Shown here: positions 1-64,000 of the stretch, piece after piece
How the letters are laid out: each line of letters starts with the position of its first letter
Position numbering within the stretch: position 1 is the stretch's first letter
Sequence record: OR924452
Reading direction: 5' to 3' (one strand)
DNA: 64,000 bases
From: Escherichia phage 241
Translations under genes and position numbers: made by a program
Notes under the pieces: generated by a model
Seen by the model: the letters and a program-made list of their open reading frames with translations, nothing else
The model's database searches: none
Told to the model about the DNA's origin: nothing

Positions 1-74
1 AGTCTATGCTATCCAGAAAGCGTACATTGAAAACATTCTGGTGTTGTTAGAGGCAGCATAATCTCGATTGAATT

Positions 75-100
75 AAGGGGGTGTAACCCCCTTTCAATAA
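75..100. terminator. GC-rich hairpin (AAGGGGG-tgta-CCCCCTT) followed by TTTCAATAAA; terminator-like
   Basis: Perfect 7-bp stem read directly; upstream gene lies outside window so strand is unassigned. Confidence 0.3.
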
Positions 101-145
101 ATCTATGGCAGTATAATTCCAACAAATCATCACAACGGTATTGTT

Positions 146-409
146 ATGAAACTTGTTGACAAACAACCAAGAAAGAATAATGACTCATTACATCTCTTAA
201 CCATTATGCGGGAGTTGGGAGTTTCTGAATTGCAAATGATGAAGTTGATGAATTGTTCTGACGTTGTCTATAATTGGACAAACGGTTATCGTCTTATCCC
301 AAAATCATTCCGTCGTTTTATTTTGGCATTGGTGTTTATTCATCGCCAAGGAAAAACAGAAGAGTTTCAACGTTTCGTTAAATCAGAGGAGAGATCACGT
401 GGTTGGTAA
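146..409 (+). CDS. hypothetical small protein (87 aa)
   Basis: ORF preceding a gp59-like gene; no recognisable motif. Confidence 0.3.
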   Translation: MKLVDKQPRKNNDSLHLLTIMRELGVSELQMMKLMNCSDVVYNWTNGYRLIPKSFRRFILALVFIHRQGKTEEFQRFVKSEERSRGW

Positions 410-563
410 AAATCCGCCGTCATATGTCAAAATCGGGATCGCTTTCCGGAACGCCATGCTTTTCATTAAAGAGAAAGGCTTGATGTCGGAGTTCAATCAG
501 TTCTGTTCTGAACGCCACAGATTACAGAAACAGAAAAGCAGGGAGAAACGCCATGATAACTGA
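399..563 (+). CDS. hypothetical small basic protein, GTG start
   Basis: Strong SD (GAGGAGAG) 6 nt upstream of GTG at 399; overlaps stop of upstream ORF; the longer 264..563 ORF has no SD. Confidence 0.25.
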   Translation: MVGKNPPSYVKIGIAFRNAMLFIKEKGLMSEFNQFCSERHRLQKQKSREKRHDN

Positions 564-573
564 GTGGGAGAAA

Positions 574-1215
574 ATGCAATATGAACGTGCATTTAACGTT
601 TATTGCATATATATGGCGATCAAGTTGCATTTCACCACCAAAGATTTTGATTATGGTCTATATGGGCCGATGAACAATTACAAGTTTGAAACATTCTATT
701 CTAAACAGGGCGTGGCCAAACAATTTGCTAAACTTGCTCGTCGGTTTGAATCTTCCCAGGGTGAAGTGGTGGAAAATTATATCATCGCCAACTTTGTTAA
801 ATCACCAAAAACATGGGTGACAACATTACTCACCCGTCAGGCTCAAGAAAATTATAATGAATATCGCCGCCTGTACGATAACTTTTCATATAATTTTCTT
901 GACCATTTTGAACGTTATATGATTCCGGAAATAAAAGAAAGAGGTGTGAACTTTATCCAGTACATCAAAGGAAATGGGAATGGTCACCCACCGTTGCTGA
1001 CAGACATTATCATCAAACGTTATCCGATTTGGTTTTTGGTTGGATTGAATAAAGTGGTGGGATTTATTCATTTATATGATACAATACTCAAGGAAGATAT
1101 TTATTGGAATTCTGAGTCGTTCTTATTGAAAAAGACTAATTCTGTGGTTCCGGATGAAAATACAGAATACACGAAAGGAAAACTCCGTGAGCTAATCCTT
1201 GCCCACGGAATTTGA
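574..1215 (+). CDS. possible helicase-loader (T4 gp59-like) protein
   Basis: N-terminal region resembles my recollection of T4 gp59; GGGAG SD before ATG at 574; weak call. Confidence 0.3.
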   Translation: MQYERAFNVYCIYMAIKLHFTTKDFDYGLYGPMNNYKFETFYSKQGVAKQFAKLARRFESSQGEVVENYIIANFVKSPKTWVTTLLTRQAQENYNEYRRLYDNFSYNFLDHFERYMIPEIKERGVNFIQYIKGNGNGHPPLLTDIIIKRYPIWFLVGLNKVVGFIHLYDTILKEDIYWNSESFLLKKTNSVVPDENTEYTKGKLRELILAHGI

Positions 1216-3156
1216 TTACCAATCCCAAAGAATACGACCTGCGTCAGTACGGTTGGACGGCTCCAGTTGTGAACTGTTGAAGTTGTTTGTCGTACTGACT
1301 TTCTTCGAGTTATCAACATTTTGTTGTACAGGCATTACCACACTGGCTGGTGGGTTGGCGTAGGAAGATTTAACTTCTTCAATGTTGTTAGCCGCTCTCC
1401 CCTGAACCGGATATGCCCCACCCAGAGTACCTCCCCCGATCCCAGCATATGCATCTTTCAATTGAGAAGTGCGATCTGTTACGTTCACAGCATCCGAAGA
1501 AACCCCAGAAGGCATTGGAGTCAGCGTGCTGATATCTGCATTAGGTTGTGCTGGCGATTGACTGTTCGGTGGTACAGAGGCATTCTCAGGAGCCTTATCG
1601 TCTTGGCTTATCAGCATAGACTGTCTTGCTTCCGCCATCTTATTCCTGGCCGCTTCACCACCCAACGCATCGGGGATAATGCTGACAAACTTATCCACGA
1701 TATCAAACATCGCATTGGTGATAGCATTCAACATGTTGAAGAAAGGTTTCTTCACGTTTTCTGCAAATCCTTTCTTCATGTCTTCAACGACTTTGTTTGC
1801 AGCCGCCATGCCGTCATCTATCAGGCCAGTTATTCCACCCGTTACCCAATCAACCAATTTTATCAATTGGCCTTGCAAGTTATCTGCAAGTTTACCAGGT
1901 ATTTCGGTCAGTGATGTACTCTTCCCAATACCCGCAAACAAATCGTTGGTGACCCAATCAACAATCGAGTTCAACCAACGCACGGGCGCTTCGGTCATTT
2001 TCAGCACTTGTTCACGGAACGCCTTTCCAAACCCAGCATTGTTCCATCCGAATATTTCAGCAACCCAATCAGCGAGATCCCCGAAACTACCGACCAGCTC
2101 TGTTATCCCTGCCTGAACCCGATCAACGATCGATACTTGCGCTTTACCAAGGATTTCTTTAGCATTAAAGAACCCTTTACCGAATTCAAATACAGATGTT
2201 ATTAATGCCAGAGGTCCAACTCGAAGCATCTTGGTTGCTGCTTTCAGGGGCGCAAGCAACCCGCCGATCCCAGCACCAAACCCCATGAATAATTTAATGA
2301 AGCCACCAACAAGTTTTAATGGGGACATCAGGAGTTTTAACGCGCCCAGTCCAAGGAGTGCCCCCAGCGCCGCGCCTAACCCAGAAGATTGACCATCTTG
2401 TTTAGGCTCAGACGGAGGGATAGAACCAGCCTCTGGATTGTTCTTGTTTTCTTTACCTTCTTCACCACGACGGAATTTCTCTTCTTCTCTATATTTTTGA
2501 TCACTTTCATAGATACGTGTCAGAGTATCATTAAGATCTTCGTTCATGTATCCCAATTTGTCATCAATGCTGTCGAGGCGGGTAACAGTTTCGTTACTGG
2601 CATCTTTATTGAAATCCAGCGTGTCCTTATGCGTTTGAAGCATTATGTCAGTCAGGTTTACGATCTCCCCTCCGACCAACGCCAGCTTATCCTTTAATCC
2701 ATCAAGGCGTTCAAGACTATCTTCGTTGGCCGCGCCCAATTGATCTGATATCATGTCAAGATATTCAACTGACATGTCGTCAACCGGACCATTCGCTGCT
2801 TCACCAAATTTTTCGATCTTGGTGGCGATACGCATCAGTTCTTCATTGCCGTCCTTTGTTAGACTGACGGTGTCTTTCATCCAAGTGCTGTAATCCCTTG
2901 TGAAAATGGGACTGACACGGACGAACCCACCAACAATATCATTCACCGATGGGAATTTAATTGGCGGTACTTTCTGCTCCTGATTAGACGCCTGTCGTGT
3001 CTTCAGAGATTGCAGTTGTTTGTTGACATCGGCGAGCTGTTTATTCGTCTCGGATTGGGCGCGCAATTGCTTGCGCTCCATCATTTCTTTTTTGATTTTA
3101 TCCAAAACCTTGACGATGTCTTGCTGCCCTGGTGTCGGTTGATTGTTATCTGCCAT
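1216..3156 (-). CDS. tail tape-measure-like protein (T4 gp29-like), 646 aa
   Basis: N-terminal coiled-coil, central Gly/Ala/Leu-rich hydrophobic segment (GLGAALGALLGLGAL...), typical of tape measure proteins; sits in a baseplate/tail block. Confidence 0.45.
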   Translation of the reverse strand: MADNNQPTPGQQDIVKVLDKIKKEMMERKQLRAQSETNKQLADVNKQLQSLKTRQASNQEQKVPPIKFPSVNDIVGGFVRVSPIFTRDYSTWMKDTVSLTKDGNEELMRIATKIEKFGEAANGPVDDMSVEYLDMISDQLGAANEDSLERLDGLKDKLALVGGEIVNLTDIMLQTHKDTLDFNKDASNETVTRLDSIDDKLGYMNEDLNDTLTRIYESDQKYREEEKFRRGEEGKENKNNPEAGSIPPSEPKQDGQSSGLGAALGALLGLGALKLLMSPLKLVGGFIKLFMGFGAGIGGLLAPLKAATKMLRVGPLALITSVFEFGKGFFNAKEILGKAQVSIVDRVQAGITELVGSFGDLADWVAEIFGWNNAGFGKAFREQVLKMTEAPVRWLNSIVDWVTNDLFAGIGKSTSLTEIPGKLADNLQGQLIKLVDWVTGGITGLIDDGMAAANKVVEDMKKGFAENVKKPFFNMLNAITNAMFDIVDKFVSIIPDALGGEAARNKMAEARQSMLISQDDKAPENASVPPNSQSPAQPNADISTLTPMPSGVSSDAVNVTDRTSQLKDAYAGIGGGTLGGAYPVQGRAANNIEEVKSSYANPPASVVMPVQQNVDNSKKVSTTNNFNSSQLEPSNRTDAGRILWDW

Positions 3157-3166
3157 TTGTCACCTC

Positions 3167-4555
3167 TCAGACCTTCTGGGCTTGTCCTTTCTCTATTGGC
3201 GTCGGGGTTGGTGTAGAAGCCACAGTTTGACCAGTCTGAGGTGGTAAGACCTTCTGGATCATACTATCTTTGGCAATCTCAGCGACGCATTGATAATCAT
3301 TTGTCAGGCGTGAAATCTTGTGGCGTATCTTTGTGACGATATAATGGCCTGTTGATAACTTACTTAACTCGGCAATGTTTTCATTAGATTTCGGGCGGTT
3401 CGACAAATCTTCAATATAATAAACCTGCCCAACATTTAGACGGTTATCCCCCACGACCAGCAAACGCATAACCGTTGATGCGAGGCTGAATTCTATAACG
3501 CGTCGTGCGTAATCTATTTGTTCGGCACCATCCGGTTGCGCTTCAATGTACCTAACGTTCTCGCGGTCGAATTGATCAGAGAACAAAGGGAACGGATCAA
3601 GGTGAGCAGTGCTGTCAAACCATTCTGAATAAATGCGTTGGGTCGCTGTCGTGGATTTTGTACTAAAGTCATACACGCGCTCGTTCACTGCCAAGATATC
3701 CCGATAATTCGCCATGTACTGATCACGCGCCAGTTTCTTTTCAGCCTTGATGATCGTCCGCATAAAACGTTCGGAGTTGAAGTTGTTGTCTTGCATCAAC
3801 GGGGCATCTTGAGGATCACGGAAGAATTTCTTTTCCGCGCTTGCCTCTTGTTTCTCTTCAGCAGTCATGGACTGATTGCCCTGGTTGAACAATGTCGTCA
3901 TGCTCTTGAAGTGATAGCCTGTGAAGTCTTCATAGAAAACAAATGGCATAAACAATTCGTCGTATGCGCGGCTGGCCATATAATCGATGGAACGGAGTAC
4001 AGGCCAAAGAGGAGTTGCGAATCGTTCTTGCACACCATACGACGGATCTATGTCTTCAAATTTGGTTCGAGAATTTAACTGCTCAAAAATCTTGGCCGCC
4101 ATTTCTGAATAAGAACCGCTCAGACCGATAGACTTACGCAGCATGCTGTCACGGTACGCATCTGTTGTCACCAAGTGCAGCCAAAATGCTTTTTTAGATG
4201 ATGAATTGGATTCATCCGCAACTCTGCCCACCCGACTCACGCGCAATGAGAGAGTAGTGTAATCAGAAGCCGCTGGTGATTTGAATGACACCACTACTTC
4301 TTCACCGCCAAGTATCGGCATTGTGTCCAATATATCCCAACCTTCTTTTATCAAGATATTGGCTGTCAGTGAAGGAGAAGCATTACCTTCCAAACCAAGA
4401 TCTTGGTAGACGTTGAATTCTTGAAATAAAGAAGACAGGTCATATGGTCTTGGCGTACCACCTTCTGGAGTATGTGGTAGGATCGCCATATACTTCAAAT
4501 CAAATGTGGTGGACGGTGTTAAAATACCGTCTTGAGATTCTTTATTTTCGATCAT
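3167..4555 (-). CDS. virion structural protein, possible baseplate hub component (462 aa)
   Basis: Operon position between tape-measure-like and tail-tube-like genes; no motif verified. Confidence 0.35.
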   Translation of the reverse strand: MIENKESQDGILTPSTTFDLKYMAILPHTPEGGTPRPYDLSSLFQEFNVYQDLGLEGNASPSLTANILIKEGWDILDTMPILGGEEVVVSFKSPAASDYTTLSLRVSRVGRVADESNSSSKKAFWLHLVTTDAYRDSMLRKSIGLSGSYSEMAAKIFEQLNSRTKFEDIDPSYGVQERFATPLWPVLRSIDYMASRAYDELFMPFVFYEDFTGYHFKSMTTLFNQGNQSMTAEEKQEASAEKKFFRDPQDAPLMQDNNFNSERFMRTIIKAEKKLARDQYMANYRDILAVNERVYDFSTKSTTATQRIYSEWFDSTAHLDPFPLFSDQFDRENVRYIEAQPDGAEQIDYARRVIEFSLASTVMRLLVVGDNRLNVGQVYYIEDLSNRPKSNENIAELSKLSTGHYIVTKIRHKISRLTNDYQCVAEIAKDSMIQKVLPPQTGQTVASTPTPTPIEKGQAQKV

Positions 4556-5109
4556 TTGGTCAGCTCCTGTTCCAGCTGATTAACAAAGGAAGAAACATAA
4601 TCTGGATCGAGCACTTGGATGTTACGTTTGGCTTCGTTTTTGTTTATTGCATCATCGTGATATGTAATGCCAGTCAGCCCGTAATTCGCGATGATTGTCG
4701 CGTCGTCCATAGCGCCAAGGCCATATGCCAAACGGATAGCGCGGGGATCTGTTTCATTCCCAAATTCGTCAACGTAGTATTTTACGTCCCACATCCCATC
4801 GAGACCATAACGAGCAGTTAGCTCTTCAATGATTCTGCGTTCTGGTTTTGGCCAGTCTTCTGTGATATCCATGATACCATTGATAAGACATGGTATCCAG
4901 AACAACTCGAAGGAACCATAGACCCGTTCCGCAAAAGACCTTGGGGTTTCCCCATCGAAAACAGTATAAGGCAGGAGAAGCCCTTCTATGTCCCGAATTT
5001 TCTTAACAACCATAACCCGTCGTGTCAAGTTTTGCAACAGGACTTGGTCATTTTCTTTGACACCAATTAGTTGATGCCATACGAGTGGAAATTTCTCAAA
5101 ATATTTCAT
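4552..5109 (-). CDS. hypothetical structural protein (185 aa)
   Basis: 4-nt overlap with downstream gene indicates same operon. Confidence 0.35.
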   Translation of the reverse strand: MKYFEKFPLVWHQLIGVKENDQVLLQNLTRRVMVVKKIRDIEGLLLPYTVFDGETPRSFAERVYGSFELFWIPCLINGIMDITEDWPKPERRIIEELTARYGLDGMWDVKYYVDEFGNETDPRAIRLAYGLGAMDDATIIANYGLTGITYHDDAINKNEAKRNIQVLDPDYVSSFVNQLEQELTK

Positions 5110-5121
5110 GGCATCTTCCCC

Positions 5122-6090
5122 TTAGAAGCTGTCGCCTTCGGTATCAAAGCGGCCTTTGTGCAACGGTTCCAGTTCAATAAATGTCATGTCAATCTGGGTT
5201 GACACGATGCTATCATCTTTGTGGACAGCATATGAAGAATCCGGCGTCTCGTTGACAAACATGTTTGACAAAACACAAGTCGATATTCGATGTAACCATT
5301 TATTGCGTTCCCCCTGCACCATGAACGTGATGTCAAATGTGGAAGGGTGTAGGTAGAATGCACTGGAATTCTTGTTGTATTTGTATTCGGGGTACATATG
5401 CATCTTGAACAGACGAATGATTTCCCTCACCATTTTCGCCTCTTTTTGAGATCGAGGAGTGAATTTAAAGGTGAATGGAATTTCGCGATTGCGCACCCCT
5501 TGGAATATCATTTCTACATATGGGTTTGTCATTGTGCCCGTGAACAACTCTAATGTATCGTGAGCATTAATTGTTGGTAAGAATGGAATTGCTTCCGAAG
5601 CAGATTGAATCGCCTTTGTGGCAGCAAATCGCCCCATTTCTTTTCCCACGTTTAATGCATCGCCAAGTTTGAATTGGCTCATATCTTGGGCAGCGCGGGA
5701 TAAGAATTGGGCACCCATACCAGCTAATCCTAGCTCAGAGCCGTTCCAACCAACGCCATAGTTGGTTGTAATAGATTCAGGCATGCATAACACTATGGAC
5801 TCGTTAGAGCGGACATGACGCGCCCAAGCATATTTGCTGATAGAACCTGATTTAGAACCATAAACCACAGGAGTTTTTCCCAGTGGGTTTTGAATAGGGT
5901 TCTCAACGGTTTGAGTCGTTGTGTCGCCGTATGACGATCCTGATATGCGGTTAATATTGAATAAAACATAATGACCGAGGGTTTTACCCCCCGTTATATC
6001 CAACGGATAGACCAATTGCTTCTGAGACTTGGCCAAGCCTTTTGTGTTCAGAACTTTGATCTTATCGATGGTCGACTTGAAATTCGCCAT
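5122..6090 (-). CDS. baseplate/tail-tube-associated protein (T4 gp48/gp54-sized), 322 aa
   Basis: First gene of minus-strand structural operon; CTAAATA late-promoter-like motif ~37 nt upstream; divergent from gp4-like gene as in T4. Confidence 0.4.
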   Translation of the reverse strand: MANFKSTIDKIKVLNTKGLAKSQKQLVYPLDITGGKTLGHYVLFNINRISGSSYGDTTTQTVENPIQNPLGKTPVVYGSKSGSISKYAWARHVRSNESIVLCMPESITTNYGVGWNGSELGLAGMGAQFLSRAAQDMSQFKLGDALNVGKEMGRFAATKAIQSASEAIPFLPTINAHDTLELFTGTMTNPYVEMIFQGVRNREIPFTFKFTPRSQKEAKMVREIIRLFKMHMYPEYKYNKNSSAFYLHPSTFDITFMVQGERNKWLHRISTCVLSNMFVNETPDSSYAVHKDDSIVSTQIDMTFIELEPLHKGRFDTEGDSF

Positions 6091-6126
6091 GGTCTGAAGC
6101 CCTTAATTAGAATAGAGTAATGACAC

Positions 6127-6133
6127 TATTTAG
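6127..6133 (-). promoter_or_regulatory. late-promoter-like CTAAATA motif (minus strand)
   Basis: One-mismatch variant of T4 late consensus TATAAATA, positioned upstream of ATG at 6090. Confidence 0.3.
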
Positions 6134-6142
6134 GACTAGAAT

Positions 6143-6763
6143 ATGGCTATGTATTTGCAGGGGAAGTATGTTCCCGTAAATCCCAAGAAATATAAAGGCG
6201 ATGTGAACAAAATAGTTTTTCGTTCATCACTAGAACTTGTCGCCTTCAAATTCTGTGATATGAATCCTGCTATTGTTTATTGGTCATCCGAAGAAACCGT
6301 AATCCCATATATCTCTCCAGTTGATGGTCGCGCCCACCGCTATTTTATGGATTTGAAAGTATGGACTCGTCGACAAGACTCTGAAGAGTTACAGATAACC
6401 CTTATTGAAATAAAACCCAAAGACCAAATTAAAGAACCCCGAAAAACAAAAACAATGAAGGAATCAACGTTCAATAATTCGATGCGTACATGGCTGGTGA
6501 ACCAAGCGAAGTGGACCGCCACCAAAGAGCATTGTGCTAAAGTTGGTTGGAAATTCATTATTTGGACGGAAGAGCATTTGGTACCAGGAGAAGATCCTGA
6601 AGTTAAAAAACAATTTGCGCTACGTTCTAAGAAAAAGCGCGAGGTCGAAATGGAAGATCGACGCCGCGCTCAAAGAATTAATGCGTTGAAAGAGCAGATG
6701 AAAAAGGAAACTTCCAACAAACAAACGACAAACCCTGAAGATGACGGTTTGTTGTTACCCTGA
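6143..6763 (+). CDS. 4: head completion protein (T4 gp4-like)
   Basis: N-terminal ~100 aa align with T4 gp4 pattern (GKYVPxNxxKYxGD...IVYWSSEETVIPY...RYFMD). Confidence 0.6.
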   Translation: MAMYLQGKYVPVNPKKYKGDVNKIVFRSSLELVAFKFCDMNPAIVYWSSEETVIPYISPVDGRAHRYFMDLKVWTRRQDSEELQITLIEIKPKDQIKEPRKTKTMKESTFNNSMRTWLVNQAKWTATKEHCAKVGWKFIIWTEEHLVPGEDPEVKKQFALRSKKKREVEMEDRRRAQRINALKEQMKKETSNKQTTNPEDDGLLLP

Positions 6764-6973
6764 TTTCCTTGGATGTCCAGGGGCAAAACAAGTTTGTTTG
6801 TCCCTGCATATCACCCATCCTTCCGAACGGGCTTGTCTAGCACAATCAGCCCAAGTTTCACCAGCATAAGACTTCATACCGCATCTTGGGTGGTGCTCTT
6901 GCCAAGCCCAATCACAAGATTTGCATTCCACGCATTCACAATACAAATCTAATGTGTATCCTGCGGTAATCAT
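6755..6973 (-). CDS. Cys-rich small protein (72 aa), possible zinc-binding
   Basis: CxCxxCxxC cluster plus additional Cys/His. Confidence 0.35.
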   Translation of the reverse strand: MITAGYTLDLYCECVECKSCDWAWQEHHPRCGMKSYAGETWADCARQARSEGWVICRDKQTCFAPGHPRKSG

Positions 6974-7381
6974 TTAATCCACCAGGCGTTCGTAAATTTT
7001 TTGACGGAACTCATTCCCTTTTGCACAACCTGTGGCCAGCAAACGAGTACCGCCTGTCCCGATGACACTGATCGTTGAAAATCTTAAAATACGGCCTGTG
7101 ATGGACTGATCCACTTTGATGGTCTCAACTTTACCCAGGCGAAGTTCATCAGCATCACGGTGGATAAACCCTCGTTTTACGATAACCCGTTTGTTGGTGA
7201 CTGCGAATTCTGTGGTCATCACATTCAAGATAGTTGGGATCAGGAATAACAAACTGAAACCAAATGTTGGAATAATCGTTAAAGCGACGAGAACATAAAT
7301 CCAGAATCCACTCCACCAAGTCGGACGAGTGAATGCAACCACATATTCATTTTCGCTCAGCATACGGTCGACGTAACGCAT
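6974..7381 (-). CDS. membrane protein with bacterial PH-like domain (135 aa)
   Basis: Two N-terminal hydrophobic helices followed by soluble domain. Confidence 0.4.
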   Translation of the reverse strand: MRYVDRMLSENEYVVAFTRPTWWSGFWIYVLVALTIIPTFGFSLLFLIPTILNVMTTEFAVTNKRVIVKRGFIHRDADELRLGKVETIKVDQSITGRILRFSTISVIGTGGTRLLATGCAKGNEFRQKIYERLVD

Positions 7382-7382
7382 T

Positions 7383-7904
7383 TTAATTCCTTACTTTGTC
7401 AGGATTAGATAAGATTTGTTCGTATCCGACTTCTCCTTGATAGTCGAAAACATGCTGAAGAATCGCCATATCGTCTACCATCCGATAAACTTCAATTCCA
7501 GCGTTCATCAATTTTTTGATTCCATCCATAATACGATATGGCTCACGATAATATACTTTATCGATTTTACCGCTATCTATTATCTTTTGAGTGCAATTAG
7601 GGCAAGGACTATGTGTCACAAACATAACCAACCCTGTGAAATCATCTACATTTTCGGGGATACGCATTAGAGCATTTTCCTCCGCATGAACGACACACGG
7701 GTTTGTAACAATTTGCCCGTGTTGTTCCATCTCACAAACATTCGGCATGCCAGGAGGCGTTCCGTTCCATCCTATAGCCACAGGCTGATCAGTTTCAGGG
7801 TTTACAATAACACAACCGACTTGCAGACGCCGAGCATAACTGGTTACACCATATGCTGCAGCTGATCGCATATGAGCAAACATCATACGTGGTTTGATAG
7901 CCAT
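7383..7904 (-). CDS. cd: dCMP deaminase
   Basis: HAEENAL and PCPNC zinc-ligand motifs of cytidine/dCMP deaminase family. Confidence 0.75.
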   Translation of the reverse strand: MAIKPRMMFAHMRSAAAYGVTSYARRLQVGCVIVNPETDQPVAIGWNGTPPGMPNVCEMEQHGQIVTNPCVVHAEENALMRIPENVDDFTGLVMFVTHSPCPNCTQKIIDSGKIDKVYYREPYRIMDGIKKLMNAGIEVYRMVDDMAILQHVFDYQGEVGYEQILSNPDKVRN

Positions 7905-8308
7905 TATTCACCTCTCAGAAGACGAGCGAAGCGTTCAACAATGCGATTGCGCGGCTTCTCGGGAACGATGTCTTCTACCGTAATGGTCAGTGTGTAGTTT
8001 GTAGAAAAATCGCAATCGGACTTTGTGATGATTTTCCGTTCACCAGGCAGCGGATACATCGTTAAAGCCCTATCGACGGAATCTAGAGAAGAACCGACCA
8101 AGTCCACCACCCTTTGGTGCCCGAACGATAATGGACCCACGACATCCTTTTCAAAAATTTCAATCACGTCGGTGACTAACACACCCAATGCAAGTCTTAG
8201 TCCAAGGTTCTGATTTTTATCCCCTAGTGTGTACACAAACTGCCGACGCCACAACTCTTTCCGGTCTTCAGAACGGACGAGAGAATAATTCAAATGGTAT
8301 TGTTTCAT
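7904..8308 (-). CDS. hypothetical protein (134 aa)
   Basis: ORF in operon; start overlaps upstream stop. Confidence 0.4.
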   Translation of the reverse strand: MKQYHLNYSLVRSEDRKELWRRQFVYTLGDKNQNLGLRLALGVLVTDVIEIFEKDVVGPLSFGHQRVVDLVGSSLDSVDRALTMYPLPGERKIITKSDCDFSTNYTLTITVEDIVPEKPRNRIVERFARLLRGE

Positions 8309-8637
8309 TTCACCAACACCTTTTCCAGGAAGAAGATCATGTCATCCTGGTCGGCACGGCCAAAGATCTGACCGAGGGACACCATGGAATGAACCTCTTT
8401 GACAATCAGGTCTTTGCCTGTTGCACCGCTGTTGTCCAATTCGAGAATTGTAGACATGCGCTCAACCATATGAGGTGGATGATTGATATAACGTTGAAGA
8501 TACTTTTCACGCAACGCAATTTTTTCGATAAGATCTGACATTTCTGCATTCTCTTCTGAATACAGACGTTCTTTAGATTTCAGTTCTTCGAGGCGTTCGT
8601 ACATTTCTTTTAATGAAATCATGTTTGTCTCTCCCAA
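8305..8637 (-). CDS. hypothetical protein (110 aa)
   Basis: ORF in operon. Confidence 0.4.
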   Translation of the reverse strand: MGETNMISLKEMYERLEELKSKERLYSEENAEMSDLIEKIALREKYLQRYINHPPHMVERMSTILELDNSGATGKDLIVKEVHSMVSLGQIFGRADQDDMIFFLEKVLVK

Positions 8638-8639
8638 TA

Positions 8640-8668
8640 AATTAAGGGGAAGTATACCTTCCCCTTCT
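8640..8668 (-). terminator. hairpin AAGGGGAAG-tatac-CTTCCCCTT, terminator-like
   Basis: Perfect 9-bp stem between two minus-strand genes. Confidence 0.35.
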
Positions 8669-8684
8669 TCAATAAAATAAATTA

Positions 8685-9035
8685 TTATTCAGTACAAGCT
8701 CGACCAAGTTCAGTCAGGCGGTAGAATGTTACTTCTGATTTCGGCCAATGCTTATACTCTTCAGAGTCATCATGAACCATAGTGAACGCAGGTTCGATCA
8801 GACCTTTAGATAATAATGATTGCCCTGAACGTGTATCCCACGGATCACCTTTTACAGAACGAAACCCACCAGCAATCGGAGGGGCATGGAATGTCCATAC
8901 TGTCTTGCCCTTTTCATTCGTCCAAGACTTCGGATTGAAATACCAATGACAAAGGCGTCGATCATCATGGGTTTCAAAATTCAGCATTCCCAGAAGGACA
9001 CAGAGTTGATGTCCTGTGATTCTTGGCTTTTTCAT
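8685..9035 (-). CDS. hypothetical protein (116 aa)
   Basis: ORF in operon. Confidence 0.4.
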   Translation of the reverse strand: MKKPRITGHQLCVLLGMLNFETHDDRRLCHWYFNPKSWTNEKGKTVWTFHAPPIAGGFRSVKGDPWDTRSGQSLLSKGLIEPAFTMVHDDSEEYKHWPKSEVTFYRLTELGRACTE

Positions 9036-9364
9036 AAGATCCCCAAGTCAGTAAGGTAACGATAAGACAGGACTACAGATAGAAATCCAATTAACATCCA
9101 AGACGACAGGATAGGCTTGCAATTTAGCGTAGTCTTTCCATTGGGTATGTTGGGACTTCCAGTAATAACAACCGAATCCGTTTTAGCTCTCAACGTCATG
9201 ACAGAACCCATGAGAATGATTGGGCGCACATAATGTCCGTCGCGATTGCGCTTTACAATACATGGTGAAGAAAATCGCAGGAACGGATCACCGCTTTTAT
9301 AACCGAACAACTCGACCTTTTCTATTTCTTCGGGAACCTTTTGTCCAGGAAAGAATATTCTCAT
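9032..9364 (-). CDS. hypothetical protein (110 aa)
   Basis: ORF in operon, overlapping stops/starts. Confidence 0.4.
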
Positions 9365-9921
9365 AATATGATTCCTAAATTTGTGTATAACAATTCAGCT
9401 AGAGTAACAGGTCGTTTGAATTGTTCCCAGCTGCAGTTCAGATATTCACGTTCTTCGCGGATCTTTTCGTGAAGATGTCCATGGATATTATACGCCCAAC
9501 GATCTAATTGATACGGAACGTGTGTAGTCAGAATCCGACCGACAGAAGTATCCCGCTCATACATGGCACCAAAGGATGTAATCCAGCCCTCCAGATACAA
9601 CCGCATTAACATTTTGAAACTGTCGTGGTTGCCCTGTGCCACCCTGATGATAAAGTTCGGACGCCATTCATCGGGAACGGGGCGGCGCTTGAACTCATCA
9701 ATGTTCCGCTTGGCTCCTTCGCGCATCAGGCGTATGAACCCCTCAGCGCCGATAAAGCAGATGTCCCCCGCCAGTTCAAGGACATCCCGAGATTTCAGCC
9801 CTTGGAATATGCTGTCTATAACCGCAGCATCATGGGATTCTTGAGTATCGAATCCACGAGGTTTAAAGACTTTTTTATGCCCGAGGTGAGTGTCACCAAG
9901 GTACTTGACAATTCCTGCCAT
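9361..9921 (-). CDS. calcineurin-like metallophosphoesterase (Ser/Thr phosphatase family)
   Basis: GDTHLGH ... GDI ... GNHD motifs. Confidence 0.6.
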
Positions 9922-10388
9922 CAGATTCTTTCCTTCTCGGAGATACGGTCATGTGCGTTCTTTAACATTGCGTCCGACCAGTTAGACCAATCGAATACAT
10001 TAATAGAACTCACACCGTTATACAAATCCAATATAGTGGGAGAGAGCTGAATATTTAGAGCGCAAGGATCATCACTTTCAACGACCTTCAACCAAAATAA
10101 TTTTTTGTCTAGTAATTCGCGGGAGATACGTCTATACTTGGTAGCAGCTTCTTCACACCACCTTTCTAAGATCATCATCAATTCCCTTTCGATCCCAAAC
10201 CGAAACTCTGGTGTATTGGGTAAGCCGTGATAAGCAGACTTGAATCGATATTCCGTGACTTCATTTAATCGTGATATTAAGGGAACGACGAAACACGTTT
10301 GGAACTCATATTTCCAAGCTCTTTCGAGAACACTAATAATCTCATCACGTTCACATTGACTTAATTTCATTATGGCCTCCTCATCCAT
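9921..10388 (-). CDS. hypothetical protein (155 aa)
   Basis: ORF in operon. Confidence 0.4.
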
Positions 10389-10711
10389 TCTAATATTGGG
10401 ATGCTTACAAACCCTTTATGCCAGCGGTGAGGTTTATGGCCTCTGTTGTGCTCCAACAAACAAGTATCTGGAGGAACACTGAAATGGATACCATCGATAT
10501 CGTAATAATTCCCGTCGATAAGAGTGTACACATGCCCTTCAATCTGGCTGTAATGAATCTCCGCTTGCGGATAAACGTGTTTGAGAACCAGGGCGACTTG
10601 ATAGCACTTCCCGTTCTTTCCCACATACTCAACATCCACCTGTTGTGGGAAAATGTCCTTGATCAGATTTATCAATATGGTGATATCATTCACCACGACA
10701 GATGGTTTCAT
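10370..10711 (-). CDS. hypothetical protein (113 aa)
   Basis: ORF in operon. Confidence 0.4.
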   Translation of the reverse strand: MKPSVVVNDITILINLIKDIFPQQVDVEYVGKNGKCYQVALVLKHVYPQAEIHYSQIEGHVYTLIDGNYYDIDGIHFSVPPDTCLLEHNRGHKPHRWHKGFVSIPILEWMRRP

Positions 10712-10724
10712 CTTCTCATCTCAC

Positions 10725-11387
10725 CTATGATAACTCATAGCGATGGCGGGTACATGCAGGGCAATTACAGTCTTTTCTCAAAATTGGCATTTCACACCAC
10801 GTCATCAAACCATGTATTGGAGACATGTGGTGATAAAACCATGATTTTTTGAGACTAATCAAAGGATATAAAATTTCAATTGGCCTTTCCCCGTCTCTTG
10901 TCATCATATTGTATCCTTCGATGACCTTATTGAAAGCTGGGATCCAGTGGATCGCGTCGTCCCCGTTGACATATGCCAATATGTATGTGGGAGGCAAACT
11001 CCGGCCTTTAAATTGTGTGTTTAATAACCATATCGGGGCTTGTGCTAAACACGCACGAAACCCGCCGTCCGGCACGTGAATGCTACTAATCGGTTCTTGG
11101 TGATGAGTCCAACGATGCATAAGAAGCGGAGCATTCTTGTTGATCCAATTATAAATTTTATTTCGCGCCCAATTCTCACGTTTGGATTTGAAATTATTAT
11201 TTTCAAGATGGCAATACACAGTATGAACCGAATAACCTTTCGATAATAACCAAACCAACATGTATGTGCTATCCACGCCGCCTGACCAAAACAATGTCAC
11301 TTCTTGATTATTTTCCGGCAAAGGTGCATCCCCTTGAAGGACACGGTACACAAATTCACAATCAGATACAGAGACAACGATTTCCAT
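10725..11387 (-). CDS. PP-loop ATP pyrophosphatase, QueC-like (7-cyano-7-deazaguanine synthase family)
   Basis: SGGVDST PP-loop motif and C-terminal Cys cluster (C..CxCxxC..R) as in QueC; 30-aa N-terminal extension. Confidence 0.5.
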   Translation of the reverse strand: MEIVVSVSDCEFVYRVLQGDAPLPENNQEVTLFWSGGVDSTYMLVWLLSKGYSVHTVYCHLENNNFKSKRENWARNKIYNWINKNAPLLMHRWTHHQEPISSIHVPDGGFRACLAQAPIWLLNTQFKGRSLPPTYILAYVNGDDAIHWIPAFNKVIEGYNMMTRDGERPIEILYPLISLKKSWFYHHMSPIHGLMTWCEMPILRKDCNCPACTRHRYELS

Positions 11388-11710
11388 TAAATTATTCCCC
11401 TCAAAGAGTCATTGATTCTACGCAATTCGTTTTCCACCTTTATCTTCATATTTTTGTCGTCGTTCACGAAAATCATTTTATCTAAATCTTCGCCATTAAT
11501 CTTTGTATAAAAATAAATGTCATGCTCAAAGAAAATCGTTTTTCCAACAGAACGCATGGCAAAGAATGTCGCAATAGTTCTCGATAATGGCTTGAACTTA
11601 ATAGCATTAAAACGCAAAGCCTGATATAGGGGTTTTAATGTTCCCAGTCTGATACAGTGCTGAATGATTTCTTGTTCTTTCATCCCATTGTCCGAGTGAC
11701 GGGGTTTCAT
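11387..11710 (-). CDS. hypothetical protein (107 aa)
   Basis: First gene of operon; stop overlaps QueC-like start. Confidence 0.4.
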   Translation of the reverse strand: MKPRHSDNGMKEQEIIQHCIRLGTLKPLYQALRFNAIKFKPLSRTIATFFAMRSVGKTIFFEHDIYFYTKINGEDLDKMIFVNDDKNMKIKVENELRRINDSLRGII

Positions 11711-11760
11711 CGGAAACCCCCTATGTTTGTTGGTTAAACAATGATACTTTAGTCAAGATA

Positions 11761-11784
11761 TAGAAAAGCCCCTTTCGGGGCTTA
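11761..11784 (-). terminator. rho-independent terminator (AGCCCC-gaaa-GGGGCU + U-run on minus strand)
   Basis: Stem-loop plus U-tract immediately after stop of 11782..12072. Confidence 0.45.
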
Positions 11785-12072
11785 TTCTTCATCAGATTTG
11801 AAAAGGTTCCATCGGCCTATTCCATACCATTCTCCAATATTGTTGGAGTAGCGGGTTGTCCTAACTCCACCGATTTCGTACCCCCATTTGAAGAAACTCC
11901 ATCTTTCCTTTAGGGTGGGTGGTTTATTTCCGGTTGCCAAGGAGCAAGCTGTAAGCCAACGTGCGATACTAATGGCTTGAAAAATTGGATGAATAAACGA
12001 ATAATACACAACACTCAGAGTTATAATGACGAAGACGCATGTTGTAATCACCCCGACAATTTCAAAGAACAT
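11782..12072 (-). CDS. small membrane protein (96 aa)
   Basis: N-terminal hydrophobic helix. Confidence 0.4.
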   Translation of the reverse strand: MFFEIVGVITTCVFVIITLSVVYYSFIHPIFQAISIARWLTACSLATGNKPPTLKERWSFFKWGYEIGGVRTTRYSNNIGEWYGIGRWNLFKSDEE

Positions 12073-12146
12073 TTATAACCCCCAATATTGAACACACACT
12101 ATGATGAACGTTGTGATCGTGAATACCCAGGAGAAGATAGAAAGTT

Positions 12147-12779
12147 TCATTCTTCTACCTTTAGCCCCATCAGGTCTTCCATGGTCTTCTGAATACGAAG
12201 CCAATCAAGAGCAGCGTCATAACGAGGATCATGATAGACCATGCCTTCCAGTTCCCAAGCCTTGATACCAGCATAACGATCCTGTTGCCCAACGCCTTTC
12301 AGCCAGCTCACGATGTCGAAGGTGTGATGGTAATCCCAAGGCTCGTTGGAGTCCTGCTTACATGTCACCTCAATGATATGTTGGGCCTTGCGGAGATCAA
12401 ACAAGTTTCGGTCACACCAGTCAACCGAGCGCGGGTCTATCCCAAGACGATGACAACCCTTGCGGATTTCATCGGCCAGCTGGAAGATAGAGGTGTCCTG
12501 ATCGGTCGGGTACAGGCTGACAGCGCGAGCAGCATCACACGGGTTTCGCTTACCCGTACCCAACCACCATTCAACAGTCCCCTGATCCTTGACGCGGCCA
12601 AGTTTAGTCTGCTCTTTGACATCCAACTTTATGAACGTCGTTCGCTCTTCAACGAGTTGCTGAAGAGTGTAGCGTTTGGTCAGGTCGGCGATAGTATGCG
12701 CCCAGGATAACATAATAGCATCGTCCCAGCGCCCCAGAGTCTCGCTATCGGCGACAGCCAAGAAATTAGATTTATACAT
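12147..12779 (-). CDS. dexA: DnaQ-like 3'-5' exonuclease (T4 DexA-like)
   Basis: Exo I motif VADSETLG and Exo III motif YHDPRYDA; size matches DexA. Confidence 0.55.
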   Translation of the reverse strand: MYKSNFLAVADSETLGRWDDAIMLSWAHTIADLTKRYTLQQLVEERTTFIKLDVKEQTKLGRVKDQGTVEWWLGTGKRNPCDAARAVSLYPTDQDTSIFQLADEIRKGCHRLGIDPRSVDWCDRNLFDLRKAQHIIEVTCKQDSNEPWDYHHTFDIVSWLKGVGQQDRYAGIKAWELEGMVYHDPRYDAALDWLRIQKTMEDLMGLKVEE

Positions 12780-13116
12780 CGGTTTCCCCCGCTTTCTCTA
12801 AAAGAAGTTTCAAAGGATATGTCCCACAAGCGGTGGCATATTCAACTCTGAAATATGAATTATCGTTCATGGCGAAATTGCGATGAGGAAAATATTCACC
12901 ATCATCAAAACCACCCATCCCTCCACCGACGCGATATTGTTTCAATTCTACTTCGCCACCGTAACGCAGTTGGGCGTAGAGACCGATAGGAGCGCGAACA
13001 TAATGCTCCAGCCACACCCAATTACCGTCATGTAGACGAGTGGGCAAAAATGCAAACCGTACCTTGGGATGAAGAACGGCTTTAGCCAACATTTCTTCCG
13101 TCACTTCAGATTTCAT
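12772..13116 (-). CDS. hypothetical protein (114 aa)
   Basis: ORF in operon. Confidence 0.4.
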   Translation of the reverse strand: MKSEVTEEMLAKAVLHPKVRFAFLPTRLHDGNWVWLEHYVRAPIGLYAQLRYGGEVELKQYRVGGGMGGFDDGEYFPHRNFAMNDNSYFRVEYATACGTYPLKLLLEKAGETDV

Positions 13117-13718
13117 CCGATGCTTTCCTCTTCGATGACGTCTTCTTCATTAGGAACAACAGAGATCCCAAAGTCGATCATTTGAGAGAGTTCTTGTAAA
13201 TCCTTTTCGAATCCATCCCCTTCCCGAATATAGAATACTGGGACCACGCGGCGGCGAGTATCTTCAAAGATGGTTTCGGCGATTTTGTTAATCTGGCCTA
13301 CCACATGTGTGAGATTCAAGCCACCAATACCACAACCGATGGCGGGCAAACCGACATAGACAGTTTCATCAGCTTTGGCTTCAACGATATCATGAATTTG
13401 TTCAAACATGATCTGGACTGAGCTAATGATAGATGGCATGCGAGCATTGGGACCTGGGTAAAATTGAGTATACAAATTGAATCCCCAGACACCAGTGTCA
13501 TGATCAAACGCATAGGACATGTTCCCCAAGCGCTGTTCCGGACCACGTTCATCTAATTGGTCGGCGCGGTAAATCTCTGGGAAATTCAATCGAACGTGAT
13601 TGGCGATACCCGCGCCCATTACAGACCAACAATTTGCGCCGTGAGCAAAGGCATTGATAAGATTGAAACTCGTGGCGGCTTTTAATAAATCGCCATTTGT
13701 GATAATATAAGTGGTCAT
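13113..13718 (-). CDS. macro-domain protein (ADP-ribose binding/processing)
   Basis: NAFAHGANCWSVMGAGIA and later GLPAIGCGIGG match macro-domain motifs; start set at ATG 13718 with GGAG SD. Confidence 0.5.
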   Translation of the reverse strand: MTTYIITNGDLLKAATSFNLINAFAHGANCWSVMGAGIANHVRLNFPEIYRADQLDERGPEQRLGNMSYAFDHDTGVWGFNLYTQFYPGPNARMPSIISSVQIMFEQIHDIVEAKADETVYVGLPAIGCGIGGLNLTHVVGQINKIAETIFEDTRRRVVPVFYIREGDGFEKDLQELSQMIDFGISVVPNEEDVIEEESIG

Positions 13719-13951
13719 GCGTAACGTCTCCATTGTATAATTTCGTTGTCGACACAACTGACCTGAATGATACACATATTCTGGCGATGGTCGGTGAGTG
13801 TAATAATAAAACTGTCTGGTTGTGACATGACACGATTAACAGATATCCCGCGCGACATCAAACGAAAGCAAATTTCTTGATACAAACGTTGCATATATCC
13901 TGAAACAGAAGCCGATTCATATGCGCGTTCAAATTCGTATAATTCGTTCAT
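13715..13951 (-). CDS. hypothetical protein (78 aa)
   Basis: Stop overlaps macro gene start (ATGA). Confidence 0.35.
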   Translation of the reverse strand: MNELYEFERAYESASVSGYMQRLYQEICFRLMSRGISVNRVMSQPDSFIITLTDHRQNMCIIQVSCVDNEIIQWRRYA

Positions 13952-14172
13952 TTATTCAGACCATTAATAGCATTTTCAGAGATGTATTCGACGAATTGAT
14001 TGTCAGCCGCCATTTTTAAAAGTTCAAACAATTCAGTTCCAACTGTACTCCCAAACATTCCTTCCAATACTCCTTGGACATCTTCATCTATTTCTTCGAT
14101 GATGAGTCCATAAGATTTCAGGCGTCGCGAAATAGCACGGAACTGGGCAATATCTCCAATTTCATTTGCCAT
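13948..14172 (-). CDS. hypothetical protein (74 aa)
   Basis: ORF in operon. Confidence 0.35.
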   Translation of the reverse strand: MANEIGDIAQFRAISRRLKSYGLIIEEIDEDVQGVLEGMFGSTVGTELFELLKMAADNQFVEYISENAINGLNK

Positions 14173-14220
14173 GGTATTATCTCAATATGGGGTTAGGCGG
14201 CAATTATACCGCCATTTTCT

Positions 14221-14634
14221 TCAATAGAGGTCTTCGGAAAAGAGTTCACGGAAAGGAGTGTTCTTCAAACGAACTTGATTGGTTTGTCCAGCTTCACGGG
14301 CTACAATAGCCGCCTCTTCCCTAGACATCCATTGCCCATAGTTATCGATAAACCCTTGTTCACGCGTGCGGGTGTTTTCGATAACACCTGCTTCCTTCAA
14401 TCGTTTCAGTTGCGCATTCATTAATTTGTCGTGGTGACGGGCGCTTACAACGATGACATCACCATATCTGTTGGCAGCGGCCACTACGCGGCGGTCAAAT
14501 TTAGTTGGGTCTGGTATATCCCGAGCATATAGGGCGATATGGGTGTCGTCAACATCCCCTTTGACTTCAGAATATAACTGGCCACCATTAGGAGATCCAG
14601 TGGGTAAAGAACGAAAATAACCGAGTAATTTCAT
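14221..14634 (-). CDS. hypothetical protein (137 aa)
   Basis: ORF, no recognised motif. Confidence 0.4.
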   Translation of the reverse strand: MKLLGYFRSLPTGSPNGGQLYSEVKGDVDDTHIALYARDIPDPTKFDRRVVAAANRYGDVIVVSARHHDKLMNAQLKRLKEAGVIENTRTREQGFIDNYGQWMSREEAAIVAREAGQTNQVRLKNTPFRELFSEDLY

Positions 14635-14689
14635 AATCTAGTCTATCCATATTTCAGGTTCGGGGATATCAACCATCTCCATTGACATA

Positions 14690-15001
14690 TTACGCCTCCA
14701 CTTCTTCATCAGGAAAATAAGGGCGTAAATCCCCAATTAATTTAGGGAAGAGGGCAAACCCGAACAGATTAAAAGAACGCATGGTCCCAACCATACCAAC
14801 ATCATCCAATTCGGTAACGTCAGAAAGGGCACACAACGGTATCCACACGTCTTCTTGTCCTTCGTAATTTACGAAGGCAACTTCCTCTTTGATGAATCGA
14901 GGACAAAGAATATCAAACAGCCAATAGGCGTATGCCAGTAATGAGAGACTGCGGAAATATACAAACATGGTGAACCCCTCACAGGTTTGGAGGGAATTCA
15001 C
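14690..15001 (-). CDS. hypothetical protein (103 aa)
   Basis: ORF downstream of topoisomerase genes. Confidence 0.35.
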   Translation of the reverse strand: MNSLQTCEGFTMFVYFRSLSLLAYAYWLFDILCPRFIKEEVAFVNYEGQEDVWIPLCALSDVTELDDVGMVGTMRSFNLFGFALFPKLIGDLRPYFPDEEVEA

Positions 15002-15010
15002 CCTCCAGAT

Positions 15011-16342
15011 TTATAGGCTTAATGCCTTTTCAAGATCATCTAAATCATCATTGTAGAGATCAATGTCTTGTTTGTTATTTAATTCTTCTCTTTGTTCTTC
15101 CAGATTCTTTATCTGATTCAACAATCGTTCACGTGCGTCTAACGTGATTGATGATAAAGACATCTTGAATAATTCATCAAGATCACCATCAAAATCTGGA
15201 TAATCCGTTTGAAACAACGCTTTCAGTTCTGTAATGCTGCGACGCATATCCGTAACCACGGCCCAACTGATGAATAATGCACGGTTGTTCAGGCGATGAA
15301 TTTTATCAGTCATCTCCTTTAACAGGTATTGACGACGGTCTTCATAACGGATCAAACGATAGTTGAAGAAGGAAAGCAGCATCTCCTTCCACCCAGAATA
15401 ACGTCGGATGACACCATCTTCATCCCATGCCGTCCAGACGGGTTTGTTCGCAGAGTACAGTTTGAACATCTGCTCGATTTGTGCATCATCCAGCTTAGAC
15501 AATTCACCACGTTTGAACACGACAGTAATGTCCCAGCCGTCTTCGGTCGTGTCATTGGCGTATTCAGTGAGCAAACCCGCCTTATACAACGGCAACAGAA
15601 CTTTGGTCTCATACGATTTAGCGAACCAACCAATTGGGACCTCGGTGATGTGAAGGGTTGTAGCATTGATGCGTTTGAAGATGCCGCGACTGTATGCTCT
15701 TCCTTCCTCAGTATAGCCTGTCTCTCCTTTATATCCATTCCAGTACGGTTTTAAGTCCGTAGGGTCTTCGCCACGGAGAAGTGCTCTCAGAGCGCCGAGG
15801 ACTGATTTAACGCAATGGCATGGGGTGTCCGTTGAGTACCCAGATCCGATACCATTAATTCCGTTCACCAAGAACATGGGAATAACAGGCAAAAAGAACT
15901 TTGGTTCCAATTGTTCTTCACCCAAGTAGTTGTAATCCAAAATCCCCTCATCTTCCTTACGGAATATTTTACGGATAACATCGGATACAGAAACAGAGAT
16001 GTAACGAGCAGACGATGCGTCACGTCCCATGATAGAACCAAATTGACCATCACGGTCAAAGTATGGAATATTGTTCGTACCAGGAAACGCCTGAGCCATG
16101 TTCACAATCGTATTGCCCATGTTCTCACCACCGGACTTGTAGTTGGTACGAGCGGCGGCGAACATACCCAGGCGATCAACAATCTCTTCCTTGCCATATT
16201 CCAATGCAGTGAAAAGAATTTTGCGCTGACTTGGTTTCAAACTGTCAATCAACTGAGGTATTTGACGGATGCTGTTGAACACAGAAAATGCCTTGTGATC
16301 ATTATTGACATAATCCGTGACATTGATACTTTGAGCGACCAT
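15011..16342 (-). CDS. 52: DNA topoisomerase II medium subunit (GyrA-like, T4 gp52-like)
   Basis: Follows large subunit; start set at ATG 16342 (MVAQSINV...) with GAGGGAG SD, 1 nt after large-subunit stop. Confidence 0.75.
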   Translation of the reverse strand: MVAQSINVTDYVNNDHKAFSVFNSIRQIPQLIDSLKPSQRKILFTALEYGKEEIVDRLGMFAAARTNYKSGGENMGNTIVNMAQAFPGTNNIPYFDRDGQFGSIMGRDASSARYISVSVSDVIRKIFRKEDEGILDYNYLGEEQLEPKFFLPVIPMFLVNGINGIGSGYSTDTPCHCVKSVLGALRALLRGEDPTDLKPYWNGYKGETGYTEEGRAYSRGIFKRINATTLHITEVPIGWFAKSYETKVLLPLYKAGLLTEYANDTTEDGWDITVVFKRGELSKLDDAQIEQMFKLYSANKPVWTAWDEDGVIRRYSGWKEMLLSFFNYRLIRYEDRRQYLLKEMTDKIHRLNNRALFISWAVVTDMRRSITELKALFQTDYPDFDGDLDELFKMSLSSITLDARERLLNQIKNLEEQREELNNKQDIDLYNDDLDDLEKALSL

Positions 16343-16343
16343 C

Positions 16344-18254
16344 TTATTCTCCCTCTGTTTCAAACAAACAAACATCACTAAACCAGGTTTTGCGGTAATC
16401 GGCGGTCTCATCACCGAAGCCGTTCTTCAGTGATTCTTTGTAGTTGTCATCCAACGTGACCGTCGTAGTATACGCATCCAGATTGTTTAGAATACGTTTG
16501 AAGTCTTCAGTGCTGTTACCACCAAGACCTTTCAGATATTTCTTCTTCGTAATCTTCTTGGCGTCAGGGGTTTTTAAAAATTCTTCATATTCCGTATTGC
16601 TCATAAACTCATACATCGTTTTACCACACCAAATACGCATGTATGGTGTGCGCAGGAGTTTCAGCCTACCCTGACGGACGTACTCCGGCCAATATGTGCA
16701 ATACAGAGTAATCAACAAACCACGGATGTGAATGCCATCATCGTCCGCATCGGTGGCTACAACAGTCTGTGGGTAGCGGGTGATATCAATCGGCTGACCT
16801 GGGACTGCGCCTCCATGAATCGTGCAAAGATTCTTGAACTCCTCATTATTCATTACCTTTGATCGCGGATTGTTTAAACAATTGATGAATTTACCACGCA
16901 AAGGGAATAATCCGATCTTTTTAGTATCACGGGCGTTCAGGATAGGATTGGACGCGCTGTCACCTTCAGTCAATAACAGAGAGCACCCACTGCGATCACC
17001 ACGGGCGGTCGCCGGATAATACTTCTCTATCTCACGATAATCCCGTTTGCTAATATCCTTCTTGGCCTTTTCAAATTCAGCATCATCTTGGTCGTTACGC
17101 AAGGCGGCCAATTCTTTGCTCAGGCCAGCTGTGACAAACTCCAGAGCCTTCCGGATTAGTTTATCGCTGGGCTTATAGGTCGTACCAAACTGGCTAACAG
17201 GAGTCGTCATACGCTCCTTGGTTTGGCTATCAAAACGAGGGTTGTTGATATCAGCCGAGATGAAAAGCATCATATGGTTTTTAATCATAGAAGGCTTCAG
17301 ATCAGTCTTAAACTTTTTCACCAATTGTGGGCGAATCGCATTCACGATCTGGTCAGCAACGTAATCCACATGAGGACCACCGATATGGGTGGCAATGCTG
17401 TTCACATATGATGCATGAATAAACGTCCCTTGTGAAGGAGCAACAGCAACAGACCACTCCTCTGTTTCATCAACAGAAGAACCTTGGCAAAAGTAATCCA
17501 CAAAATGGCCAAATCGGTCGATACGGATTTGTTTCCCGTTCAGAATGACTTTCAGGCGCGGGTTACAAGCAGCCACTTCAAATGCTCGGCGATAGATCAT
17601 CAACAAGTTATTTTGATCAAGACCTTTGACACCCAGACGCGCATAATCAGGTATCCATGCGATAGACGTCCCAGGGGCATTCAAATTACTGATCACCGGA
17701 TTAGAACGTTTGCTCAAATTGTCTTCAAATGTTTGAGTGTAAGACTTCTTCCCGTCATTTGTCGTGACACGGAACCATTTTGAAAATACGTTGACCAGTG
17801 AAGCCCCTTCACCGTTCTGCCCACCTGATTTTTTGTTATTGTATTCTTCATCGTCGTCGTTGAAGTTGCTACCCGCATAGAGGGAGCCAAATAACATCTC
17901 AGGGAGCCATTCCTTTGTCTCCCCGTGTTTAACAACCGGAATACCCCCATTGTCAGCCACGATGATCTGACCATTCATAGGAGAAACGGTAATGGTGATT
18001 TCTGTGAGGCTTTTACCTTCTGGCGTTTTGCTATGATCTACAGAGTTGGTGATAATTTCATCAAACTGTTTAATCAATGCAGGAGAATATTCAAAATTAT
18101 CCTTGAATATAACTTGATCTTTTATTGGATCATATATCCAAGTCGTTCCAACGGCTGAACGGATACTGCCCAGATGACGCTCTGGGCGAAGAAGGATATG
18201 CTCTATGTGAGTGAGCTTTTTGTATTTTCGTTCAATATCAATCATATTAGACAT
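16344..18254 (-). CDS. 39: DNA topoisomerase II large subunit (GyrB-like ATPase; fused gp39+gp60-type), 636 aa
   Basis: GHKL ATPase and Toprim-type motifs; 636-aa length matches fused gp39/gp60 forms. Confidence 0.8.
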   Translation of the reverse strand: MSNMIDIERKYKKLTHIEHILLRPERHLGSIRSAVGTTWIYDPIKDQVIFKDNFEYSPALIKQFDEIITNSVDHSKTPEGKSLTEITITVSPMNGQIIVADNGGIPVVKHGETKEWLPEMLFGSLYAGSNFNDDDEEYNNKKSGGQNGEGASLVNVFSKWFRVTTNDGKKSYTQTFEDNLSKRSNPVISNLNAPGTSIAWIPDYARLGVKGLDQNNLLMIYRRAFEVAACNPRLKVILNGKQIRIDRFGHFVDYFCQGSSVDETEEWSVAVAPSQGTFIHASYVNSIATHIGGPHVDYVADQIVNAIRPQLVKKFKTDLKPSMIKNHMMLFISADINNPRFDSQTKERMTTPVSQFGTTYKPSDKLIRKALEFVTAGLSKELAALRNDQDDAEFEKAKKDISKRDYREIEKYYPATARGDRSGCSLLLTEGDSASNPILNARDTKKIGLFPLRGKFINCLNNPRSKVMNNEEFKNLCTIHGGAVPGQPIDITRYPQTVVATDADDDGIHIRGLLITLYCTYWPEYVRQGRLKLLRTPYMRIWCGKTMYEFMSNTEYEEFLKTPDAKKITKKKYLKGLGGNSTEDFKRILNNLDAYTTTVTLDDNYKESLKNGFGDETADYRKTWFSDVCLFETEGE

Positions 18255-18301
18255 CGGCCTATCCCGTCAATGGTAAACACAAGATTATGTATGGGGTCGG
18301 C

Positions 18302-18880
18302 TTATAGACCAAATTTACCGCGCCATTTCTGTACTTTGTGTTCAATGGCATGCTCAACTTTGACTATGGTGCTTTTTAGGTTATGGTTGTGATCACAAGC
18401 CAGTTTGGCAGTGTGTCGGATGACACCATTTACCAAATCGGCCAGATTATCATCTGTTCTTTGTGGTTGGTTGAGTAATCTGGTAATGCGACCTTTGTAG
18501 TGGTTGATCATCGCTAGTTGCTCGTCCAAACTATCAACCCCACCACAGAACCAATAATCTTCTAATGTGTGTTGTGTGAGGTCACTTGTACCGTTGGCCC
18601 GAGACAGAGAGAACACGATCGAATCAAATATCTCGTCTTTGTTCATAGAGCCATATTGTTGAATATGCTGATATTCACAAACATACAACAAGTCCAGTGC
18701 TGAAATAATAACGTCTGCCACTTCACCATTCAGAGGTTCTGAAGCAGAAATTTCATATAACACGTCAGACAATTCGCAAGTTTCTTCAACAAGTTTACAG
18801 AACACAAATACAGATGGGCGATTCGGTTCTTTCTGGCTGAGTTCATAAGATGTTTCTAAGATGCGACGAATAAATTTCAT
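18302..18880 (-). CDS. possible all-alpha NTP pyrophosphohydrolase (MazG/dUTPase-like)
   Basis: Acidic EExxEL...E..D helix pattern; weak. Confidence 0.3.
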   Translation of the reverse strand: MKFIRRILETSYELSQKEPNRPSVFVFCKLVEETCELSDVLYEISASEPLNGEVADVIISALDLLYVCEYQHIQQYGSMNKDEIFDSIVFSLSRANGTSDLTQHTLEDYWFCGGVDSLDEQLAMINHYKGRITRLLNQPQRTDDNLADLVNGVIRHTAKLACDHNHNLKSTIVKVEHAIEHKVQKWRGKFGL

Positions 18881-19377
18881 TTCAAATATCCTTCTAAGCG
18901 AAAGCGGTTGATATGTTGTATGATAAAGTCCATAGAGTTTTGAAAACTATATTTCCCCTGATGCTCATATGCATGAATAAGGGGAAGTCGGCTGTGAGCC
19001 AATTGGAATCGCAGTCTTGGTGGCATAGACAACAACTTGGCTGATGTCGCCGCGATAATACGAGAACGCAATATGGGGGAATCTGAATCAACGAGAGGGA
19101 TTTGCGTTTTACCCAAATCCAATCCATACATCTTGGCTTCATAACCACTCAGATGCCGAAGAGCATCATCGCGATATTTTATCCAGTACCAATAACCCTC
19201 GATAGAATCGAAGTGTCCGTCCAGGGTTTCAATCGGATGATGGGTAAAATGCGATAGGAATTTTCCCAGATCAGTCCGGCTTTGGCTGTATATGTTATAA
19301 TGATTGACACCCTCAGTTATAGGCGTCATCGCTTTCTTTGAAACATTCAGTAATATAAGCATGATATAGAGTCTCAA
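18877..19377 (-). CDS. hypothetical protein (166 aa; true start may be internal)
   Basis: ORF. Confidence 0.35.
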   Translation of the reverse strand: MRLYIMLILLNVSKKAMTPITEGVNHYNIYSQSRTDLGKFLSHFTHHPIETLDGHFDSIEGYWYWIKYRDDALRHLSGYEAKMYGLDLGKTQIPLVDSDSPILRSRIIAATSAKLLSMPPRLRFQLAHSRLPLIHAYEHQGKYSFQNSMDFIIQHINRFRLEGYLK

Positions 19378-19402
19378 ATCAAAATTGCTGTGTGTAATCA
19401 GG

Positions 19403-19594
19403 TCAAATCTTTTTATATGCTTTCAGGGTACAGATAATAGAGACGCCGCCAAATAGAACGAGCAATATGAATCGTTCCATCCTAAAATCAGGAAGGGAAA
19501 GCAGTCCCACAAGGCTGTCTAAAGCAATCATGAACGTTACTCCAGTCAGCATGCCCAACTTAAAGGAGTTGGAACCTCTTTTGCAACGTAGCAT
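19403..19594 (-). CDS. small membrane protein (63 aa)
   Basis: Two hydrophobic helices. Confidence 0.3.
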   Translation of the reverse strand: MLRCKRGSNSFKLGMLTGVTFMIALDSLVGLLSLPDFRMERFILLVLFGGVSIICTLKAYKKI

Positions 19595-19641
19595 AAATCA
19601 CCTCCGATTCAAATGGGGAGTTTCCTCCCCATACAAATTAT

Positions 19642-20145
19642 CTAGCCCAGAAACACTACTAAAGTCAAATTTGTAAAGCAGCTGCGATTATCTTTTAACA
19701 TTTGATGGGCAGCGGAAAGGCGCTTAGCATCATGCAGAGTATCTGAAAACACGATGATATTGGCCTTGTCGATTTTGGTTCCCATAAAATTGGCCATGGT
19801 CGACGTTTTCTCTTTTCGATCAAATTTTTCATACTGCTCCCCTGTGGTTACATTTTTCGATTGAGTGAAAAACGTATCACGTTCACGAGCAGTGTGAAAT
19901 ACACCGAATACGTCGATTTCATTTTCAATTTGGAATTTTTCAGAAAGGAGTTTCTTTAACGCCGCAGTGTGACCAGTCTGGCGAAGCATTCGATAGTAGA
20001 GCATGCTCCCACTGTCTGCGGGATCAAGGTCGTGACGAATCCGGCGATCTTTTTGAATTTCATACGCATCTAGAACCAATTGTTGGATCATTTCAATATG
20101 CGCATTAAGAGATACTTCTACTTTTCGTTTAACTAGAGATTTCAT
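19642..20145 (-). CDS. hypothetical protein (167 aa)
   Basis: ORF. Confidence 0.4.
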   Translation of the reverse strand: MKSLVKRKVEVSLNAHIEMIQQLVLDAYEIQKDRRIRHDLDPADSGSMLYYRMLRQTGHTAALKKLLSEKFQIENEIDVFGVFHTARERDTFFTQSKNVTTGEQYEKFDRKEKTSTMANFMGTKIDKANIIVFSDTLHDAKRLSAAHQMLKDNRSCFTNLTLVVFLG

Positions 20146-20210
20146 TGTTGGAGCCTCGAATTTACGTTCCGCTCATGGGGAACATAAAAATTATACCCTT
20201 AGACACAACA

Positions 20211-20234
20211 ATGAAAAAGAGGCCGAAGCCTCTT
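20211..20234 (-). terminator. rho-independent terminator (AGAGGC-uucg-GCCUCU + UUUUU on minus strand)
   Basis: Stem-loop with U-run directly after stop of 20234..20455. Confidence 0.45.
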
Positions 20235-20455
20235 TAATCGTCATATTTGCCTGTCCTGAAATTCCATTTCCTGGCCTTGGATAGGTCAAGATCTTTGAAT
20301 ATATTACCGAAGATCTTTTTAAACCCTGACTCTTCTTCAAGATCTTTCGGTCTCTTGACAGGTTCTTGAACCATACCGCCTTCGGGTTTCCCCACATCAG
20401 CGGTAGTGGTGGCCGGAGCCGAAGAGTCTTCTAGGTAATCCTGGAAGCTCTTCAT
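20234..20455 (-). CDS. hypothetical protein (73 aa)
   Basis: ORF. Confidence 0.35.
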   Translation of the reverse strand: MKSFQDYLEDSSAPATTTADVGKPEGGMVQEPVKRPKDLEEESGFKKIFGNIFKDLDLSKARKWNFRTGKYDD

Positions 20456-20458
20456 AGA

Positions 20459-21268
20459 TTACACCACAGCCAGTTCACAACGGGCGGAAGTTACAGAATG
20501 GCCGTCCGCGTCTTCTACAACACACCAGTACTCACCCTCAGAAGCAGCGGTGACAGCGTGGTTGACCAGAGACGCAGTCGCTGCTGTTGGGTTAACACCA
20601 GCATCAATCACCACACCTTCGCCGCCAGGGGTGTCAGAGTAATACCACACATAAGAGTACGGCGCGGTGCCGCCAGCAGCAACGATAGTGAATGTCGCAT
20701 CAGCGCCGTCGGCCACGTCCTGAGAAGCAGCCAGATCGGTTGTCAACGACAACAACCCTGCGACGGTAATGACGGTGGAATCGGTGTGATTTCCTTCTAC
20801 AGTAACACCATAAACTGTAACAGAACCAGACTGAAGCAGTTTGAATTTACCACCGCCGATATGAATCGCCTTCGTCAGGTCGCCAGAATACCAGTTAACC
20901 CCTTGATATGTTGCGTTCGCAGGGGCAACAGTGGCCAGCAATTCAACGATTTGGCCTATTTCCCCGCTGGCAGTAGCCGGAGTAATGGCCAGACCCGTGG
21001 TCAGAACAGCAGTCGGATCATGGATTTCATAAGAAACCTGGAAACCTACTGGCTTGGTCGGATCAACTTTGGTGACACCGTCCGCTTGCAGATTGCTTTT
21101 GGTCAGCAATGCATCAAGACCTTTACATTCGGTCAAGATTTCATCAGGATCTTGATTTAGGCTGGTTTTTTGCCAACCCTTTGCAACACCCGTCACGACA
21201 TGATTGCGTTCGGTTTCCGGTTTGTTGCGGACAACTTCCGGCGCGACTAATACTGTGATTGTTGGCAT
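20459..21268 (-). CDS. Ig-like (Big_2-type) domain protein, possible capsid decoration/Hoc-like
   Basis: Thr/Ala/Val-rich beta-strand repeats typical of Ig-like domains; start set at ATG 21268 with GGAGG SD. Confidence 0.5.
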   Translation of the reverse strand: MPTITVLVAPEVVRNKPETERNHVVTGVAKGWQKTSLNQDPDEILTECKGLDALLTKSNLQADGVTKVDPTKPVGFQVSYEIHDPTAVLTTGLAITPATASGEIGQIVELLATVAPANATYQGVNWYSGDLTKAIHIGGGKFKLLQSGSVTVYGVTVEGNHTDSTVITVAGLLSLTTDLAASQDVADGADATFTIVAAGGTAPYSYVWYYSDTPGGEGVVIDAGVNPTAATASLVNHAVTAASEGEYWCVVEDADGHSVTSARCELAVV

Positions 21269-21639
21269 GGTTTCCTCCACTCATCCAAATCGTTGTTCAG
21301 AGCCATCATCAGCTCGTTATCTGGTTCGTATGAACCGGAACATAAATCATCTCTCCAAACTCCTAACGTCAACAGCGCTGCCTTTAGACGAGGATGTTGG
21401 TTCTTATCCGTTTTCAACACCAGCATTCGACACACAGCTTCAGTTTCGAAAGTATTGAAAAGAATAATCAATTGATTGATAAGCACACGAGGACTTTTCC
21501 CTGGCACAAATCTCTTCAATGATTGATTAATTAGCGAAATTCGCTGAATGTCTACCATCAAATCATCCCGTGAGACACCAGCAGTGATATAGTGTCTCAG
21601 GGCATATTCCATCAAATTGCTTTCGTCAACGATAGCCAT
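21247..21639 (-). CDS. hypothetical protein (130 aa)
   Basis: ORF. Confidence 0.4.
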   Translation of the reverse strand: MAIVDESNLMEYALRHYITAGVSRDDLMVDIQRISLINQSLKRFVPGKSPRVLINQLIILFNTFETEAVCRMLVLKTDKNQHPRLKAALLTLGVWRDDLCSGSYEPDNELMMALNNDLDEWRKPCQQSQY

Positions 21640-21671
21640 ATTGAATTATAATCAGCAGTTATACACTGGGA

Positions 21672-22082
21672 TTATTTAATCTGGAGTTTTTCAGTCAATT
21701 GAGCAATAATTTCATTCCGGTCGGTAGAAACAATTCCCAAAGGTTCGGCCAATGTTTTAAGATCATTGATGTCAAGCAAGAGAAGGACTTCAACCGTAAT
21801 ATCGGTGGATACCACAGTGCCTGGTTTCATAGGCTTACCGAACTTGTCTAGCCCATATCGACGTAAAGTACCCGCCAGCCCCGTAAGTTCCGCGAGAAGC
21901 TCCTTCGTGCCGTCTTTGTATTCACAGACCCAACCGTAGTCACCAGCATAAACGACGCCACCGTCGCCCCCCTGAGGGATGTTATCCACCACACGCTGGA
22001 GATAACTTGGGAGTTTGTTTTCTTCCTGGGCGGTGATTTCCTGGGAAGTTTGGGTATTTTCAATTTTCTTTGGTGTCTTCGC
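21672..22082 (-). CDS. hypothetical protein (136 aa)
   Basis: Start set at ATG 22082 (MAKTPKK) with AGGAGAA SD. Confidence 0.4.
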   Translation of the reverse strand, partial: AKTPKKIENTQTSQEITAQEENKLPSYLQRVVDNIPQGGDGGVVYAGDYGWVCEYKDGTKELLAELTGLAGTLRRYGLDKFGKPMKPGTVVSTDITVEVLLLLDINDLKTLAEPLGIVSTDRNEIIAQLTEKLQIK

Positions 22083-22359
22083 CATGATCAGTTCTCCTAT
22101 AGACTGTAATGTATTTACCACAGCAATTGCAGCAATAAACGTGCATGGAATATCCGTCGTCATTGAAATCACACCCACCACAACGACAGAACAATTTCAC
22201 AAACTGGTCACCACTGACTTCTCTTGGAGGAAAATTCTTAAACGAGTATTCTCTGAGTTCACCCTCAAATTGGAATGAATCAACAAGGAACTTTGTTTTT
22301 CGGCGCAGTGATCCAAATGCCTGTTGCTCATACACGAAGTAAACATCTCTGGTTTCCAT
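22060..22359 (-). CDS. Cys-rich small protein (99 aa), possible zinc ribbon
   Basis: CRCGGC and CCNCCGK clusters. Confidence 0.35.
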   Translation of the reverse strand: METRDVYFVYEQQAFGSLRRKTKFLVDSFQFEGELREYSFKNFPPREVSGDQFVKLFCRCGGCDFNDDGYSMHVYCCNCCGKYITVYRRTDHGEDTKEN

Positions 22360-22374
22360 ATCAACCTCAAAGAA

Positions 22375-22400
22375 AAGGAGGCCGAAGCCCCCTCTTTTAT
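22375..22400 (-). terminator. terminator-like GC hairpin with U-run after rIIB-like gene
   Basis: GGAGGCCGAAGCCCCCCTC followed by T-tract. Confidence 0.35.
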
Positions 22401-22412
22401 GTCAGTTCGCGG

Positions 22413-23996
22413 TTACTTGTACAGACCGTCAACGTCAATAGATTTATGTTGGCGGTTGTATTCCGTGGTGTAGTCATCCAACACGAGGTATTCACAGCAG
22501 CGGATTTTACTAGAACCGTAATCATCAGTGATAGACACGATGTCTTTCGGGTTCAGCTTACAACGCACAACCCGCTGGCCCAGGCTACCGAAACATTGTT
22601 TCAGATACGCCAGAGAACAAACGTGAAGACCATAGGAGCACAGGTCTTTGTTGTTATCGTTCACGAATGAGCGAGCCATCCGGACGATAGTGCCAGGTGC
22701 GTTGCTGACTTTACCTGTGCGCTTATCCATATAATTTCCGCGAACGGATTTGTATAGAATAATGTCGCCGTCTTCATGAATCTCAATGTCTGAGTATGCC
22801 ATGAATTCATAGATCCGACCAGACTGAACCAGCGCGGCGCTCGGGTTTTGGAACATCTTGTCAAGGAAACGGCCCAAGCGTTCCAAGTTCGGATAATCGC
22901 CTTTTAATGCCAAAGCCAAAATGCGTTTGGCAACGGAAGTTCCGGTGATATCATAGCCACCCCAGCGAACACGGTTGTCTGAAAGATCAACCATGCCTGT
23001 AGTGAATTGTTTGATGGCTTCACGCGGTTTCATCAGAGTGTAAGCTGTTTTGACGTCACGATTTTTAATCGCTTCAACAATACGGTCATACGCCTGGTGG
23101 CTCGTTGTGATCGTTTCCGGTTTACCATCGACCACAATCACGATACTTTCCGGCAAAATCATGATCTGGTGTTCGTTCAGGAACACAGACAGTTCTTTTT
23201 CATTAAATGAATTCTGAGTTTGCTTGTCGCCTGTTTCTTCAACAACTGCAACCGTCTTGACCACGAATAATACGGATGACAATGCCAGACGAAGTGTACG
23301 GCCTAAAATTGCATCAAAGTAACCCACGCGCCGACGGGCATCAAGGGAACCGCGCATCGGATATGTTTCACCGTCATGCTGTACGCTGATTTTCACACCA
23401 TCATTGACTTTAACCACGCCATCAACCAATGCAGTAGCCAGTTCTGCTAACGGCGAAATATTTTCTTCATTGAAGCGGCTTGACCGAGTTTCTAACGGTT
23501 TCAGTTCTTCGCTTCTGAAAAGTTTGGCCTGAATAGCAGCAGAGCTATCATAACGCATACAGATAAACACTGTTTGGTTTTCCAGGAAACGGCCAACATA
23601 CCATTCTTCGCCTTCAGAATCGACAGACACCGAACCTTCCAGAACTTCATAGGTGTCGGGGATTTTGCCTTCTTCAGTCAATTCTTTAATTGGCGAAATC
23701 ACGACCACGTTATTAGATTCTTTGATGATACGAACCATCAGGGCGCGGGCAATTGTTTTGGCACTGACACCATAAACTGATGCCAGAGAAGAATTGCTTT
23801 CACCTTTGCTGCTCTTGGTTTGTATTTCTTGAATCTGTTCGGTGGTCAGAGACTTAATCGAAGCCGGATCCACTCCCAGTTCTTTATCCGACACGCGTTG
23901 TATCATTGAGCGCGGTACGCCCAATTCACTGGCTATTGAACTTTGACTTCTGTTCTCATTCAACAGCTTGAGAATACGTTTTTCTATAGCATTCAT
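22413..23996 (-). CDS. rIIB: rIIB-like protein (527 aa)
   Basis: Immediately downstream of rIIA-like gene as in T4; N-terminal HTH-like segment; assignment by synteny. Confidence 0.4.
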   Translation of the reverse strand: MNAIEKRILKLLNENRSQSSIASELGVPRSMIQRVSDKELGVDPASIKSLTTEQIQEIQTKSSKGESNSSLASVYGVSAKTIARALMVRIIKESNNVVVISPIKELTEEGKIPDTYEVLEGSVSVDSEGEEWYVGRFLENQTVFICMRYDSSAAIQAKLFRSEELKPLETRSSRFNEENISPLAELATALVDGVVKVNDGVKISVQHDGETYPMRGSLDARRRVGYFDAILGRTLRLALSSVLFVVKTVAVVEETGDKQTQNSFNEKELSVFLNEHQIMILPESIVIVVDGKPETITTSHQAYDRIVEAIKNRDVKTAYTLMKPREAIKQFTTGMVDLSDNRVRWGGYDITGTSVAKRILALALKGDYPNLERLGRFLDKMFQNPSAALVQSGRIYEFMAYSDIEIHEDGDIILYKSVRGNYMDKRTGKVSNAPGTIVRMARSFVNDNNKDLCSYGLHVCSLAYLKQCFGSLGQRVVRCKLNPKDIVSITDDYGSSKIRCCEYLVLDDYTTEYNRQHKSIDVDGLYK

Positions 23997-24028
23997 CTTG
24001 TAGTTCTCACTGTGGGGTAATGGGGCTA

Positions 24029-26770
24029 TTATGCCCCGAGAATACGTTTTGAAATAGCCTTCACAAATCTAGTGGCATCTTCAATCGCATTATGCGCCGT
24101 TGGCTGATATTTTGACATCATGAATTTCACCAAACGATGACATTCAACTCGGTATCGGTTTTTGGCCTTTTGCTTTTGAGATATAGTGCTAGTGACCTTT
24201 ATCTCATCAAATCCTTCAGCAGTTAATTTTTCATTCAATAAATCAACAACTTGAGTTAACTGGTTACAGGCGCGGAAAAATCTCGTAGTTGAGAAAGGCA
24301 TTTCTATACGATAATGTAATTCCTCAACAGCCTTGCGGAAATAACCATACCCCGATCCAGACGGGTTTCGTTTGGCCAGCATACGAACAACCTTCCATTC
24401 TTCTTCAGTGATTTGTTGTTTCGCATAACCGATGATTGCTTTTGCCCTGTGTTGATGATGAGCATAGCCATCCGTAACTTCTCCATGGGAATCAATCAAC
24501 AGCTTGGCACCATAATCAATGCGATGAGACATGATGTTTATGCCCTTGCGAAGTTTCAGGAGTTTCTTAGATTCAAGCGCCTGAAATTCATCTTTATAAT
24601 GCTCAAGCAACATATCAAACACTGCGTCAATGGGGATGAATACTTCTGGGAATTTCTTCATCATCGGAACAGATTTACGACGCGCAAGAACGATTGTTGG
24701 ATGCGCTCCCAGCAAATCAAACATGTTTTCGTTTCCATTCTCGCCGAACTTCGTTCTTTCCATCGCTTCACGCAAATGTCCAGCCGTGGATTGTCGTAAG
24801 GTATTACCATGAATTTTATGGATACCTTCTCGGCCAGATACTTCGATATATACGATCTTTTTGCCTGAATCAATAATATCTGAAACGGTTTTTCCATCTA
24901 ATTCATAAACGCTGTCGAAGTTAAATGAATTGTAATAGAAACTAAACATCCCAGGATCTTTTTCAACGGTCGGACGAACATATTCCATTTCGTGCATGAA
25001 ATAGACTTCATCCGGATTGAATAAATCGCCAAAAACCTCGATCAGTTTATCGGCAAAGACCAGGTAGTCCGGCGTTGTTTCTTGTACACCGATCCATGAT
25101 TCAAAATAAGACTTCAATTCCTCATGGTTGGTAAATGATTCTTTATGTGCCGCCAGCTGATTCCGATTACTGAAATAATTTTCATTTGGTTTGACGACGA
25201 TAACGACATTGAAGTTATTGCGTGCTGTTTGTATCTTCAGGTTTCGAGCACGATTCGAGTTATCAATAATAACAGCAATTTTTGATTTAGATTTCAACCA
25301 ATTTCCGACAGAGTTCACATAAATGCTGTCGTGTACTACACCGTCGTCGTGTACTTCAATTTCGTAAGGACTACCAATAGACCGGAAAGGTGCATCCACA
25401 GAGTAATCGCGCACGACGTCCGGCGCTCCGATATAACGGAACGTGCCTTTGTAGAAACGGTTATCTGCAGGAAATTCTCGCTCCACTAATTTACGGAAAC
25501 CACTACCGAACATATCGGTCAATTGAGCCTTCTTCATATAAAGCATAAGAGGACCCATAGATTCGGCCTGGCGAAGTTCATACATCTTCGCCTGCATAAT
25601 ATTGTCAGCCACATATTTGAACACTCGGTTCAGGCTTTCACGGGTGAACTCGTCATATGACAAGTCTTCACGCGATGGAGGAACATTCAATTCTCCAAGT
25701 TCAAAGAATGTATAAGAACTCGGGAATTTCTCCAGCACCGAACGTATTTCAGAATCCAATTGCTCAAGATCTATCGGATAAGAAACCCCGCCCATAACAG
25801 CATAGTGGGTATTATCAGAATCAGACTTCGGCTGAATATACGTGTTGCCCACACGGTTTTCAAAATTGATGTCCTGCCAGCGGAAAGAATAACTGGCATT
25901 TTCAACCTTCGGGCGCATTGATGGGCGCATAACTCGACCCAGACGGACCAGTTCTTGTTCAAATGCGGTAAATCGCTGATTCTTTACAGGCACTTTAACA
26001 GTCAGACCATTGAACTCATCAGTGTCTTCTGGTTTCGGATCACGGGTATCCAAATCCTTGGTGATCAGGTCCACAGTAGGAATCCTGTCCGCATTCAGAT
26101 ACATAAGAAAGCGATACAGTTTACCTTCATAACGACTTTCTACAGTAAATGAGTCCGACACTGCAAACGGGGATTTGGAACCCAGACCAAACGCGCCGAT
26201 CTGTCCGTCGTCGTCCTCTTTGGTGCTATGGAAGAGTGTGGTGTACAAACCAGGTCCACGGATGATCTCGCCATCCTCAGCGCGGAATACCAACACCCCA
26301 TTGTAATAACCAGGCGTCCCAATAACAGCAGTGCTGTCAGGGATTTCATCTTCCTTCACAACAATGTTGCCTTCGACAAGCACTTCATCTTCCCGCGCTG
26401 CGATAGGTTCCCCGATAATCATTTCTAACGGAAGGCCAATCCCATAATCCTTGATTTCCAACCATGGTTCCATAACATCAGGTAAATGGACCACAACGGG
26501 CGTCCCTTTGGGAGCAAGATGCTTGCTGTATCTTTGGGGCATAGGGGTAAGAGGGGCATAATGGGACGGCAACCAACGCTGTTGGCGATCACGCATATTA
26601 TGCGAGTCTATACCGTTACATAACGTCTCACGCAAAGATGCGGCCTCTTTATATTTGTAGAGACTTGAGAACAATGTTTCAAATAATTTATCCGTCATCT
26701 TGACATTAAATGTCTGTCCGACGATAGTGGAAGAAGAGCGCACGAAATGCTCGGACTTGCGCATTTTCAT
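24029..26770 (-). CDS. rIIA: rIIA-like protein with GHKL-type ATPase domain (913 aa)
   Basis: N-terminal GHKL motifs (DYGIGLP ... GAFGLGSKSPF); size and position next to topoisomerase genes. Confidence 0.55.
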   Translation of the reverse strand: MKMRKSEHFVRSSSTIVGQTFNVKMTDKLFETLFSSLYKYKEAASLRETLCNGIDSHNMRDRQQRWLPSHYAPLTPMPQRYSKHLAPKGTPVVVHLPDVMEPWLEIKDYGIGLPLEMIIGEPIAAREDEVLVEGNIVVKEDEIPDSTAVIGTPGYYNGVLVFRAEDGEIIRGPGLYTTLFHSTKEDDDGQIGAFGLGSKSPFAVSDSFTVESRYEGKLYRFLMYLNADRIPTVDLITKDLDTRDPKPEDTDEFNGLTVKVPVKNQRFTAFEQELVRLGRVMRPSMRPKVENASYSFRWQDINFENRVGNTYIQPKSDSDNTHYAVMGGVSYPIDLEQLDSEIRSVLEKFPSSYTFFELGELNVPPSREDLSYDEFTRESLNRVFKYVADNIMQAKMYELRQAESMGPLMLYMKKAQLTDMFGSGFRKLVEREFPADNRFYKGTFRYIGAPDVVRDYSVDAPFRSIGSPYEIEVHDDGVVHDSIYVNSVGNWLKSKSKIAVIIDNSNRARNLKIQTARNNFNVVIVVKPNENYFSNRNQLAAHKESFTNHEELKSYFESWIGVQETTPDYLVFADKLIEVFGDLFNPDEVYFMHEMEYVRPTVEKDPGMFSFYYNSFNFDSVYELDGKTVSDIIDSGKKIVYIEVSGREGIHKIHGNTLRQSTAGHLREAMERTKFGENGNENMFDLLGAHPTIVLARRKSVPMMKKFPEVFIPIDAVFDMLLEHYKDEFQALESKKLLKLRKGINIMSHRIDYGAKLLIDSHGEVTDGYAHHQHRAKAIIGYAKQQITEEEWKVVRMLAKRNPSGSGYGYFRKAVEELHYRIEMPFSTTRFFRACNQLTQVVDLLNEKLTAEGFDEIKVTSTISQKQKAKNRYRVECHRLVKFMMSKYQPTAHNAIEDATRFVKAISKRILGA

Positions 26771-26844
26771 AGTATAGAATTCCTATTCAGTTTCAAAGGG
26801 AAACACATTATTGGGTAATGGGTATGATACTGGTGGGAGACTCA

Positions 26845-26870
26845 ATAGAAAAAGCCTCCAAAAGGAGGCT
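26845..26870 (-). terminator. rho-independent terminator (AGCCUCC-uuuu-GGAGGCU + U-run)
   Basis: Perfect 7-bp stem after stop of 26881..27234. Confidence 0.45.
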
Positions 26871-26880
26871 TTAATCAGGT

Positions 26881-27234
26881 TTAATTCTGGATGACATTTA
26901 CAACAGCGGCGTTAAAGTTGAATATCGGATGTGTAGCGCCTGGTTCTAACGTTTCTTCCAGATAACCCGCGATATTCCGCACCACAGTTTTAGGCTCAGA
27001 ACGTGAAGGCTTCGTTGCGCCAAGTTCAATGATACTGGAAGTAACCTGTTCGACTTGGGTGTGAGTCACAACAAAATGGTAACGGCTACCAAATGCCGCA
27101 ACTTCAACTTCTGTAATTTCCAAATCACTCAATTCAGAGCTGTTCAACTGCTTCACATTCAATTGTGAACGAAGGTGTTCCACAATGTTGCTATAAACAT
27201 ATTGTGGTGTGATCAGCTGTTCAATAGAACTCAT
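26881..27234 (-). CDS. hypothetical protein (117 aa)
   Basis: ORF. Confidence 0.4.
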   Translation of the reverse strand: MSSIEQLITPQYVYSNIVEHLRSQLNVKQLNSSELSDLEITEVEVAAFGSRYHFVVTHTQVEQVTSSIIELGATKPSRSEPKTVVRNIAGYLEETLEPGATHPIFNFNAAVVNVIQN

Positions 27235-27521
27235 GACATATCCTCATTTCTTTGGGGGTTATTGTTACTTAACCGGACGACCTCTGCTCGAAGGAAAATG
27301 ATTTCATCGGCCATTATCTTTCCCTCTTCAAACATCACATGGCAACGTGATAATCTGGGTTCGCCTTCAGATAATGCGTGAAGACGATATTCAGGGATGA
27401 CATCATTTACGGCGTTTCTTTTTGTTCTTTCCATGCGTCTTGGCCTTTTTAGGACGGCTAACGGAAGGACGGGCATGCCCAGGCTCCCCAGGGGTACAAC
27501 CTTGGGCGTAACGTTGGTCAT
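27231..27521 (-). CDS. hypothetical protein (96 aa)
   Basis: ATGA overlap with downstream gene. Confidence 0.3.
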   Translation of the reverse strand: MTNVTPKVVPLGSLGMPVLPLAVLKRPRRMERTKRNAVNDVIPEYRLHALSEGEPRLSRCHVMFEEGKIMADEIIFLRAEVVRLSNNNPQRNEDMS

Positions 27522-27601
27522 CCCAGAGGCGTCCTTTGTGAGACATATCTTCAGCCATCGCGGACAAGGCGAGGGTTGCTACAGCTGCAGCAGATAATGG
27601 T

Positions 27602-28048
27602 TTAGACATCTGTTTCTCCTTTTGCTGCATATGCCAGTGCTTTTACGATCATCACGGCCAGTCCGATTGGATCGTACATGTTATCGAATTCTTGTTCTAC
27701 AATCTGACGTATTTCATCAGAAGATTGTACTTCGGAGCAGTTCTTGCTCTGTCTACGTTGTTCTTGCTCAACGAGGTCTTTGAACAGAAGGTCTTTGAAA
27801 GAATACTCATCGAAGTTTTCCAGATACTGCTGGATACTTGGTTGTTTCGCATCCATCGTTCTACGCAGATTGCTGATAGTTGAACTCGCCTGTTCGCGGT
27901 GTTTGTTCATAACGGAAAAGTTCACGGGTTGTCCCCAAGCGTTCGTCACTGTGTTGGAACACACTTGTCCGAAGAGATCTTGGAAGGCGTCATCCAGATG
28001 AATCAGCGCGGCGGCCAGTTCATCATAAGTTGGTTTTTGAGCAGTCAT
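27602..28048 (-). CDS. hypothetical protein (148 aa)
   Basis: ORF. Confidence 0.4.
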   Translation of the reverse strand: MTAQKPTYDELAAALIHLDDAFQDLFGQVCSNTVTNAWGQPVNFSVMNKHREQASSTISNLRRTMDAKQPSIQQYLENFDEYSFKDLLFKDLVEQEQRRQSKNCSEVQSSDEIRQIVEQEFDNMYDPIGLAVMIVKALAYAAKGETDV

Positions 28049-28428
28049 TTTCGTTTATTCCTATTTTTAGATTTCTTGGCTTGACGTTTATGCTGGGCGG
28101 CTCCATACAAGCGCGGAGGCTTTTGATAACGCTGTGAGGCAATTATATCCCTGTAGTCGGCTTCGGCTTCACAGCAAGAAACATCCGTTCTTCGTAATTG
28201 TGCGACCGCTTGTGACACCAGCATTTTACGTTCGCTTTCTACCAGGTCATCACAAATTATCATGCGCTCGCCTGGTTCACAACGACGTTTGGGAATGTCG
28301 TCAACACTGATGCATTCCACCTCAACGCCTTTCAATTTTTCTTGAAGGATGATGGCCATAGTACGAGCGCCCACCCCTCCTCCAATAATTGCAATCTTTC
28401 TTGGCTTGTCAGACATAATACATTCCAT
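28045..28428 (-). CDS. hypothetical protein (127 aa) with IAIIGGGVGA glycine-rich motif and Lys/Arg-rich tail
   Basis: ORF; motif read from translation. Confidence 0.4.
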   Translation of the reverse strand: MECIMSDKPRKIAIIGGGVGARTMAIILQEKLKGVEVECISVDDIPKRRCEPGERMIICDDLVESERKMLVSQAVAQLRRTDVSCCEAEADYRDIIASQRYQKPPRLYGAAQHKRQAKKSKNRNKRK

Positions 28429-28430
28429 AA

Positions 28431-28476
28431 AAAAGAGGATAGAGCAATAATACCCTATCCCCCTTTATTGAAGAAC
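28431..28476 (-). terminator. rho-independent terminator preceded by conserved CGTTCTTCAATAAAGGGG motif
   Basis: Hairpin GGATAG...CTATCC then UCUUUUUU on minus strand, directly after stop at 28479. Confidence 0.45.
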
Positions 28477-28478
28477 GA

Positions 28479-28904
28479 TTAGTCTTTGGATTCTACTTTA
28501 TCACCGCGCAGATCCTGGACGGGTTTGCCATCCGGCGACATGATGTATATGGTGTTAATTGTCTCAAACCAAGACAATTCATCAACTCCTTCAGTGTATG
28601 GAGTTACCGGAACTGAAGTTTTGATATGATCACCATCGTTATTTGGGGCACCATCAGACTTCAGCACTGGCTCCAGGAAGGCGAAACGGCCATTTGGATA
28701 AATCACCCCGCCTTTGAACATGCGAATCTTCTTACGAGGATTATTCGCCTCGCCAAGGCACACCACCAGATGATGGATCATCTCAGGACGGGTAAGCAAC
28801 GTGTCGTCACGGATGATCCCCTGTTTGATAGCAGAGATCACCACTTCATCCAACAAAGCCTGTTGCTGTTCCAGAGTCAAAGATTCAGTAAGTTTCACGC
28901 TCAT
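28479..28904 (-). CDS. hypothetical protein (141 aa)
   Basis: ORF. Confidence 0.4.
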   Translation of the reverse strand: MSVKLTESLTLEQQQALLDEVVISAIKQGIIRDDTLLTRPEMIHHLVVCLGEANNPRKKIRMFKGGVIYPNGRFAFLEPVLKSDGAPNNDGDHIKTSVPVTPYTEGVDELSWFETINTIYIMSPDGKPVQDLRGDKVESKD

Positions 28905-28907
28905 GGT

Positions 28908-29477
28908 CTAACCTTTGAAATTAATTGGGTTCTGAACCCCAGAGTCAAACGCGGCCTGGGTACGGGTATCGCTCACCACCTGACAGGTCTTGTCAAGATC
29001 GATGCGAGGGTATCCAAAGATGCCAGCAATGACAGATCCAGGGAACTGGCCGAGTTTGGTTTCATAGATAGCACACGCGTCCAATTTCTTTGTCTGGCTG
29101 ATACGGAATTCATCACGTCCTGAACTGATGACCACCTGAATTTCTTTGTACAGGCTTGAATCAAACTGGATGTTCTGTTCCTGGATCCATTGCATAACCG
29201 CCTTTGAACCATCAGCACCATAACGACCCTGGAAAGTATCTTTGATCACTTCTTTCAGACCGTCTTTGTACAGGCCAGGTATCTGAGCCGTCTCTTGTAC
29301 TTTGTTTGTATAGTTGCTCAGATGGTTTTCAGAATCTTTATTGAACTTTTTGACTTGCTGTTCAATACGATTGAAATCATTGAAATAACTGACGAAACTA
29401 CCAACACCGATTACAACAAAAGCCAGAATCGCCAAACCGATGATCCAACCAATTGAAATACCTTTACGCTGCGACAT
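28908..29477 (-). CDS. membrane-anchored protein (189 aa)
   Basis: N-terminal transmembrane helix. Confidence 0.4.
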   Translation of the reverse strand: MSQRKGISIGWIIGLAILAFVVIGVGSFVSYFNDFNRIEQQVKKFNKDSENHLSNYTNKVQETAQIPGLYKDGLKEVIKDTFQGRYGADGSKAVMQWIQEQNIQFDSSLYKEIQVVISSGRDEFRISQTKKLDACAIYETKLGQFPGSVIAGIFGYPRIDLDKTCQVVSDTRTQAAFDSGVQNPINFKG

Positions 29478-29492
29478 CTTTACTTCCTCTTG

Positions 29493-30602
29493 TTAAAACA
29501 AACGTTTGTAAGTGCGACCATTGTACTGCATATGGCCTAATATGAAAATTGCGGTAAACGGAACACAACCTAATAAAACGACGATAATCACTTCCCATGT
29601 CTTGAGGTCACGCCATTTCAGATACTCCATTTCCTTCATTTCAACGCGGTTATATCCTTTGCTGATATTGACTGCAACTTCTTGGAATACTGATATCCCC
29701 ATGGGTTTGCCAGTCAATGAAAGACCGTTTCGGGAATGAAGTTCCATGTTATTCATCCCATCAGCAAATGACGTGGATTTACCCCAATTGATTTTCATAT
29801 CCTTCGATATGTCAGTAACCACAATGACATCGTTCTTTTTACCACCAGACCATGCATATAGCAGCCCCTGAAAATATTCCACAGGCTGGCCAGAAGTCAC
29901 TACCCACACGATATTGACCTGACGTGATGCCCCCAATGTTTTCAAAGTGTTGTTCAGATAATCATTCCAATAATCAACGGGAATATCCATCCCTGACATA
30001 TTCAGAACACGAGTCACCCGATAATAATCATACACCCTTGGATATGACGGGATATGGTCTTTGAACTTCTCAGCGAATTGTTGGTCAGATTTGGAGAATA
30101 ATGAATCTCTGTTCCCTAGCACATAGTTCATATATGCATGTTCGCGCGCTGCAGGTTCTCCGATTTTAACTTGTGTCCAACGTGGAGGCTCTGCAGTACC
30201 CTGGCGATTAATACGGTCAATGCTCAGATCACCGACGGTTGTTAATACGTCCCAATCAACGTCATAAGAGTGCTCATAGCACGTGCTGCAATGACGCGTT
30301 TGTGTACAAGATCGGTTATTTCCTGAACCAGAGCAAGAAGTTGTGTAATAGCACATACATTCATAAGAATGACTACAGCTTACCTTGTTTCGTTGCTTGT
30401 CAGTAACGTATCCATTCAAAATTTCAACATCTCCCGAACTACCCAGGGAAAATGCAGCGTATGCTCCCGCCTGGATAAGACAGGATAATACAACCACTAT
30501 CGCAGTAGCAATTAGCGTTTCTTTTGGTTCATGGGTTTTGCGATGGTAAACCACGAACAATATGGCTAAAATAATAGGGACCACAAACAGAAGGTAAATC
30601 AT
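29493..30602 (-). CDS. membrane protein with Cys-rich ectodomain (369 aa)
   Basis: N- and C-terminal hydrophobic helices; Cys-rich segment CSHSYECMCYY...CSTCYEH. Confidence 0.4.
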   Translation of the reverse strand: MIYLLFVVPIILAILFVVYHRKTHEPKETLIATAIVVVLSCLIQAGAYAAFSLGSSGDVEILNGYVTDKQRNKVSCSHSYECMCYYTTSCSGSGNNRSCTQTRHCSTCYEHSYDVDWDVLTTVGDLSIDRINRQGTAEPPRWTQVKIGEPAAREHAYMNYVLGNRDSLFSKSDQQFAEKFKDHIPSYPRVYDYYRVTRVLNMSGMDIPVDYWNDYLNNTLKTLGASRQVNIVWVVTSGQPVEYFQGLLYAWSGGKKNDVIVVTDISKDMKINWGKSTSFADGMNNMELHSRNGLSLTGKPMGISVFQEVAVNISKGYNRVEMKEMEYLKWRDLKTWEVIIVVLLGCVPFTAIFILGHMQYNGRTYKRLF

Positions 30603-30985
30603 AACACACCATCCACGAGTTGTTCCTTCGTCATACCAAGAAGTTGATTTTTATGACCTGATTCAGCTCCATTTTTCAACAACAGATCCCAACGTTCTTC
30701 ATGATACCGTGGAGTCATTGCATCGTCAAAAGAAACATGGTGGCGATGCATAATTGTTGCAACGGTATGAAGAACGATTGCTGTCGCTCTTTTTAAAGCA
30801 CGTGTATCAGTGATATGGTCTTCATATTCGATACCCATCAAATCGAGTTCTTTCCGAATATATGCAATAGACAAATCACCTTCAGAATGCAATTTAACAA
30901 TAGTCGCTTTCTTAGGATGTAACACGCCGTCTGTTTCTTTCATGAACAGATCGTACAAATATTGTTTGTATTCGGGGCGCATCAT
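30599..30985 (-). CDS. hypothetical protein (128 aa)
   Basis: ORF. Confidence 0.4.
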   Translation of the reverse strand: MMRPEYKQYLYDLFMKETDGVLHPKKATIVKLHSEGDLSIAYIRKELDLMGIEYEDHITDTRALKRATAIVLHTVATIMHRHHVSFDDAMTPRYHEERWDLLLKNGAESGHKNQLLGMTKEQLVDGVL

Positions 30986-31221
30986 CTCGTAATCCCTCCG
31001 GCACAGATAATATTCAGTTCACCGCGACGGAAACCGCCTTGCCCATCGTCCAACTTAGTCAGAAGTGTATGTGCATCTCGAACTTTCTGAGCGAACTCTT
31101 CCGACACCACCAGATGACCCATCAGAGGAGTCTTTTCTTGTTTTGGGGTGGATTCAAAATAGTCACCAAACGTCGCTTCCATATCCAGCACAGACATATC
31201 TTCAATTCGTTGCATTGCCAT
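30982..31221 (-). CDS. hypothetical protein (79 aa)
   Basis: ORF. Confidence 0.35.
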   Translation of the reverse strand: MAMQRIEDMSVLDMEATFGDYFESTPKQEKTPLMGHLVVSEEFAQKVRDAHTLLTKLDDGQGGFRRGELNIICAGGITR

Positions 31222-31240
31222 GATGTATTTCCTTGTAAAA

Positions 31241-31290
31241 GAAAGGGGAACGGGCTAATAATAACCCATTCCCCTTTATTGAAGAACGCA
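31241..31290 (-). terminator. rho-independent terminator preceded by conserved CGTTCTTCAATAAAGGGG motif
   Basis: Hairpin AAAGGGGAA...TTCCCCTTT then CUUUU; second copy of the 28431 element. Confidence 0.4.
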
Positions 31291-31302
31291 ATCGCAGTCA
31301 GA

Positions 31303-31470
31303 TTACTTTTTCTTCAGCTCTTCCAGCTTGGCTTCAATTTGGTCCAGGATTTCTTTACCTTTCTGGACGATGGCTTCACCGTCTTGCGCGTGTTTACGAA
31401 AAACCAGAGCGCCAGCAATGAAACCAACAACCACGCCTGGGAGCGCATACACCAACAGATCTTGTAACAT
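31303..31470 (-). CDS. small membrane protein (55 aa), absent from supplied ORF track
   Basis: Translated by hand: MLQDLLVYALPGVVVGFIAGALVFRKHAQDGEAIVQKGKEILDQIEAKLEELKKK; GAGGA SD 9 nt upstream. Confidence 0.35.
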   Translation of the reverse strand: MLQDLLVYALPGVVVGFIAGALVFRKHAQDGEAIVQKGKEILDQIEAKLEELKKK

Positions 31471-31508
31471 GATTTATATCCTCACTTTTATAAGCAAGGA
31501 TATTTATA

Positions 31509-32744
31509 TCATCGTTTCAACAAAGACATGAGGTTTACACTGGTCGACTTCGGATTGTCCTCTATCTTCCGGACGGGCATTTTCAGATTAGTGTAAACCT
31601 CAGATGGTTCCCAACGCGTACCCTGCTGCAGGTGCCATATATGTAGAGGAACACCCGTCTCAAAGAACACAGGCATCTTCCACTTCTGGACGCCAGGAAC
31701 GTGCCCTGCAGGAGCTTTTTCGCATAACAGGGTATCTGGTAGCCAGAGGGAACGGGCTTCCCATAATGCCTTACAGGAGTACTCAGGCCAGATGCGTTCC
31801 ATGTAGTCGATCTCATCCCAAGTACGCTCGGCATCCCACCCGATGTAACGAGTGTTTTTCAGACGGAAGAATTTCTTAAGCCAACAAGCGCCGGAAGTCT
31901 CAAAGTTCAAACGATTGATGAACGTGATGTGACCAAACTCGGCGACACAATCTTTGAATGCCTGTTCAAGATCAGCCTCAAGGATGTCGCATTCTTCATC
32001 GGTGATAGGACAGCCGTTGATCTTTTTCTTTCCGTGCTTGGTCACCCAGTCGTCACGGTTTGACAAGAATGCCGCGCCGTTGCGGTTGGACTCACTACCA
32101 TCACGGTCACGCAACATGAACCCAGGGACGTCGATCTGATACATGTTGCCGAATACCATGTTCAGGGCTTCCAGGAAGTTCCAGGCGCTCAGGCGACCGA
32201 AGTATTTCCACCCCATAGCCGTGTCCCATAGCTTAACGAATTGATCACTTTGCAGTTTAGTCTCCAACAACGGACGGAAAGCATCCATCTGAGTACGACC
32301 AGCCAGCCAATCAATGTAGGACTGAACACACGGGATCATCTTCGATTTGCGATAGCGGCAATCTGTATCGAATCGCATACGATCGAAGTTCAGGTTATAC
32401 CAATCACAGAATCGCTTGAACTCTTGTGGTGACTGAGGCGGTACAGGAAACTCACTATAAATCGTCCATGGGCCAATCCCATTATAACAACAGCCCCAAA
32501 GGAACGCCATCCAGATCTTGCGCTCGATCTTCTCAAGCTGCGTAATGCCTTCAGTGACTTCAATCGCATAATCCATCAGACGAACTTGTTGGTTGTGTTC
32601 TTCCGTATACGACAGCGCCTCCACCCATGCTTTGAGCAGATACATCCGATTCTCTGGCTTACGATAATCGATTGACAAATCAATTGGGTACTTCCATTCA
32701 GCCGGAGGCGTATAACCTGTCGGCATTTTAGATAGATGCGTCAT
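31509..32744 (-). CDS. hypothetical protein (411 aa); candidate DNA-base-modification enzyme
   Basis: Large Trp/Cys-rich ORF adjacent to P-loop kinase; no motif I can verify. Confidence 0.45.
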   Translation of the reverse strand: MTHLSKMPTGYTPPAEWKYPIDLSIDYRKPENRMYLLKAWVEALSYTEEHNQQVRLMDYAIEVTEGITQLEKIERKIWMAFLWGCCYNGIGPWTIYSEFPVPPQSPQEFKRFCDWYNLNFDRMRFDTDCRYRKSKMIPCVQSYIDWLAGRTQMDAFRPLLETKLQSDQFVKLWDTAMGWKYFGRLSAWNFLEALNMVFGNMYQIDVPGFMLRDRDGSESNRNGAAFLSNRDDWVTKHGKKKINGCPITDEECDILEADLEQAFKDCVAEFGHITFINRLNFETSGACWLKKFFRLKNTRYIGWDAERTWDEIDYMERIWPEYSCKALWEARSLWLPDTLLCEKAPAGHVPGVQKWKMPVFFETGVPLHIWHLQQGTRWEPSEVYTNLKMPVRKIEDNPKSTSVNLMSLLKR

Positions 32745-33102
32745 CCTTCACCTCGGCTTCGAGTTGGATATCTTCAGGGTTTAAAACGGGCTGGCCCAAA
32801 GACCAAATTGGAAGGAACCGACGGTCATTGGATACTACCCAGATTTGCTTGGCGGTTTTCGTTTTTTCAGAAATATAATGCTGGGCATTAACCTGAGTCC
32901 GTGCCAGCCCAATTTGCCGCCATGCACCGAAATCTTTAGAAGATGGATTGGTGTTCAGCTGGAATTGGGGAATGATTTTATTCTGTTCCGGATAATATCG
33001 GACAGCGTTAATCATATTGGCATCGCCACGATAGTCAACAGCAATAGCAATGGCATTGCGTGGAATAAGAATTTTCATTTTAATTCCTTTTGAAACTTTC
33101 AA
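32728..33102 (-). CDS. hypothetical protein (124 aa)
   Basis: ORF. Confidence 0.35.
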   Translation of the reverse strand: MKVSKGIKMKILIPRNAIAIAVDYRGDANMINAVRYYPEQNKIIPQFQLNTNPSSKDFGAWRQIGLARTQVNAQHYISEKTKTAKQIWVVSNDRRFLPIWSLGQPVLNPEDIQLEAEVKDDASI

Positions 33103-33283
33103 TTATGTTGTAAACGAACGGCGTTAATAAAGCAACACCGCCCGAATAATATAACGCGTAAACATTCAATATTTCGGTTGAGTCTAATTCAACGATGCCC
33201 AAATATTTCATAACACCGACAAGCATAGCTGAAAAGCACATCACCAGACCGACGAACACAAAATATTTAGACATCTTTTTCAT
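33080..33283 (-). CDS. small membrane protein (67 aa)
   Basis: Two hydrophobic helices. Confidence 0.35.
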   Translation of the reverse strand: MKKMSKYFVFVGLVMCFSAMLVGVMKYLGIVELDSTEILNVYALYYSGGVALLTPFVYNIIESFKRN

Positions 33284-33286
33284 TAT

Positions 33287-34201
33287 CTACACCTTACGCA
33301 TTAGCCCCAGAAGGGACACGGATGAGGTCTTTGGTTCTTCCTTGGCGACGGCCTTGTTTTTAGTTTTGGATGCCTTCTGCGGCTTCTCAGGCACTCTGTG
33401 AGCCAAAGGATCCTGACCGCCGACTTCACGCGTCATCGGATTGGTTTCGCAATAGCCGTAGAAATCTTTCGACATCAGATTGTTAGCGCGGCAAACTGTG
33501 CCAAGCTGATGATAGATAGCATTACCCACCACCCACAACGGGGCGTCGAACGGCAACATAGCCAATTCGCTATCATTCCCAGTCTTGAATTCTTGGGTGT
33601 TCGTAACCGTTTGGTGGTACAAAACGTCTTGCCCACTGTAATCATCCACGGCAACATTCCAGCCCAGCGCCAGCATTTCAGATTTCGACTTCTCGAACTC
33701 CTTGGAGTAAGATTCGTTGCGTGACCAGCCGGAATCCCCCGCTTCTTTACCAGAGCGTCCACGGATGCGGGCATCGTACTGATAGCGATCAGGATATGCA
33801 AAGTACAGCAGCGCCAAAGAATCAATCGGATAGTTCTTGAACATCCATTCAGGACGCCACTTGTCCGACAGCATCAGGGGTTCGCCCTCACACACCAGGG
33901 TATATCCCTGAGCCAGCCAACCCTTGACGAGGTCGCGAGCAATATCCCCAGAGCCTGTGGCAGCATGAATGGCGTCCATAGAGGTCCAAGACGCCAGGCC
34001 GGATTTATTGGACACTGTGTATTGGCCGACGAAGATTAACTTCAGCTCTTCAAATTTCAGGCCGAAGGGGCGCGTCTTATCCCCAACAGTGTACGACAAT
34101 TCAGTCGGCTTCAGCTTAGTGCGGAGCCACTCGATGAACTGTACGACACGAGTGCCTTTACCCGTGCCGCTGGTTCCTTTGATTACAATGATCTTTGCCA
34201 T
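33287..34201 (-). CDS. P-loop kinase (candidate 5-hydroxymethyl-dU DNA kinase)
   Basis: Walker A motif GTSGTGKGT at N-terminus; specific substrate is inference. Confidence 0.5.
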   Translation of the reverse strand: MAKIIVIKGTSGTGKGTRVVQFIEWLRTKLKPTELSYTVGDKTRPFGLKFEELKLIFVGQYTVSNKSGLASWTSMDAIHAATGSGDIARDLVKGWLAQGYTLVCEGEPLMLSDKWRPEWMFKNYPIDSLALLYFAYPDRYQYDARIRGRSGKEAGDSGWSRNESYSKEFEKSKSEMLALGWNVAVDDYSGQDVLYHQTVTNTQEFKTGNDSELAMLPFDAPLWVVGNAIYHQLGTVCRANNLMSKDFYGYCETNPMTREVGGQDPLAHRVPEKPQKASKTKNKAVAKEEPKTSSVSLLGLMRKV

Positions 34202-34506
34202 TATGCAGCATCCTCAATGCGCCAACTCACTCCACCCAACCAAGGTGCCCAAAACACGGCAACTTGCGGATGACCATTCTCAACAAACTTCACTTTATAC
34301 TGGTCATCAAAGTTATAGAAAATTTCGTCGTCATCAGGTGCCATACCGTTTTCGATCAGAACTCGTTTTAATTCCAACGCTGCGCCAACGGAAGTTGGTG
34401 GATTCTGATTACGGATGAAGTTGTTTACATGGATAATGATACCATCCATATCACTGTCACCGGAACGCTTGTCAGGGCTTTCTACAACTTTATTTTGTTC
34501 TTGCAC
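34201..34506 (-). CDS. hypothetical protein (101 aa)
   Basis: ORF. Confidence 0.35.
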   Translation of the reverse strand: MQEQNKVVESPDKRSGDSDMDGIIIHVNNFIRNQNPPTSVGAALELKRVLIENGMAPDDDEIFYNFDDQYKVKFVENGHPQVAVFWAPWLGGVSWRIEDAA

Positions 34507-34515
34507 GATGTGCTC

Positions 34516-35358
34516 CTATCGGACATATTGATAATGAGAAACCAGGCGATTCACCACTTCATCGAGGTTACGATTCAAGAAGTCAAAGTGGTTTTGGCCT
34601 TCTACATGCTTAATATAAAGCATATCCTCGCAATTCGAAAGATCCAGTTTTTCATAATTGCCCTGAGGGACGAAGATGACGAAGATGTTATTCAGGGCAC
34701 ACGGCTCAACATACTTCGGATTGTCGTCGATCAGGACATCGCCAGCAAGCAGATGCTTTTCATCCGTGCTCACGAACCCATTAATCAACGATTCAAAGTG
34801 ATGGTATATGAACTGACGCTTGCTGCGTTCGTGTTCCGGTTCGCATTTTGTAACTGCCACCATTTCCACTTGCTCAAACTTCTGAAGGAGAGCGGCCTTT
34901 AAATTCGTAAGGAATTCAACAGCCCCTGGCAGTGGTGACATTCTGGAATACAGATCAGGCATACGCCACCAATCCATCGGATCACGTCCTGTTGGCGAAT
35001 CCATCCACTGACCAGCAACGAATACACGGCGCGTTAACCAGGCCGGATGCGCGCGTTCACGCATGAGGATCGCCAGATCACCAGCGTGTGACATATAACA
35101 CTCTTTGGTGATTGGTTGAAATTCAGATGGGTAGTCGTGACATCCCATATTTTCCGCAGCGGCTTTAGAATTAGAAATATTGAACCATTCAACCCACGGC
35201 GATAGGGAATCAACCAGAGTCAAATCCACATCCACCAGAACGCGATATAACCCGCCAATTTTAGAACATGCGTCATACACACCAACGTGATTATTCATCA
35301 GATTTCTCCACATTGTCATAACCCGTTGCGGTGCATTGTTCTTCGGTGCAATCGGCAT
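34516..35358 (-). CDS. HAD-superfamily phosphatase, possible 5'(3')-deoxyribonucleotidase
   Basis: HAD motif I VDVDLT and motif IV GDVLIDD. Confidence 0.45.
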   Translation of the reverse strand: MPIAPKNNAPQRVMTMWRNLMNNHVGVYDACSKIGGLYRVLVDVDLTLVDSLSPWVEWFNISNSKAAAENMGCHDYPSEFQPITKECYMSHAGDLAILMRERAHPAWLTRRVFVAGQWMDSPTGRDPMDWWRMPDLYSRMSPLPGAVEFLTNLKAALLQKFEQVEMVAVTKCEPEHERSKRQFIYHHFESLINGFVSTDEKHLLAGDVLIDDNPKYVEPCALNNIFVIFVPQGNYEKLDLSNCEDMLYIKHVEGQNHFDFLNRNLDEVVNRLVSHYQYVR

Positions 35359-35635
35359 ACAGAACCACAGAAGATTCCTTCACGTAAGTGGTGCAGTGAT
35401 AGGTTTCATCTTCCTGGATGGAATCATCATAATTGCAAACAGTTTGCAACGGACCAGGAGTCGTGTTGTCCAAAGCTGCATGTGCCTTGATGGTGTCTTC
35501 CATCTTATTCACCGCTTGCTGATTGGTGAACGTCGGCGCATCGAGGTCAACAGTAGACGCAACGTCCAGAAGGGTAGAGCATGCAGTGGTAGAGAAAGCC
35601 AGAGCACACACCAGAAGAATCTTATTGAGTTTCAT
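35291..35635 (-). CDS. putative lipoprotein (signal peptide with lipobox-like Cys)
   Basis: MKLNKILLVCALAFSTTAC N-terminus; start set at ATG 35635. Confidence 0.35.
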   Translation of the reverse strand: MKLNKILLVCALAFSTTACSTLLDVASTVDLDAPTFTNQQAVNKMEDTIKAHAALDNTTPGPLQTVCNYDDSIQEDETYHCTTYVKESSVVLYADCTEEQCTATGYDNVEKSDE

Positions 35636-35695
35636 AACAATACCTGTTGTCAAAGGGATAACAGGGGGAATTATATCCCCCTTTGTTTTATTGAA

Positions 35696-38692
35696 TCAAC
35701 CTTTCTTGCCCATCATGGACAACAGATTAACTCGACGTTTGTGAGACCAACCAACCACGTCTAGAATAGACTGAATCGGCTCTATGAAGGTCTTTTCAAA
35801 CGTGGTGTGGTAATCTACCCACTTATCCAGCCCCAACTCCGGAGGGAGGAAGTCAGGGAAGGCTATGCGGTCGTTCCCCACAGGGTTCCCAGGTTTCAGG
35901 TTAATGATTTTAACCTTATCGCCAGATTCTATCGGCGGGAGACCGAGGTCTTCATGCTTGTCTATCAGCTTGTTGTACATAATACAAGCCTTGGCAGCAA
36001 AGTGTGTGCCACTGATATAATTTCCGTTGCCGTCTAACCACTTCTCAATATCACTAACGCCAGAGGCTTGAGCAATATCATCCACGGTTAATTCCATATA
36101 TTCCTTCTTATAACCCGCGATCAATTCCTGAACTTCAGCCTCCGTCCCCAGAAGAACTTTCTCATAGCATTTAACCAGACGCTCACGACACCATTCCGGC
36201 GTTGTAGATTTACGCGCTTCCAGACCTTTGAATTTTATCTTTGGCTTCTCATACTTGATGCCTTCGCTATCGTATACCGCCATGCAATACATCTTCTTGG
36301 CTCGCCATACAGCAGACGATGCGATGACCTCACGTTCCCAGACCATGCGCTGCTCAAACCCGTTCATGGTATTACATAACAACTGCGCCCATTCGCTGGT
36401 TTTTGGCTGGTAATTCTCTTTGATCCATTGGTCAATGTTATCAACGAGTTTGTGATGGTCCTTTTCTTCAGGCCACAATTGCTTGACCAGGCGTTCAATG
36501 CAAATGTAGTTGGAGTCAGTATCACCCGCGATAACAAAATCCTGACCAGTAGTGCCGCAAAGTTTGTTCAGATAATCATCGGTGTGGCGTTTGTTCCATT
36601 TGTTGATCAGCTGGCCGGAAGTGGTGATTGCTTCAGCGATGTTGATGTTGAAGTATTCTTTAAACCAGACGTTGGAGATTGCGCCATAACCTGCGTTCAT
36701 CAAGATCTTCAGACCTTGTTGTAACGTGTCTTGAGCAACCCCCAGATCTTCCCACTTGTGCATGACTTCAGTCAGGTGATCAAGATCGATGTGCTTGTGT
36801 TCTTCATACCATTCAGGATCGTAGAAACGAGACTTCATGGCGGACTCAAGGTGGAAATCACCTTTAGACATTTCCTTACACCAACCAGCCCATTGCTCAT
36901 ACTTCAGGCCAGTTGCTTTCTCTCCTTTACGGTCAGCGTATATGCCTCGCATAATTTCGGAAAGGAAGGACATCTTCTCATTACTGAAGAACTGAACGTT
37001 CGGGGTAAACGAAACGTTATATCGGCGTAGTGTTTCAAAATGGAATTCGCCCAGCGCGACCAATTCATCAACAACTTGTATGCGTTCATCAATAGCACGC
37101 TGCAACTTGTCGTGAAGATTTTTGAGATGACGACGTTTATTCATCGGCGTTGTCATATCATTCATCGCTTTGGTCAATTCCTCACACATAGCCTCAATAA
37201 TATCACGGCGTGTGTGCTTATCAGAAACGATAGTCTCTGGACCAAGGTTGTATTGCTGTATGATGTGGGGATACAGGGAGTTTAAGTCCTCAGAGAAGAC
37301 CCAGAAATATATCCCTGGTGCAACCTCCATGACATATGCGCCTTCAAAATCTGTTGGTCCATCATAGACGCGCTGGATTTTCGGGACAATCCCCTTCTCA
37401 TAAAGACGATAATAGCACATCGCCAGCCACGGTGCTACAGTGCCGAGACCGTCTTCATAGTTGGATTTAGTGCGATAAGCCAATACAAACATCAGCTGTA
37501 TCAAACGCAGTTTTTGTTCTAAGCGCCACACCAGCTTGACGTCTTTGATACCATATCGCGTATGCTTGCAATAATCATTGAAATAAAGGTCATACAATGA
37601 TTTGCTTTCACTATAATCCAACTTCTTCTCACCGAGTTCACAATAAGCGATCCAGTCCAGTGAGTATTTTTCGCGGGTGGTGTAAGTGTGTTTCTTGTAC
37701 ACTTGCATGTAGTCCATCATTGGACAACCCACAAACTGATAAGACGTGACGTCGCCTTTACGGTCTTTGATGAAACGTTTCTTCAGTTTACCCCAAGGAC
37801 TGAGACGCTGGGCTTCGGATTCACCAAGAACCTGCGTAATTCGTTCAACCAAATAGGGACTATCGAACGTTTCAATGTTCCACCCCGTCCAACCGTCAAA
37901 TTGACGCTGCGACCAGTAGTTAAGGAATGAACGCAACAGATCCTGCTCGGTGACGAACTCCATATACTCAACCTGAAGCCCACCGATTTCAGGATCGTTC
38001 TCATCATACCTGAACTTCGCGCGATCCTTGGAACACGGCATGCCCCAGACATAGAATTTATTGGTATTCATATCTTGGAGCTGTATCAGCGTAATAGGGA
38101 ACGCCGCATTCATGTTCTGTGTGATTTTACCGTTACTGTCAATTATAGGGAATTGGTCAGTCACGTTGTTGGAAATAAAGGAACCAGGGAAATGCTCCCG
38201 AACGAAATCATGGTTGGCCAGTACTTGCTTATGGAAACGACGAACCCGCGCCTCGCTGCCTTTAAACGTGTGAGATTCAATCGTTGCGTGCGGGAATGGA
38301 CCTTTAGTCATTTCTCCGTCACGCCAACCAGCCGAGAACACTTCGATATCCACGTTGGCGATGTGGATATTTGAATAATCAGGTGTGATCATCCCAGGAA
38401 AACTATGGGCGATGAATTGATATGCATAATCCGTTTGTCCATACACCGCAGCCCCTTCGACCTCCTTGTACTCCTCAAGATAGTTGTCAGCGTCGCGCAT
38501 TGATGCAAACTTTTTAGACACCAACGGTTCGTTGAGGAGGCCAATCTTTTCAACTTTGGAATAATCAGCTGTGGGTAAATACAAGGTGGGTTCGAATTTC
38601 TTACGCAACATGCGGCGATTGCCGTTGTCGTCTGCGATACGAATCAGAAGGTCGTTACCCTGTCGGGCAACGTTCGTATAGAAAACAGTCAT
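35696..38692 (-). CDS. 43: DNA polymerase, family B (T4 gp43-like)
   Basis: N-terminus MTVFYTNVARQG parallels T4 gp43; B-family pol and exonuclease motifs (e.g. YGDTDS); start set at ATG 38692 with GGAG SD. Confidence 0.85.
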   Translation of the reverse strand: MTVFYTNVARQGNDLLIRIADDNGNRRMLRKKFEPTLYLPTADYSKVEKIGLLNEPLVSKKFASMRDADNYLEEYKEVEGAAVYGQTDYAYQFIAHSFPGMITPDYSNIHIANVDIEVFSAGWRDGEMTKGPFPHATIESHTFKGSEARVRRFHKQVLANHDFVREHFPGSFISNNVTDQFPIIDSNGKITQNMNAAFPITLIQLQDMNTNKFYVWGMPCSKDRAKFRYDENDPEIGGLQVEYMEFVTEQDLLRSFLNYWSQRQFDGWTGWNIETFDSPYLVERITQVLGESEAQRLSPWGKLKKRFIKDRKGDVTSYQFVGCPMMDYMQVYKKHTYTTREKYSLDWIAYCELGEKKLDYSESKSLYDLYFNDYCKHTRYGIKDVKLVWRLEQKLRLIQLMFVLAYRTKSNYEDGLGTVAPWLAMCYYRLYEKGIVPKIQRVYDGPTDFEGAYVMEVAPGIYFWVFSEDLNSLYPHIIQQYNLGPETIVSDKHTRRDIIEAMCEELTKAMNDMTTPMNKRRHLKNLHDKLQRAIDERIQVVDELVALGEFHFETLRRYNVSFTPNVQFFSNEKMSFLSEIMRGIYADRKGEKATGLKYEQWAGWCKEMSKGDFHLESAMKSRFYDPEWYEEHKHIDLDHLTEVMHKWEDLGVAQDTLQQGLKILMNAGYGAISNVWFKEYFNINIAEAITTSGQLINKWNKRHTDDYLNKLCGTTGQDFVIAGDTDSNYICIERLVKQLWPEEKDHHKLVDNIDQWIKENYQPKTSEWAQLLCNTMNGFEQRMVWEREVIASSAVWRAKKMYCMAVYDSEGIKYEKPKIKFKGLEARKSTTPEWCRERLVKCYEKVLLGTEAEVQELIAGYKKEYMELTVDDIAQASGVSDIEKWLDGNGNYISGTHFAAKACIMYNKLIDKHEDLGLPPIESGDKVKIINLKPGNPVGNDRIAFPDFLPPELGLDKWVDYHTTFEKTFIEPIQSILDVVGWSHKRRVNLLSMMGKKG

Positions 38693-38699
38693 TGTTTGT

Positions 38700-38740
38700 C
38701 TCCGGTTAACCGTGCCGTCAGCACGTCCCCGTAATTTAAC
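38700..38740 (-). promoter_or_regulatory. 5' leader hairpins (CGUGC-ugacg-GCACG and palindrome CGGUUAACCG) next to polymerase SD; candidate translational operator
   Basis: Hairpin lies just 5' of SD in polymerase leader, analogous to the T4 gene 43 autoregulatory operator. Confidence 0.3.
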
Positions 38741-38771
38741 CGAGGAACGTTCAATGACCAAGGAGTTTAAA

Positions 38772-39344
38772 ATGGCAATCCCCTTTGTGAGCATGATTCC
38801 AGGGGCGCTAAAGCAACTCTGGAATCTTGGGACTGATTTGGTGCAATATAAGCGGGAAATTGTTCAGGCTAAACACGATGTTAAACTGGAGGCAATAAAG
38901 TCTTCTTCAGAATGGGAACTTTCTAAGATTACCGAAGTCGGCGGATCTTGGAAAGATGAATTCTGGACAATCGTTTTGGCTGTTCCCGCTATCCTTGTTA
39001 TGATCGCTCCGGTTGTGGAACTTCTAATGTTCCCCACCGAGTATCATAAAGGGGATTTCATCAAAGCAGTAATTGATGGTATGCAAGCCCTTGAAACAGC
39101 GCCTGATTGGTATACTGCTTCGCTATTGACAGCAATTAGTGCATCATTCGGTATCAAGGGGTACAACCATTACAAAAGCAATAGCCGGAAGGCGCAAGCT
39201 GTGGATGCTCTCAAACAGTTTGGGGTCAAAGTGGTTAACAAAGATCCCACTGTTGTTACTCAGTCGGGTTCTCCCGATCTTGAGTCTGCTCCCCCAGCTG
39301 GGTCTACTGCGACCTCTGGTGCGTGGCCTGATCTGAAGAAATAA
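38772..39344 (+). CDS. membrane protein (190 aa)
   Basis: AAGGAG SD 7 nt before ATG 38772; central transmembrane helix. Confidence 0.4.
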   Translation: MAIPFVSMIPGALKQLWNLGTDLVQYKREIVQAKHDVKLEAIKSSSEWELSKITEVGGSWKDEFWTIVLAVPAILVMIAPVVELLMFPTEYHKGDFIKAVIDGMQALETAPDWYTASLLTAISASFGIKGYNHYKSNSRKAQAVDALKQFGVKVVNKDPTVVTQSGSPDLESAPPAGSTATSGAWPDLKK

Positions 39345-39348
39345 GTTC

Positions 39349-39376
39349 AAGGGGAGGAAACTCCCCTTTCTTTTGG
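39349..39376 (+). terminator. rho-independent terminator (GGGGAG-gaaa-CTCCCC + TTTCTTTT)
   Basis: Hairpin and T-run directly after stop at 39344. Confidence 0.45.
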
Positions 39377-39385
39377 TGTTAGGGA

Positions 39386-39598
39386 ATGAAAGTGGTAAAC
39401 AAGAGATTGCTCGTCACCCAAGGCGGGGCGACGATAGTACGTGGACGGATATATGAACAAACCAAGCTGGGTGATCATAAGACTCGTCTGACGGTTAAAG
39501 CACCCGACGGTGGTTGGCCAACAAAGGTGATTGTCCCAGACGGCCTCATAGAACGAGGGACGGCGACGTATAAGGGTGCAGAGTTCAAAATTTATTAA
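39386..39598 (+). CDS. hypothetical protein (70 aa)
   Basis: ORF; start uncertain. Confidence 0.3.
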   Translation: MKVVNKRLLVTQGGATIVRGRIYEQTKLGDHKTRLTVKAPDGGWPTKVIVPDGLIERGTATYKGAEFKIY

Positions 39599-39693
39599 AA
39601 TATTTATTGAATAAAGTTTACTTCTTCAATAACTGGCGTATACTTCTAATTGTAGTACGAACAAACAACAATCTGAAGAGAAGGAAATACATC

Positions 39694-40251
39694 ATGGCAA
39701 TCGAAATTATCGCTCAATCAAAATCAGGCAAGACTGTAATGTACGGCACTGAAGAAGGCCGCTGCATCATCAACTACGGCACTATCACTGGCGAGTCTCC
39801 AGAGAAAGGTGGTCGCTATCTGGTTGAGTACGGTTCACGCCTCCTGATGGTAAGCAAAGTCGATGGTCGTGAAATCATGATTCCTCGTAAAGAATACTTT
39901 GACTCACGCTCTGCCGCGATGACTTTCTTCCTCTTCCAGAAACGCCACGAACTCTTCGTTGAAGCGAAAGACGCAGGTCTGGACGACGCGACGGCTGAGC
40001 TGATTGCCGAAGGTAAAATGACTCTCGAAGCTGCTCTGGGAGACATGGATTGCGAAGCCGAAGCACATTATATTGAATATTCCGCATATCAGAACGAATG
40101 TGAAGATGATCCGGAAGACGACGGATTCGACCCTGACCTCCACGGCGGCGAAGACGATAACACCCCTTCCTTAGAAGTTCTGATGGCTGGCGGCCAGGCC
40201 GCTTGGGAATGGCAGAACGAGAAGAACGCCTGGCTGGATTCCCGTATCTAA
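39694..40251 (+). CDS. hypothetical protein with highly acidic C-terminus (185 aa)
   Basis: Start set at ATG 39694 (MAIEIIAQSK) with GAAGAGAAGGA SD. Confidence 0.4.
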   Translation: MAIEIIAQSKSGKTVMYGTEEGRCIINYGTITGESPEKGGRYLVEYGSRLLMVSKVDGREIMIPRKEYFDSRSAAMTFFLFQKRHELFVEAKDAGLDDATAELIAEGKMTLEAALGDMDCEAEAHYIEYSAYQNECEDDPEDDGFDPDLHGGEDDNTPSLEVLMAGGQAAWEWQNEKNAWLDSRI

Positions 40252-40256
40252 TTGAC

Positions 40257-40285
40257 TGAAGCCCCTTCGGGGGCTTACTTTGAAC
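40257..40285 (+). terminator. terminator-like hairpin AGCCCC-ttcg-GGGGCT
   Basis: Stem-loop after stop at 40251. Confidence 0.4.
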
Positions 40286-40299
40286 TGAAGGACTATATC

Positions 40300-40452
40300 A
40301 TGATTTTAATCTTATGGTTTGTATTCACATTTCTGGCCATGGCCGACATCGGCAAATATCACGTTCTCCCAAGCGACCTGACCGTCCTACTATACGGCAT
40401 AGTTTCGTTTGTGCTGGGTTCCTTGCGCGCCCATATGAGGACTATATCATGA
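40300..40452 (+). CDS. small membrane protein (50 aa)
   Basis: Start at ATG 40300; hydrophobic helix ILILWFVFTFLAMA; initiation region AGGACTATATCATG duplicated at 40435. Confidence 0.3.
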   Translation: MILILWFVFTFLAMADIGKYHVLPSDLTVLLYGIVSFVLGSLRAHMRTIS

Positions 40453-40994
40453 GCAACCCAAAAACTCCTGTCCGTATCGCTGTTGAGCCTCTGCTGGTTG
40501 ATGCTGAGAATGCTGCTGAGCAGTACGCGAACAAAGTCATCAAGAACATAATGGACGATCTGGCCTCCAACGGCTGGGACGTCGAGAAGTGCGCTCCGTG
40601 GCCGTCTTCGGTTGGCGTCAAGTTTGGTGATCCAGATTACCAACGAATGAAATCAAAACACGCGCTCTACCGTTCTTTAACCCAGGCAGTGAATCCTTCT
40701 TACACACCTGGGAAGCCGGATATTGTCAAAGCTGATCCTGAGCGCCATGCTCTGTTTGTCAAGGAAGCACGTCGAAACGCCGCGATGCAGTATGAGTCTT
40801 TCATTTGTAAACTGGAAAACAAAATTGGTGGTCACAGCGCGGCTGTACTGAATGGTTCCCATGTATGGGGTTATTCAATCCTGACCGTGACTACACCAGA
40901 GGGTATCGAGCGCTGGAAGACTCAGACGATCATCAATGTGTCCAAGCTGGGCAAACTCTTTAACCAATATCCAACGAGGAAGGTGAAGGAGTAA
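40449..40994 (+). CDS. hypothetical protein (181 aa)
   Basis: Start at ATG 40449 overlapping upstream stop (ATGA). Confidence 0.4.
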   Translation: MSNPKTPVRIAVEPLLVDAENAAEQYANKVIKNIMDDLASNGWDVEKCAPWPSSVGVKFGDPDYQRMKSKHALYRSLTQAVNPSYTPGKPDIVKADPERHALFVKEARRNAAMQYESFICKLENKIGGHSAAVLNGSHVWGYSILTVTTPEGIERWKTQTIINVSKLGKLFNQYPTRKVKE

Positions 40995-41029
40995 AATTAG
41001 AACAACAAAGGGGCTTAATGCCCCTTTGT

Positions 41030-41488
41030 TTATTTCCCATCCCAAAAGTCGTCTTCATCGTCTACTTCATCAAACGCAGAATCCAATTCTGCGTCAGAGT
41101 ACTCTGGTAGACGACCATTCTGTTTCAGATATTCAATCTCGTCATCTTCCAATTGAAGATCCGTTGCTATAAACAGTGCTCCGGTCTCTTCATCATGTTC
41201 AATGCTATAAGACGTATATTCAGAACCTTGAACTGTAATGATGATAGATGTTGGATCTTCTGGATCCACGTGAGCTTCAAACGGGATACCGTCAATTGGG
41301 GCGTCTTCTAAGAATGTTGCAAGGGCTACGGCAGCGCGGACAACATCCGTGCCCTGTACCGATGCATAAATTTCTTCTGCACCCGTTTCCCCGCGCTCAA
41401 AGAATTCAATCGTAGTTCCGTCTTGAACCCCAGTCCAGATAGGCATATCTGCTGGTGTATCGGCTTCAAATAATTTTGAAATTGGCAT
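41030..41488 (-). CDS. hypothetical acidic protein (152 aa)
   Basis: ORF, Asp/Glu-rich. Confidence 0.4.
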   Translation of the reverse strand: MPISKLFEADTPADMPIWTGVQDGTTIEFFERGETGAEEIYASVQGTDVVRAAVALATFLEDAPIDGIPFEAHVDPEDPTSIIITVQGSEYTSYSIEHDEETGALFIATDLQLEDDEIEYLKQNGRLPEYSDAELDSAFDEVDDEDDFWDGK

Positions 41489-41523
41489 GTTCGTTTCCTC
41501 TATGGATAAACCTTATGGGATAT

Positions 41524-41973
41524 TTAGGCTTCTCTCTTCGCCAGCCCTGGTTTGAATACCACCATTTCTTCTACGTTATTGGCACTCATAGAGGCTATAG
41601 AATCGAACCCTTTGTTGACAAGTTCTTTCACATTATCATGTATCTTACCAGGCTTTATCCCCAACTCTCGCATTTTATTTTCCCACACCGAAACGTTATT
41701 AGAATCTATCACCAGAGTCTTCTTGGCCTTAACACGAAATGCCATGACAACAGGTTCACCAGATTGACGATAGCGAACGGCGTTTTCCGCGTAGATCTGC
41801 GCTTTTTCTGGATCCCCTGTCAGGTAAAATCCAGCACCCATCGTACCAGAGTCAGTCTGGCCAAATTTTTCAAAATCAAAGACGTCGAATTCAACATTCG
41901 ACCCATGATATAAAACAATATCCGTAAAATCGGGCAATGTTGATTCACGATAGAATTCTAGGAAGGTTTTCAT
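41524..41973 (-). CDS. hypothetical protein (149 aa); possible H-Y-E class ADP-ribosyltransferase-like fold
   Basis: YHGS ... GAGFY ... EEMVVF pattern resembles PARP/Tpt1/DarT-type motifs; preceded by the conserved late leader element. Confidence 0.4.
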   Translation of the reverse strand: MKTFLEFYRESTLPDFTDIVLYHGSNVEFDVFDFEKFGQTDSGTMGAGFYLTGDPEKAQIYAENAVRYRQSGEPVVMAFRVKAKKTLVIDSNNVSVWENKMRELGIKPGKIHDNVKELVNKGFDSIASMSANNVEEMVVFKPGLAKREA

Positions 41974-42007
41974 AGATACCCCACACTTGCTGTATGGGGT
42001 ATTTAGG
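41974..42007 (-). promoter_or_regulatory. conserved late leader element: CTAAATA + hairpin ATACCCCA...TGGGGTAT, then ATG
   Basis: Fourth copy (minus strand) of the element found upstream of three tail spike genes. Confidence 0.45.
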
Positions 42008-42012
42008 AGGGA

Positions 42013-43206
42013 TCAATCAGGGGTAAACTCGTTCACAGGAACTTGTTCCGGCATAGACAATTCGGGGCATGCTGCCTTCATTGGCTCAATATACGGCTTG
42101 CTACCAACAATCCAGAACAGAGCGTTTTCGTTGAGCAGTTCTGGCTTATGCTGTTGGATCCAGGTCATGACCTTGCCTTCATAGCGAGGATGCAACTCAA
42201 TATCGCCCCACTGGTAATCCATCAGGTCATTATAGCGAACCCAATTCGTTGTATGCAAATCCCAATGGTGTACTGCAAAGCGTGGGAGCGTTATCTCCGG
42301 CTCTCCCTTCTCGCGGATACCCATCAGGAGGCCAGCCAGCGAAACGCTCTTAGAGGCATGCTGAAGATCCTTCTTGCCGTACACATAATCTGGGTTGTCA
42401 TGATAGCAACGAGTAAAATCCGTTATGTGTGGAAGATTAGCTTGTTTTCCAATAATACGCAAACGGCTTTCAATAAAGTCCAGACGGTTGGGACCAATCC
42501 CGATCAGATATACATTTTTCAGATTCGGTTTCGGGTGCATAGCCAGCCCTGTCAAAATGCTGGTACAAGAATTACATGAACCAGCAGGAATGATCAGATC
42601 TGTGATATGGTCCGGAATGTTAGCAACCTGCTCGCCGCCCAGCATATGAAATCCTGCAATCCTCTCCGGAGAATGCAACGTATGATCCAGAGTGATCCCA
42701 TACTCTAGATAATATGCTTTTGGATTCTGCTGCTCAATCAATTTCTTGCAGCGCGGCTGGATAGTGCTGTTGTAACCCGAACCGACAAAGTTGAATTCGC
42801 TGCCGAACCATGCACTCATCTTAACCATATCGTGGTTCATACAGGTGGTTGGTTTGGTCGCGCCCAGGACTGTAGTTGTCTTGCCGCCGAAATGCCGTGA
42901 GACTGCTGTCGCCATAGGGGACTGCGGACTACCAACGACAGTACCATGGATAAGGTCTGGGGAGCCTCCGGCCTTGAGATGCTCAACCATGAGCCAGATG
43001 GCCTGACGAAGTTTACTGCCGTTGATGCCCTGCTTGCCATCTGTATAGTTGGACAGCGGCGCGAAGTAATCTTCACGCTTGAACCAGACCTGTTGATTGG
43101 TTTCAGGGTTGGCAACGAGTTCGCACGGGGTGTGCTTGTAGAGGTAGTCTTCCCAGTGGACCAGGTTGCGGTCGAGGGAAAGTGTATCGAAGATGGACTT
43201 GTTCAT
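42013..43206 (-). CDS. PLP-dependent enzyme, fold type II (Trp synthase beta / ACC deaminase-like)
   Basis: FKREDY...GSKLRQ (PLP-lysine region) and GTVVGSPQSP...TAVSRHFGG glycine loop match ACC deaminase/D-Cys desulfhydrase family. Confidence 0.55.
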   Translation of the reverse strand: MNKSIFDTLSLDRNLVHWEDYLYKHTPCELVANPETNQQVWFKREDYFAPLSNYTDGKQGINGSKLRQAIWLMVEHLKAGGSPDLIHGTVVGSPQSPMATAVSRHFGGKTTTVLGATKPTTCMNHDMVKMSAWFGSEFNFVGSGYNSTIQPRCKKLIEQQNPKAYYLEYGITLDHTLHSPERIAGFHMLGGEQVANIPDHITDLIIPAGSCNSCTSILTGLAMHPKPNLKNVYLIGIGPNRLDFIESRLRIIGKQANLPHITDFTRCYHDNPDYVYGKKDLQHASKSVSLAGLLMGIREKGEPEITLPRFAVHHWDLHTTNWVRYNDLMDYQWGDIELHPRYEGKVMTWIQQHKPELLNENALFWIVGSKPYIEPMKAACPELSMPEQVPVNEFTPD

Positions 43207-43275
43207 TCTATTTCTCCTGTAGACATTGGCTTATCATAGCGTATCTACAGGAGTATAGAAAAGGAGAATCTCGGG

Positions 43276-43944
43276 TTACTTGGTCAGAAAATCCATCAGG
43301 CGGCGGAAAAACGATTTGCGTTCTACTGGTTTCTTAGATTCAGGGACCGGAATAGAACTATCATATTTAACAACCGGAGCACCCTGATCGTTCAGAACAC
43401 GACTGGCTGGTGGAGTCGGCTTCAAAGATTTGATCGCCTGATTCAGATCGGAATTGTCCACAACACTCGCTTCTTCAGCCACAGAAACACACGGCTTGAT
43501 TAAAACAGATTTCTTAGACTGCTCATACTGATGAGCGATATCTAGATATTTCTTGCGCTCAGCGTAGAAATCGACGTTCTTAACTTTACGGCGGCGAGCA
43601 GTAGAACTCTCTTCACCATAAAAGTCATATCCATTTTTGAACATCCAATTCACTGCTTGCTCAAATGAATTGAATACCATATACAGGCCGCGCCGCCCGT
43701 TGACCATATCGTCTTCGCTGGAATAACCGATGAACACCGCTTGGCCTTTCTTGTTCAGATCAAATGGGGTGCAGACGCCCGTATCATCTAGGGAACGCGG
43801 TGCGAGGTGCCCGTCTCTGTAAATGTAAGCCGGATACAAGAACTCATTCAGAGTGCGCTTGTTGCCTTTATATGTGTACAGACGAGCAAATGGAGGCAGA
43901 TCACAAACAACATCATTGTAATCCCAGATTGTTACATTGCGCAT
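43276..43944 (-). CDS. hypothetical protein (222 aa)
   Basis: ORF. Confidence 0.4.
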   Translation of the reverse strand: MRNVTIWDYNDVVCDLPPFARLYTYKGNKRTLNEFLYPAYIYRDGHLAPRSLDDTGVCTPFDLNKKGQAVFIGYSSEDDMVNGRRGLYMVFNSFEQAVNWMFKNGYDFYGEESSTARRRKVKNVDFYAERKKYLDIAHQYEQSKKSVLIKPCVSVAEEASVVDNSDLNQAIKSLKPTPPASRVLNDQGAPVVKYDSSIPVPESKKPVERKSFFRRLMDFLTK

Positions 43945-44015
43945 GGTGTTTCCTCAAATCAATGAAGGGGTTTATAAACGGTTAAATTTTAAACCCCTTA
44001 TTGTCATTGAACAAA

Positions 44016-44534
44016 TCAAATACTGGTCATATAGAGTGGGACAACCTGCTCGGCAATCAACACGACCTCAGTAATAGTGAAGTCACCGCCATAAGAGTAC
44101 AGTTTGATTTGCGCCCCGTTTGTCGCCAGATTCCCATCCTTGTCAACACTGAAGAACGTAATGAAAGACAGGGTGTCCGGCGGCGGCACGCTAGCATCAC
44201 GACTTCTTGATAACTGGTTCCCAACAGAGCCAACAAAGTCAACAATCATGGTTCTGTTTGAAGTGGATCCAGACCATGAACCGACGATATTGACCTTCAC
44301 CGGAAGAATAGAATCATAAGGAAACGCGTGAAATTTGTGATCTGATAATTTAAAGAACGGAGCCAAACCAGTAGGAGAAGAAGGGTTCGGAGTCTTCCCA
44401 TCCAACACAGTTAACAAATCTATTCCAGTTGCCCCAGAAGTTAGAAGTTGTGACAAACCGGAAAATCTGACTTCTGTTTTGATGCGATGGGTCTGAAGCA
44501 TATTCCCCAAATAGGGAGATGTCAAAATGGCCAT
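44016..44534 (-). CDS. hypothetical protein (172 aa)
   Basis: ORF. Confidence 0.4.
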   Translation of the reverse strand: MAILTSPYLGNMLQTHRIKTEVRFSGLSQLLTSGATGIDLLTVLDGKTPNPSSPTGLAPFFKLSDHKFHAFPYDSILPVKVNIVGSWSGSTSNRTMIVDFVGSVGNQLSRSRDASVPPPDTLSFITFFSVDKDGNLATNGAQIKLYSYGGDFTITEVVLIAEQVVPLYMTSI

Positions 44535-44543
44535 ACTCCCTCC

Positions 44544-44777
44544 TTAAGAAACGATAACCGTCGCATCAGAATTAATTGCCTTAACCCATCCCACCGTCGG
44601 CGGGGTTAAAACGACCATATTTCCTTGATATATGATATGCGCGTTGTTACCCGTTGGAGTGCTGGGGCTATCACACAGATACACAGAACCGTGAGTCACT
44701 TGAAGAGTTTTCAAAGATGTGCCGTCTGAGACTTGCGTCCATGTACTTGCGTTTGGTGTGATCTTAGCAGTTGCCAT
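44544..44777 (-). CDS. hypothetical protein (77 aa)
   Basis: AAGGAGG SD; AATAAATA late-promoter-like motif ~26 nt upstream. Confidence 0.4.
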   Translation of the reverse strand: MATAKITPNASTWTQVSDGTSLKTLQVTHGSVYLCDSPSTPTGNNAHIIYQGNMVVLTPPTVGWVKAINSDATVIVS

Positions 44778-44814
44778 AATAGACCTCCTTTACAAGTCAG
44801 ATCTATTTATTACA

Positions 44815-44846
44815 GACAAAAAGAAACCCGATCATCCTGATCGGGC
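44815..44846 (-). terminator. rho-independent terminator (CCCGAUCA-gga-UGAUCGGG + UUUCUUUUU)
   Basis: 8-bp stem and U-run on minus strand between tRNA island and downstream operon. Confidence 0.45.
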
Positions 44847-44895
44847 TATGTTAAACCATCGTGGGGATGGAAAGACTACTCACAGCAATTTCTGA

Positions 44896-44990
44896 TAATG
44901 GGCGTTGGGAGAGTGCGTCGGGAATCGAACCCGAAACCGTCAGGACAATGAAAAGCTATTGCATTTCACCTTGCATATCCTCCGGCTTTC
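44896..44990 (-). ncRNA. tRNA-like element (T-arm UCGGG-UUCGAUU-CCCGA); no cloverleaf resolved
   Basis: Canonical T-arm on minus strand but no complementary 5' acceptor or 7-nt anticodon loop found by hand. Confidence 0.2.
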
Positions 44991-45071
44991 TTAACTTCCT
45001 TAACCCCAGATTGTTATGAAGTCGGCATGCACACCTTCTTCATCTTCAGGAAGTCACACTCATTGTTCTGG

Positions 45072-45144
45072 TTGCTTCAACTGGATTCGAACCAGTGACC
45101 TCTCCCTTATCAGGGGAACGCTCTACCTACTGAGCTATGAAGCA
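45072..45144 (-). tRNA. tRNA-Ile (anticodon GAU)
   Basis: Hand-folded cloverleaf: 7-bp acceptor, D-arm GCUC/GAGC, anticodon loop CUGAUAA, T-arm ACUGG-UUCGAAU-CCAGU; 73 nt. Confidence 0.7.
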
Positions 45145-45210
45145 ATTTGGTGCCCGTTAGAGGAGTTGAACCTCAGCACTCTGGTGATCAACCCAGAGAG
45201 TCGCGCCTCA
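45145..45210 (-). ncRNA. tRNA-like 3' module (T-arm-like + acceptor-like + CCA) abutting tRNA-Ile
   Basis: Sequence ...GAGGUUCAACUCCUCUAACGGGCACCA ends 3 nt before tRNA-Ile 5' end; only distant 5' partner (GCCCGUC, ~145 nt upstream). Confidence 0.2.
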
Positions 45211-45498
45211 TCTATTTGATGGTCAATTTGGGTCTTGCAAAACCTTTACTGACCGTCTACAAACAGACTGCTTGACCGAGCGTAATTTGGACGGGCTTCA
45301 CACCCGATTGTGCATTTGATCTGCCGTAGCCCAACTCCCCGCGCCGAAGCGCCGATTGGTTAACTGGCACCAGTGCCTTCTGGTTCGATCTCCTGTAACT
45401 TTACAGGCTTTGCGCCCGACCATTTCTGGAAGTTGAGGCATCGTTTCCGATGTGGAGTCCCCTCATTTTACACAGCTGGCTGCAACGCTTACCGTGTT

Positions 45499-45582
45499 TG
45501 GTGTGAGTGGATGGATTCGAACCACCGCGCTGTTACGGGGAGATTTACAGTCTCCTGCATTCGACCGCTCTGCCACACTCAC
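45499..45582 (-). tRNA. tRNA-Tyr (anticodon GUA), type II with long variable arm, encoded CCA
   Basis: Hand-folded: acceptor GUGAGUG/CACUCAC, 3-bp D-stem, anticodon loop CUGUAAA, 12-nt variable region, T-arm GGUGG-UUCGAAU-CCAUC. Confidence 0.65.
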
Positions 45583-45589
45583 ATTTAGT

Positions 45590-45659
45590 CTACCGCCGCG
45601 TGCTGGGCCACGCTCGAGGACATCGGCCATCCTTCCTCAGCTAATCCACGCGGCGGTAG
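45590..45659. repeat. 13-bp perfect inverted repeat (CTACCGCCGCGTG / CACGCGGCGGTAG), 44-nt spacer
   Basis: Read directly; lies immediately 5' of tRNA-Tyr on the transcribed strand. Confidence 0.5.
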
Positions 45660-45826
45660 ATTTGGATCAGAGTGTACGGTGTAGCATTCCGCAGGGGTGC
45701 ACCTACTGTAGCCCTTCCACTCTGAAATTGGTGGGTGTTACTTCCGTCGGGTTCAGATTCCGTTCGGCTATTGGACTTCGCTTCAAGAGCTTGTCGTTCG
45801 CGTACTTCGTGCTTACTTGCTTTCGT

Positions 45827-46261
45827 TCACACCCATTGTCTGGTACGTATTTCTTGAATAACTTCGTCAAACAAGAAATCCTTTAACCATTTTACTCCCA
45901 CCACCTGATTATTCTTAGGCGGCGTTACCCTCAATCTAACATTCTTTGGATATTGTTTAGGATCCACCAAGACTTCTGTGCAAGTCTCAGGATGATAGCC
46001 ATAATACAAGTCAACAACATCCGAATGGTAAACCGATTTACATTTACCATTGTAATAATTCGTGGAACTGGCATCAAGAATAAAGGATGCCTTATCTTGT
46101 AAAAGGGTTTTGCATTGTACTTTGTACAAGCGCCCTTCTATATCCAAAACAAAATCATACGGCGCATTATCACCGAAAGGTTGAGAAACTGTTAGCCCCT
46201 GCTCAGTGCATTTGAACAAGAACCTAGTCTCACCTATCATACCCCGTTGTTTCGAATTCAA
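45827..46261 (-). CDS. hypothetical protein (144 aa) within tRNA island; possible nuclease-like
   Basis: ORF between tRNA-Tyr and tRNA-Met; PYDFVLD...E.RLYKVQCK loosely resembles a PD-(D/E)xK motif. Confidence 0.35.
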   Translation of the reverse strand: MNSKQRGMIGETRFLFKCTEQGLTVSQPFGDNAPYDFVLDIEGRLYKVQCKTLLQDKASFILDASSTNYYNGKCKSVYHSDVVDLYYGYHPETCTEVLVDPKQYPKNVRLRVTPPKNNQVVGVKWLKDFLFDEVIQEIRTRQWV

Positions 46262-46273
46262 ATTATTCCGCCT

Positions 46274-46498
46274 TTATCCGTGCTTGTTCGCTTCAATTGC
46301 CCTTAATTGAGCATCAGCGTCAGCTTTGGTGTCATGTGTCCCAAGAACCTTCGTCTTGGTGTGGTCAAGGACAACCCACTTGTCGCCTCGCTTTTCAACA
46401 AACTCAACAATCTCTTTGTTGTCAGTAGCGAGGCCATCCCACTCAGCAAGAAACTCACCGAACGTTTTCATCATACTCACCAATCGTTTATTGAACAA
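46274..46498 (-). CDS. hypothetical protein (74 aa)
   Basis: ORF within tRNA island. Confidence 0.35.
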   Translation of the reverse strand: MFNKRLVSMMKTFGEFLAEWDGLATDNKEIVEFVEKRGDKWVVLDHTKTKVLGTHDTKADADAQLRAIEANKHG

Positions 46499-46591
46499 CT
46501 GGTTTATTTAGGTGCTCCCGAGGCGGTATTTTAATCCCGCGATCCCATCTCGCCTGTCGTAGACCGGAGCATGCTGACAGTCCAACATATT

Positions 46592-46667
46592 TGGTGACCC
46601 TGGCTGGACTTGAACCAGCGACCAATCGATTATGAGTCGACTGCTCTAACCACTGAGCTACGGGGCC
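46592..46667 (-). tRNA. tRNA-Met (anticodon CAU), encoded CCA
   Basis: Hand-folded: acceptor GGCCCCG (one C-A mismatch), D-arm GCUC-AGUGGUUA-GAGC, anticodon loop CUCAUAA, T-arm GCUGG-UUCAAGU-CCAGC. Confidence 0.7.
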
Positions 46668-46781
46668 AAAATTGGCGGGGTCTGAGGCTTTTCACCTCAC
46701 CTGCTGGATTGGCCTCCAGCTGTTTGTTCTCTCTGGGGACTCGCTGTCCGGACAGCTGTCCCTTAAACTATCGCCCCTTAA

Positions 46782-46892
46782 TTCATATTGCTGTGGGTAG
46801 TACCAAAGCGGAGATTTGGAATCTCTCACCCTATAGCGACCTTTAAACCGTTTGATCAGTCCGATCCAAAGGACTACCCACAGCAATATGAA
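46782..46892. repeat. 20-bp inverted repeat (TTCATATTGCTGTGGGTAGT / ACTACCCACAGCAATATGAA), 71-nt spacer
   Basis: Read directly from sequence. Confidence 0.55.
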
Positions 46893-47091
46893 TTTGTTGT
46901 GTCCAATCAAGGACTGTCAACCTTTTATCCCGTTTGTGCATGATCAGTTCATGCAGGCCTCTTTGTGCGCCTCACAGCAACGCGCTTCTGTAGGTCATTG
47001 ACTTGCACCGTAGTCTCACCACAGGCGTTTATTTTTCCAGGGCTTTCCACTTACAAGTCTTAACCAGATCGGGATACGGGCTTGTAAGATC

Positions 47092-47169
47092 GGATTGGAC
47101 ACAACTTTGATGGCTCTAGGACTAAAGATCCCGCGTCACCCATAGACTTGGTTTATAAAATCTAGAGCC
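47092..47169. repeat. 18-bp perfect inverted repeat (CAACTTTGATGGCTCTAG / CTAGAGCCATCAAAGTTG), 42-nt spacer
   Basis: Read directly from sequence. Confidence 0.55.
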
Positions 47170-47560
47170 ATCAAAGTTGCAACCAATGTCGCAACTCGCA
47201 CTTCAGCGTCTTCGTCTCGCTTCAGCACTTGTCCTCTACGTTCGGACCAAACGAGGCTGGCCGACAGAAACATAACACCACTCATCACTAGAGCGAGGAT
47301 GTGGTTGATAGCCACGATGTTACGTCTCTGTCGTAGAGTGATCACACTTGTCAGGATGATCACTGTTTTGCGAACTTGAAAATACTGCGCCTGTCTCGGG
47401 TTTCCCCTTAGTTCGGCCTCTCATTGTTCGTCTGGTCAGGGAGCTACCCTTGATGACCAGCTTATTTTGAGATCTTCGCCAGCACCCACTAGTGTCTAGA
47501 ATATGTAGGTGTCGAGGTCTGCAAGGCATTGCCCTATTTCATACAACGCTCTCTCAAGTG

Positions 47561-47694
47561 CGCAAATCGAAGTTCTCTGGGCTTAACAGGTTCGACCCAA
47601 CATGTTGTATATCGCCTAACTTGCTCATGGGACGGACACATCTGTGTACAGACCTTGAGGGTTAAAAGATATACCCAGAGAACTTCGATTTGCG
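47561..47694. repeat. 21-bp perfect inverted repeat (CGCAAATCGAAGTTCTCTGGG / CCCAGAGAACTTCGATTTGCG), 92-nt spacer
   Basis: Read directly from sequence. Confidence 0.55.
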
Positions 47695-47840
47695 TTGTGG
47701 GGGCAAACCCCCACACGGCCACTTCTTTGACAGGGATTGCCAGCCCTGGGGATTCCACTGTTTAAGGCTTTATCCCATAACGCCTGAGGCGCGTTTTAAC
47801 TTATTGAGCTTGCATAACTGCAAACTGATGCGCTGTGAGA

Positions 47841-47973
47841 CACATCTTTGAGGGCACTCAGTGTACAACAGGCTCCGATATTTCATAGGGCATTACTGCC
47901 TCGGATTTAAGTTGCCTTTCTCCTGAAACTCCATGCAGTCTCGCGTCTGACGCGGAATGCCCTCAAAGATGTG
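47841..47973. repeat. 16-bp perfect inverted repeat (CACATCTTTGAGGGCA / TGCCCTCAAAGATGTG), 101-nt spacer
   Basis: Read directly from sequence. Confidence 0.55.
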
Positions 47974-47975
47974 GA

Positions 47976-48096
47976 GCCGTTTTAGGGAGTCGAACCCAAA
48001 TGCTTGGCCAGCGCTGACCTTACATCCCATCTGACTTAGGCAACCCACCTCTGCTACTCAGGAGCTTATCCCCTTTGGACAGTCAGATATAACGGC
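47976..48096 (-). ncRNA. tRNA-like module: T-arm-like (GGG-UUCGACU-CCC) + acceptor-like pairing GCCGUU/AACGGC enclosing ~120 nt, CCA-like 3' end
   Basis: T-loop and 3' ...AAACGGCUCCA read directly; 5' partner GCCGUUA found 127 nt upstream; no anticodon arm. Confidence 0.2.
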
Positions 48097-48100
48097 TTTG

Positions 48101-48190
48101 GGATTGGAGGAAGGACTCGAACCTTCTCATGTACGCTCCTGATTTCTCAGAAGTAGCCTGCTCCCATCGACCTATTAAGTACACGCTCCG
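48101..48190 (-). ncRNA. tRNA-like module with perfect T-arm (GAAGG-UUCGAGU-CCUUC), acceptor 3' strand and CCA; no cloverleaf
   Basis: 3' end ...CCUUC-CUCCAAU-C-CCA is tRNA-like; only a 1-mismatch 5' partner too close for a full tRNA. Confidence 0.25.
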
Positions 48191-48395
48191 CTCATTGTTC
48201 GGCGGGAGCTTATTAATCACACCCTCCCACCTATTGTTAGTGCGCCGAATTTTGTTATGAGGAATCGGAAGACCTCACTGACTTATAGGCTATTACGCCG
48301 CCATCAGAACTTCGGAATCATTAGCAGTTATTTGCTTGGTCAGTTTCTAAAAACCCGCAAAGTCACGCACAACGAAAACGAAAACCTGTTTGAGT

Positions 48396-48451
48396 CCTAA
48401 ACCTACCTGTCTTGGTCTCACATCGATATGAGTGGCCAGGACTCAAACAGC
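48396..48451. repeat. 12-bp perfect inverted repeat (CTGTTTGAGTCC / GGACTCAAACAG), 32-nt spacer
   Basis: Read directly from sequence. Confidence 0.45.
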
Positions 48452-48513
48452 TTGCCGTTCAGTGAGTTAACTATACTTTGTAACCCGTTATTGATAAAAC
48501 CTTTTATTTTGTT

Positions 48514-48607
48514 GGCGAGGGTGTGGAATCGAACCACACTTCTGAGCGCTACCCCGTGTCACCACCTCACCATCGATTTGCCGGAACTTACGCATCCGGC
48601 CTCGCCT
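48514..48607 (-). ncRNA. tRNA-like module: acceptor GGCGAGG/CCUCGCC + T-arm GUGUGG-UUCGAUU-CCACAC, CCGG-hairpin in place of D-arm, no anticodon arm
   Basis: All 5-bp/7-nt-loop combinations in the central 42 nt tested by hand; none pair. Confidence 0.25.
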
Positions 48608-49215
48608 GTTGGCGCTCCTAAAATCCGGGAAGACAGTAGGAACAATTATGTTACCAACAGGAACCTTGTTGCCCTTTGACGCAACATTATGAACCCTCTG
48701 TGGAAGACTCATAATGTTGTCGGCGTAATGGAGATTAGCGCCCCCGACCTCCCCTTATATGTTGGTGTCGACTTGCCAACAGGGTGCTCTCTGATTCTGA
48801 GCTAATCACGCTACAACAGGGAGTTTCGTTCTCCGACGGTCAAGTGCGTCCACTGACACCAGCGAGGTGGATATTGACTTATGGAGCCGGAGTCCTCGTC
48901 CTAGGACTGTGCTTGGCCTCAGCCTTTACACCGCTGGTCGCCCGACTCTTTACACCATAAAATTTACTATACTACAGCCCAGCTAATTTGAAAAGTCCTC
49001 TCCCCTTTGAGCTACACTGCCCACAGCAGTGCGGACGAACCTTCACTCAAAACCGGATGCGCCGAAGTGGGCAACTGTTTACCGGACTGATCGGGTAGAC
49101 CCAGGAGAGAGCAGGTAATCCCGATCAGGAGGATGAGGAGTAACATCATGTAAAACATAGTGTTCCCTCCCTTCCATGCAACTAACTTTACTGCATTTAT
49201 TTATTGAATAAAGCG

Positions 49216-49785
49216 TTATTTTATCAATTCTAACTTCACAACGCGGCGCAGAAGATAAACATATTCATTAGATGCTTCATGCGACATATAATGCGTAGAA
49301 GGGGTGGAATGGTTGTTCTGGGTTTCTTTTAACCCAACGCGTTCAGCCCAACCATTAATGGAGTTCCCATAAAACCCGATAATCGCGCCGAAATAAATGC
49401 GCTGGCTCTCTGGTTCTAAAATATAGTTGACAGTGAAACAGATGTCAGAACGAATAGATTCTAATTTTATACCGACCCGACCTTCAGAGAATTCGTTGCG
49501 AACATACAAATGACGAAAACGATCGCGTCGCGCTTGTGATGACTCTTCCAATTCTTGGCGAAGTGAGGATGTTGCATCGATATTAAATGAAAATGTCGGG
49601 TTTTGCAAATCGGTACGGGCTAACTCTAATGCTGATTCAACAACACGGCGGAAATTAATATTTTTGCCAGTCAGACGTTTCACTTCTTCTGTAATTGTTC
49701 CGAAAGGGATTTTTACAACACGTTCCCCTTCGTATTTTGCTAACAAAGGGATGATGTGTTTCATTATTGCTGTATTAATGTGCAT
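49216..49785 (-). CDS. hypothetical protein (189 aa), first gene of the minus-strand block
   Basis: ORF. Confidence 0.4.
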   Translation of the reverse strand: MHINTAIMKHIIPLLAKYEGERVVKIPFGTITEEVKRLTGKNINFRRVVESALELARTDLQNPTFSFNIDATSSLRQELEESSQARRDRFRHLYVRNEFSEGRVGIKLESIRSDICFTVNYILEPESQRIYFGAIIGFYGNSINGWAERVGLKETQNNHSTPSTHYMSHEASNEYVYLLRRVVKLELIK

Positions 49786-50101
49786 TTCCTGAGCCTCGTC
49801 AAATTAATTAAATGTCCCCACTATTATATTGGGAATATGTTTATTGAATATAACTCCAAGAAAGGCCAATAAAATAATGACAGCGATTATTAATAGGTAA
49901 AAACTACTTTTCTACAACATCAAGAAACTGTATCTTAACGCGGTGCCCTTCGAGTTGTGAGTGTTAACGAACAACGAGAAGCAGCCTCCATGGCTGCGGA
50001 ATGGGACTGCCTGTCAAGGCGGTGTTACGAGCGAGGGCGTCAGCCCCCTCGCGAGTATATTCGAATAAATTAACGCGCGAGAGCGTTTTGATTCCCTTTG
50101 G

Positions 50102-50108
50102 CTAAATA
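50102..50108 (+). promoter_or_regulatory. late-promoter-like CTAAATA motif ~40 nt upstream of gp6-like gene
   Basis: Same heptamer as in the tail spike leaders. Confidence 0.3.
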
Positions 50109-50148
50109 TCTTCAACACCATATTCAAACTCAGGTGATGGAGATTATC

Positions 50149-51930
50149 ATGGCCACGCAAACAGTTCCTTCACTCGACGTCAGAGCCTTTGAGTACATTA
50201 TCAAACAGCGAATGAAAGCTGATCCCACCTTTAAAGATTATGACTTTGAAGGTTCCGGTCTTAGTGCTATTATTCGTTTGTTGGCATCTGATGCGAACGC
50301 CATAGCCTTTATGCAGAACATGCTTAATGGTGAAGGCCATTTAAAAACAGCAAATCAACGTTCTAATGTTGGTTTGTCTGCTGCTTTTCTTTCTTATACC
50401 CCCGACAACTATCGGGCGGCATACATGTATGCCAACATCAAAGTAACGCCGTATGACGCCAGTACAGCTCCTAATGAGATCATTATGGACCGCCGTGTGA
50501 TGTTCGTTGGGGCGAAGGATGGGAGTTCCTACAACTTTACTGTTGAAAAACCCGTGTCTGCCACGTTGACAACAGACGGTTATTACATGTTCAACAACGT
50601 GAAACTGATTCAGGGTAACTGGTTGTACAAGACATATGATGTTGAAGGAAGCGCGATTTCGACTTATACGATACCTTCGGAAAATGTTGATATCAATCAT
50701 CTGGTCGTACAGGTACAGGAATCAGAGTCCTCTGATGTTTCAACGACATACCAGAGATACAACAGTCCGTTCGACCTGAATCAATATGCATATCTCTATT
50801 TTGTGGAATTAGGGATAGATGGCCTGTATGTGTTTGAGTTCGGAGATGGTTATCTGTCTCGCCGAGTAGAAGATGGCAACGTTATTTTCCTCCAGTATTT
50901 AGAAACTTCTGGTGCTGAAGGTAATGACATCACTAGTTTATCTTCCGCATCTTCGATAGGCGGGTTTAACCAGGTTGATATAGAATTGGTTTCCGAACGC
51001 AGTGCGGGTGGGGGAGATCCGGAATCTATTGAAGATACGAAGCGTCTGGCACCTTTGGCTTATCAGGCTGATGGCGCTGCCGTTACGGAAACCGATTACG
51101 GTGTTTTAACTGAACGCTTGTTTTCTAACGTCGCCCGTGCTAAATCATATGGCGGCGATACGCTTTCCCCTCCGGATTCTGGTTACGTTTATATCGCTGT
51201 GATACCATCTGTTGGAGAGACTCTTTCAGACGCAGAGAAGGCTGATATCGTTGCCGCGTTGGACAAATACAACGTTGGGTCCATCACCCCCAAAGTGGTA
51301 GATTCTGAGATCACATATATCCAAGTCGCCACGACTATATTTTGGGATCCGACTTCAACGGTTTATGTTGAAGAACAAATGAAAGTGGTGGTGGGCAATA
51401 GTATCACCAAATGGGGTGAAAACAATCTCGGTGGTTTTGATCAGTTATTCGACAAAGAGATATTGCAGGAAGCAATTACGAAAATGGAACGTTCCATTAA
51501 CTCAAATATCACGTCTGTCGGTTATAAACGTCATTTCAAACCTGATTATGGTGTGTTGGATAGCTTTACTTTCAGTTATGGGAGAAGCATTAAACCTGGT
51601 TCTGTGAAAATAACAGGGTTTAAACCGCTTCCGGCCGAAGTTGATTTCACTTATTATATGCGCGATGACAATGGCGATTTGAACATGTATAAAGTGAACA
51701 ACAACGACACCACTAAAGAATTTTTGGTTCAAAAGACTGGTGTTGTGGATTACGCCAACGGCGTCGTAGATCTTCAGCAGATTACGGTTTCAAACTATAA
51801 TACTGAAGGAGTAACGATCGTTGTGCTACCAGATGGCCTGAATCAGAATATACAGGCTTCACAAAACCAGGTATTCAAAATCGGTGATGTGGTTGTTACG
51901 CCAGAGGTGCGCTATGTCCAAAGATCTTAA
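50149..51930 (+). CDS. 6: baseplate wedge protein (T4 gp6-like)
   Basis: DYDFEGS and GGGDPE motifs conserved with T4 gp6; start at ATG 50149 with GGAG SD (track start 50098 is TTG). Confidence 0.7.
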   Translation: MATQTVPSLDVRAFEYIIKQRMKADPTFKDYDFEGSGLSAIIRLLASDANAIAFMQNMLNGEGHLKTANQRSNVGLSAAFLSYTPDNYRAAYMYANIKVTPYDASTAPNEIIMDRRVMFVGAKDGSSYNFTVEKPVSATLTTDGYYMFNNVKLIQGNWLYKTYDVEGSAISTYTIPSENVDINHLVVQVQESESSDVSTTYQRYNSPFDLNQYAYLYFVELGIDGLYVFEFGDGYLSRRVEDGNVIFLQYLETSGAEGNDITSLSSASSIGGFNQVDIELVSERSAGGGDPESIEDTKRLAPLAYQADGAAVTETDYGVLTERLFSNVARAKSYGGDTLSPPDSGYVYIAVIPSVGETLSDAEKADIVAALDKYNVGSITPKVVDSEITYIQVATTIFWDPTSTVYVEEQMKVVVGNSITKWGENNLGGFDQLFDKEILQEAITKMERSINSNITSVGYKRHFKPDYGVLDSFTFSYGRSIKPGSVKITGFKPLPAEVDFTYYMRDDNGDLNMYKVNNNDTTKEFLVQKTGVVDYANGVVDLQQITVSNYNTEGVTIVVLPDGLNQNIQASQNQVFKIGDVVVTPEVRYVQRS

Positions 51931-52768
51931 TAATGGTCACAATGGGGTTAAGTATGAAACCCCGTTGTTTTACCAAAACGATTTTCCTCTGTTCATCGAG
52001 TTCATGGACACGTTCTTTAATTGGCTGTATCGGCAGCAGGGCTTCACTCAAGAAGAAATTTTGGCATATCTGGCAGACACTTCGAGTTGGATGAATCCTG
52101 AGAGTGAAGATTCTCCTGTTAAACAACTCATAGATTTAAAGGCCGACAAAACGCCAGGCTCTGAAGCCAAAGATTATTTGTCAGATAAATTTTTGGTCAG
52201 AACATTTGAGAACATGATGGCTCTTGATGCCGAGACGCTGCTAGACGCTGATGGAAGGCCGTTGCTTTCTATTGAAGACAAGAACAAGCAGATAGACGAC
52301 TGGTATAATGATTTTGGGTTTCAACGAACTGTCGATAAATCATTTCAAGAATTTGGACATTTTATCCCAGTCGGTTCGGATTCTTTATTGACGGCCACGG
52401 GCGATACGTTCTCTGTTTATATTGAAGGAACTAAACGAAGAACTCTGGATCATCCGCGTTGGCTGAAATTGTTGAAACACATCTATAAAATACGTGGAAC
52501 AAAGAAAGCGATTGAATTGTTCTTTTGGATATATTTCGGTTGTCCAGTCAGCGTCTATTTTACGAAAGAAGACATAGGCGGTCTGGACGGAAATTTTGAA
52601 TGTGACGGCACGACAGGGATGCGTGATGATTACTATTATGATGAATACACTTATGTTATAGGAGTCCCAGGCGACGTATCTGATTTTGAAGGTGTGTTTG
52701 AGCGCGTCTTCCGTCAGCATTTCCATCCTGCTGGATTTACTGTATTCCTAGAAAGCACAAGGAGCTAA
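51914..52768 (+). CDS. virion structural protein, baseplate-associated (284 aa)
   Basis: Start at ATG 51914 (MSKDLNNG) with GAGGTG SD, overlapping gp6 stop. Confidence 0.4.
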   Translation: MSKDLNNGHNGVKYETPLFYQNDFPLFIEFMDTFFNWLYRQQGFTQEEILAYLADTSSWMNPESEDSPVKQLIDLKADKTPGSEAKDYLSDKFLVRTFENMMALDAETLLDADGRPLLSIEDKNKQIDDWYNDFGFQRTVDKSFQEFGHFIPVGSDSLLTATGDTFSVYIEGTKRRTLDHPRWLKLLKHIYKIRGTKKAIELFFWIYFGCPVSVYFTKEDIGGLDGNFECDGTTGMRDDYYYDEYTYVIGVPGDVSDFEGVFERVFRQHFHPAGFTVFLESTRS

Positions 52769-52770
52769 AA

Positions 52771-53961
52771 ATGGCCGATTTCCTGAGTCAATATACAGGT
52801 CAGCAGATAGATCAGATATTGGGTTCTGTTGACGACAAAGTAAGTAAAAACGACGTCATTGATGATTTTGAAGTCAGTGACCCATTGTTTCCGCCTTCTG
52901 CTCGCCTGACTTATGAGTTGAAAAGGTCTGTGGATACGATTAATGACACTCTGACCAACAAAGTTATAAGAACGGATAGTGGTGAACAGACAATCAACGG
53001 TAAGAAGACATTTAATGCGCTGTTGGTTACTAACGGGGGAATCCAAGTCCCCACTGGGAAATCTGTTTCAATCGCGGACGAACCAACCAACTCAACAGAC
53101 GGTGTCAACCTGAGTATGTTGAGGAAACATGGTGTCAGTGAAGACACCGCGCCAGATGGGTCTGGTTTGGCTGGGGAATTATTGACTTCCGGATATTACA
53201 AATTCAAACTGGATTTTAACAGATTGGCTGCGTATACGGAATTAACTCTCCCAACATCAGTTCCCGTGCAAACAGATTCTGGAGTTCGCACATGGTCAAT
53301 GACTGCATTTTTTAATGCGTTATTTGCCGACAACCGTTTTAACGGTTATGTAACGACGACCACGTATGATGCCGACATGTTGAGTCTGGAGTCTCAGCTT
53401 AACAATATCAACACGACGTTGAACGGAAAAGTCAACACGTCAACTTACAACACAAAAATGGCTTCGTTGGATTTGAGTATATCCAACATTAACACATCTT
53501 TGAGCAACAAGGTTGAGGTCAGCACATATAATACGAAGATGACTTCCTTGGACGGCAGTATCAGTTCTCTCACGACTGGTAAGGTCGATGTATCAACGTA
53601 TAATGCCAAAATGACCACAATTGATAACAGTTTGGGGAACGCTGTTTATCGCACCAAAACAAACTTGTCATCACTGACGGTATCGGCTTCTGGAACAACA
53701 GCTCTGCCAGACTTTGATTTGGTGAAACTTTGCCAGATATTGGTAACAGCACAATGGGGTACAGGAGATGTCGTAGACACATATCGAGTCACCATAACTC
53801 GAGATGGGACGATTAAGTCTGAGCTGCTGATCCAGAAAAGTACGAGCGGAACTGTGACGTTTACGGGTTCTGTAGTTGGTGGGAAACTGAGGATTTCTGT
53901 TGTCAATGCCAATACGACAACACCTTGCTCAGTCGATTATTCTATTACAGCATCTTTCTAA
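52771..53961 (+). CDS. tail fiber-like protein with internal tandem peptide repeats
   Basis: Three to four ~24-aa repeats (V.[TV]STYN.KM.S.D.S.S...) in central region; operon position between baseplate and tail spikes. Confidence 0.5.
   Translation: MADFLSQYTGQQIDQILGSVDDKVSKNDVIDDFEVSDPLFPPSARLTYELKRSVDTINDTLTNKVIRTDSGEQTINGKKTFNALLVTNGGIQVPTGKSVSIADEPTNSTDGVNLSMLRKHGVSEDTAPDGSGLAGELLTSGYYKFKLDFNRLAAYTELTLPTSVPVQTDSGVRTWSMTAFFNALFADNRFNGYVTTTTYDADMLSLESQLNNINTTLNGKVNTSTYNTKMASLDLSISNINTSLSNKVEVSTYNTKMTSLDGSISSLTTGKVDVSTYNAKMTTIDNSLGNAVYRTKTNLSSLTVSASGTTALPDFDLVKLCQILVTAQWGTGDVVDTYRVTITRDGTIKSELLIQKSTSGTVTFTGSVVGGKLRISVVNANTTTPCSVDYSITASF
53380..53650 (+). repeat. in-frame tandem repeats (~70-80 nt units) within fiber gene
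   Basis: Protein-level repeats read from the translation. Confidence 0.4.
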
Positions 53962-53963
53962 AA

Positions 53964-54007
53964 CTAAATACCCCTAGATGACATGAATACATTTAGGGGT
54001 ATTACAA
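53964..54007 (+). promoter_or_regulatory. conserved late leader element: CTAAATA + hairpin AATACCCCTA...TAGGGGTATT, then ATG
   Basis: One of four copies; 10-bp stem; ATG 4 nt after hairpin. Confidence 0.5.
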
Positions 54008-57000
54008 ATGGCCAACAAACCAACACAGCCTCTTTTCCCTTTGGGTTTAGAAACTTCGGAGTCTTCTAACATAAAAGGCTTCAACAACTCCGGCACCATA
54101 GAGCATTCCCCTGGTGCAATATTGACGTTCCCTGAAGATACTGATGTTGCGGGTCTTCCATCTTCTGTGCGTTACAATCCTGTTAGTGATGAATTCGAAG
54201 GTTATTACGAAAATGGCGGGTGGCTGTCTTTGGGCGGCGGTGGAATACGCTGGGAAACGCTCCCATACGCTCCCTCTAGCAATTTGTTAGAAGGGCGCGG
54301 CTATCTCATTAATAACTCCACTGGGACTTCTACGGTGGTTCTTCCTTCCCCTACGCGCGTTGGTGACTCGGTTACAATTTGTGATGCCTATGGTAAATTC
54401 GCGACGTACCCATTGACTGTATCTCCAGCGGGAAATAACCTGTACGGCTCCACCGAAGATATGACGATATCCACCGATAACGTGTCGGCGACTTTCACTT
54501 GGTCTGGTGCTGAGCAGGGTTGGGTTGTTACATCTGGTGTTGGCCTAGGTCAAGGTCGTGTGTACAGTCGAGAGATTTTCACTCAAATTTTAGCATCTGA
54601 TACAAATGAAGTGACTCTCAACATCCCTCCGACAATTGTGGACGTGTACACTGATGGGAAACGCCTTACAGAATCCAAATATTCTTTAAATGGAAACGTA
54701 ATCACTTTCGACCCTTCTTTACCTGCTGGCACTGAATTGCAGGTAATAGAATATACTCCGATTCAGTTAGGTACTGGCGGCGGGGGTTCGGGCGCTTCTG
54801 CAATCACCTGGATTTACAATGGCGGATCCGCTATCGGCGGCGAAACCGAAATAACGCTAGACATCGTTGTAGATGATGTTCCGGCTATTGATATAAACGG
54901 GTCTCGTCAGTACAAAAATCTTGGATTCACGTTCGACCCATTGACGAGTAAAATCACTCTGACGCAAGAACTGGAACCAGAAGATGAAGTTGTTGTGGTT
55001 ATAAATGGGACACCAAACATTTATAACCAGATCGATCGTTCTTTACAGGAAGTTGCTCGCGCCTACAATTTTACAAATGCTCAAGTTATTTTGAGCAACG
55101 ATTATACTTCTGCGCTGGATAATAAAGTCGTTATTTATGATACAACATCCCAACGTTCTTGGGGGATTCCATCTGGAATTCCAGCAGGTTCTACAGTGGT
55201 TTCCGTCAATGGGGATCAACTGAAATACAAAAATGGATCAACTGAAACCACTGTTACATTGGTGAGTGTACCAGGTAGTGCAGAGAAGTTGAAGAACGAT
55301 CTGGCGTCGAACTCTGGCGCGGGCATGTTGAAAACTTCTAGAGGTGATACCGTAGAAGAAGAATTGACTTTTATTAATCAGAATATGGTCGTTCAAATTT
55401 CAGATTTCGCGAGCCTTAGAACTTTAGTGCCAGCCACAGCGGGCATCCGAGTCAAATTGAAAGGTTATTATTCTGGTTCTGAAATTGGTGGCGGAGAATT
55501 CATTTCCGTCGCTGGTGATGCTGTTGATGATGCTGGGATGATTGCTCGAGTGTCAAGCAGCTTCTATTGGAAGAGAATTATCGACAAACATATTACTCCT
55601 GGTATGTATGGCATCAAAGGGAATCTTCCAGAAGATCCGGCAGTGAAACTGAACGCTATGTTTACGGCTGCGGCTGCGGCTAACGCTTATGTCTTACTGA
55701 ACGATGTCGATACTCTGGTCTGTAAAAGCCCTGTCGTGATCCCAGCACATTCATTAGTGTACGGCAACAAGCGGACCATATTGAAACGTGATGCATCGTT
55801 GTCATATGCTAATGATTTCTTGACAATTATGAATGATTCATATGTCAAGGGGATCTATGTTGATGGTAGCCGTTTAGATTCTCAGACTCCGCTAGAAGCA
55901 GTTTTGGTGCGCATCGCTGGGAATGTGACTATCCATAAGAGCGAGATCCGAAACAATGCTGGCTATGGCGTTGTTGGTAACGCAGTCCCTGGCATTCGTA
56001 TCACCAAGAACATTTTTTCCAACTTCGCCAAAGGTTGTGTGGCTATGTTTGGCGACGGAACGGCGACGAGTGATGATCTGCAAATTAATGATAACAGATT
56101 CTTTAACCTGGGCGCGGGAACCATTTATGTTGGCGGTTACTCAAACTTCCTTGTCGACAAAAACGTCGGAAGAGGCACTTACGTGGGTTCTCCAGGAAAC
56201 CGTCTGTATGTTGTGACCAATACCAACGGGACTATCACCCAAAGCGCTGGGCCAGATTTTGGGGCGCTGAAAACGGGTATGTTCTTTGTATTGCCTGGTG
56301 GTTCTGAACATATGATAACGGCAGTCAACAGCCTTACAAGTGTGACAGTAACCCCAGCGCCTCCGTCGAATGCAACGGTTCGTGCAATTGCTGGGACAGG
56401 GGATCTTCTGGGCATCCAATCATGCTCCTACGGCACCATCAGCCGTAACAACCTGACCGATTGTGTGACTTACGGAACTGGTGGAGGCACGATGGAGGGG
56501 AGCACTCTGGGGTGCAATTATGTCACTTGGGAAGACAACTTCATCCGCAACACAGGTAAGAACGGAATCAACGTCGGGCAATCAGGCGCTGGGGTCGCCA
56601 CGTGTTCAATCCTGAGGAACACTCTGATACAGGTTGGTAACGGCGGTCAGGGCGTCGGCCCAGCGTATCTTCTGCCTTGGTTCGATACGGTAGGTATTGC
56701 TCTGTATCAGGGAAATCCAGGTTATATGGCGAATATGGACGTCAGTGATAACAACGTCTCTACATGGTCTGGCGATCTGAATGACGGCGCTGCTTGGTTT
56801 GGTATGAGCGGTTGTACGGAAGCCACTGTGACTTGTACAGGCAACAAATCTTCTGGTTATTCCGACGGCTATGTTCGTGGAGATATATTAGAAGTCACGT
56901 TGACAGGTTATGGTACAGGGGCGGCTGCGACTTCATTCGTTAGTGATGGTGAGTCTATACAGATAACCGTTCAAACAGGTACTTCACCAACAGCTTCTCC

Positions 57001-57181
57001 TTATTTTTCAGTGCGGAAGGCGATCCGCACCCGCCATCAACCGATGATAACGGCGCAGATCGTCACCACAACTGGGAACATGTCTCATTGTTGGGGCATG
57101 CAATCTAGTACAGCAGGAAACTGGATGGTGGGACAGAATACAACTCCTTCAGGGGTCACGACGTATTACGCAAAAGGGTAA
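54008..57181 (+). CDS. tail spike protein with gp10-like N-terminal anchor domains and beta-helix domain (1057 aa)
   Basis: Beta-helix repeat signatures (NNAGYGVVGN..., IRNT...); N-terminal region shared with the 59448 gene. Confidence 0.6.
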   Translation: MANKPTQPLFPLGLETSESSNIKGFNNSGTIEHSPGAILTFPEDTDVAGLPSSVRYNPVSDEFEGYYENGGWLSLGGGGIRWETLPYAPSSNLLEGRGYLINNSTGTSTVVLPSPTRVGDSVTICDAYGKFATYPLTVSPAGNNLYGSTEDMTISTDNVSATFTWSGAEQGWVVTSGVGLGQGRVYSREIFTQILASDTNEVTLNIPPTIVDVYTDGKRLTESKYSLNGNVITFDPSLPAGTELQVIEYTPIQLGTGGGGSGASAITWIYNGGSAIGGETEITLDIVVDDVPAIDINGSRQYKNLGFTFDPLTSKITLTQELEPEDEVVVVINGTPNIYNQIDRSLQEVARAYNFTNAQVILSNDYTSALDNKVVIYDTTSQRSWGIPSGIPAGSTVVSVNGDQLKYKNGSTETTVTLVSVPGSAEKLKNDLASNSGAGMLKTSRGDTVEEELTFINQNMVVQISDFASLRTLVPATAGIRVKLKGYYSGSEIGGGEFISVAGDAVDDAGMIARVSSSFYWKRIIDKHITPGMYGIKGNLPEDPAVKLNAMFTAAAAANAYVLLNDVDTLVCKSPVVIPAHSLVYGNKRTILKRDASLSYANDFLTIMNDSYVKGIYVDGSRLDSQTPLEAVLVRIAGNVTIHKSEIRNNAGYGVVGNAVPGIRITKNIFSNFAKGCVAMFGDGTATSDDLQINDNRFFNLGAGTIYVGGYSNFLVDKNVGRGTYVGSPGNRLYVVTNTNGTITQSAGPDFGALKTGMFFVLPGGSEHMITAVNSLTSVTVTPAPPSNATVRAIAGTGDLLGIQSCSYGTISRNNLTDCVTYGTGGGTMEGSTLGCNYVTWEDNFIRNTGKNGINVGQSGAGVATCSILRNTLIQVGNGGQGVGPAYLLPWFDTVGIALYQGNPGYMANMDVSDNNVSTWSGDLNDGAAWFGMSGCTEATVTCTGNKSSGYSDGYVRGDILEVTLTGYGTGAAATSFVSDGESIQITVQTGTSPTASPYFSVRKAIRTRHQPMITAQIVTTTGNMSHCWGMQSSTAGNWMVGQNTTPSGVTTYYAKG

Positions 57182-57191
57182 TATTGAATGC

Positions 57192-57231
57192 CTAAATACC
57201 CCATATTGGACATCCTTTATGGGGTATTATC
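57192..57231 (+). promoter_or_regulatory. conserved late leader element: CTAAATA + hairpin ATACCCCATA...TATGGGGTAT, then ATG
   Basis: Near-identical to the 59405 copy. Confidence 0.5.
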
Positions 57232-59235
57232 ATGATTTCTCAATTCAATCAGCCACACGGCTCCACTTCAATATTTGTTAACAAACAATCTATCGCTCTG
57301 AATTTCGGTGTCACCAAAGACGAAGTTGTTTATTTCGCTGCTGGCATTGACCTTAGCGGATACAAAGTAATCTATGATGAATCGACTCAACGGGCTTATT
57401 CTCTTCCAGCTGGGATTGTTTCAGGAACTACTGCCATCAGTCTGGACGAAAAAGCCATTTTGACCCATTCGGCTGGCTCTGTTGATCTTGGAGAACTGGC
57501 TGTGCAACGCGGAGAGTTTGTTACTGTACCTGGTTCTTTTAATTTCGGCCATACCATTAATGTGAAAAATGAACTTCTTGTTCACGATGATGAAAAATAT
57601 CGATGGGATGGTTCTTTGCCAAAGGTAGTTGCCGCTGGTTCTACACCCGATAACTCAGGCGGTGTTGGCACAGGCGCGTGGGTTAGCGTTGGGGATGCGT
57701 CATTAAGGAATGAGTTAGCAAGTCCTTCAGGATCATCACTTTCAGGTCATTCAAATGGCCTTTCGGTAGCTGAAAACCTGAATAACCTCTTAGCAAAAGC
57801 ACAATTCATCACACCAGAGCAATTTTACAGCAATCATCCTGGTGAAACTGACTGGGCTGTGATGATTAACGAGGCATATTCCTATGCTCGCGATCATAAT
57901 AGTTCTGTGTTGCTTGCTAATGACTACCACACTGCGTCAACAATTGTTCACTTAGACGGTGTTACTGTTATTTGTACCGGGCGTATTATTGCATCGCCAA
58001 CAGGAACATATTCATACACCACCGCATTAGGTAATGAAGAGGAGGCTGCTTATGTAATTACTACTGAAAATGGTGTGTTTAACAATGCAAAATCTTCATC
58101 TCTTTACGGTCTAACATTGACATATACAGACAATAGAGAACCATCAGGATATACCGACCCTCACATACTAGCTAAAGGCGTTGTCATTACTGATACGGCT
58201 AATGTTTACATAAACAACCTGCAAACATTTGGGTTCTTAAATGGCGGTGTCGATGTTGGTGGAATTTCTGGTAATGGGTTTGAGATTGTAATAAATAAAT
58301 GTTTAGCCTGGATTTACGCATGGACGGATTCGGAGAAGATAGGATTCCGATGCAACGTTACAGACTCTACATTCTATGATGTCGTAACTGTAGCATATGG
58401 AATTGGAATTCATAATGTTAAAGGTGGTGGAAACGTCTATTTTAACGCGCACCCATGGGGGTATCCTTTAACCGCCGCTAATCTATACCCAAACAGACAG
58501 TGTAAAATTCAATTTCTGTTAACAGGGGGTGGCACAACTTTCTTCAGGCCGTATGCCGATACAATCACAAAATTAGACAGCAGTCAAAACGCTAGTCGGG
58601 CCAATGGTGGTGTTGGGTTTTACATCGACAACTGGAGAAATAAAATTATCGCAGCAGAGGTGGCGATACATAATGATGAGATTAGCACTGGAATGTCATT
58701 AGCTTACCTGGTAGGCGATGCCTCGCGTAATGAAATTGAATTCACAAACATAAACAACACATCGAAACTTGGGAATGAAAGAGTTTCATATGATTCAGGA
58801 TATCAAACCGCTTTATTTACAAACATTGTCAGAATTCCTGAGTATAACGCAGGTAATTTAAGCAACCTTACAGGAAGCATATCATTCAATGGTACAGGAG
58901 TTACTTCTTCTGGCACGTACAGTTTACGCAGAAGTGGTGAGTATATAGACATTCTTTTAACTATAGGAGTGACTTCAATATCAAGCCCATCCGGACCATT
59001 ATCAATCACGCTACCACGTGGTCTTGTGTGTAGATTTGGGCCATCAGCAGAGCCTGAGCAGACTTCGTGCTTTGGTAACATCAGTTCAATCAATATAGGT
59101 GTAATTGCAGTTCTAAACGGAAGCTCTATAGAGTTCTATTACAAGACAGCAAATGGGGCAAGGGTCCTTATTAATGCAGCTGGAGTATCAGTCGGGACTC
59201 TTGAGTTATTTTTAAGAGGTAAAATTTCGAATTAA
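57232..59235 (+). CDS. tail spike protein (667 aa) with conserved N-terminal head-binding module
   Basis: N-terminal ~170 aa parallel the 61724 gene (GSTS...SGYKVIYD...RAY[SA]LP...GAW[VI]S[VA]G.ASLRN.LA). Confidence 0.6.
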   Translation: MISQFNQPHGSTSIFVNKQSIALNFGVTKDEVVYFAAGIDLSGYKVIYDESTQRAYSLPAGIVSGTTAISLDEKAILTHSAGSVDLGELAVQRGEFVTVPGSFNFGHTINVKNELLVHDDEKYRWDGSLPKVVAAGSTPDNSGGVGTGAWVSVGDASLRNELASPSGSSLSGHSNGLSVAENLNNLLAKAQFITPEQFYSNHPGETDWAVMINEAYSYARDHNSSVLLANDYHTASTIVHLDGVTVICTGRIIASPTGTYSYTTALGNEEEAAYVITTENGVFNNAKSSSLYGLTLTYTDNREPSGYTDPHILAKGVVITDTANVYINNLQTFGFLNGGVDVGGISGNGFEIVINKCLAWIYAWTDSEKIGFRCNVTDSTFYDVVTVAYGIGIHNVKGGGNVYFNAHPWGYPLTAANLYPNRQCKIQFLLTGGGTTFFRPYADTITKLDSSQNASRANGGVGFYIDNWRNKIIAAEVAIHNDEISTGMSLAYLVGDASRNEIEFTNINNTSKLGNERVSYDSGYQTALFTNIVRIPEYNAGNLSNLTGSISFNGTGVTSSGTYSLRRSGEYIDILLTIGVTSISSPSGPLSITLPRGLVCRFGPSAEPEQTSCFGNISSINIGVIAVLNGSSIEFYYKTANGARVLINAAGVSVGTLELFLRGKISN

Positions 59236-59238
59236 AAT

Positions 59239-59268
59239 AACCCCGCTTCGGCGGGGTTTTGTTATTTT
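59239..59268 (+). terminator. rho-independent terminator (AACCCCGC-ttcg-GCGGGGTT + TTGTTATTTT)
   Basis: Hairpin and T-run 4 nt after stop. Confidence 0.5.
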
Positions 59269-59404
59269 CTCTTATCGTGGCATATAATTTGTTTATTCAA
59301 AGATTCTTCTAATTCAGGATGAAACCCATTTCATAAATTTTGTTGTGTAGACTATGTTAAGAGGAAGAGTATAAACATAGATAAACTCAACATATTGATA
59401 CTCA

Positions 59405-59447
59405 CTAAATACCCCATATTGGCAAATCCTTTATGGGGTATTTTCAA
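59405..59447 (+). promoter_or_regulatory. conserved late leader element: CTAAATA + hairpin ATACCCCATA...TATGGGGTAT, then ATG
   Basis: Near-identical to the 57192 copy. Confidence 0.5.
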
Positions 59448-61676
59448 ATGACCAGAAATGTAGAAGAATTATTCGGCGGCGTAGTCACAGCTCCCCACCA
59501 GATTCCTTTCACTTATAAATCAAGTGTCGGTGGAGAAACTTTCATTTCTCTACCTTTCTATCCTGTCACTGGTGTTGTCACAATTAACGGCGGCATGCAA
59601 GTTCCGTTAGACAACTTCGAGATAGACGGGAATACGTTAAACCTCGGGCGCGCATTGTCTAAAGATGACGTGGTTTATTGCCTGTTCGACAAAATCCTTT
59701 CACCAGAAGATACTTCTAAAGGCATTCGAATATACAAATTTCAAGCCGTGGGTGGGGAAACTGAATTCACGCCTGACTTTACTTCTTATGGTGTACAGTC
59801 TCTTTATATCGGTGGCGAGTACAAAACCCCAGATATAGAATATTCATACAACAGTACGACTGGGAAAGTTTCCCTACAAACTGCTCTGACTGCAGGGGTG
59901 TGGGTTGTTGCGGAGATGTCTGTTAAACAACCGAATATCAGTCCGGCGTTCGATCGCAGTATCCAAGAAATTGCCCGTTCGGCTAACGTAAAAGACTCTG
60001 AAGTCATTGTCAGCACTGATACCATATCTTTACTCGACGACAAGAAAGTTGTTTATGATTCAGCAGCGCAGGTTATTTATGGTTTACCAACTATTCCTGA
60101 TGGTTCAGTGATTTCTTCTGTATCTGATGGAAAATTGACTTATAATCCAGGTGATGTGCAGGTTGATCTGTTACCATTACCAGATTCTGCCCAGGCAGTT
60201 AAATTATTCTATTTGCAACCAAGTGGCGCAGAAAATATTAAAGTTTCCAGTGGCGACACAGTACAAGATATTCTGAATAATATCAATAAACACCGTGTTG
60301 TAAGCAGCATTTCAGAACTTTTGAATATATCTCCAACAGAAACGTCAGTTGTATTCGTGGCATCTTTCCATCCATCAACCAATTACGGGGGTGGATTCTT
60401 CCGTTGGGATCCGTCTGGAAACAAGGCAACCCACAATGGTGGTACGATTATTGATCCTGATAAAACGTTTCCGACTTGGGACAGCGCAGGTAAAACTTCT
60501 TGGTTTACCGCAAGCGGGACGGGTACTGGTGTTTGGCGTCGGCAAGACGTGATGGGTCATTACCGTGCTGAAGATTTCGGTGCACTCCCTTGGAACGTCG
60601 GGGACGCGCATGACAGTACCAAAGAATTCCAACAAGTGGCTAATGTGGCTTATCGGGGCGGTTGCTGGAGATGGACAGGTCGCCATCGCATTACGAGTTA
60701 TATCGATATCCCCAATAAACAGACTTTTGGTTCATACGCCCAAATGACTTCTGTTTATTCTGAATTATTCCAGCCTAGCAATTTCCAGGGGGTGCACGTT
60801 ATTTCTGATCCTTCTTTAGCGCGTTCTGTGCAAAATGCAGTCTTCTTTGATGCTGCGACCGGAGAAGCATTCCGTTGTGGGGAAGGTGCATCCCCGACCG
60901 ATTTTTTGGTGTACGGAAGAGGGTTTACAACTACTGGGATGGATTTGGCAACATCATTACCTTCGGCGGCGTCGTATTGTGACACCCAAGCATTCCGTCA
61001 TGGGAAGGCTATTAACGTGCGAAATGTTACTGTTGCGCTTATGAAGTACGCATTGGATTCTAATCCATGGGATGCCAGCAAAGGTGATTATTATTCCACA
61101 ACGGATCATATGACGATTTTGTATTGTTATTGCATTAGTCGTGTACCAACTGGCCAGGATATAACATTTAACACCAAGCATATCAATATGCGTGCATATG
61201 TAAACCAGATTGGCGATTATGGATTGGCAGTCCGAAATGTGGTGTTTATCGGTGGATCCATAGAAGGATATAACACTTCAACATTCTTACGATCCAGTAC
61301 TCAACTTTCTTTCAAAGGCACATATTTTGAAACGGGTGACACGTCATTCAATGGTACAGTATTCAGCCTTGTTGGTTGGTGTACTCTTAACTTTGAAGAA
61401 TGTCTTGTTTATTTGAACAACACCACAAACTTCGTGTCTTCTGGTGGTTCTGGGCAATCTGCTGGCGTCTTGGGTCTAACGATTAAATCTCAAGGTAACG
61501 TGTGGCGTAAAACTGACGCGGGGACAACCACAGTGTTTGCAGTTGACCCAGTCACTAATAAACAAGCCTTAGTTGGATCCGAAATATTGAATGCTGCGAG
61601 TGGGGCAACTATCGCATATTGGGCTGGTGCCGTCCCACCTGGCACATACACGGCTCCAATCAGTGTTGCATTTTAA
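59448..61676 (+). CDS. tail spike protein with gp10-like N-terminal anchor domains (742 aa)
   Basis: Start moved to ATG 59448 (after the leader hairpin, by analogy with 57232); N-terminal region parallels the 54008 gene. Confidence 0.6.
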   Translation: MTRNVEELFGGVVTAPHQIPFTYKSSVGGETFISLPFYPVTGVVTINGGMQVPLDNFEIDGNTLNLGRALSKDDVVYCLFDKILSPEDTSKGIRIYKFQAVGGETEFTPDFTSYGVQSLYIGGEYKTPDIEYSYNSTTGKVSLQTALTAGVWVVAEMSVKQPNISPAFDRSIQEIARSANVKDSEVIVSTDTISLLDDKKVVYDSAAQVIYGLPTIPDGSVISSVSDGKLTYNPGDVQVDLLPLPDSAQAVKLFYLQPSGAENIKVSSGDTVQDILNNINKHRVVSSISELLNISPTETSVVFVASFHPSTNYGGGFFRWDPSGNKATHNGGTIIDPDKTFPTWDSAGKTSWFTASGTGTGVWRRQDVMGHYRAEDFGALPWNVGDAHDSTKEFQQVANVAYRGGCWRWTGRHRITSYIDIPNKQTFGSYAQMTSVYSELFQPSNFQGVHVISDPSLARSVQNAVFFDAATGEAFRCGEGASPTDFLVYGRGFTTTGMDLATSLPSAASYCDTQAFRHGKAINVRNVTVALMKYALDSNPWDASKGDYYSTTDHMTILYCYCISRVPTGQDITFNTKHINMRAYVNQIGDYGLAVRNVVFIGGSIEGYNTSTFLRSSTQLSFKGTYFETGDTSFNGTVFSLVGWCTLNFEECLVYLNNTTNFVSSGGSGQSAGVLGLTIKSQGNVWRKTDAGTTTVFAVDPVTNKQALVGSEILNAASGATIAYWAGAVPPGTYTAPISVAF

Positions 61677-61679
61677 TTT

Positions 61680-61703
61680 CCCCCTCCTTCGGGAGGGTTT
61701 ATT
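61680..61703 (+). terminator. rho-independent terminator (CCCTCC-ttcg-GGAGGG + TTTATT)
   Basis: Hairpin and T-run after stop at 61676. Confidence 0.5.
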
Positions 61704-61723
61704 AGAAAAACAGGAGATTCATC

Positions 61724-64000
61724 ATGAATCCGCAATTTGCTCAACCGAAAGGTTCTACTTCAAAAGAAACGAACAAAGATAGCATCGCCCGTAAATTTGG
61801 GTGCAAAAAGTCGGAAGTCGTTTATGCCAAAGCGGGACAGTCTTTGTCTGGTTATAAAGTGATCTACGATAAGGTGTCTCAACGTGCCTACGCTCTCCCT
61901 TCTAACATTGGTGCTGTAACGGTCACCAGTTTAGTTGACGGCATCCTCACGCACTCTGGAGGCACTGTAGATTTGGGTGCGCTGGCGGTGTTGCGTGAGG
62001 AATACGTCATTCTGATAGAAAATTTCACTTCCGGATTTACGATTCGTGTCAAGAACGAAGTCGTGAGCGATGGAGTGAATTTATACCGCTGGGGTGGTGG
62101 TTTACCAAAGACTGTCAATGCTGGTGAAGATCTAGACTCCACTGGAGGGATTAGCGTGGGGGCGTGGATTAGCGCGGGCGTTGCTTCATTGAGGAACGAT
62201 CTTGCTGCTAATGATGGGTTTAAATTTATTGGGCAATGTCCAGATATAGCAACATTAAGGACAATTGAACCTGGCGTCAATGGTCAAAGAATTATATTAC
62301 GGCAACATACGGCTGGAACTGGTCTTGGCGGCGGTTCATTTAGGGCTGTAGTTGATGGCACCGGATATGAAGACGATAACGGAGTGGTTATTAAAACAAC
62401 TGGCGGTGCCGCCTGGCTACGCCTCAACGCAGATAGAGTTAATCCGTTTATGTTTGGGGCAACAGGTGGTGTGGACGACACTGTGGCTGTTCAGGCCAGC
62501 GTAGATAGTGGTCGAGCCACCGAACTAACTGCGCCATTCAACGTCACTTCCATTAAGCTGAAGAAAAAATCTGCAAGTATCTACGGGTCAGGTATGCACA
62601 TCTCAAGGCTAGTGCAAAAACCAGGGGTGGCTGGTGACTGTGTGGTTATTGAAGATACCTGCTCGCTTATTAAATTGGATAATTTCGGTATTTACGGAAC
62701 TGGTGCACAGCAAGATACTGCATTCACTGCGGGAACGCGTGGATTAGTTGTTCCAACCCCCACCGGACTTTCTACAAACTACCCATTTAACACATCAGCA
62801 GACCCACGAAGGGATTTGTGTATCAACAACGTGCATATTGCTGGGTTTGATGAGTATGGACTTAAAATCGAAAATGGAAACTTTTCAGTATCAACGACAA
62901 ACCTTCTTATTAACCACATTAATCAAGTTGGTGCGTATTGCGCAACAACAGACTGGACTTGGACAAATATCCAGATAAATACCTGTGGTAAGGAGTGTCT
63001 TGTCTTAGATGGCGCTGGCAACGCCCGTATTATTGGTGCTAAACTTATTTGGGCTAACTGGCAACCATATGCTGCTTCAGGTAGTTACCCTGGATTGAAG
63101 ATAAACAATTGTCAAAACATTACTATGAGTGCTACAGAGGTTCAGGACTGCGGTTCTGATGGCATAATCTTTAAAGACAGTTATTCTATTTCAATTTCAG
63201 GACTAAACACGAACAGAAACAGCATAAACAGCAACTACTCATATAACAACTGCGTATTTGATAGTTGCGACGTTACAATTGATGGGTTCGTTGGTCTTAA
63301 CTATTCTTCAAACTCAGGTTCGGGGATACCTTCCAGTGCCGCTAATTTTAGATTCCTGTCTTCAGATTGTACCGTAGTCGTAAACGGAAATGTAGAGTCA
63401 GAGTATCTCGGTATCTTGTTCCGTGGTGATAACAATATTATTCAGCCAACGAATTCAGACCTTAAAATAAATGGATTGATTAATTACGATAAAACAAGCA
63501 TTACATTTCAAAATGTAATGCCTTCATTCGATGGTGTTAGTACCACTCCTGTATTCGTTCCCGCCCCATCAATTATAGGCCAGGCAAACGGACTTCGTTT
63601 GTCACAAGGAAATAAAGACAAAATCAGGTATACAACATCCAGAGTTCCAGCTGGTGGCGTGTCACTATCTGCAATTCTAATACCAACAATAACTGGCGCT
63701 GAAACGTTTAATATTATTGTTCTGGGTACTGGATTTGGCTCTACCAACAATAGCCTCTACTTTCAGTTAAATGTCGACTCATCAGGAAATCAAAGCGTTG
63801 CATTACTTATCAGTGGCGATGGTCAAACACAAGTTCTTTCTGGGGTGATTCCGGATGAATTTAAGATACAAAGTGGAGTTCCGTACCATTTTGCATTGGG
63901 TGCTGCTCCTGGGAGATTCTGGTGGAGTATATTAAATATTCAAACAGGTTCACGTATAAGAAGGGCATTTAGACGTGATTACTTAAGCGCTCCATTTAAC
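61724..64000 (+). CDS. tail spike protein, 5' partial (runs off window end), beta-helix domain
   Basis: Frame open from ATG 61724 to window end; GGAG SD; N-terminus parallels the 57232 gene; absent from ORF track because no stop in window. Confidence 0.55.
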   Translation, partial: MNPQFAQPKGSTSKETNKDSIARKFGCKKSEVVYAKAGQSLSGYKVIYDKVSQRAYALPSNIGAVTVTSLVDGILTHSGGTVDLGALAVLREEYVILIENFTSGFTIRVKNEVVSDGVNLYRWGGGLPKTVNAGEDLDSTGGISVGAWISAGVASLRNDLAANDGFKFIGQCPDIATLRTIEPGVNGQRIILRQHTAGTGLGGGSFRAVVDGTGYEDDNGVVIKTTGGAAWLRLNADRVNPFMFGATGGVDDTVAVQASVDSGRATELTAPFNVTSIKLKKKSASIYGSGMHISRLVQKPGVAGDCVVIEDTCSLIKLDNFGIYGTGAQQDTAFTAGTRGLVVPTPTGLSTNYPFNTSADPRRDLCINNVHIAGFDEYGLKIENGNFSVSTTNLLINHINQVGAYCATTDWTWTNIQINTCGKECLVLDGAGNARIIGAKLIWANWQPYAASGSYPGLKINNCQNITMSATEVQDCGSDGIIFKDSYSISISGLNTNRNSINSNYSYNNCVFDSCDVTIDGFVGLNYSSNSGSGIPSSAANFRFLSSDCTVVVNGNVESEYLGILFRGDNNIIQPTNSDLKINGLINYDKTSITFQNVMPSFDGVSTTPVFVPAPSIIGQANGLRLSQGNKDKIRYTTSRVPAGGVSLSAILIPTITGAETFNIIVLGTGFGSTNNSLYFQLNVDSSGNQSVALLISGDGQTQVLSGVIPDEFKIQSGVPYHFALGAAPGRFWWSILNIQTGSRIRRAFRRDYLSAPFN

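Follow-up and report, generated by a model that had tools for sequence, protein, structure and literature searches.

A conserved hairpin joining a late-promoter-like motif to the sole Shine-Dalgarno-like sequence of tail spike genes in a Kuttervirus: a candidate translational gate

Three tail spike genes and one unrelated gene of Escherichia phage 241 (OR924452) share a leader of about 40 nt, which raises the question of what this leader does for the genes behind it. The window, by which we mean the whole stretch of 64,000 nt that was analysed, comes from a Kuttervirus (ViI-like) with about 98.6% identity to Salmonella phage Vi01. An earlier note had described four copies of the leader, each made of CTAAATA, a hairpin and an ATG. 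We recovered all four, at 53964, 57192 and 59405 on the plus strand and at 42006 on the minus strand, with ATGs at 54008, 57232, 59448 and 41973 (minus); the end of the minus-strand element had been placed one base too far, at 42007. The genome-wide motif search that had been proposed, extended over the window and the rest of the Vi01 genome, found no CTAAATA-CCCC...GGGG modules besides these four:

53964..54007, plus strand: module c1, leader of the TSP4-type tail spike gene (54008-57181, 1057 aa); core CTAAATA 53964-53970, 5' arm 53967-53980, loop 53981-53989, 3' arm 53990-54003, Shine-Dalgarno (SD)-like GGGG 53996-53999, predicted start about 53976 (A)
57192..57231, plus strand: module c2, leader of the TSP3-type gene (57232-59235, 667 aa); core 57192-57198, 5' arm 57195-57205, 3' arm 57218-57228, with a small inner GG/CC helix; GGGG 57221-57224, predicted start 57203-57205
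59405..59447, plus strand: module c3, leader of the TSP2-type gene (59448-61676); core 59405-59411, 5' arm 59407-59418, 3' arm 59432-59443, GGGG 59435-59438, predicted start 59416-59418
41974..42006, minus strand: module c4, leader of a 149-aa gene (41524-41973, ATG at 41973); core 42006-42000, 5' arm 42002-41992, loop 41991-41987, 3' arm 41986-41976, GGGG 41982-41979, predicted start 41995-41993

The modules lie close behind other genes. The ORF upstream of c1 (52771-53961) stops 3 nt 5' of the module, the TSP4 stop codon (57181) is 11 nt upstream of c2, and the ORF upstream of c4 (42013-43206, minus strand) ends 7 nt 5' of the core. The product of the c4 gene matches the Pfam family ART-PolyVal. 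The leaders also change where SDs and starts are to be expected in tail spike genes: the TSP2-type gene, for instance, really begins at 59448 and not at the in-frame ATG at 59433.

CTAAATA agrees with seven of the eight positions of the T4 late promoter consensus TATAAATA, which occupies -13 to -6 (PMC2988020), and the earlier description of it as a one-mismatch variant was accurate. As NTAAATA it lies 20-45 nt 5' of about 25 late or structural genes in the window and Vi01 (among them sheath, neck, scaffold, VrlC, gp6, hub and gp5), and the Vi01 annotation includes homologs of gp55, gp33 and gp45. The exact 11-mer CTAAATACCCC occurs four times; allowing up to one mismatch gives five matches against 0.75 expected, a number reached in none of 100 shuffles. 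The fifth match, CTAAATATCCC, serves as a control:

41489..41527, minus strand: control copy beginning CTAAATATCCCATAAGG, the late promoter 5' of a 152-aa gene (41030-41488)

This copy is without the 3' arm and hairpin, and its gene has a canonical SD, GAGGAA; the ortholog of the gene in phiMAM1 and phiEa2809 has the full hairpin module instead. The motif CTAAATAcCcc was reportedly first described in the 2012 proposal of the genus Viunalikevirus. It is cited for phage EspM4VN as a 'unique regulatory motif' of the Ackermannviridae with five sites per genome (PMC7283392), and the present Ackermannviridae genome contains it exactly. The sequence is identical to ours and the count similar (four exact and five with one mismatch, vs five); in the description consulted it is a bare motif, to which c1-c4 add a partner arm and SD features. 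The literature searched contained no mention of the partner arm GGGGTAT, of a missing SD or of an anti-SD reading of 'cCcc'. Together these observations support CTAAATA as the late-promoter-like motif of the family, and it presumably acts as a promoter. Our literature search found no mapped transcription start site for any Ackermannviridae phage, and we therefore borrowed the start-site geometry from T4.

The stems of c1 to c4 are 14, 11, 12 and 11 bp long, more than the 8-10 bp first noted, and the elements, folded in isolation, reach about -17 to -20 kcal/mol. Their 3' arms do end just before the start codon, at a distance of 2-4 nt rather than the 3-6 nt originally given. In all four copies the stem begins at base 3-5 of CTAAATA, such that its last bases form part of the 5' strand. 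We evaluated conservation in 26 distinct, phylogenetically related variants from six genera, in an alignment anchored by hand on CCCC/GGGG. In this set 93.4% of the stem cells were paired, compared with 81.3% in shuffles (0 of 500 reached the observed value) and at most 54.5% in slid controls; the covariation score was 0.323 vs 0.104, and five stem pairs had changed on both sides, which are the compensatory changes between the arms that the earlier note had suggested looking for. The last three promoter-core bases were paired in 23-24 of the 26 variants, and in phiEa2809 an inserted A (CTAAATAACCCC) was offset by GGGGTT, rescuing the pairing. G.U cells outnumbered A.C cells by nine to one, which points to a structure acting as sense-strand RNA. 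At the gathering threshold, Rfam returned no family match at the modules and only three tRNAs in the window. The alignment thus supports the hairpin as a conserved, covarying RNA structure that appears to be under selection.

Two alternatives that do not involve an RNA function are weakened by the same data. The inverted repeat might be an operator, bound as DNA by a dimeric phage regulator and overlapping the late promoter; it is palindromic, it does overlap the promoter, and Vi01 encodes several small 'transcriptional regulators'. Operator function is nevertheless very improbable, given arm spacing that ranges from 5 to at least 13 nt among copies and genera, an inner stem free to change in sequence while pairing is kept, and a wobble bias that is relevant to one RNA strand only. 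The leader might instead be a homology patch for recombinational swapping of tail spike modules, with the hairpin incidental, as the differing spike gene bodies and conserved leaders and N-termini of close relatives might suggest. We find this hardly credible, since it leaves the compensatory changes, the SD content and the fixed distance to the AUG unexplained, and the layout is also present on the endolysin gene, the ART-like gene and other non-spike genes.

The SD content of the leaders bears directly on translation. As the earlier note had recognised, the hairpin contains the only SD-like stretch of the four genes, and there is no canonical SD between hairpin and ATG in any of c1-c4. Among phylogenetically related variants, a canonical SD was present in 0 of 27 strong-hairpin leaders vs 29 of 37 other CTAAATA leaders (Fisher p = 4.5e-11). 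The GGGG lies 5-10 nt from the AUG, which itself is outside the stem. In our computations the duplex of GGGGU with the anti-SD is as stable as those formed by the SDs of neighbouring genes (-6.1 to -6.6 vs -6.0 to -7.4 kcal/mol). The computed cost of opening the region from SD to AUG was 17-19 kcal/mol in read-through RNA vs 4-8 kcal/mol in RNAs starting at +4 to +8 after TAAATA, a predicted gap of about 11-13 kcal/mol, with the GGGG of the short transcripts still in weak alternative pairing (P(unpaired) 0.02-0.3). With the four strong copies set aside, the segment after the promoter was still more complementary to the SD region in its own leader than to SD regions in the other leaders (12 of 20,000 permutations). 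The 'cCcc' tail of the published motif may accordingly be read as an anti-SD tract, offering a mechanistic reading for a motif listed unexplained in Ackermannviridae genome papers.

Where transcription starts decides which RNAs can form the stem. The earlier note's placement of the hairpin at the very start of the late mRNA is not supported. The stem uses the last three to five core bases and the adjoining CCCC, about -8 to -2 in T4 geometry, and a transcript started at the promoter would therefore be without most of the 5' arm; given a T4-like start, the hairpin would thus be confined to read-through RNA and lost from the late mRNA, as in T4 gene e. Upstream transcription has at least one likely source:

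50102..50148, plus strand: late promoter of the gp6 baseplate-wedge operon, which would read into c1 and c2

A terminator scan found none between the upstream ORF and c1, c2 or c4, and these modules would therefore be entered by polycistronic late-operon transcripts. Both the start-site positions, taken over from T4 geometry, and the existence of read-through transcripts are inferred.

Our preferred reading, to which we assign a probability of roughly 60%, is that c1-c4 are translational gates of the T4 gene e type. A gp55-type late promoter, CTAAATA, would be embedded in the 5' arm and the gene's sole SD (GGGGU) in the 3' arm. RNA arriving from upstream would carry both arms and fold into the stem of -17 to -20 kcal/mol, masking the SD and leaving the downstream gene untranslated, perhaps with some pausing or termination at the stem. 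RNA from the gene's own promoter would start within the 5' arm, some 6 nt past TAAATA, and with no stem formed the SD would be exposed and the gene translated. The net effect would be expression of each cistron solely via its own late promoter, and the late transcript of each of the four genes is probably the sole RNA from which that gene is translated. A point against a gate is that c1, c2 and c4 lie behind genes that are late and structural too, such that blocking translation from read-through RNA would bring no obvious benefit; insulation or stoichiometry is only a guess.

The precedents are well described. In T4 genes e, soc, 49 and I-TevI and in Aeh1 mobE, an 8-bp-type late promoter encodes the 5' strand of a helix, and the SD or AUG is sequestered in the 3' strand; long transcripts are thereby masked, those initiated at the embedded promoter are translated, and for gene e the late 5' ends map inside the structure (McPheeters 1986; Gott 1988; Gibb & Edgell 2009; reviewed in PMC3014915). 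The modules c1-c4 have the gene e layout: a late promoter 5' of the gene in a phage type with gp55, gp33 and gp45, the promoter in the 5' strand, the SD in the 3' strand, and a helix apparently under selection. They differ from gene e in the core, CTAAATA instead of TATAAATA, in the unusual SD GGGGU, and in their targets, which are tail spike genes and an ART-like gene inside late operons. The masked RNA, early or middle in T4, would here be late and polycistronic, as proposed from sequence. The kind of module is therefore already known and the member new, the gene e trick applied to tail spike genes.

The full hairpin could alternatively form the 5' terminus of the late mRNA, stabilising it against 5'-end-dependent decay or blocking translation until a factor opens the stem. 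The hairpin is strong and conserved, and its inner stem (for example AGAUG/CAUUU in c1; AUA..GG/CC..UAU in c2 and c3), which would survive at the 5' end of a T4-rule transcript, shows the strongest covariation. For a stabiliser of the ompA-leader type, including the full stem would take a start inside the promoter core; otherwise only the weak inner stem (-1 to -4.5 kcal/mol) could be 5'-terminal. We nonetheless think the 5'-terminal model improbable. Paired promoter-core bases and the CCCC at about -5 to -2 are not self-transcribable under sigma-70-family or gp55 geometry. A stem of -19 kcal/mol on the sole SD would strongly inhibit synthesis of abundant virion proteins, and the endolysin layout is identical to that of T4 gene e, whose late 5' ends lie inside the structure.

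Intrinsic termination was considered against two nearby sites:

59239..59258, both directions: strong bidirectional intrinsic terminator 3' of the TSP3 gene, 147 nt upstream of c3
61682..61724, plus strand: leader of a fourth tail spike gene, with an intrinsic terminator (61682-61697), then an ordinary AGGAG SD and ATG 61725

The hairpin might mainly be a terminator, attenuator or 3'-end stabiliser of the upstream gene, its A-rich flank co-opted as the next late promoter. As in bidirectional terminators, a G+C core stem sits between AAATA and TATT(TT) flanks, with TATTTTC in c3; copies at the endolysin gene and Vi01_142c have six T in the 8 nt after the core, and the pattern also matches many unrelated IMG/VR sequences that are plain terminators. 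Our scan (G+C-rich stem, loop of 3-8 nt, at least five U in the 8 nt after the stem) reported none of c1-c4, although the loop limit itself excludes c1-c3, which have a longer loop or inner helix. The 8 nt after GGGG hold 3, 4, 5 and 4 T in c1 to c4, and the U-tract is short and interrupted in c1, c2 and c4. A terminator has no need of an AUG always 5-10 nt on or of the absence of any other SD, and the real terminators nearby look different, with a separate SD following. A mainly terminating role is thus unlikely, if still worth bearing in mind, and the four copies may terminate weakly. Terminator-promoter overlap could work alongside SD masking. Separately, c3 is conserved despite the strong terminator 147 nt upstream, an observation that sits awkwardly with the gate.

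The earlier note had also assigned the 41524..41973 gene to a tail-spike regulon. The leader of the fourth spike gene has neither CTAAATA nor the hairpin module, and allowing NTAAATA variants identified three more strong promoter-in-hairpin modules, two outside the window (the endolysin gene and Vi01_142c) and one inside:

31471..31508, minus strand: leader of a 55-aa ORF (31303-31470); perfect T4 consensus TATAAATA, then hairpin ATATCCTTGCTT/AAGTGAGGATAT, -13.2 kcal/mol

This hairpin masks the GAGGA SD of the 55-aa ORF, and the site adjoins the stop codon of an upstream 411-aa ORF. The Vi01 endolysin gene, among nrd/phoH genes, has the exact T4 gene e arrangement (TTTAAATACCTCTGCA...TGCGGAGGTATTT, -18 kcal/mol, masking a GGAGG SD), kept in Kuttervirus aagejoakim and Taipeivirus T765 with a shifted G.U wobble. 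With the same module on the endolysin gene, the set is not a tail-spike regulon; we regard the element as cis-acting, with the general late-transcription machinery sufficing as its shared trans component.

It is a doubtful step further to propose a family-wide 'cistron insulator' system or, alternatively, an intact hairpin on late mRNA that needs a phage-encoded RNA-opening factor. Were insulation true, production of TSP4, TSP3, TSP2 and an injected ART-like enzyme would be confined to their respective late promoters, all equally strong, and the stoichiometry of the branched tail spike complex would thereby be fixed. Were start sites not T4-like and an opening factor needed, the genes would form a true post-transcriptional regulon. 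On the gate reading, a tail spike gene cloned together with sequence from upstream should stay silent unless the clone retains the gene's own late promoter or lacks the 5' arm, and the same prediction holds for receptor-binding module swaps in engineered therapeutic Kutterviruses. This reading would also take the T4 gene e paradigm beyond early/late discrimination, to genes that lie within late operons.

Weaker versions of the module lie 5' of gp6, the neck protein, the tail sheath and others. In the gp6 leader, ATCTTCA directly after CTAAATA pairs with TGGAGAT, which holds the SD, and a small ORF has a related leader:

46469..46511, minus strand: small-ORF leader, CTAAATA and hairpin ACCAGTTGTT/AACGATTGGT, -10.5 kcal/mol, its 3' arm overlapping a GGTGAG SD

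The earlier note described four copies of CTAAATACCCC that each lead into an inverted repeat and then an ATG, and direct reading of the sequence confirmed them. These leader modules (c1 to c4) are located as follows.

53964-54007, plus strand: c1, preceding the 1057-aa tail spike gene
57192-57231, plus strand: c2, preceding the 667-aa spike gene
59405-59447, plus strand: c3, preceding the next spike gene (ATG at 59448)
42006-41974, minus strand: c4, preceding the 149-aa gene

This 11-mer is identical in all four copies, and five matches were found when up to one mismatch was allowed (0.75 expected). The fifth, single-mismatch copy at 41527 (minus strand) is without a hairpin and has an ordinary GAGGAA Shine-Dalgarno (SD) sequence. 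The stems of c1 to c4 span 14, 11, 12, and 11 bp, respectively, with RNAfold energies of about -17 to -20 kcal/mol. The only matches in an Rfam search were tRNAs, with no other family matched. The 3' arm of c3 contains an ATG at 59433 (window 59433-59450, plus strand) in frame with the annotated start, and mechanical ORF calling from it gives 747 aa; both where the SD lies and how Vi01 is annotated favor 59448.

The window belongs to a Kuttervirus (Ackermannviridae) and is ~98.6% identical to Salmonella phage Vi01 across the tail spike region. The motif "CTAAATAcCcc" is one of two "unique regulatory motifs" known for this group (PMC7283392); it is later than the CBA120 and AG3 papers, and as late as 2011 ViI-like phages were described as having no identified late promoter (PMC3184105). 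Our literature search found no mention of a hairpin partner for this motif and no transcription start site or RNA-seq data for Ackermannviridae. A promoter census of the window and the remainder of the Vi01 genome placed [C/A]TAAATA 20-45 nt upstream of genes for gp6, VrlC, the neck protein, tail sheath, scaffold proteins, gp26, gp5, and others, and each of these named leaders has a normal SD. Allowing any NTAAATA extended the census to TTAAATA and TATAAATA modules, which came to light through a Limestonevirus match. Vi01 also encodes homologs of gp55, gp33, and gp45. The CTAAATA-type motif is probably the general late promoter, and what sets the modules apart is the hairpin. The fourth tail spike gene (ATG at 61725; window 61677-61727, plus strand) has neither a module nor a late promoter of its own, lying directly behind a terminator (61682-61697) with AGGAG as its SD; its equivalents in Shigella phage Ag3, IME250, and one further fetched locus (L013) have CTAAATA and a normal SD.

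The hairpin is tied to the absence of a canonical SD: none of the 27 strong-hairpin leaders has one, and 29 of the 37 remaining CTAAATA leaders do (Fisher p = 4.5e-11, with variants that are not independent). The strong-hairpin leaders instead carry GGGG 5-10 nt upstream of the AUG. Pairing of GGGGU with the 16S 3' end (-6.1 to -6.6 kcal/mol) is of the same strength as that of the SDs of neighboring late genes (-6.0 to -7.4 kcal/mol). The T4 late promoter is an 8-bp TATA box at -13 to -6 (PMC2988020), and by this geometry +1 is predicted ~6 nt past TAAATA, within the 5' arm. When we compared the folding of read-through RNA with that of RNAs starting at +4 to +8, the SD was fully paired in the former, at an opening cost of 17-19 kcal/mol, and cost 4-8 kcal/mol to open in the latter, where residual structure was weak. 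We conclude that the modules are probably of the T4 gene e type and built on an already published motif, with the promoter in the 5' arm, where transcription is predicted to start, and a 3' arm that would mask the SD in read-through RNA. The earlier proposal is partly right, in that it combines a late promoter with an RNA structure affecting translation, but its topology, a hairpin at the 5' end of the late mRNA, is probably wrong, since the promoter's own core would have to be transcribed.

Comparison of loci from Kuttervirus, Agtrevirus, Limestonevirus, Taipeivirus, Miltonvirus, and Nezavisimistyvirus showed that the module precedes TSP4-type and TSP2/3-type genes, as well as the 149-aa gene or its 152-aa neighbor. 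Inner-stem sequences diverge, yet pairing is kept. When 26 distinct variants were aligned with the register anchored, pairing held in 93.4% of cells; shuffles gave 81.3% (0/500) and slid controls no more than 54.5%. Both sides had changed at five pairs, and the covariation score was 0.323 vs 0.104. The last three promoter-core bases are paired within the stem in 23-24 of the 26 variants, and an inserted A in phiEa2809 (CTAAATAACCCC) has a matching GGGGTT. There are 9 G.U cells for each A.C cell, which points to a sense-strand RNA. The arms lie 5 to 13 nt or more apart, a variability hard to reconcile with a dimeric DNA-binding site. Readings of the inverted repeat as a DNA operator, or of the leader as a recombination patch, fail against this variable spacing, the G.U bias, and the compensatory changes.

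The gp6 late operon (promoter at 50102) contains both c1 and c2, neither of which has a terminator ahead of it. Module c4 lies inside a late operon running from ~44810 (minus strand) to a terminator at 41030-41004, and c3 is downstream of a strong terminator (59239-59258). Given the positions of c1, c2, and c4, the RNA masked by the hairpin would be late polycistronic RNA, in which respect the proposal differs from T4. Insulation of each cistron is one possible, uncertain benefit for which masking might be selected. Judging from coordinates, translational coupling, in which a ribosome finishing the upstream ORF would open the hairpin region, was rejected as a general mechanism, because the upstream stop codon is near enough to reach CCCC in c1 only, being 16-23 nt off in c2 and c4 and ~170 nt off in c3. 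The hairpin may act in a contributing role as a transcription terminator, as the AAATA and TATT(T) flanks and the U-rich endolysin and Vi01_142c copies suggest, but c1 to c4 fail a terminator scan and termination leaves the missing SD and the fixed AUG spacing unexplained.

Upstream of c4, a 397-aa ORF (42013-43206, minus strand) has a sub-threshold match to a PLP-dependent enzyme (PALP; 31.1 bits, cut-off 35). The PP35 ortholog carries the annotation putative threonine ammonia lyase, which is odd in a late, structural-looking operon. Three tRNA genes lie between two late gene blocks.

45072-45144, minus strand: tRNA gene
45502-45582, minus strand: tRNA gene
46595-46667, minus strand: tRNA gene

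The 149-aa gene (41524-41973, minus strand) had been placed in a spike-specific regulon, which was not borne out; it is a late gene. Its product matches ART-PolyVal (Pfam PF18760; 43.2 bits, cut-off 31.2), an ADP-ribosyltransferase (ART) of polyvalent proteins, and also DUF3990, and its operon includes a tail-needle-knob protein. This brings to mind T4 Alt, an ART that is made late and packaged in the virion. The 149-aa and 152-aa proteins gave no BLASTP alignment and were rejected as paralogs, so simple decay of a copy that came with a duplicated gene does not account for the hairpin-less promoter at 41527. In Ag3 (L023 3948-3848, minus strand), a c4-type leader (CTAAATACCCCATACAACCCGTGTGGGGTATCTATG...) is present and the ART-like gene absent, with the promoter of the 152-aa gene within ~100 nt downstream; this looks like a deletion scar.

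Further modules precede other genes.

Vi01 locus L030 31091-31052, minus strand, outside the window: endolysin (Vi01_086c) module, TTTAAATACCTCTGCAATCACTGCGGAGGTATTTTCTTATG, -18 kcal/mol
Vi01 locus L031 23662-23633, minus strand, outside the window: module upstream of Vi01_142c, TTAAATACCCCCAAAATTGGGGGTATTTTTATG, strong, with a terminator-like U-rich tail
Window 31508-31471 (or to 31468), minus strand: module of a 55-aa ORF, perfect T4 consensus TATAAATA

The endolysin leader directly parallels that of T4 gene e and offers independent support from the same genome for the gene e reading. Its promoter variant TTTAAATA is embedded in the hairpin, whose 3' arm holds a canonical GGAGG SD. The gene sits among nrd/phoH genes, and the module is kept in Kuttervirus aagejoakim, where CT has become TC in the 5' arm and the wobble pair has shifted to match, and in Taipeivirus T765 (Klebsiella phage T765). 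The Limestonevirus ortholog of Vi01_142c has CTAAATACCCCCATCATCCATGGGGGTATTTTCTTATG. In the 55-aa ORF module, a -13.2 kcal/mol hairpin masks a GAGGA SD, and TATAAATA adjoins the stop codon of a 411-aa ORF.

Weaker versions of this promoter-SD complementarity are common, including the following.

Window 50102-50148, plus strand: gp6
Window 46511-46469, minus strand: 66-aa ORF
Window 44810, minus strand: neck protein
Vi01 locus L031 39406, minus strand: tail sheath
Vi01 locus L031 35156, minus strand: VrlC

Across 19 other late leaders, the post-promoter segment paired with its own SD region at -4.66 kcal/mol and with those of other leaders at -3.19 kcal/mol, a result equalled in 12 of 20000 permutations. 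Across the family, the late promoter tends to be followed directly by pyrimidine-rich sequence that is complementary to the gene's own SD. The "cCcc" of the published motif thus reads as an anti-SD tract embedded in the promoter.

Matches listed from an IMG/VR pattern scan include many unrelated terminators and chance hits and give no clean estimate of spread beyond the family. Among them, three unrelated contigs (L100, L064, and L089) have a CTAAATACCCC-hairpin-GGGGTAT-ATG layout. There it precedes a SegE-type GIY-YIG endonuclease ORF (Pfam PF19835, 130 bits) and homing-endonuclease-like ORFs, an echo of the hairpins known to regulate homing endonuclease genes of the T4 type.

Follow-up and report, generated by a model that had tools for sequence, protein, structure and literature searches.

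A free-standing PD-(D/E)XK enzyme of the I-Ssp6803I family in the tRNA cluster of a Kuttervirus phage is probably a homing endonuclease

Introduction

What is a protein-coding gene doing among the tRNA genes of a phage, and does it serve the phage or its own propagation? The DNA investigated here, a stretch of 64,000 nucleotides of Escherichia phage 241 (record OR924452; hereafter the window), stems from a Vi01-like Kuttervirus phage and harbors such a gene within its tRNA cluster. A first-pass annotation, made from the letters of the sequence, had noted an open reading frame (ORF) of 144 aa between tRNA-Tyr and tRNA-Met with a loose PD-(D/E)xK-like pattern, and had proposed a mobile or tRNA-processing nuclease reminiscent of segB in the tRNA cluster of phage T4. 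The gene product has until now been known as a "hypothetical protein"; one relative labels its own copy a "methyltransferase".

Genomic context of the ORF

The position of the ORF was confirmed with exact coordinates, and the adjacent tRNA genes were recovered by ARAGORN as well as by Rfam. The locus comprises the following features:

45069-45144, minus strand: tRNA-Ile (ARAGORN, Rfam)
45499-45582, minus strand: tRNA-Tyr (GTA), downstream neighbour in the same direction (ARAGORN, Rfam)
45729-45834, minus strand: element Y, conserved and RNA-like, about 106 nt; its ends pair in a 6-bp stem (GGGUGU/ACACCC), and ACCA follows
45827-46261, minus strand: the ORF, 144 aa, with a TTG start at 46261-46259 and a TGA stop at 45829-45827
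46262-46273, minus strand: junction of 12 nt between the stop of the upstream CDS and the TTG, consisting of AGGCGG (46273-46268) and AATAAT
46274-46474, minus strand: CDS of 66 aa (phrog_3684) between the ORF and tRNA-Met, absent from the first-pass annotation
46505-46511, minus strand: CTAAATA motif upstream of the 66-aa CDS
46592-46667, minus strand: tRNA-Met (CAT), upstream neighbour in the same direction (ARAGORN, Rfam)

Both immediate neighbours of the ORF are also found without it. The 66-aa CDS is kept in relatives with and without the gene and represents the upstream homology flank. Element Y, the downstream homology flank, is likewise native to the locus irrespective of the gene, and it is 100% identical to its equivalents in phage CBA6 and in the endonuclease-less contigs L014 and L021. 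The final codons and the stop of the ORF (TGG GTG TGA) lie within the 5' strand of Y, about 96 nt of which extend beyond the ORF. The GC content of the ORF is lower than that of its surroundings (39.5% versus 44.7% in the whole window).

Family and fold of the encoded protein

The ORF encodes a full-length PD-(D/E)XK enzyme of the I-Ssp6803I family (PDDEXK_5). Residues 1-131 correspond to positions 1-137 of the 138 positions of the Pfam model PF11645, with an E-value of 1.6e-25 and a score of 90.2 bits at a gathering cut-off of 26.1 bits. This is the sole Pfam match of the protein; GIY-YIG and HNH domains were not found in the Pfam search. Further matches were obtained with PHROG 5018 (E 2e-33) and the PADLOC model "HEase" (E 8e-8), and none with NCBIfam. 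The only sequence match in the PDB is I-Ssp6803I itself (2OST), with E-values of 4.5e-6 for the single sequence and 6.5e-15 for the family profile. The matches to PDDEXK_5 and PHROG 5018, together with a dN/dS of about 0.05 (see below), document that this is not a chance ORF.

The AlphaFold (AF2) model, which was based on an alignment of 105 sequences, has a pLDDT of 91 and a pTM of 0.85; an input alignment of five sequences resulted in a pLDDT of 38. In a Foldseek search with this model the chains of 2OST occupy ranks 1 to 4 (TM 0.66-0.76, E down to 2.5e-9), the top match having TM values of 0.76/0.74, and Hjc resolvases follow far behind (TM 0.42-0.52, E of at least 1.7e-3). Family profile and structural model thus agree on a nuclease fold. 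The PD-(D/E)xK-like pattern, initially described as loose, is real and reads E11 ... P34-Y35-D36 ... Q49-C50-K51. The residues E11, D36, Q49 and K51, which we take to be catalytic on the basis of the alignment, are invariant across the 105 homologues, and the allele of the window keeps all 12 family-invariant residues. D36, Q49 and K51 align with the YD...KVQVK of 2OST.

The second-best structural match raises the alternative of a housekeeping nucleic-acid enzyme, namely, an Hjc-type Holliday-junction resolvase or a nuclease acting on the tRNA precursor transcript, and the location of the gene within a polycistronic tRNA region would be in line with such an enzyme. Archaeal Hjc has a minimal PD-(D/E)XK core like the ORF, and its catalytic arrangement, E-D-E-K, resembles E11-D36-Q49-K51. 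However, Hjc exhibits a weaker structural match (TM about 0.5) and no sequence match, whereas I-Ssp6803I matches far better and does so over the full length. Hjc is moreover a core recombination enzyme, whereas the ORF is sporadic and missing in about 97% of the close relatives, although these replicate as well and have the same tRNAs to process. Processing of tRNA is not known for any PD-(D/E)XK enzyme of the I-Ssp6803I family. A housekeeping function is accordingly very improbable. The sporadic distribution and the nature of the nearest relative that has been characterised, a DNA endonuclease, leave the tRNA-processing role unsupported, and of the two functions that had been proposed for the ORF the mobile nuclease is the one supported, by fold, patchy presence and empty sites.

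Start codon and expression

The public annotation of Escherichia phage 241 lists a protein of 137 aa that begins at M8, a start that is probably too late. Three observations support the TTG start: the Pfam alignment includes residues 1-7 (MNSKQRG) and begins at model position 1; the 105 homologues share K4 and G7 without exception and N2 almost without exception; and a Shine-Dalgarno-like motif (AGGCGG) is located 6 nt upstream of the TTG. The allele of the window possesses neither the ATG nor the 14-nt leader of the other alleles and relies on the TTG, from which its expression is predicted on the basis of the sequence. The CTAAATA motif is present at the same place in phage SPTD1, where it is annotated as "Kuttervirus late gene promoter". 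It may drive the 66-aa CDS together with the PDDEXK_5 gene, with the annotation stemming from this one relative and several chance occurrences of such a 7-mer being expected per 64 kb.

Distribution, empty sites and horizontal transfer

Related phages are polymorphic for the presence of the gene, which was detected in 8 of about 286 related records (about 3%), and precise empty sites exist. The other carriers examined are the phages SPTD1, SM5, CBA6, FKP10 and cp19 and the Logan contigs L023 and L024. In all of them the gene starts 20-24 nt past tRNA-Asn, and the site is the same in the genera Kuttervirus and Taipeivirus. The empty site, CGCCA-GACAAT-GGGTGTGA, is found exactly in endonuclease-less contigs of both Taipeivirus and Kuttervirus, and the filled site corresponds to this sequence plus a unit of about 437 bp. 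Inspection of the empty site by eye revealed no convincing conserved palindrome, the arms comprising only 4-6 nt and the centre shifting between the genera.

The comparison of gene and backbone allows transfer to be retraced. One example is CBA6, whose backbone is that of a PS5-like Kuttervirus (98.5-99.6%) and whose endonuclease shares 98.8% identity with its counterpart in the Taipeivirus FKP10. A tract of about 560 bp in CBA6, which includes part of tRNA-Trp, tRNA-Asn and the endonuclease gene, is 93-100% identical to FKP10. The tRNA-Trp/tRNA-Asn/endonuclease tract has moved between the two genera. Another example of a discrepancy between gene and backbone is the window, the flanks of which are 99% identical to PS5, a phage without the endonuclease. 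The signal of flank co-conversion is weak here: the 66-aa CDS is 99% identical to PS5, with two mismatches within 36 bp upstream of the junction, and there are no mismatches within 550 bp downstream. The nearest backbone relatives, i.e. those of the PS5 type, harbor another element, X, in the place of Y downstream of tRNA-Asn, and since X replaces Y they may lack the empty-site sequence. We also considered the transfer of a whole cassette of 543 bp (45731-46273) in place of 185 bp of PS5, which was rejected because Y is native to many endonuclease-less phages. For the same reason the mobile unit is essentially the ORF with a short leader.

Patchy presence at a fixed site, an empty site, discordance with the backbone and co-transfer of flanking sequence, comparative hallmarks of free-standing homing, are found at this locus. 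The best explanation, to which we attach a good degree of confidence, is that the ORF represents a free-standing, intron-less PD-(D/E)XK homing endonuclease of the I-Ssp6803I family and hence a selfish and mobile gene. In the mechanism envisaged by analogy with known systems, transcription of the tRNA cluster from the minus strand would include the gene, and the protein would form an oligomer comparable to the tetramer of I-Ssp6803I. During a mixed infection it would introduce a site-specific double-strand break into the equivalent tRNA region of an endonuclease-less related phage. The probable place of this break is the spacer that separates the 3' CCA of tRNA-Asn from Y, the RNA gene that follows, or its vicinity, as this spacer is disrupted by the insertion of the gene itself. 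Recombinational repair from the endonuclease-bearing genome would then copy the gene, along with adjacent markers, into the recipient. The DNA of Ackermannviridae contains hypermodified thymidine (PMC11721090), so that the enzyme would have to tolerate modified DNA. Cleavage activity, target site and current mobility of the window allele are what we infer from this comparative framework.

Absence of tRNA-Asn and history of the junction

In the window phage the endonuclease gene occupies the place of the tRNA-Asn gene of its relatives. Alignments with SPTD1, CBA6, FKP10 and cp19 show a 76-nt tRNA-Asn gene and the 14-nt leader at the position of the junction, and neither a tRNA-Asn nor fragments of it with up to three mismatches were detected anywhere in the window. 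The 5' junction, GCGG-AATAAT, resembles the GCCA-AATAAT of SPTD1, and the 3' junction, ACC AGA CAA TGG GTG TGA, agrees with the empty site at 17 of 18 positions. Judged from these junctions, the present structure may have originated from an SPTD1-like arrangement by deletion of tRNA-Asn, or from insertion or recombination at the 3' end of the tRNA. The insertion of the endonuclease offers an explanation for the absent tRNA-Asn, which would have been lost via imprecise recombination tied to the element.

Two further scenarios were examined and rejected. A group I intron or split tRNA, as in the case of I-Ssp6803I, was sought with Rfam, which detected no intron in 1.2 kb even at an E-value of 10; no tRNA halves flank the gene, and relatives harbor an intact tRNA-Asn upstream of it. 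A resistant tRNA-Asn allele in the carriers was dismissed as a strict rule since the SPTD1 allele is at least 99% identical in 64 records, most of which lack the endonuclease. The tRNA-Asn genes of PS5 and SPTD1 exhibit compensatory changes in the anticodon stem.

Selection and divergence of the window allele

The allele of the window shares 74-75% nucleotide and 80-81% amino-acid identity with the other Ackermannviridae alleles. Relative to the nearest homologous alleles its synonymous sites are saturated, dN is about 0.14 and dN/dS about 0.05; the gene is under strong purifying selection. The saturation at synonymous sites stands in contrast to the flanks, which are 99-100% identical to relatives. 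This long-diverged allele was found in one genome only: nothing closer than 83% was detected in the phage collection, IMG/VR and the JGI metagenomes, and the contig index has no entry for the exact protein, whether taken as 144 aa or as 137 aa.

The uniqueness of the allele, the TTG in place of an ATG, the missing 14-nt leader and the deleted adjacent tRNA-Asn would fit a stranded or decaying homing endonuclease gene, formerly mobile and now poorly expressed or inactive, at the stage between fixation and loss that is typical of the life cycle of such genes. The 3' end of the gene is frameshifted in four relatives, resulting in a 163-aa form and thus indicating an unstable C-terminus, which points in the same direction. 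However, the ORF is intact and has retained 12 of 12 family-invariant residues, and its distance to the outgroups is no greater than that of the other alleles, the changes being conservative. The spacing of 6 nt between AGGCGG and TTG is acceptable, and the stop of the upstream CDS is located only 12 nt away, which makes coupled translation possible. Decay is therefore rather unlikely, and the homing endonuclease remains our preferred interpretation of the gene.

Comparison with characterised endonucleases

The prototype of the family, I-Ssp6803I from Synechocystis PCC 6803, is described as a tetramer that recognises a pseudo-palindrome of 23 bp and cleaves the tRNA-fMet gene (PMC3384342). The ORF corresponds to it in Pfam family, fold over the whole length (TM 0.76), YD...QxK motif and association with tRNA genes, but the identity is about 21% and the position of E11 is occupied by Q in 2OST. 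Furthermore, I-Ssp6803I is encoded in a group I intron inside the tRNA gene, whereas the ORF stands on its own between tRNA genes of a virulent phage; intron encoding is a trait of the prototype that is not required by Pfam PDDEXK_5. Reviews describe the I-Ssp6803I family as essentially cyanobacterial (PMC3384342, PMC3943268). The PD-(D/E)XK homing endonucleases, small, cyanobacterial and intron-borne according to these reviews, can now be recognised as free-standing genes in several phage families.

SegB of phage T4 is free-standing, resides in the tRNA cluster, recognises the T-psi-C motif of tRNA genes and drives the inheritance of its own gene together with nearby tRNA genes (PMC2330249). 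Close relatives lack it, and a statistical association with tRNAs has been documented for its homologues (PMC2330249, PMC13096335). The ORF occupies the same genomic niche and would be expected to behave likewise, and the tRNA-Trp/tRNA-Asn/endonuclease tract of CBA6 mirrors the co-conversion by SegB. The likeness to segB suggested by the first-pass annotation accordingly holds for the function, a free-standing homing endonuclease in a tRNA cluster, but not for the family: fold and catalytic chemistry are unrelated (GIY-YIG versus PD-(D/E)XK), and the resemblance is convergent rather than homologous. The endonuclease of the window joins a known enzyme family as a putative functional analogue of T4 SegB.

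Stand-alone PDDEXK_5 genes have been counted in the "Jug" jumbo gut phages and were classed as homing endonucleases by the authors (PMC12880540). The passage of that study on PDDEXK_5 provides counts, with no site, target or tRNA link reported there, and it concerns other hosts and another phage lineage. No biochemical or genetic test of a phage PDDEXK_5 member was found in the literature searched. By the present comparison, what was a "hypothetical protein" of the window is well supported as the product of a mobile nuclease gene, the start codon of which has likely been corrected.

Association with tRNA genes across phage families

The proximity to tRNA genes is a family-wide property. Among the homologues in IMG/VR a tRNA gene is present within 2 kb at 62 of 69 loci, equivalent to 27 of 32 lineages (clusters at 70% identity), and within 300 bp in 24 of the 32 lineages; a rough estimate of the chance level amounts to a few percent. 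At every IMG/VR locus the nearest tRNA on either side is located on the gene's own strand. The same niche is occupied in Vibrio phage phi-pp2, Pectobacterium phage My1, Pseudoalteromonas phage J2-1 and Enterococcus phage EFP01. Free-standing PDDEXK_5 genes were found in Ackermannviridae, Straboviridae, Demerecviridae and Herelleviridae, and in one phage that is classified only to Ounavirinae. The tRNA proximity of PDDEXK_5 genes, with about three quarters of the independent lineages within 300 bp, parallels the association of SegB with tRNAs.

We tentatively propose, as an idea that could well prove wrong, that PDDEXK_5 enzymes constitute a widespread and little-noticed homing lineage that is specialised on the tRNA clusters of large phages and represents a convergent counterpart of SegB, and that their symmetric oligomers may recognise the pseudo-palindromes of tRNA stem-loops, as the intron-borne I-Ssp6803I does in the tRNA-fMet gene. 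If this were true, these enzymes would be a main force behind the mosaic pattern in which phages gain, lose and exchange tRNA and tRNA-like genes, exemplified by the missing tRNA-Asn of the window and the tRNA-Trp/tRNA-Asn tract that moved between genera, and they might also drive the amplification of tRNAs that evade defences. The family provides a second, unrelated case for asking whether tRNA genes are conserved symmetric targets that make their clusters hot spots, and it can also be used to ask whether nucleases shape the tRNA repertoires and counter-defence of phages. The defined empty and filled sites are ready substrates for such tests.

This association also bears on the alternative that the ORF is a domesticated nuclease of use to the phage, which breaks the DNA of the tRNA region and thereby promotes amplification or exchange of tRNAs against tRNA-cleaving host defences, or which excludes co-infecting relatives. 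SegB of T4/T6, itself statistically tied to tRNAs, amplifies tRNA-Tyr to escape Septu (PMC13096335). The PDDEXK_5 homologues are likewise tied to tRNAs, and the gene of the window adjoins a tRNA-Tyr and is under strong purifying selection. In the carrier FKP10 an exact tandem duplication of 1000 bp comprises tRNA-Met and tRNA-Arg just upstream of the gene, but its period is suspiciously round and may reflect an assembly artefact. The occurrence of the gene in only about 3% of the relatives argues against a general benefit. Moreover, the surroundings of the gene in the window show no duplication, and the window phage has lost a tRNA and gained none. Domestication thus appears doubtful as an explanation of its own; it is compatible with a homing endonuclease and would supplement this main explanation rather than replace it.

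Local gene order and translation start

ORF calling on the window returned a minus-strand ORF of 144 aa that starts with TTG, and ARAGORN and Rfam placed tRNA-Tyr and tRNA-Met on either side of it and on the same strand, which confirms the location reported in the first-pass annotation.

Features of the tRNA island around the endonuclease gene
44847-44825, minus strand, hairpin resembling an intrinsic terminator, end of the block
45069-45144, minus strand, tRNA-Ile (ARAGORN and Rfam)
45499-45582, minus strand, tRNA-Tyr (ARAGORN and Rfam)
45827-46261, minus strand, endonuclease ORF
46274-46474, minus strand, small CDS (66 aa, phrog_3684) between the endonuclease ORF and tRNA-Met
46592-46667, minus strand, tRNA-Met (ARAGORN and Rfam)

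Only the TTG start encodes residues 1-7, three of which are conserved in the 105-sequence alignment (K4 and G7 in all sequences, N2 in nearly all); an AGGCGG motif precedes the TTG by 6 nt, and the upstream CDS ends only 12 nt away. Judged from the sequence, the TTG is the translation start. A public database entry from Escherichia phage 241 ("hypothetical protein", 137 aa) is 100% identical; it begins at M8, and its annotation probably truncates the N-terminus. The homologue of Enterococcus phage EFP01 (L027) has, like this phage 241 protein (P0001), been annotated from an internal ATG, and its conserved N-terminus begins at a TTG. Two labels in Klebsiella phage FKP10 look wrong, namely "methyltransferase" for the homologue (L004 2001-2432) and "head maturation protease" for the small upstream CDS (L004 1632-1811).

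Protein family, fold and active site

The single Pfam match of the protein is PDDEXK_5 (PF11645, "PD-(D/E)XK endonuclease"), which is covered from position 1 to 137 of 138 (E 1.6e-25, 90 bits; cut-off 26 bits). Further matches are phrog_5018 in PHROGs (function not known; E 2e-33) and the PADLOC model "homing endonuclease" (E 8e-8); a search of NCBIfam gave none. The only sequence match in the PDB is 2OST, the structure of the Synechocystis homing endonuclease I-Ssp6803I (E 4.5e-6 with the single sequence, 6.5e-15 with a nine-sequence profile). An AlphaFold model was built from 105 homologues (pLDDT 91, pTM 0.85; a model from only five sequences had a pLDDT of 38 and was not used), and its Foldseek comparison with the PDB places the four 2OST chains at ranks 1-4 (TM up to 0.76/0.74, E 2.5e-9), followed at TM ~0.5 by archaeal Hjc resolvases and the SPARDA nuclease domain.

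The loose PD-(D/E)xK pattern noticed in the first-pass annotation is genuine: YD and QVK of 2OST align with D36 and Q49-x-K51, which belong to the residues invariant in the 105-sequence alignment (K4, G7, E11, P28, G30, D31, Y35, D36, Q49, K51, Y78, D84). The active site conforms to "PD ... (D/E)xK" with Q at the acidic position and an additional glutamate in helix 1, comparable to the one in Hjc. The protein is a true PDDEXK_5 member. In contrast to the family prototype I-Ssp6803I, which is intron-borne and cyanobacterial, the gene in the window is free-standing and comes from a phage. The family is presented in reviews as an essentially cyanobacterial one (PMC3384342, PMC3943268); the kind is already known, since stand-alone PDDEXK_5 genes of jumbo gut phages are counted as homing endonucleases in one study (PMC12880540).

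Selection on the gene

Relative to the other Ackermannviridae alleles (74-75% nucleotide, 80-81% amino-acid identity), dN/dS is about 0.05, with dN ~0.14 and a saturated dS (>2.7 or undefined). Two outgroups indicate that the window allele is not more diverged than the others (identity to the outgroup homologue P0004 0.579 vs 0.580), and its private changes are conservative (e.g., I/L/V, S/T, F/Y). By these substitution patterns the ORF is a working gene under purifying selection, and its interpretation as a decaying copy is improbable.

In a comparison of SPTD1, SM5, cp19 and the Logan contigs L023 and L024 with the window, FKP10 and CBA6, a 1-nt indel right before the GGGTGTG of element Y, the RNA-like element that overlaps the 3' end of the gene, sets the C-terminus: one form has 143-144 aa and ends in WV, the other has 163 aa and reads ~20 codons into Y. 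Because the indel shifts the 3' end, the C-terminus varies among otherwise similar alleles.

A fixed insertion site with precise empty counterparts

The window derives from a Kuttervirus (Ackermannviridae, Vi01-like); its 1.3-kb region matches 286 phage records, and the flanks reach 99.7% identity with Salmonella phages PS5 and GEC_vB_GOT and with Escherichia phage ECML-4. The first-pass annotation suggested looking for presence/absence polymorphism, which is evident: close homologues (80-83% amino-acid identity) are found in only 8 Ackermannviridae records (tblastn, 50,697 phage records), namely SPTD1, PM10 (two records), Chennai, SM5, CBA6, FKP10 and cp19, and contigs without the endonuclease exhibit precise empty sites. 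Two Logan assemblies also contain the gene. The endonuclease is absent from PS5, whose order is tRNA-Ile, tRNA-Tyr, tRNA-Asn, small CDS and tRNA-Met; the BLAST breakpoints relative to PS5 are 45730/45731 and 46273/46274, with 99% identity in the flanks. The gene starts 20-24 nt past the 3' CCA of tRNA-Asn in every carrier examined, and this position is shared by Kuttervirus and Taipeivirus, which are distinct genera.

Empty site: ...CGCCA GACAA(T/C) GGGTGTGA(A)ACGAAAGC...
Filled site: ...CGCCA GACAAT / TAGTGTAGGAACGC ATG ... ATTA / TGGGTGTGAAACG...

The insert of ~437 bp consists of a short leader and the ORF, whose stop codon comes from the adjacent element Y (~106 nt), itself a native part of the locus. 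PS5-type phages harbor a 108-nt element X where others have Y. The tRNA-like element W (~140 nt), located ahead of Y in four IMG/VR Kuttervirus contigs (L010, L014, L017, L021), reads GTCGGG ... GGGGTTTGAATCCCC ... CCCGACGACA between tRNA-Asn and Y and thereby occupies the spacer that elsewhere holds the endonuclease gene. These varied contents (endonuclease gene, X, W) identify the spacer as a hot spot for variation or insertion. A function as resolvase or tRNA-processing nuclease is very unlikely, because the gene is missing in ~97% of the relatives. Of the earlier proposal of a "mobile or tRNA-processing nuclease", the mobile part is supported by the fixed site, the empty sites and the transfer documented below, and the tRNA-processing part is not supported.

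Horizontal transfer between genera

The backbone of the Kuttervirus CBA6 is PS5-like (98.5-99.6%). A tract that starts in the 3' part of tRNA-Trp, spans tRNA-Asn and stops where the endonuclease gene ends shares 93-100% identity with Taipeivirus FKP10 (98.8% between the endonuclease genes themselves); beyond this tract the identity is only 60-85%. These identities document that the tract moved between genera into the same site and carried tRNA genes along. The backbone of the window is nearly identical to that of CBA6 and the allele very different, with saturated synonymous sites, which is therefore indicative of two independent acquisitions. Identity between the two is 0.6-0.9 over the ORF and abruptly 1.00 from the stop codon. 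The GC content of the ORF is 39.5%, compared with 44.7% for the whole window and ~50-55% for the adjoining RNA genes.

Loss of tRNA-Asn in the window

The window is the only carrier without tRNA-Asn: neither ARAGORN nor Rfam detected it in the 64 kb, and neither half of the gene was matched with up to three mismatches. The upstream junction reads TAA-AG-GCGG-AATAAT-TTG in the window and TAA-A-[tRNA-Asn...GCCA]-AATAAT-AGTTGCAGGAACAC-ATG in SPTD1, so that the tRNA body and a 14-nt leader are gone and TTG stands in place of ATG. At the downstream junction, the final codons ACC AGA CAA TGG GTG TGA match the empty-site sequence GCC AGA CAA TGG GTG TGA at 17 of 18 positions, including the CCA of the tRNA. 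Either tRNA-Asn may have been deleted from an SPTD1-like arrangement, or the ORF may have been brought to the tRNA's 3' end by recombination; under both histories the element goes together with the loss of a tRNA gene. In PS5, which represents the closest backbone relatives, tRNA-Asn (L001 1940-2015) has the anticodon loop CCGUUAA (read by hand) with a C at position 33, which is universally U in normal tRNAs, and this PS5-type copy may already have been dispensable. The PS5 and SPTD1 (L002 2642-2717) alleles show compensatory differences in the anticodon stem; the latter is present in 64 records at ≥99% identity, and the PS5-like allele is apparently the commonest class at 90-95%.

Association of the family with tRNA clusters

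A profile search retrieved 758 proteins of ~140 aa each (E ≤1e-5), many on contigs of 100-170 kb. Relatives are encoded at 69 IMG/VR loci, with a tRNA gene within 2 kb at 62, within 300 bp at 51 and within 100 bp at 31; the nearest tRNA on either side shares the strand of the gene at all 69. For the 32 lineages (70% identity clusters) the corresponding numbers are 27, 24 and 18, compared with a few percent expected for a random gene in such phages, a rough figure estimated from typical cluster sizes. Homologues also lie between tRNA genes in Vibrio phage phi-pp2 (Straboviridae), Pectobacterium phage My1 (Demerecviridae), Pseudoalteromonas phage J2-1, Enterococcus phage EFP01 (Herelleviridae) and a Logan contig (58% identity), two of which overlap the next tRNA. 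The target of I-Ssp6803I is a tRNA gene (PMC3384342). Our literature search, of incomplete coverage, found neither a characterised phage member nor a PDDEXK_5-tRNA cluster link; this family-wide link and the well-defined empty and filled sites merit follow-up.

Proposed mode of spread

The best-supported reading, and in our view a likely one, is that the gene encodes a free-standing homing endonuclease. The protein would cleave the endonuclease-less allele near the tRNA-Asn/Y spacer, its target would be split by insertion of the gene, rendering the carrier immune, and break repair would copy the gene together with neighbouring markers. SegB behaves in the same way in the tRNA cluster of T4 and recognizes a site containing the tRNA T-psi-C motif (PMC2330249). 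The parallel with segB drawn in the first-pass annotation extends to niche and behaviour but not to the protein family: the enzyme is SegB-like in action and not a Seg protein, because Pfam detects no GIY-YIG domain. Ackermannviridae DNA contains hypermodified thymidine (PMC11721090). The enzyme would need to work on such DNA. T4 enzymes likewise act on modified T4 DNA.

A beneficial role, for example through tRNA amplification of the kind by which SegB defeats Septu (PMC13096335), is unlikely. In FKP10 (L004 1-1300), a segment with tRNA-Met, tRNA-Arg and small CDSs is duplicated in exact tandem ~700 bp upstream of the endonuclease gene, which could be an endonuclease-linked segmental amplification like that of SegB; however, the round period of 1000 bp suggests a possible assembly artefact. 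In cp19, the other carrier from Taipeivirus, the segment is present once.

Further RNA-like elements of the tRNA island

A candidate structured RNA of ~72 nt (45590-45661, minus strand) lies between the endonuclease gene and tRNA-Tyr and was called by neither ARAGORN nor Rfam. Across 10 sequences from Kuttervirus and Taipeivirus, 8 pairs of its 14-bp terminal stem show compensatory double changes and the inner core does not vary; CCA follows in most relatives vs CUA in the window. The candidate is similar to the small stable RNAs encoded in the tRNA cluster of T4. Element Y (45729-45834, minus strand) is conserved; its tRNA-like ends form a terminal stem of 6 bp with ACCA after it, and the endonuclease stop codon falls within the element. 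Its changes are mostly one-sided, so that covariation support is weak. A conserved RNA-like hairpin with tRNA-like ends, CAGAGUG...CACUCUG followed by AUCCA, is located at 45668-45726 (minus strand). A run of near-perfect inverted repeats (arms 21-26 nt, spacing 39-92 nt; e.g., 46780-46801/46873-46894 and 47561-47581/47674-47694) extends over 46780-48460, where no protein genes or tRNAs were called, thus suggesting further structured RNAs or pseudo-tRNAs in the island. A T-arm-like repeat is present at 48517-48537.

Follow-up and report, generated by a model that had tools for sequence, protein, structure and literature searches.

tmRNA (SsrA) is regarded as a nearly universal bacterial RNA whose genes come in three layouts, standard, intron-containing and permuted, and the tag of the E. 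coli molecule reads ANDENYALAA. Among phages, most known copies belong to mycobacteriophages or to a small number of large phages, and some phages depend on the host SsrA. Two further structured non-coding RNAs, GOLLD and ROOL, occur in phage and prophage genomes, often beside tRNA genes. In the rRNA operon and at the T7 early-RNA sites, uninterrupted helices of at least 20 bp bracket a functional RNA in a polycistronic precursor; RNase III needs about two turns (at least 20 bp) of near-perfect double helix. The described tmRNAs are standard, permuted two-piece or phage-encoded (mycobacteriophages, Bacillus phage G), and the 2025 tmRNA database holds 79 phage sequences (PMC11915505, PMC4131195). 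Mycobacteriophage DS6A encodes little beyond the tRNA-like domain of tmRNA, and a similar molecule inhibits tmRNA (PMC4131195, PMC11915505), while genome reports for coliphages and prophages of the groups that carry the element described below list zero tmRNAs (PMC10112204). The function of RNAC and RNAD of phage T4 is still unknown (PMC3014915, PMC9697503). Finally, bacterial Y RNAs (YrlA) combine a long closing stem with a tRNA-like module (PMC4201824).

Here, we analysed a 64-kb stretch of the Escherichia phage 241 genome (hereafter the window) and describe a minus-strand locus that is very likely a functional RNA-gene island including a tmRNA-derived element.

Results

The island occupies positions 46,668-49,010 of this Salmonella/E. 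coli phage and is continuous with the tRNA genes; tRNA-Met(CAU) (46592..46667, minus strand) is its 3' neighbour on the same strand. An earlier note on this DNA had placed the region downstream of the tRNAs but, because the tRNA genes lie on the minus strand, it is upstream of tRNA-Met in the direction of transcription. The same note saw no convincing ORF for about 2.5 kb. This holds for 46668-49010, but a hydrophobic 48-aa ORF lies just beyond (49012-49158, minus strand) and is intact in 21 of 21 relatives, and the non-coding stretch therefore measures about 2.3 kb. Within it, the longest ORFs reach 58-83 aa; relatives break them by stops or by +/-1 frameshift indels, and comparison across relatives revealed no third-position bias in them, whereas the real gene at 46274-46498 has its variable sites distributed 19/13/47 over the three codon positions. 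A protein-coding reading was rejected on these frameshifts and on the missing codon-position bias. The island is tightly packed, with only 0-6 nt between modules of three kinds: long-stem hairpins, aberrant tRNA-shaped RNAs (A, B and C) and a tmRNA-derived unit. Together they probably form an operon-like array of stable-RNA genes that runs on without a break into the canonical tRNA genes of the strand. Several hundred phage genomes have kept it, most of it is absent from Limestonevirus, and homing endonuclease genes are present in the region in relatives. We also observed a 49-nt match between the island and an inter-tRNA spacer of an unrelated phage, which resembles a tRNA remnant.

All six perfect inverted repeats listed in the earlier note were recovered, both by a repeat search and by a separate exact scan, four of them at the positions given there and the second and fifth displaced by about 10 nt; their loops span 16-101 nt. 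Such repeats far exceed expectation: 46668-49010 holds six of at least 11 nt and four of at least 14 nt, against means of 0.066 and 0.002 in 500 dinucleotide-preserving shuffles, and six of the ten perfect repeats of at least 12 nt in the whole window fall within 45.5-48.5 kb. All the corresponding hairpins are read on the minus strand. IRa (46780..46894) joins arms 46780-46801 and 46873-46894 in a 22-bp perfect stem with a 71-nt loop; it is a cassette in a variable slot, occupied in relatives by a different hairpin, a mini tRNA-like or nothing. IRb (47094..47187) has a 26-bp stem (88%), including 18 perfect pairs at 47102-47119/47162-47179, and a 42-nt loop. The base of this stem is conserved and its apical part measures 45-94 nt depending on the genus, with A-U to G-C compensatory changes in relatives; the end of its 3' arm, GUUGUGUCCAAUC, has an alternative pairing with 46896-46908, which encloses the 184-nt segment 46909-47092. 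IRc (47561..47694; arms 47561-47581/47674-47694) forms a 21-bp perfect stem with a 92-nt loop, and its Taipeivirus-type homologue differs at many stem positions, every one of them compensated. IRd (47841..47973) combines a 24-bp stem (88%; 16 perfect pairs at 47841-47856/47958-47973) with an 85-nt structured loop. IRe (48377..48459), with a 22-bp stem (86%; 13 perfect pairs at 48386-48398/48438-48450) and a 39-nt loop, is the 5' hairpin of the tmRNA-like unit and exists as two stem alleles that differ by compensatory and G·U changes (31 loci, 13 unique sequences). The short hairpin IRf (48682..48719) has an 11-bp perfect stem (48682-48692/48709-48719) that extends further and a 16-nt loop; it was found in 30 related loci with stem pairing maintained. 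A module of the same kind, IRg (45589..45660), lies beyond the region first described and abuts the 5' end of tRNA-Tyr; its 14-bp stem covaries at eight pairs and its loop sequence is conserved.

The stems thus covary in relatives, as expected if the repeats are paired arms of RNA hairpins, which is what had been proposed. At positions where the arms are perfect in phage 241, the relatives' cells comprise 54 compensated Watson-Crick pairs and 43 G·U pairs against 3 A·C, and the wobbles fit the tRNA-sense strand only; the repeat arms are therefore RNA helices on that strand. In total, seven helices carry compensatory and strand-specific G·U substitutions. A stem base CACAWC...GWUGUG, which may be a recognition motif, is common to several stems, with an enrichment of only about threefold. 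Each arm is unique in the window except for 12-13-nt matches at chance level; the idea that the arms target other genes of the phage, as guide or antisense sequences, was rejected for the same reason, such matches occurring at about chance frequency.

The description of the region as a series of hairpins was sound as far as the hairpins go, but it missed three tRNA-like genes among them and the tmRNA-like element at 48194-48387. The three genes, two of which (B and C) encode CCA, also escape ARAGORN and Rfam; all lie on the tRNA strand and have a T-arm of the form GGUUCGAnUCC. Element A (48513..48606, minus strand), defined by sequence reading, folding and alignment of 16 loci, has an acceptor GGCGAGG/CCUCGCC, the T-arm GUGUGGUUCGAUUCCACAC, which gives a local match to tmRNA models, discriminator A and no encoded CCA. 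One relative's record names it tRNA-Ala; in phage 241, it may be decaying because it carries an 8-nt deletion relative to its relatives. The mini tRNA-like B (48099..48168, minus strand) has an acceptor (G)AUGGGAG/CUCCAAU(C), mismatched at 3:70 (G·A), the T-arm GAAGGUUCGAGUCCUUC and an encoded CCA; it lacks a D-arm, a GAAA-capped hairpin replaces the anticodon arm, and it gives a weak tRNA-Sec-like alignment (17 bits). B is an optional cassette, missing in relatives or replaced by other modules. The tRNA-like C (47972..48096, minus strand; 125 nt) has an acceptor GCCGUU/AACGGC, discriminator U, the T-arm GGGUUCGACUCCC, two long arms and an encoded CCA that abuts the first base of IRd; its acceptor stem and both arms show compensatory changes (23 loci, 14 unique sequences), as do the acceptor stem and arms of a tRNA-like E outside the region. 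The likeness to the stable RNAs beside the T4 tRNA genes, already drawn in the earlier note, is apt: the 139-nt T4 rnaC adopts a tRNA-like fold in which long arms accompany a canonical T-arm, resembling the tRNA-shaped elements here. A, B and C are best regarded, on fold and layout, as analogues of T4 RNAC.

The tmRNA-like core (48194..48387, minus strand; about 190 nt) is common to unrelated phages and, by its covariance model, present as a single copy in the window. Read along the minus strand, it comprises a GGUUUUCG box (48373-48387), a pre-tag hairpin (48331-48361), a tag frame encoding ANDSEVLMAA followed by two stops (48290..48325; GCU AAU GAU UCC GAA GUU CUG AUG GCG GCG UAA UAG), a stop-codon helix (48278-48307), a hairpin Hb (48258-48277) whose CCGA loop forms a pseudoknot with UCGG in 48241-48249, and a terminal hairpin Hc (48201-48231) with the conserved loop GGUGUGAUUAAUAAG. 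A frame of 10 codons, AN[DE]x x[FYVM]L[AM][AVA]A, closed by a UAA stop, is found in 96 of 99 unique homologues from four unrelated phage groups, the other three having no recognisable tag frame. Synonymous changes, which include GCA/GCU, AAC/AAU, CUG/UUG and GCC/GCU/GCG, show codon-level selection on the frame. Counted over 30 sequences, 90% of the structure is paired and 15 pairs changed on both sides; none of 500 shuffles did as well, and slid controls reached at most 50%. The stop-codon helix CUGA/UCAG (other allele CUGG/CCAG) encloses the stop codons, is 96.5% paired and is followed by the hairpin and the pseudoknot, in which three pairs are compensated (alleles CCGA/UCGG, CCAG/CUGG and CCAA/UUGG, with GUCG/CGAC in a shifted register in two phages). 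Between the pre-tag hairpin and the resume codon there are 6-7 nt; this hairpin is 84% paired and shows some compensatory change, but a second strand with which it could form a pseudoknot (PK1) was not found.

The relationship to tmRNA is visible only when alignments below threshold are considered and unrelated phages are compared. Rfam, proposed as a check in the earlier note, gave nothing above threshold in the island: at gathering thresholds and at E = 10, it returned only the three tRNAs and miRNA-like matches reflecting the long hairpins. The permuted-tmRNA model (tmRNA_permuted) scores 21.5 bits in the window against a threshold of 47, and in 18 other loci the scores of tmRNA models lie at 16-27 bits, where the gathering thresholds are 47-84. 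Nevertheless, the tag region of every tested copy aligns, below threshold, to tmRNA_permuted or beta_tmRNA, and in the permuted model IRe, with its 39-nt loop, takes the place that genuine permuted tmRNAs give to the tRNA-like domain and its enclosing helix. ARAGORN reported no tmRNA gene in 18 island sequences. No match to the Y RNA (YrlA), GOLLD or ROOL models of Rfam was obtained in the island, even at E = 10, and these identities were ruled out. The core has an 8-mer, CGGCGCAC, in common with T4 RNAD, but homology was rejected: its covariance model finds no match in the T4 tRNA region. Among the BLAST matches listed for the island against phage records, none came from T4-like phages. The core is unannotated and we found no prior report of it; literature searches on phage tmRNA in these groups, on tag peptides and on Ackermannviridae transcriptomes returned nothing relevant.

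Reading of the alignments identified no tRNA-like domain enclosing the template, as pairing of the flanks fails comparison across relatives; the neighbouring tRNA-like modules are each self-closed. A standard topology, pairing the 5' end of the unit with the sequence after Hc, was rejected: 10 of 13 positions pair in phage 241, yet relatives show no covariation between the two sides. A permuted topology with A as acceptor piece was likewise rejected, because A closes on a 5' strand of its own and the sequence after it offers no complementary strand for a 5' acceptor half. Pairing in trans of the template RNA with A, B, C or the lambdoid tRNA-like domain gave RNAduplex energies no better than shuffles. 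The alanine identity pair G3·U70 is found in none of the candidate acceptors (C3-G70 in A and C, G3·A70 in B, U3-A70 in the GUUGUGGUG...CACCACAAC domain), and RNase P cleavage at B or C would separate the tag template from both.

The tmRNA-like element occurs in Ackermannviridae, T1-like phages, N4-like phages and lambdoid prophages, sitting in tRNA-containing non-coding islands of the other phages. It is present in 282 of 5,426 complete E. coli genomes (about 5%), in one case between the Q and holin genes. Since 95% of E. coli genomes lack it, and only 2 of 100,044 species-representative genomes have it, it is not a copy of the host ssrA. Limestonevirus relatives lack the core, which is therefore dispensable for the family. 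Downstream of the core, 46 of 101 unique contexts have either tRNA-like C or a tRNA-like domain closed by a stem, in which the D-like and T-like loops change together (AAUGGC with UUCGAUU, AGGCUGA with AGAUCAGCA); simple patterns recognised no tRNA-like partner in about 40% of contexts. Across the aligned loci, the modules are shown to behave as exchangeable cassettes at fixed slots. Some may be decaying, because element A has its deletion and parts of the island resemble tRNA remnants.

Two promoter-like sites were located on the minus strand by consensus scanning. P1 (48966..48994) reads TTTTCA-17-TATAGT and contains AGTATAGTAAA; P2 (48470..48497; TTATCA-16-TATAGT) lies just upstream of the tmRNA-like unit, and all aligned Ackermannviridae have kept AAAGUAUAGUUAAC at this site. 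Exact copies of the 11-mer AGTATAGTWAA number only two in the window, both on the minus strand of the island. A TTGACA-17-TAGATT site occupies the place equivalent to P2 in the T1-like phage C1.

Discussion

The locus is best read as a polycistronic operon of stable RNAs, one of them a non-canonical tmRNA-like RNA of the phage, for which we propose the following function. Transcription would start at the putative promoters P1 and P2, and host RNase III would cut the precursor in helices of at least 20 bp; the chances that it does cut the long stems seem to us about even. RNase P and 3' trimming would then process the tRNA-like modules. In infected cells, the tag frame would be decoded by trans-translation and stalled nascent chains would receive a phage-specified degron, although we lean slightly against the tag being really added to proteins. 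A neighbouring tRNA-like module would serve as acceptor (B or C in phage 241, the GUUGUGGUG...CACCACAAC domain in the other phages), giving a template/acceptor topology unlike that of any known tmRNA.

Other explanations deserve to be weighed. The RNA may be a mimic rather than a template, tagging no proteins but binding and diverting the host factors to which the mRNA-like part of tmRNA is a ligand (ribosomal protein S1, RNase R, possibly SmpB-ribosome complexes), in which case host trans-translation would be inhibited or retuned during infection. The lack of a canonical tRNA-like domain and of G3·U70 would fit a mimic, and DS6A offers a precedent in the opposite sense (PMC4131195, PMC11915505). 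We nevertheless consider it clearly unlikely: decoding predicts the synonymous changes, the fixed length of 10 codons and the invariant UAA, none of which a pure protein-binding decoy needs, and a mimic leaves the frequent downstream tRNA-like partner unexplained. It is more improbable that the region is evolutionary debris, a decaying tRNA cluster with a captured ssrA fragment and palindromes left by recombination or homing-endonuclease activity, devoid of RNA function. Modules do come and go in a mosaic, element A has its 8-nt deletion, the 49-nt match to a foreign inter-tRNA spacer looks like a tRNA remnant, homing endonuclease genes are found in the region in relatives and most of the island is missing from Limestonevirus; yet debris would hardly show seven helices, besides tRNA-like C and E, with substitutions that are compensatory or give G·U on one strand only, a tag conserved at the codon level across four phage groups, a covarying pseudoknot and the island itself in several hundred phage genomes.

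Slightly less probable again is that the palindromes work as DNA, forming cruciforms or hairpins that serve replication, packaging or site-specific recombination, or marking the ends of small mobile elements (MITE-like or integron-attC-like cassettes). While the perfect complementarity of the arms in phage 241, the alternative cassettes filling identical slots beside a conserved junction CACACAAYAA and the common CACAWC...GWUGUG base could all be read in this way, DNA pairing would not favour 43 one-strand G·U against 3 A·C; moreover, no arm recurs in the window beyond 12-13-mers at chance level, no recombinase gene lies near the island and the stem-base motif is enriched only about threefold. 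Cassette exchange at the DNA level may still go alongside an RNA function. Least credible of all is that the region codes for several very small proteins: many GenBank records list 'hypothetical protein' ORFs here and PHROG families exist for some of them, but the annotated ORFs are frameshifted or stopped in close relatives and show no third-position bias, the PHROG families are probably mere collections of identical mis-annotated ORFs, and only the 48-aa ORF at 49012-49158 is consistently intact.

Returning to the RNA operon, a broader proposal is possible, though on balance unlikely in its entirety: at least four unrelated enterobacterial phage groups may share a class of tmRNA-derived RNA that has so far gone unrecognised, its tag template uncoupled from an acceptor-like tRNA domain, with the template coming first and a self-closed tRNA-like module next, and with RNA cassettes swapped in fixed slots in Ackermannviridae. 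If this were true, stalled host or phage polypeptides would receive the phage's own degron, AN[DE]xxxLxxA, or ribosome rescue would otherwise be taken over. The fixed-slot array of Ackermannviridae, where long hairpins and mini tRNA-likes are swapped, would be a fast-evolving RNA arsenal comparable to anti-defence gene islands. A tag-template RNA without an enclosing tRNA-like domain would be a new tmRNA layout. Its carriers belong to well-studied coliphage groups (T1-like, N4-like, Vi1-like) and to lambdoid prophages of pathogenic E. coli, and it would raise the question of whether phages re-address ribosome rescue and protein tagging during infection. On the practical side, several hundred phage genomes, among them therapy and biocontrol candidates (e.g. 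Kuttervirus), show these 2-3 kb as 'hypothetical proteins' or leave them blank, and standard pipelines report 'tmRNA: 0' for them. For the puzzle of T4 RNAC and RNAD, which has stood for 50 years, the island also provides far more material for comparison.

The island is best understood against the systems that it resembles. Like T4 RNAC (species 1) and RNAD (species 2), its modules are small non-tRNA RNAs inside a phage tRNA cluster, on the tRNA strand and a few nucleotides from their neighbours, and tRNA-like C and E combine, as rnaC does, a canonical T-arm with long extra arms; T4 has two such RNAs, whereas the island has a tag template and no fewer than three tRNA-like RNAs and five long hairpins. 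Its stems of 21-26 bp (IRa 22, IRb 26, IRc 21, IRd 24, IRe 22) are comparable to RNase III substrates, except that their loops hold no known RNA and that cleavage is here only predicted. GOLLD, ROOL and Y RNAs differ in that stem sequences vary freely in the island, which has no Ro-binding motif, and MITE-like mobile palindromes in that no dispersed copies sharing terminal inverted repeats exist in the 64-kb window. DS6A is another phage with a partial tmRNA, and mini tRNA-like B has the same reduced layout (acceptor, one hairpin, T-arm and CCA); however, DS6A retains the acceptor half, while the conserved and widely common part here is the template half. Finally, the core shares with tmRNA (SsrA) an Ala resume codon without a start codon or Shine-Dalgarno sequence, UAAAU before that codon, a 10-codon tag AND...LxxA resembling the E. 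coli tag, a structured element immediately before it, a helix that contains the stop codon and a pseudoknot downstream. It departs from SsrA in having no tRNA-like domain built from its 5' and 3' ends or from two pieces, no G3·U70 and only one pseudoknot in a core of about 190 nt, and in having, 3' of the tag template, a separate and self-closed tRNA-like module.

An island of conserved RNA hairpins

A BLAST search of phage genomes with 46700-49200 gave near matches in 281 records and distant matches in 387, nearly all from Ackermannviridae (Kuttervirus such as CBA120 and Vi01, Agtrevirus, Taipeivirus, Limestonevirus, Miltonvirus), in which the aligned stretch is unannotated or carries short 'hypothetical protein' ORFs. 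All three canonical tRNA genes, for Ile, Tyr and Met, lie on the minus strand; the non-coding island (46668-49010, minus), described in an earlier note as downstream of them, thus precedes tRNA-Met in the direction of transcription. All six inverted repeats listed in that note (hairpins IRa-IRf) were recovered by a repeat search, with minor slips in their exact positions. The island contains six perfect inverted repeats of at least 11 nt, four of them of at least 14 nt and the longest of 22 nt, against means of 0.066 and 0.002 in 500 dinucleotide-preserving shuffles of 46668-49010. The equivalent island in other genera carries its own repeat sets (17-29 nt). Elsewhere in the window, four short-loop inverted repeats with perfect arms of 12-14 nt (843-902, 31529-31602, 54996-55029 and 59407-59443) may be terminators. 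Arm sequences of IRa, IRc and IRd recur as exact 12-13-nt matches at 19461-19472, 32340-32351 and 53492-53504; such matches are at chance frequency for the whole island and marginal for the arms alone (3 observed, about 0.6 expected).

The repeats act as paired arms, as the note had supposed. In alignments of each hairpin with its homologues, drawn from 4-13 distinct relatives, double changes preserve the pairing of the stems, for example GCUG/CAGC to GUCG/CGAC in IRa and UUCUCUGGG/CCCAGAGAA to UGCCCUGAC/GUCAGGGCA in IRc. At positions forming perfect Watson-Crick pairs in phage 241, cells in the relatives are compensated in 54 cases, G·U in 43 and A·C in 3. Since DNA-level pairing or neutral drift predicts G·U and A·C in equal numbers, the G·U excess places selection on the RNA of the tRNA sense. 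A similar hairpin, IRg (45589-45660, minus), is separated by 6 nt from the 5' end of tRNA-Tyr (45499-45582); across 12 distinct relatives its 44-nt loop is nearly invariant while its 14-bp stem is altered at 8 pairs, all compensated.

The absence of a convincing ORF was also borne out: island ORFs of 58-83 aa are broken by stops or +/-1 indels in close relatives, and their variable sites are spread evenly across codon positions, when a real neighbouring gene (46274-46498) shows a third-position excess (19/13/47). The PHROG matches of some island ORFs most likely reflect recurrent mis-annotation. A 48-aa hydrophobic ORF (phrog_8415; 49012-49158, minus), directly after a 189-aa gene, is intact in 21/21 relatives, which bounds the non-coding stretch at about 49010; its product may be a genuine small protein of the membrane. 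Between tRNA-Tyr and tRNA-Met lies a 144-aa ORF (phrog_5018, function unknown; 45827-46261, minus) for which none of the other fetched loci from Ackermannviridae has an equivalent; since relatives often have HNH homing-endonuclease genes in this region, a mobile insertion is probable.

tRNA-shaped elements and cassette exchange

A minus-strand scan for a T-arm followed by an acceptor strand, completed by folding and alignment, identified three tRNA-shaped elements within the island. Element A (48513-48606, minus) has a 7-bp acceptor and a canonical T-arm, lacks CCA and carries an 8-nt deletion relative to its relatives. Element B (48099-48168, minus) comprises an acceptor with a G·A mismatch at 3:70, a GAAA-capped hairpin, a T-arm and an encoded CCA. 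Element C (47972-48096, minus; 125 nt) has two long arms, discriminator U and an encoded CCA, with compensatory changes in the acceptor stem and both arms among 14 distinct sequences. Two further tRNA-shaped genes lie beyond tRNA-Tyr: D (45148-45268, minus), which ends AACGGGC-A-CCA, and E (44907-45061, minus), 155 nt long with T-arm UCGGGUUCGAUUCCCGA and a covarying acceptor stem. ARAGORN and Rfam made no call for D or E, and tRNA finders likewise miss A, B and C. Modules are separated by 0-6 nt, a spacing typical of polycistronic tRNA precursors, and the CCA of C abuts the first base of IRd.

When the island was tiled against all fetched loci, each module was present in 5-30 of them. The IRa slot, flanked by ...CACACAAYAA and GGGGCGAUAG, is occupied in relatives by IRa, an unrelated 100-nt hairpin, a 99-nt mini tRNA-like element ending ACCA, or just 16-18 nt. 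The slot between C and the tmRNA-like core (~48194-48387, minus) holds nothing, B, a B variant, a 154-156-nt hairpin or 190 nt. Across these alternatives, hairpins and mini tRNA-like elements prove interchangeable in fixed slots. In Shigella phage MK-13, a segment of the core's terminal hairpin is tandemly duplicated in this second slot (GGGGGGUGUGAUUAAUAAGCUCCCGCCGACUAAAAUCUGUUUGG twice in part). Several stems, both in the island and in its lambdoid and T1 versions (CACAACAGGUAAGAGCA...UGCUCUUWCCGUUGUGG), start with CACAWC and end with GWUGUG, a stem base enriched only about threefold. An alternative pairing is offered by perfect 13-nt complementarity between 46896-46908 and 47093-47105, which overlaps the 3' arm of IRb; it would enclose the 184 nt that separate IRb from IRa, and is reminiscent of the series of identical stems (CACAAC.../...GUUGUGG) flanking the core in lambdoid prophages. 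A 49-nt hairpin segment (47044-47092; 1501-1549 in fetched locus L153) is 94% identical to Klebsiella phage KP13-26 (Stephanstirmvirinae), in the spacer between tRNA-Thr and tRNA-Asn, and its sequence looks like a tRNA D-arm/anticodon-arm remnant.

A tmRNA-like core with a conserved tag frame

A 140-nt piece of the island (~48239-48379) also had distant BLAST matches outside the Ackermannviridae, in T1-like siphoviruses, N4-like Gamaleyavirus and others, where the core lies within unannotated gaps, sometimes beside tRNA genes. Two IMG/VR pattern scans found 56 and 112 loci. Among complete E. coli genomes 282/5,426 carry the core, chromosomal in every case; at the single locus inspected, in E. 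coli 55989, it belongs to a lambdoid prophage and has the gene for antiterminator Q on one side and the holin gene on the other. The core pattern is present in only 2/100,044 species-representative genomes. By this distribution the core is a phage and prophage element rather than the host ssrA. At the 55989 locus (L061, 3574-4365, minus), the core sits in the leader of the late operon, downstream of a pR'-tR'-like promoter and terminator, so its expression would need Q antitermination.

On the minus strand of the window the core reads UAACU GCU AAU GAU UCC GAA GUU CUG AUG GCG GCG UAA UAG, encoding ANDSEVLMAA. A 10-codon frame followed by UAA is found in 96/99 distinct copies, the other three having no recognisable frame, and the peptides follow the pattern AN[DE]x-x-[FYVM]-L-[AM]-[AV]-A (e.g. 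ANDDVVLMAA, ANDEQFLAVA and ANEEMYLAVA, or ANDNTFLAVA in other Kuttervirus). They resemble the enterobacterial tmRNA tag, ANDENYALAA. Codons differ synonymously (GCA/GCU, AAC/AAU, CUG/UUG, GCC/GCU/GCG), and this variation is what a decoded frame would predict.

An alignment of 30 sequences was used to specify five structural elements: (i) a hairpin whose end lies 6-7 nt 5' of the resume codon, (ii) a helix around the tag stop codons, (iii) the hairpin Hb that follows it, (iv) a pseudoknot between the Hb loop and an invariant UUCGGCGCA, and (v) a terminal hairpin, Hc, with a conserved 15-nt loop, GGUGUGAUUAAUAAN. Across the 30 sequences 90.2% of cells are paired, with both-side changes at 15 pairs; 0/500 shuffles did as well, and pairing fell to 43-50% when the partners were displaced by 1-3 columns. 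The pseudoknot changes from CCGA/UCGG to CCAG/CUGG and CCAA/UUGG, and in two divergent phages to GUCG/CGAC, shifted by one position. A covariance model built from this alignment found a single copy in the window (48194-48381); the T4 tRNA region and a Limestonevirus gave none. In a permissive Rfam scan, the E. coli copy aligned with permuted and beta-proteobacterial tmRNA at their tag region, and these alignments recurred in the window and 18 further loci; all are sub-threshold, and the Rfam check proposed in the earlier note gives nothing above threshold for the core.

The acceptor domain and its possible stand-ins

tmRNA requires an alanine-accepting tRNA-like domain enclosing the template. 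No such domain was found around the core, which therefore fails as a canonical tmRNA, and G3·U70 is absent from A, B and C. The Rfam permuted model puts IRe, capped by a 39-nt loop, at the position of the enclosing helix. Candidate long-range pairings of the core flanks were rejected, showing no covariation. What does recur directly 3' of the core is a self-closed tRNA-like module. Ackermannviridae have B and/or C there, and the remaining phage groups have a hairpin and then a domain of 84-159 nt, which GUUGUGGUG/CACCACAAC closes and which contains a D-like and a T-like hairpin. The loops of these two hairpins vary in concert: one combination, AAUGGC and UUCGAUU, is that of the classical tRNA elbow, and in the other, AGGCUGA and AGAUCAGCA can kiss through 5 bp (GCUGA/UCAGC); this co-change favours an L-shaped fold. 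With strict patterns, C or the GUUGUGGUG/CACCACAAC domain is present in 46/101 distinct contexts. RNAduplex gave no specific template-acceptor pairing, and RNase P cleavage would separate the template from the tRNA-like module.

Proposed mechanism and relation to known systems

We propose that two promoter-like sites sharing AGTATAGTWAA, of which the window holds only two exact copies, would drive minus-strand precursors. E. coli RNase III requires a helix length that 21-26 bp satisfies, and tRNA-like modules are natural sites of RNase P cleavage and 3' trimming; a precursor containing both would thus be cut by RNase III, RNase P and 3' trimming, yielding tRNA-like RNAs, end-protected hairpin RNAs and a template RNA whose decoding would result in phage-specified tagging. 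The main alternative is that the core is a non-decoded mimic diverting tmRNA-binding factors. The codon-level conservation of the tag frame makes decoding of the template the most likely reading.

We found no transcript data for Ackermannviridae in the literature, no mention of tmRNA in Ackermannviridae, T1-like phages, N4-like phages or lambdoid prophages, and none of the tag peptides in searchable literature. A Kuttervirus genome report gives 'tmRNAs 0' (PMC10112204), and a 2024 review of Ackermannviridae mentions neither tRNAs nor non-coding RNA. RNAC and RNAD are still reviewed as T4 tRNA-region RNAs of unknown role (PMC3014915, PMC9697503). The likeness to T4 stable RNAs raised in the earlier note holds: T4 rnaC (139 nt), fetched for comparison, folds like the tRNA-shaped elements of the island, with T-arm CCGGGUUCGAAUCCCGG and long arms. 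The array of hairpin and tRNA-like cassettes is a greatly enlarged counterpart of the T4 RNAC/RNAD locus. Phage-encoded tmRNAs are already known (PMC11915505, PMC4131195), and we classify the core, which shares the template half of canonical tmRNA, as a variant form of this molecule.
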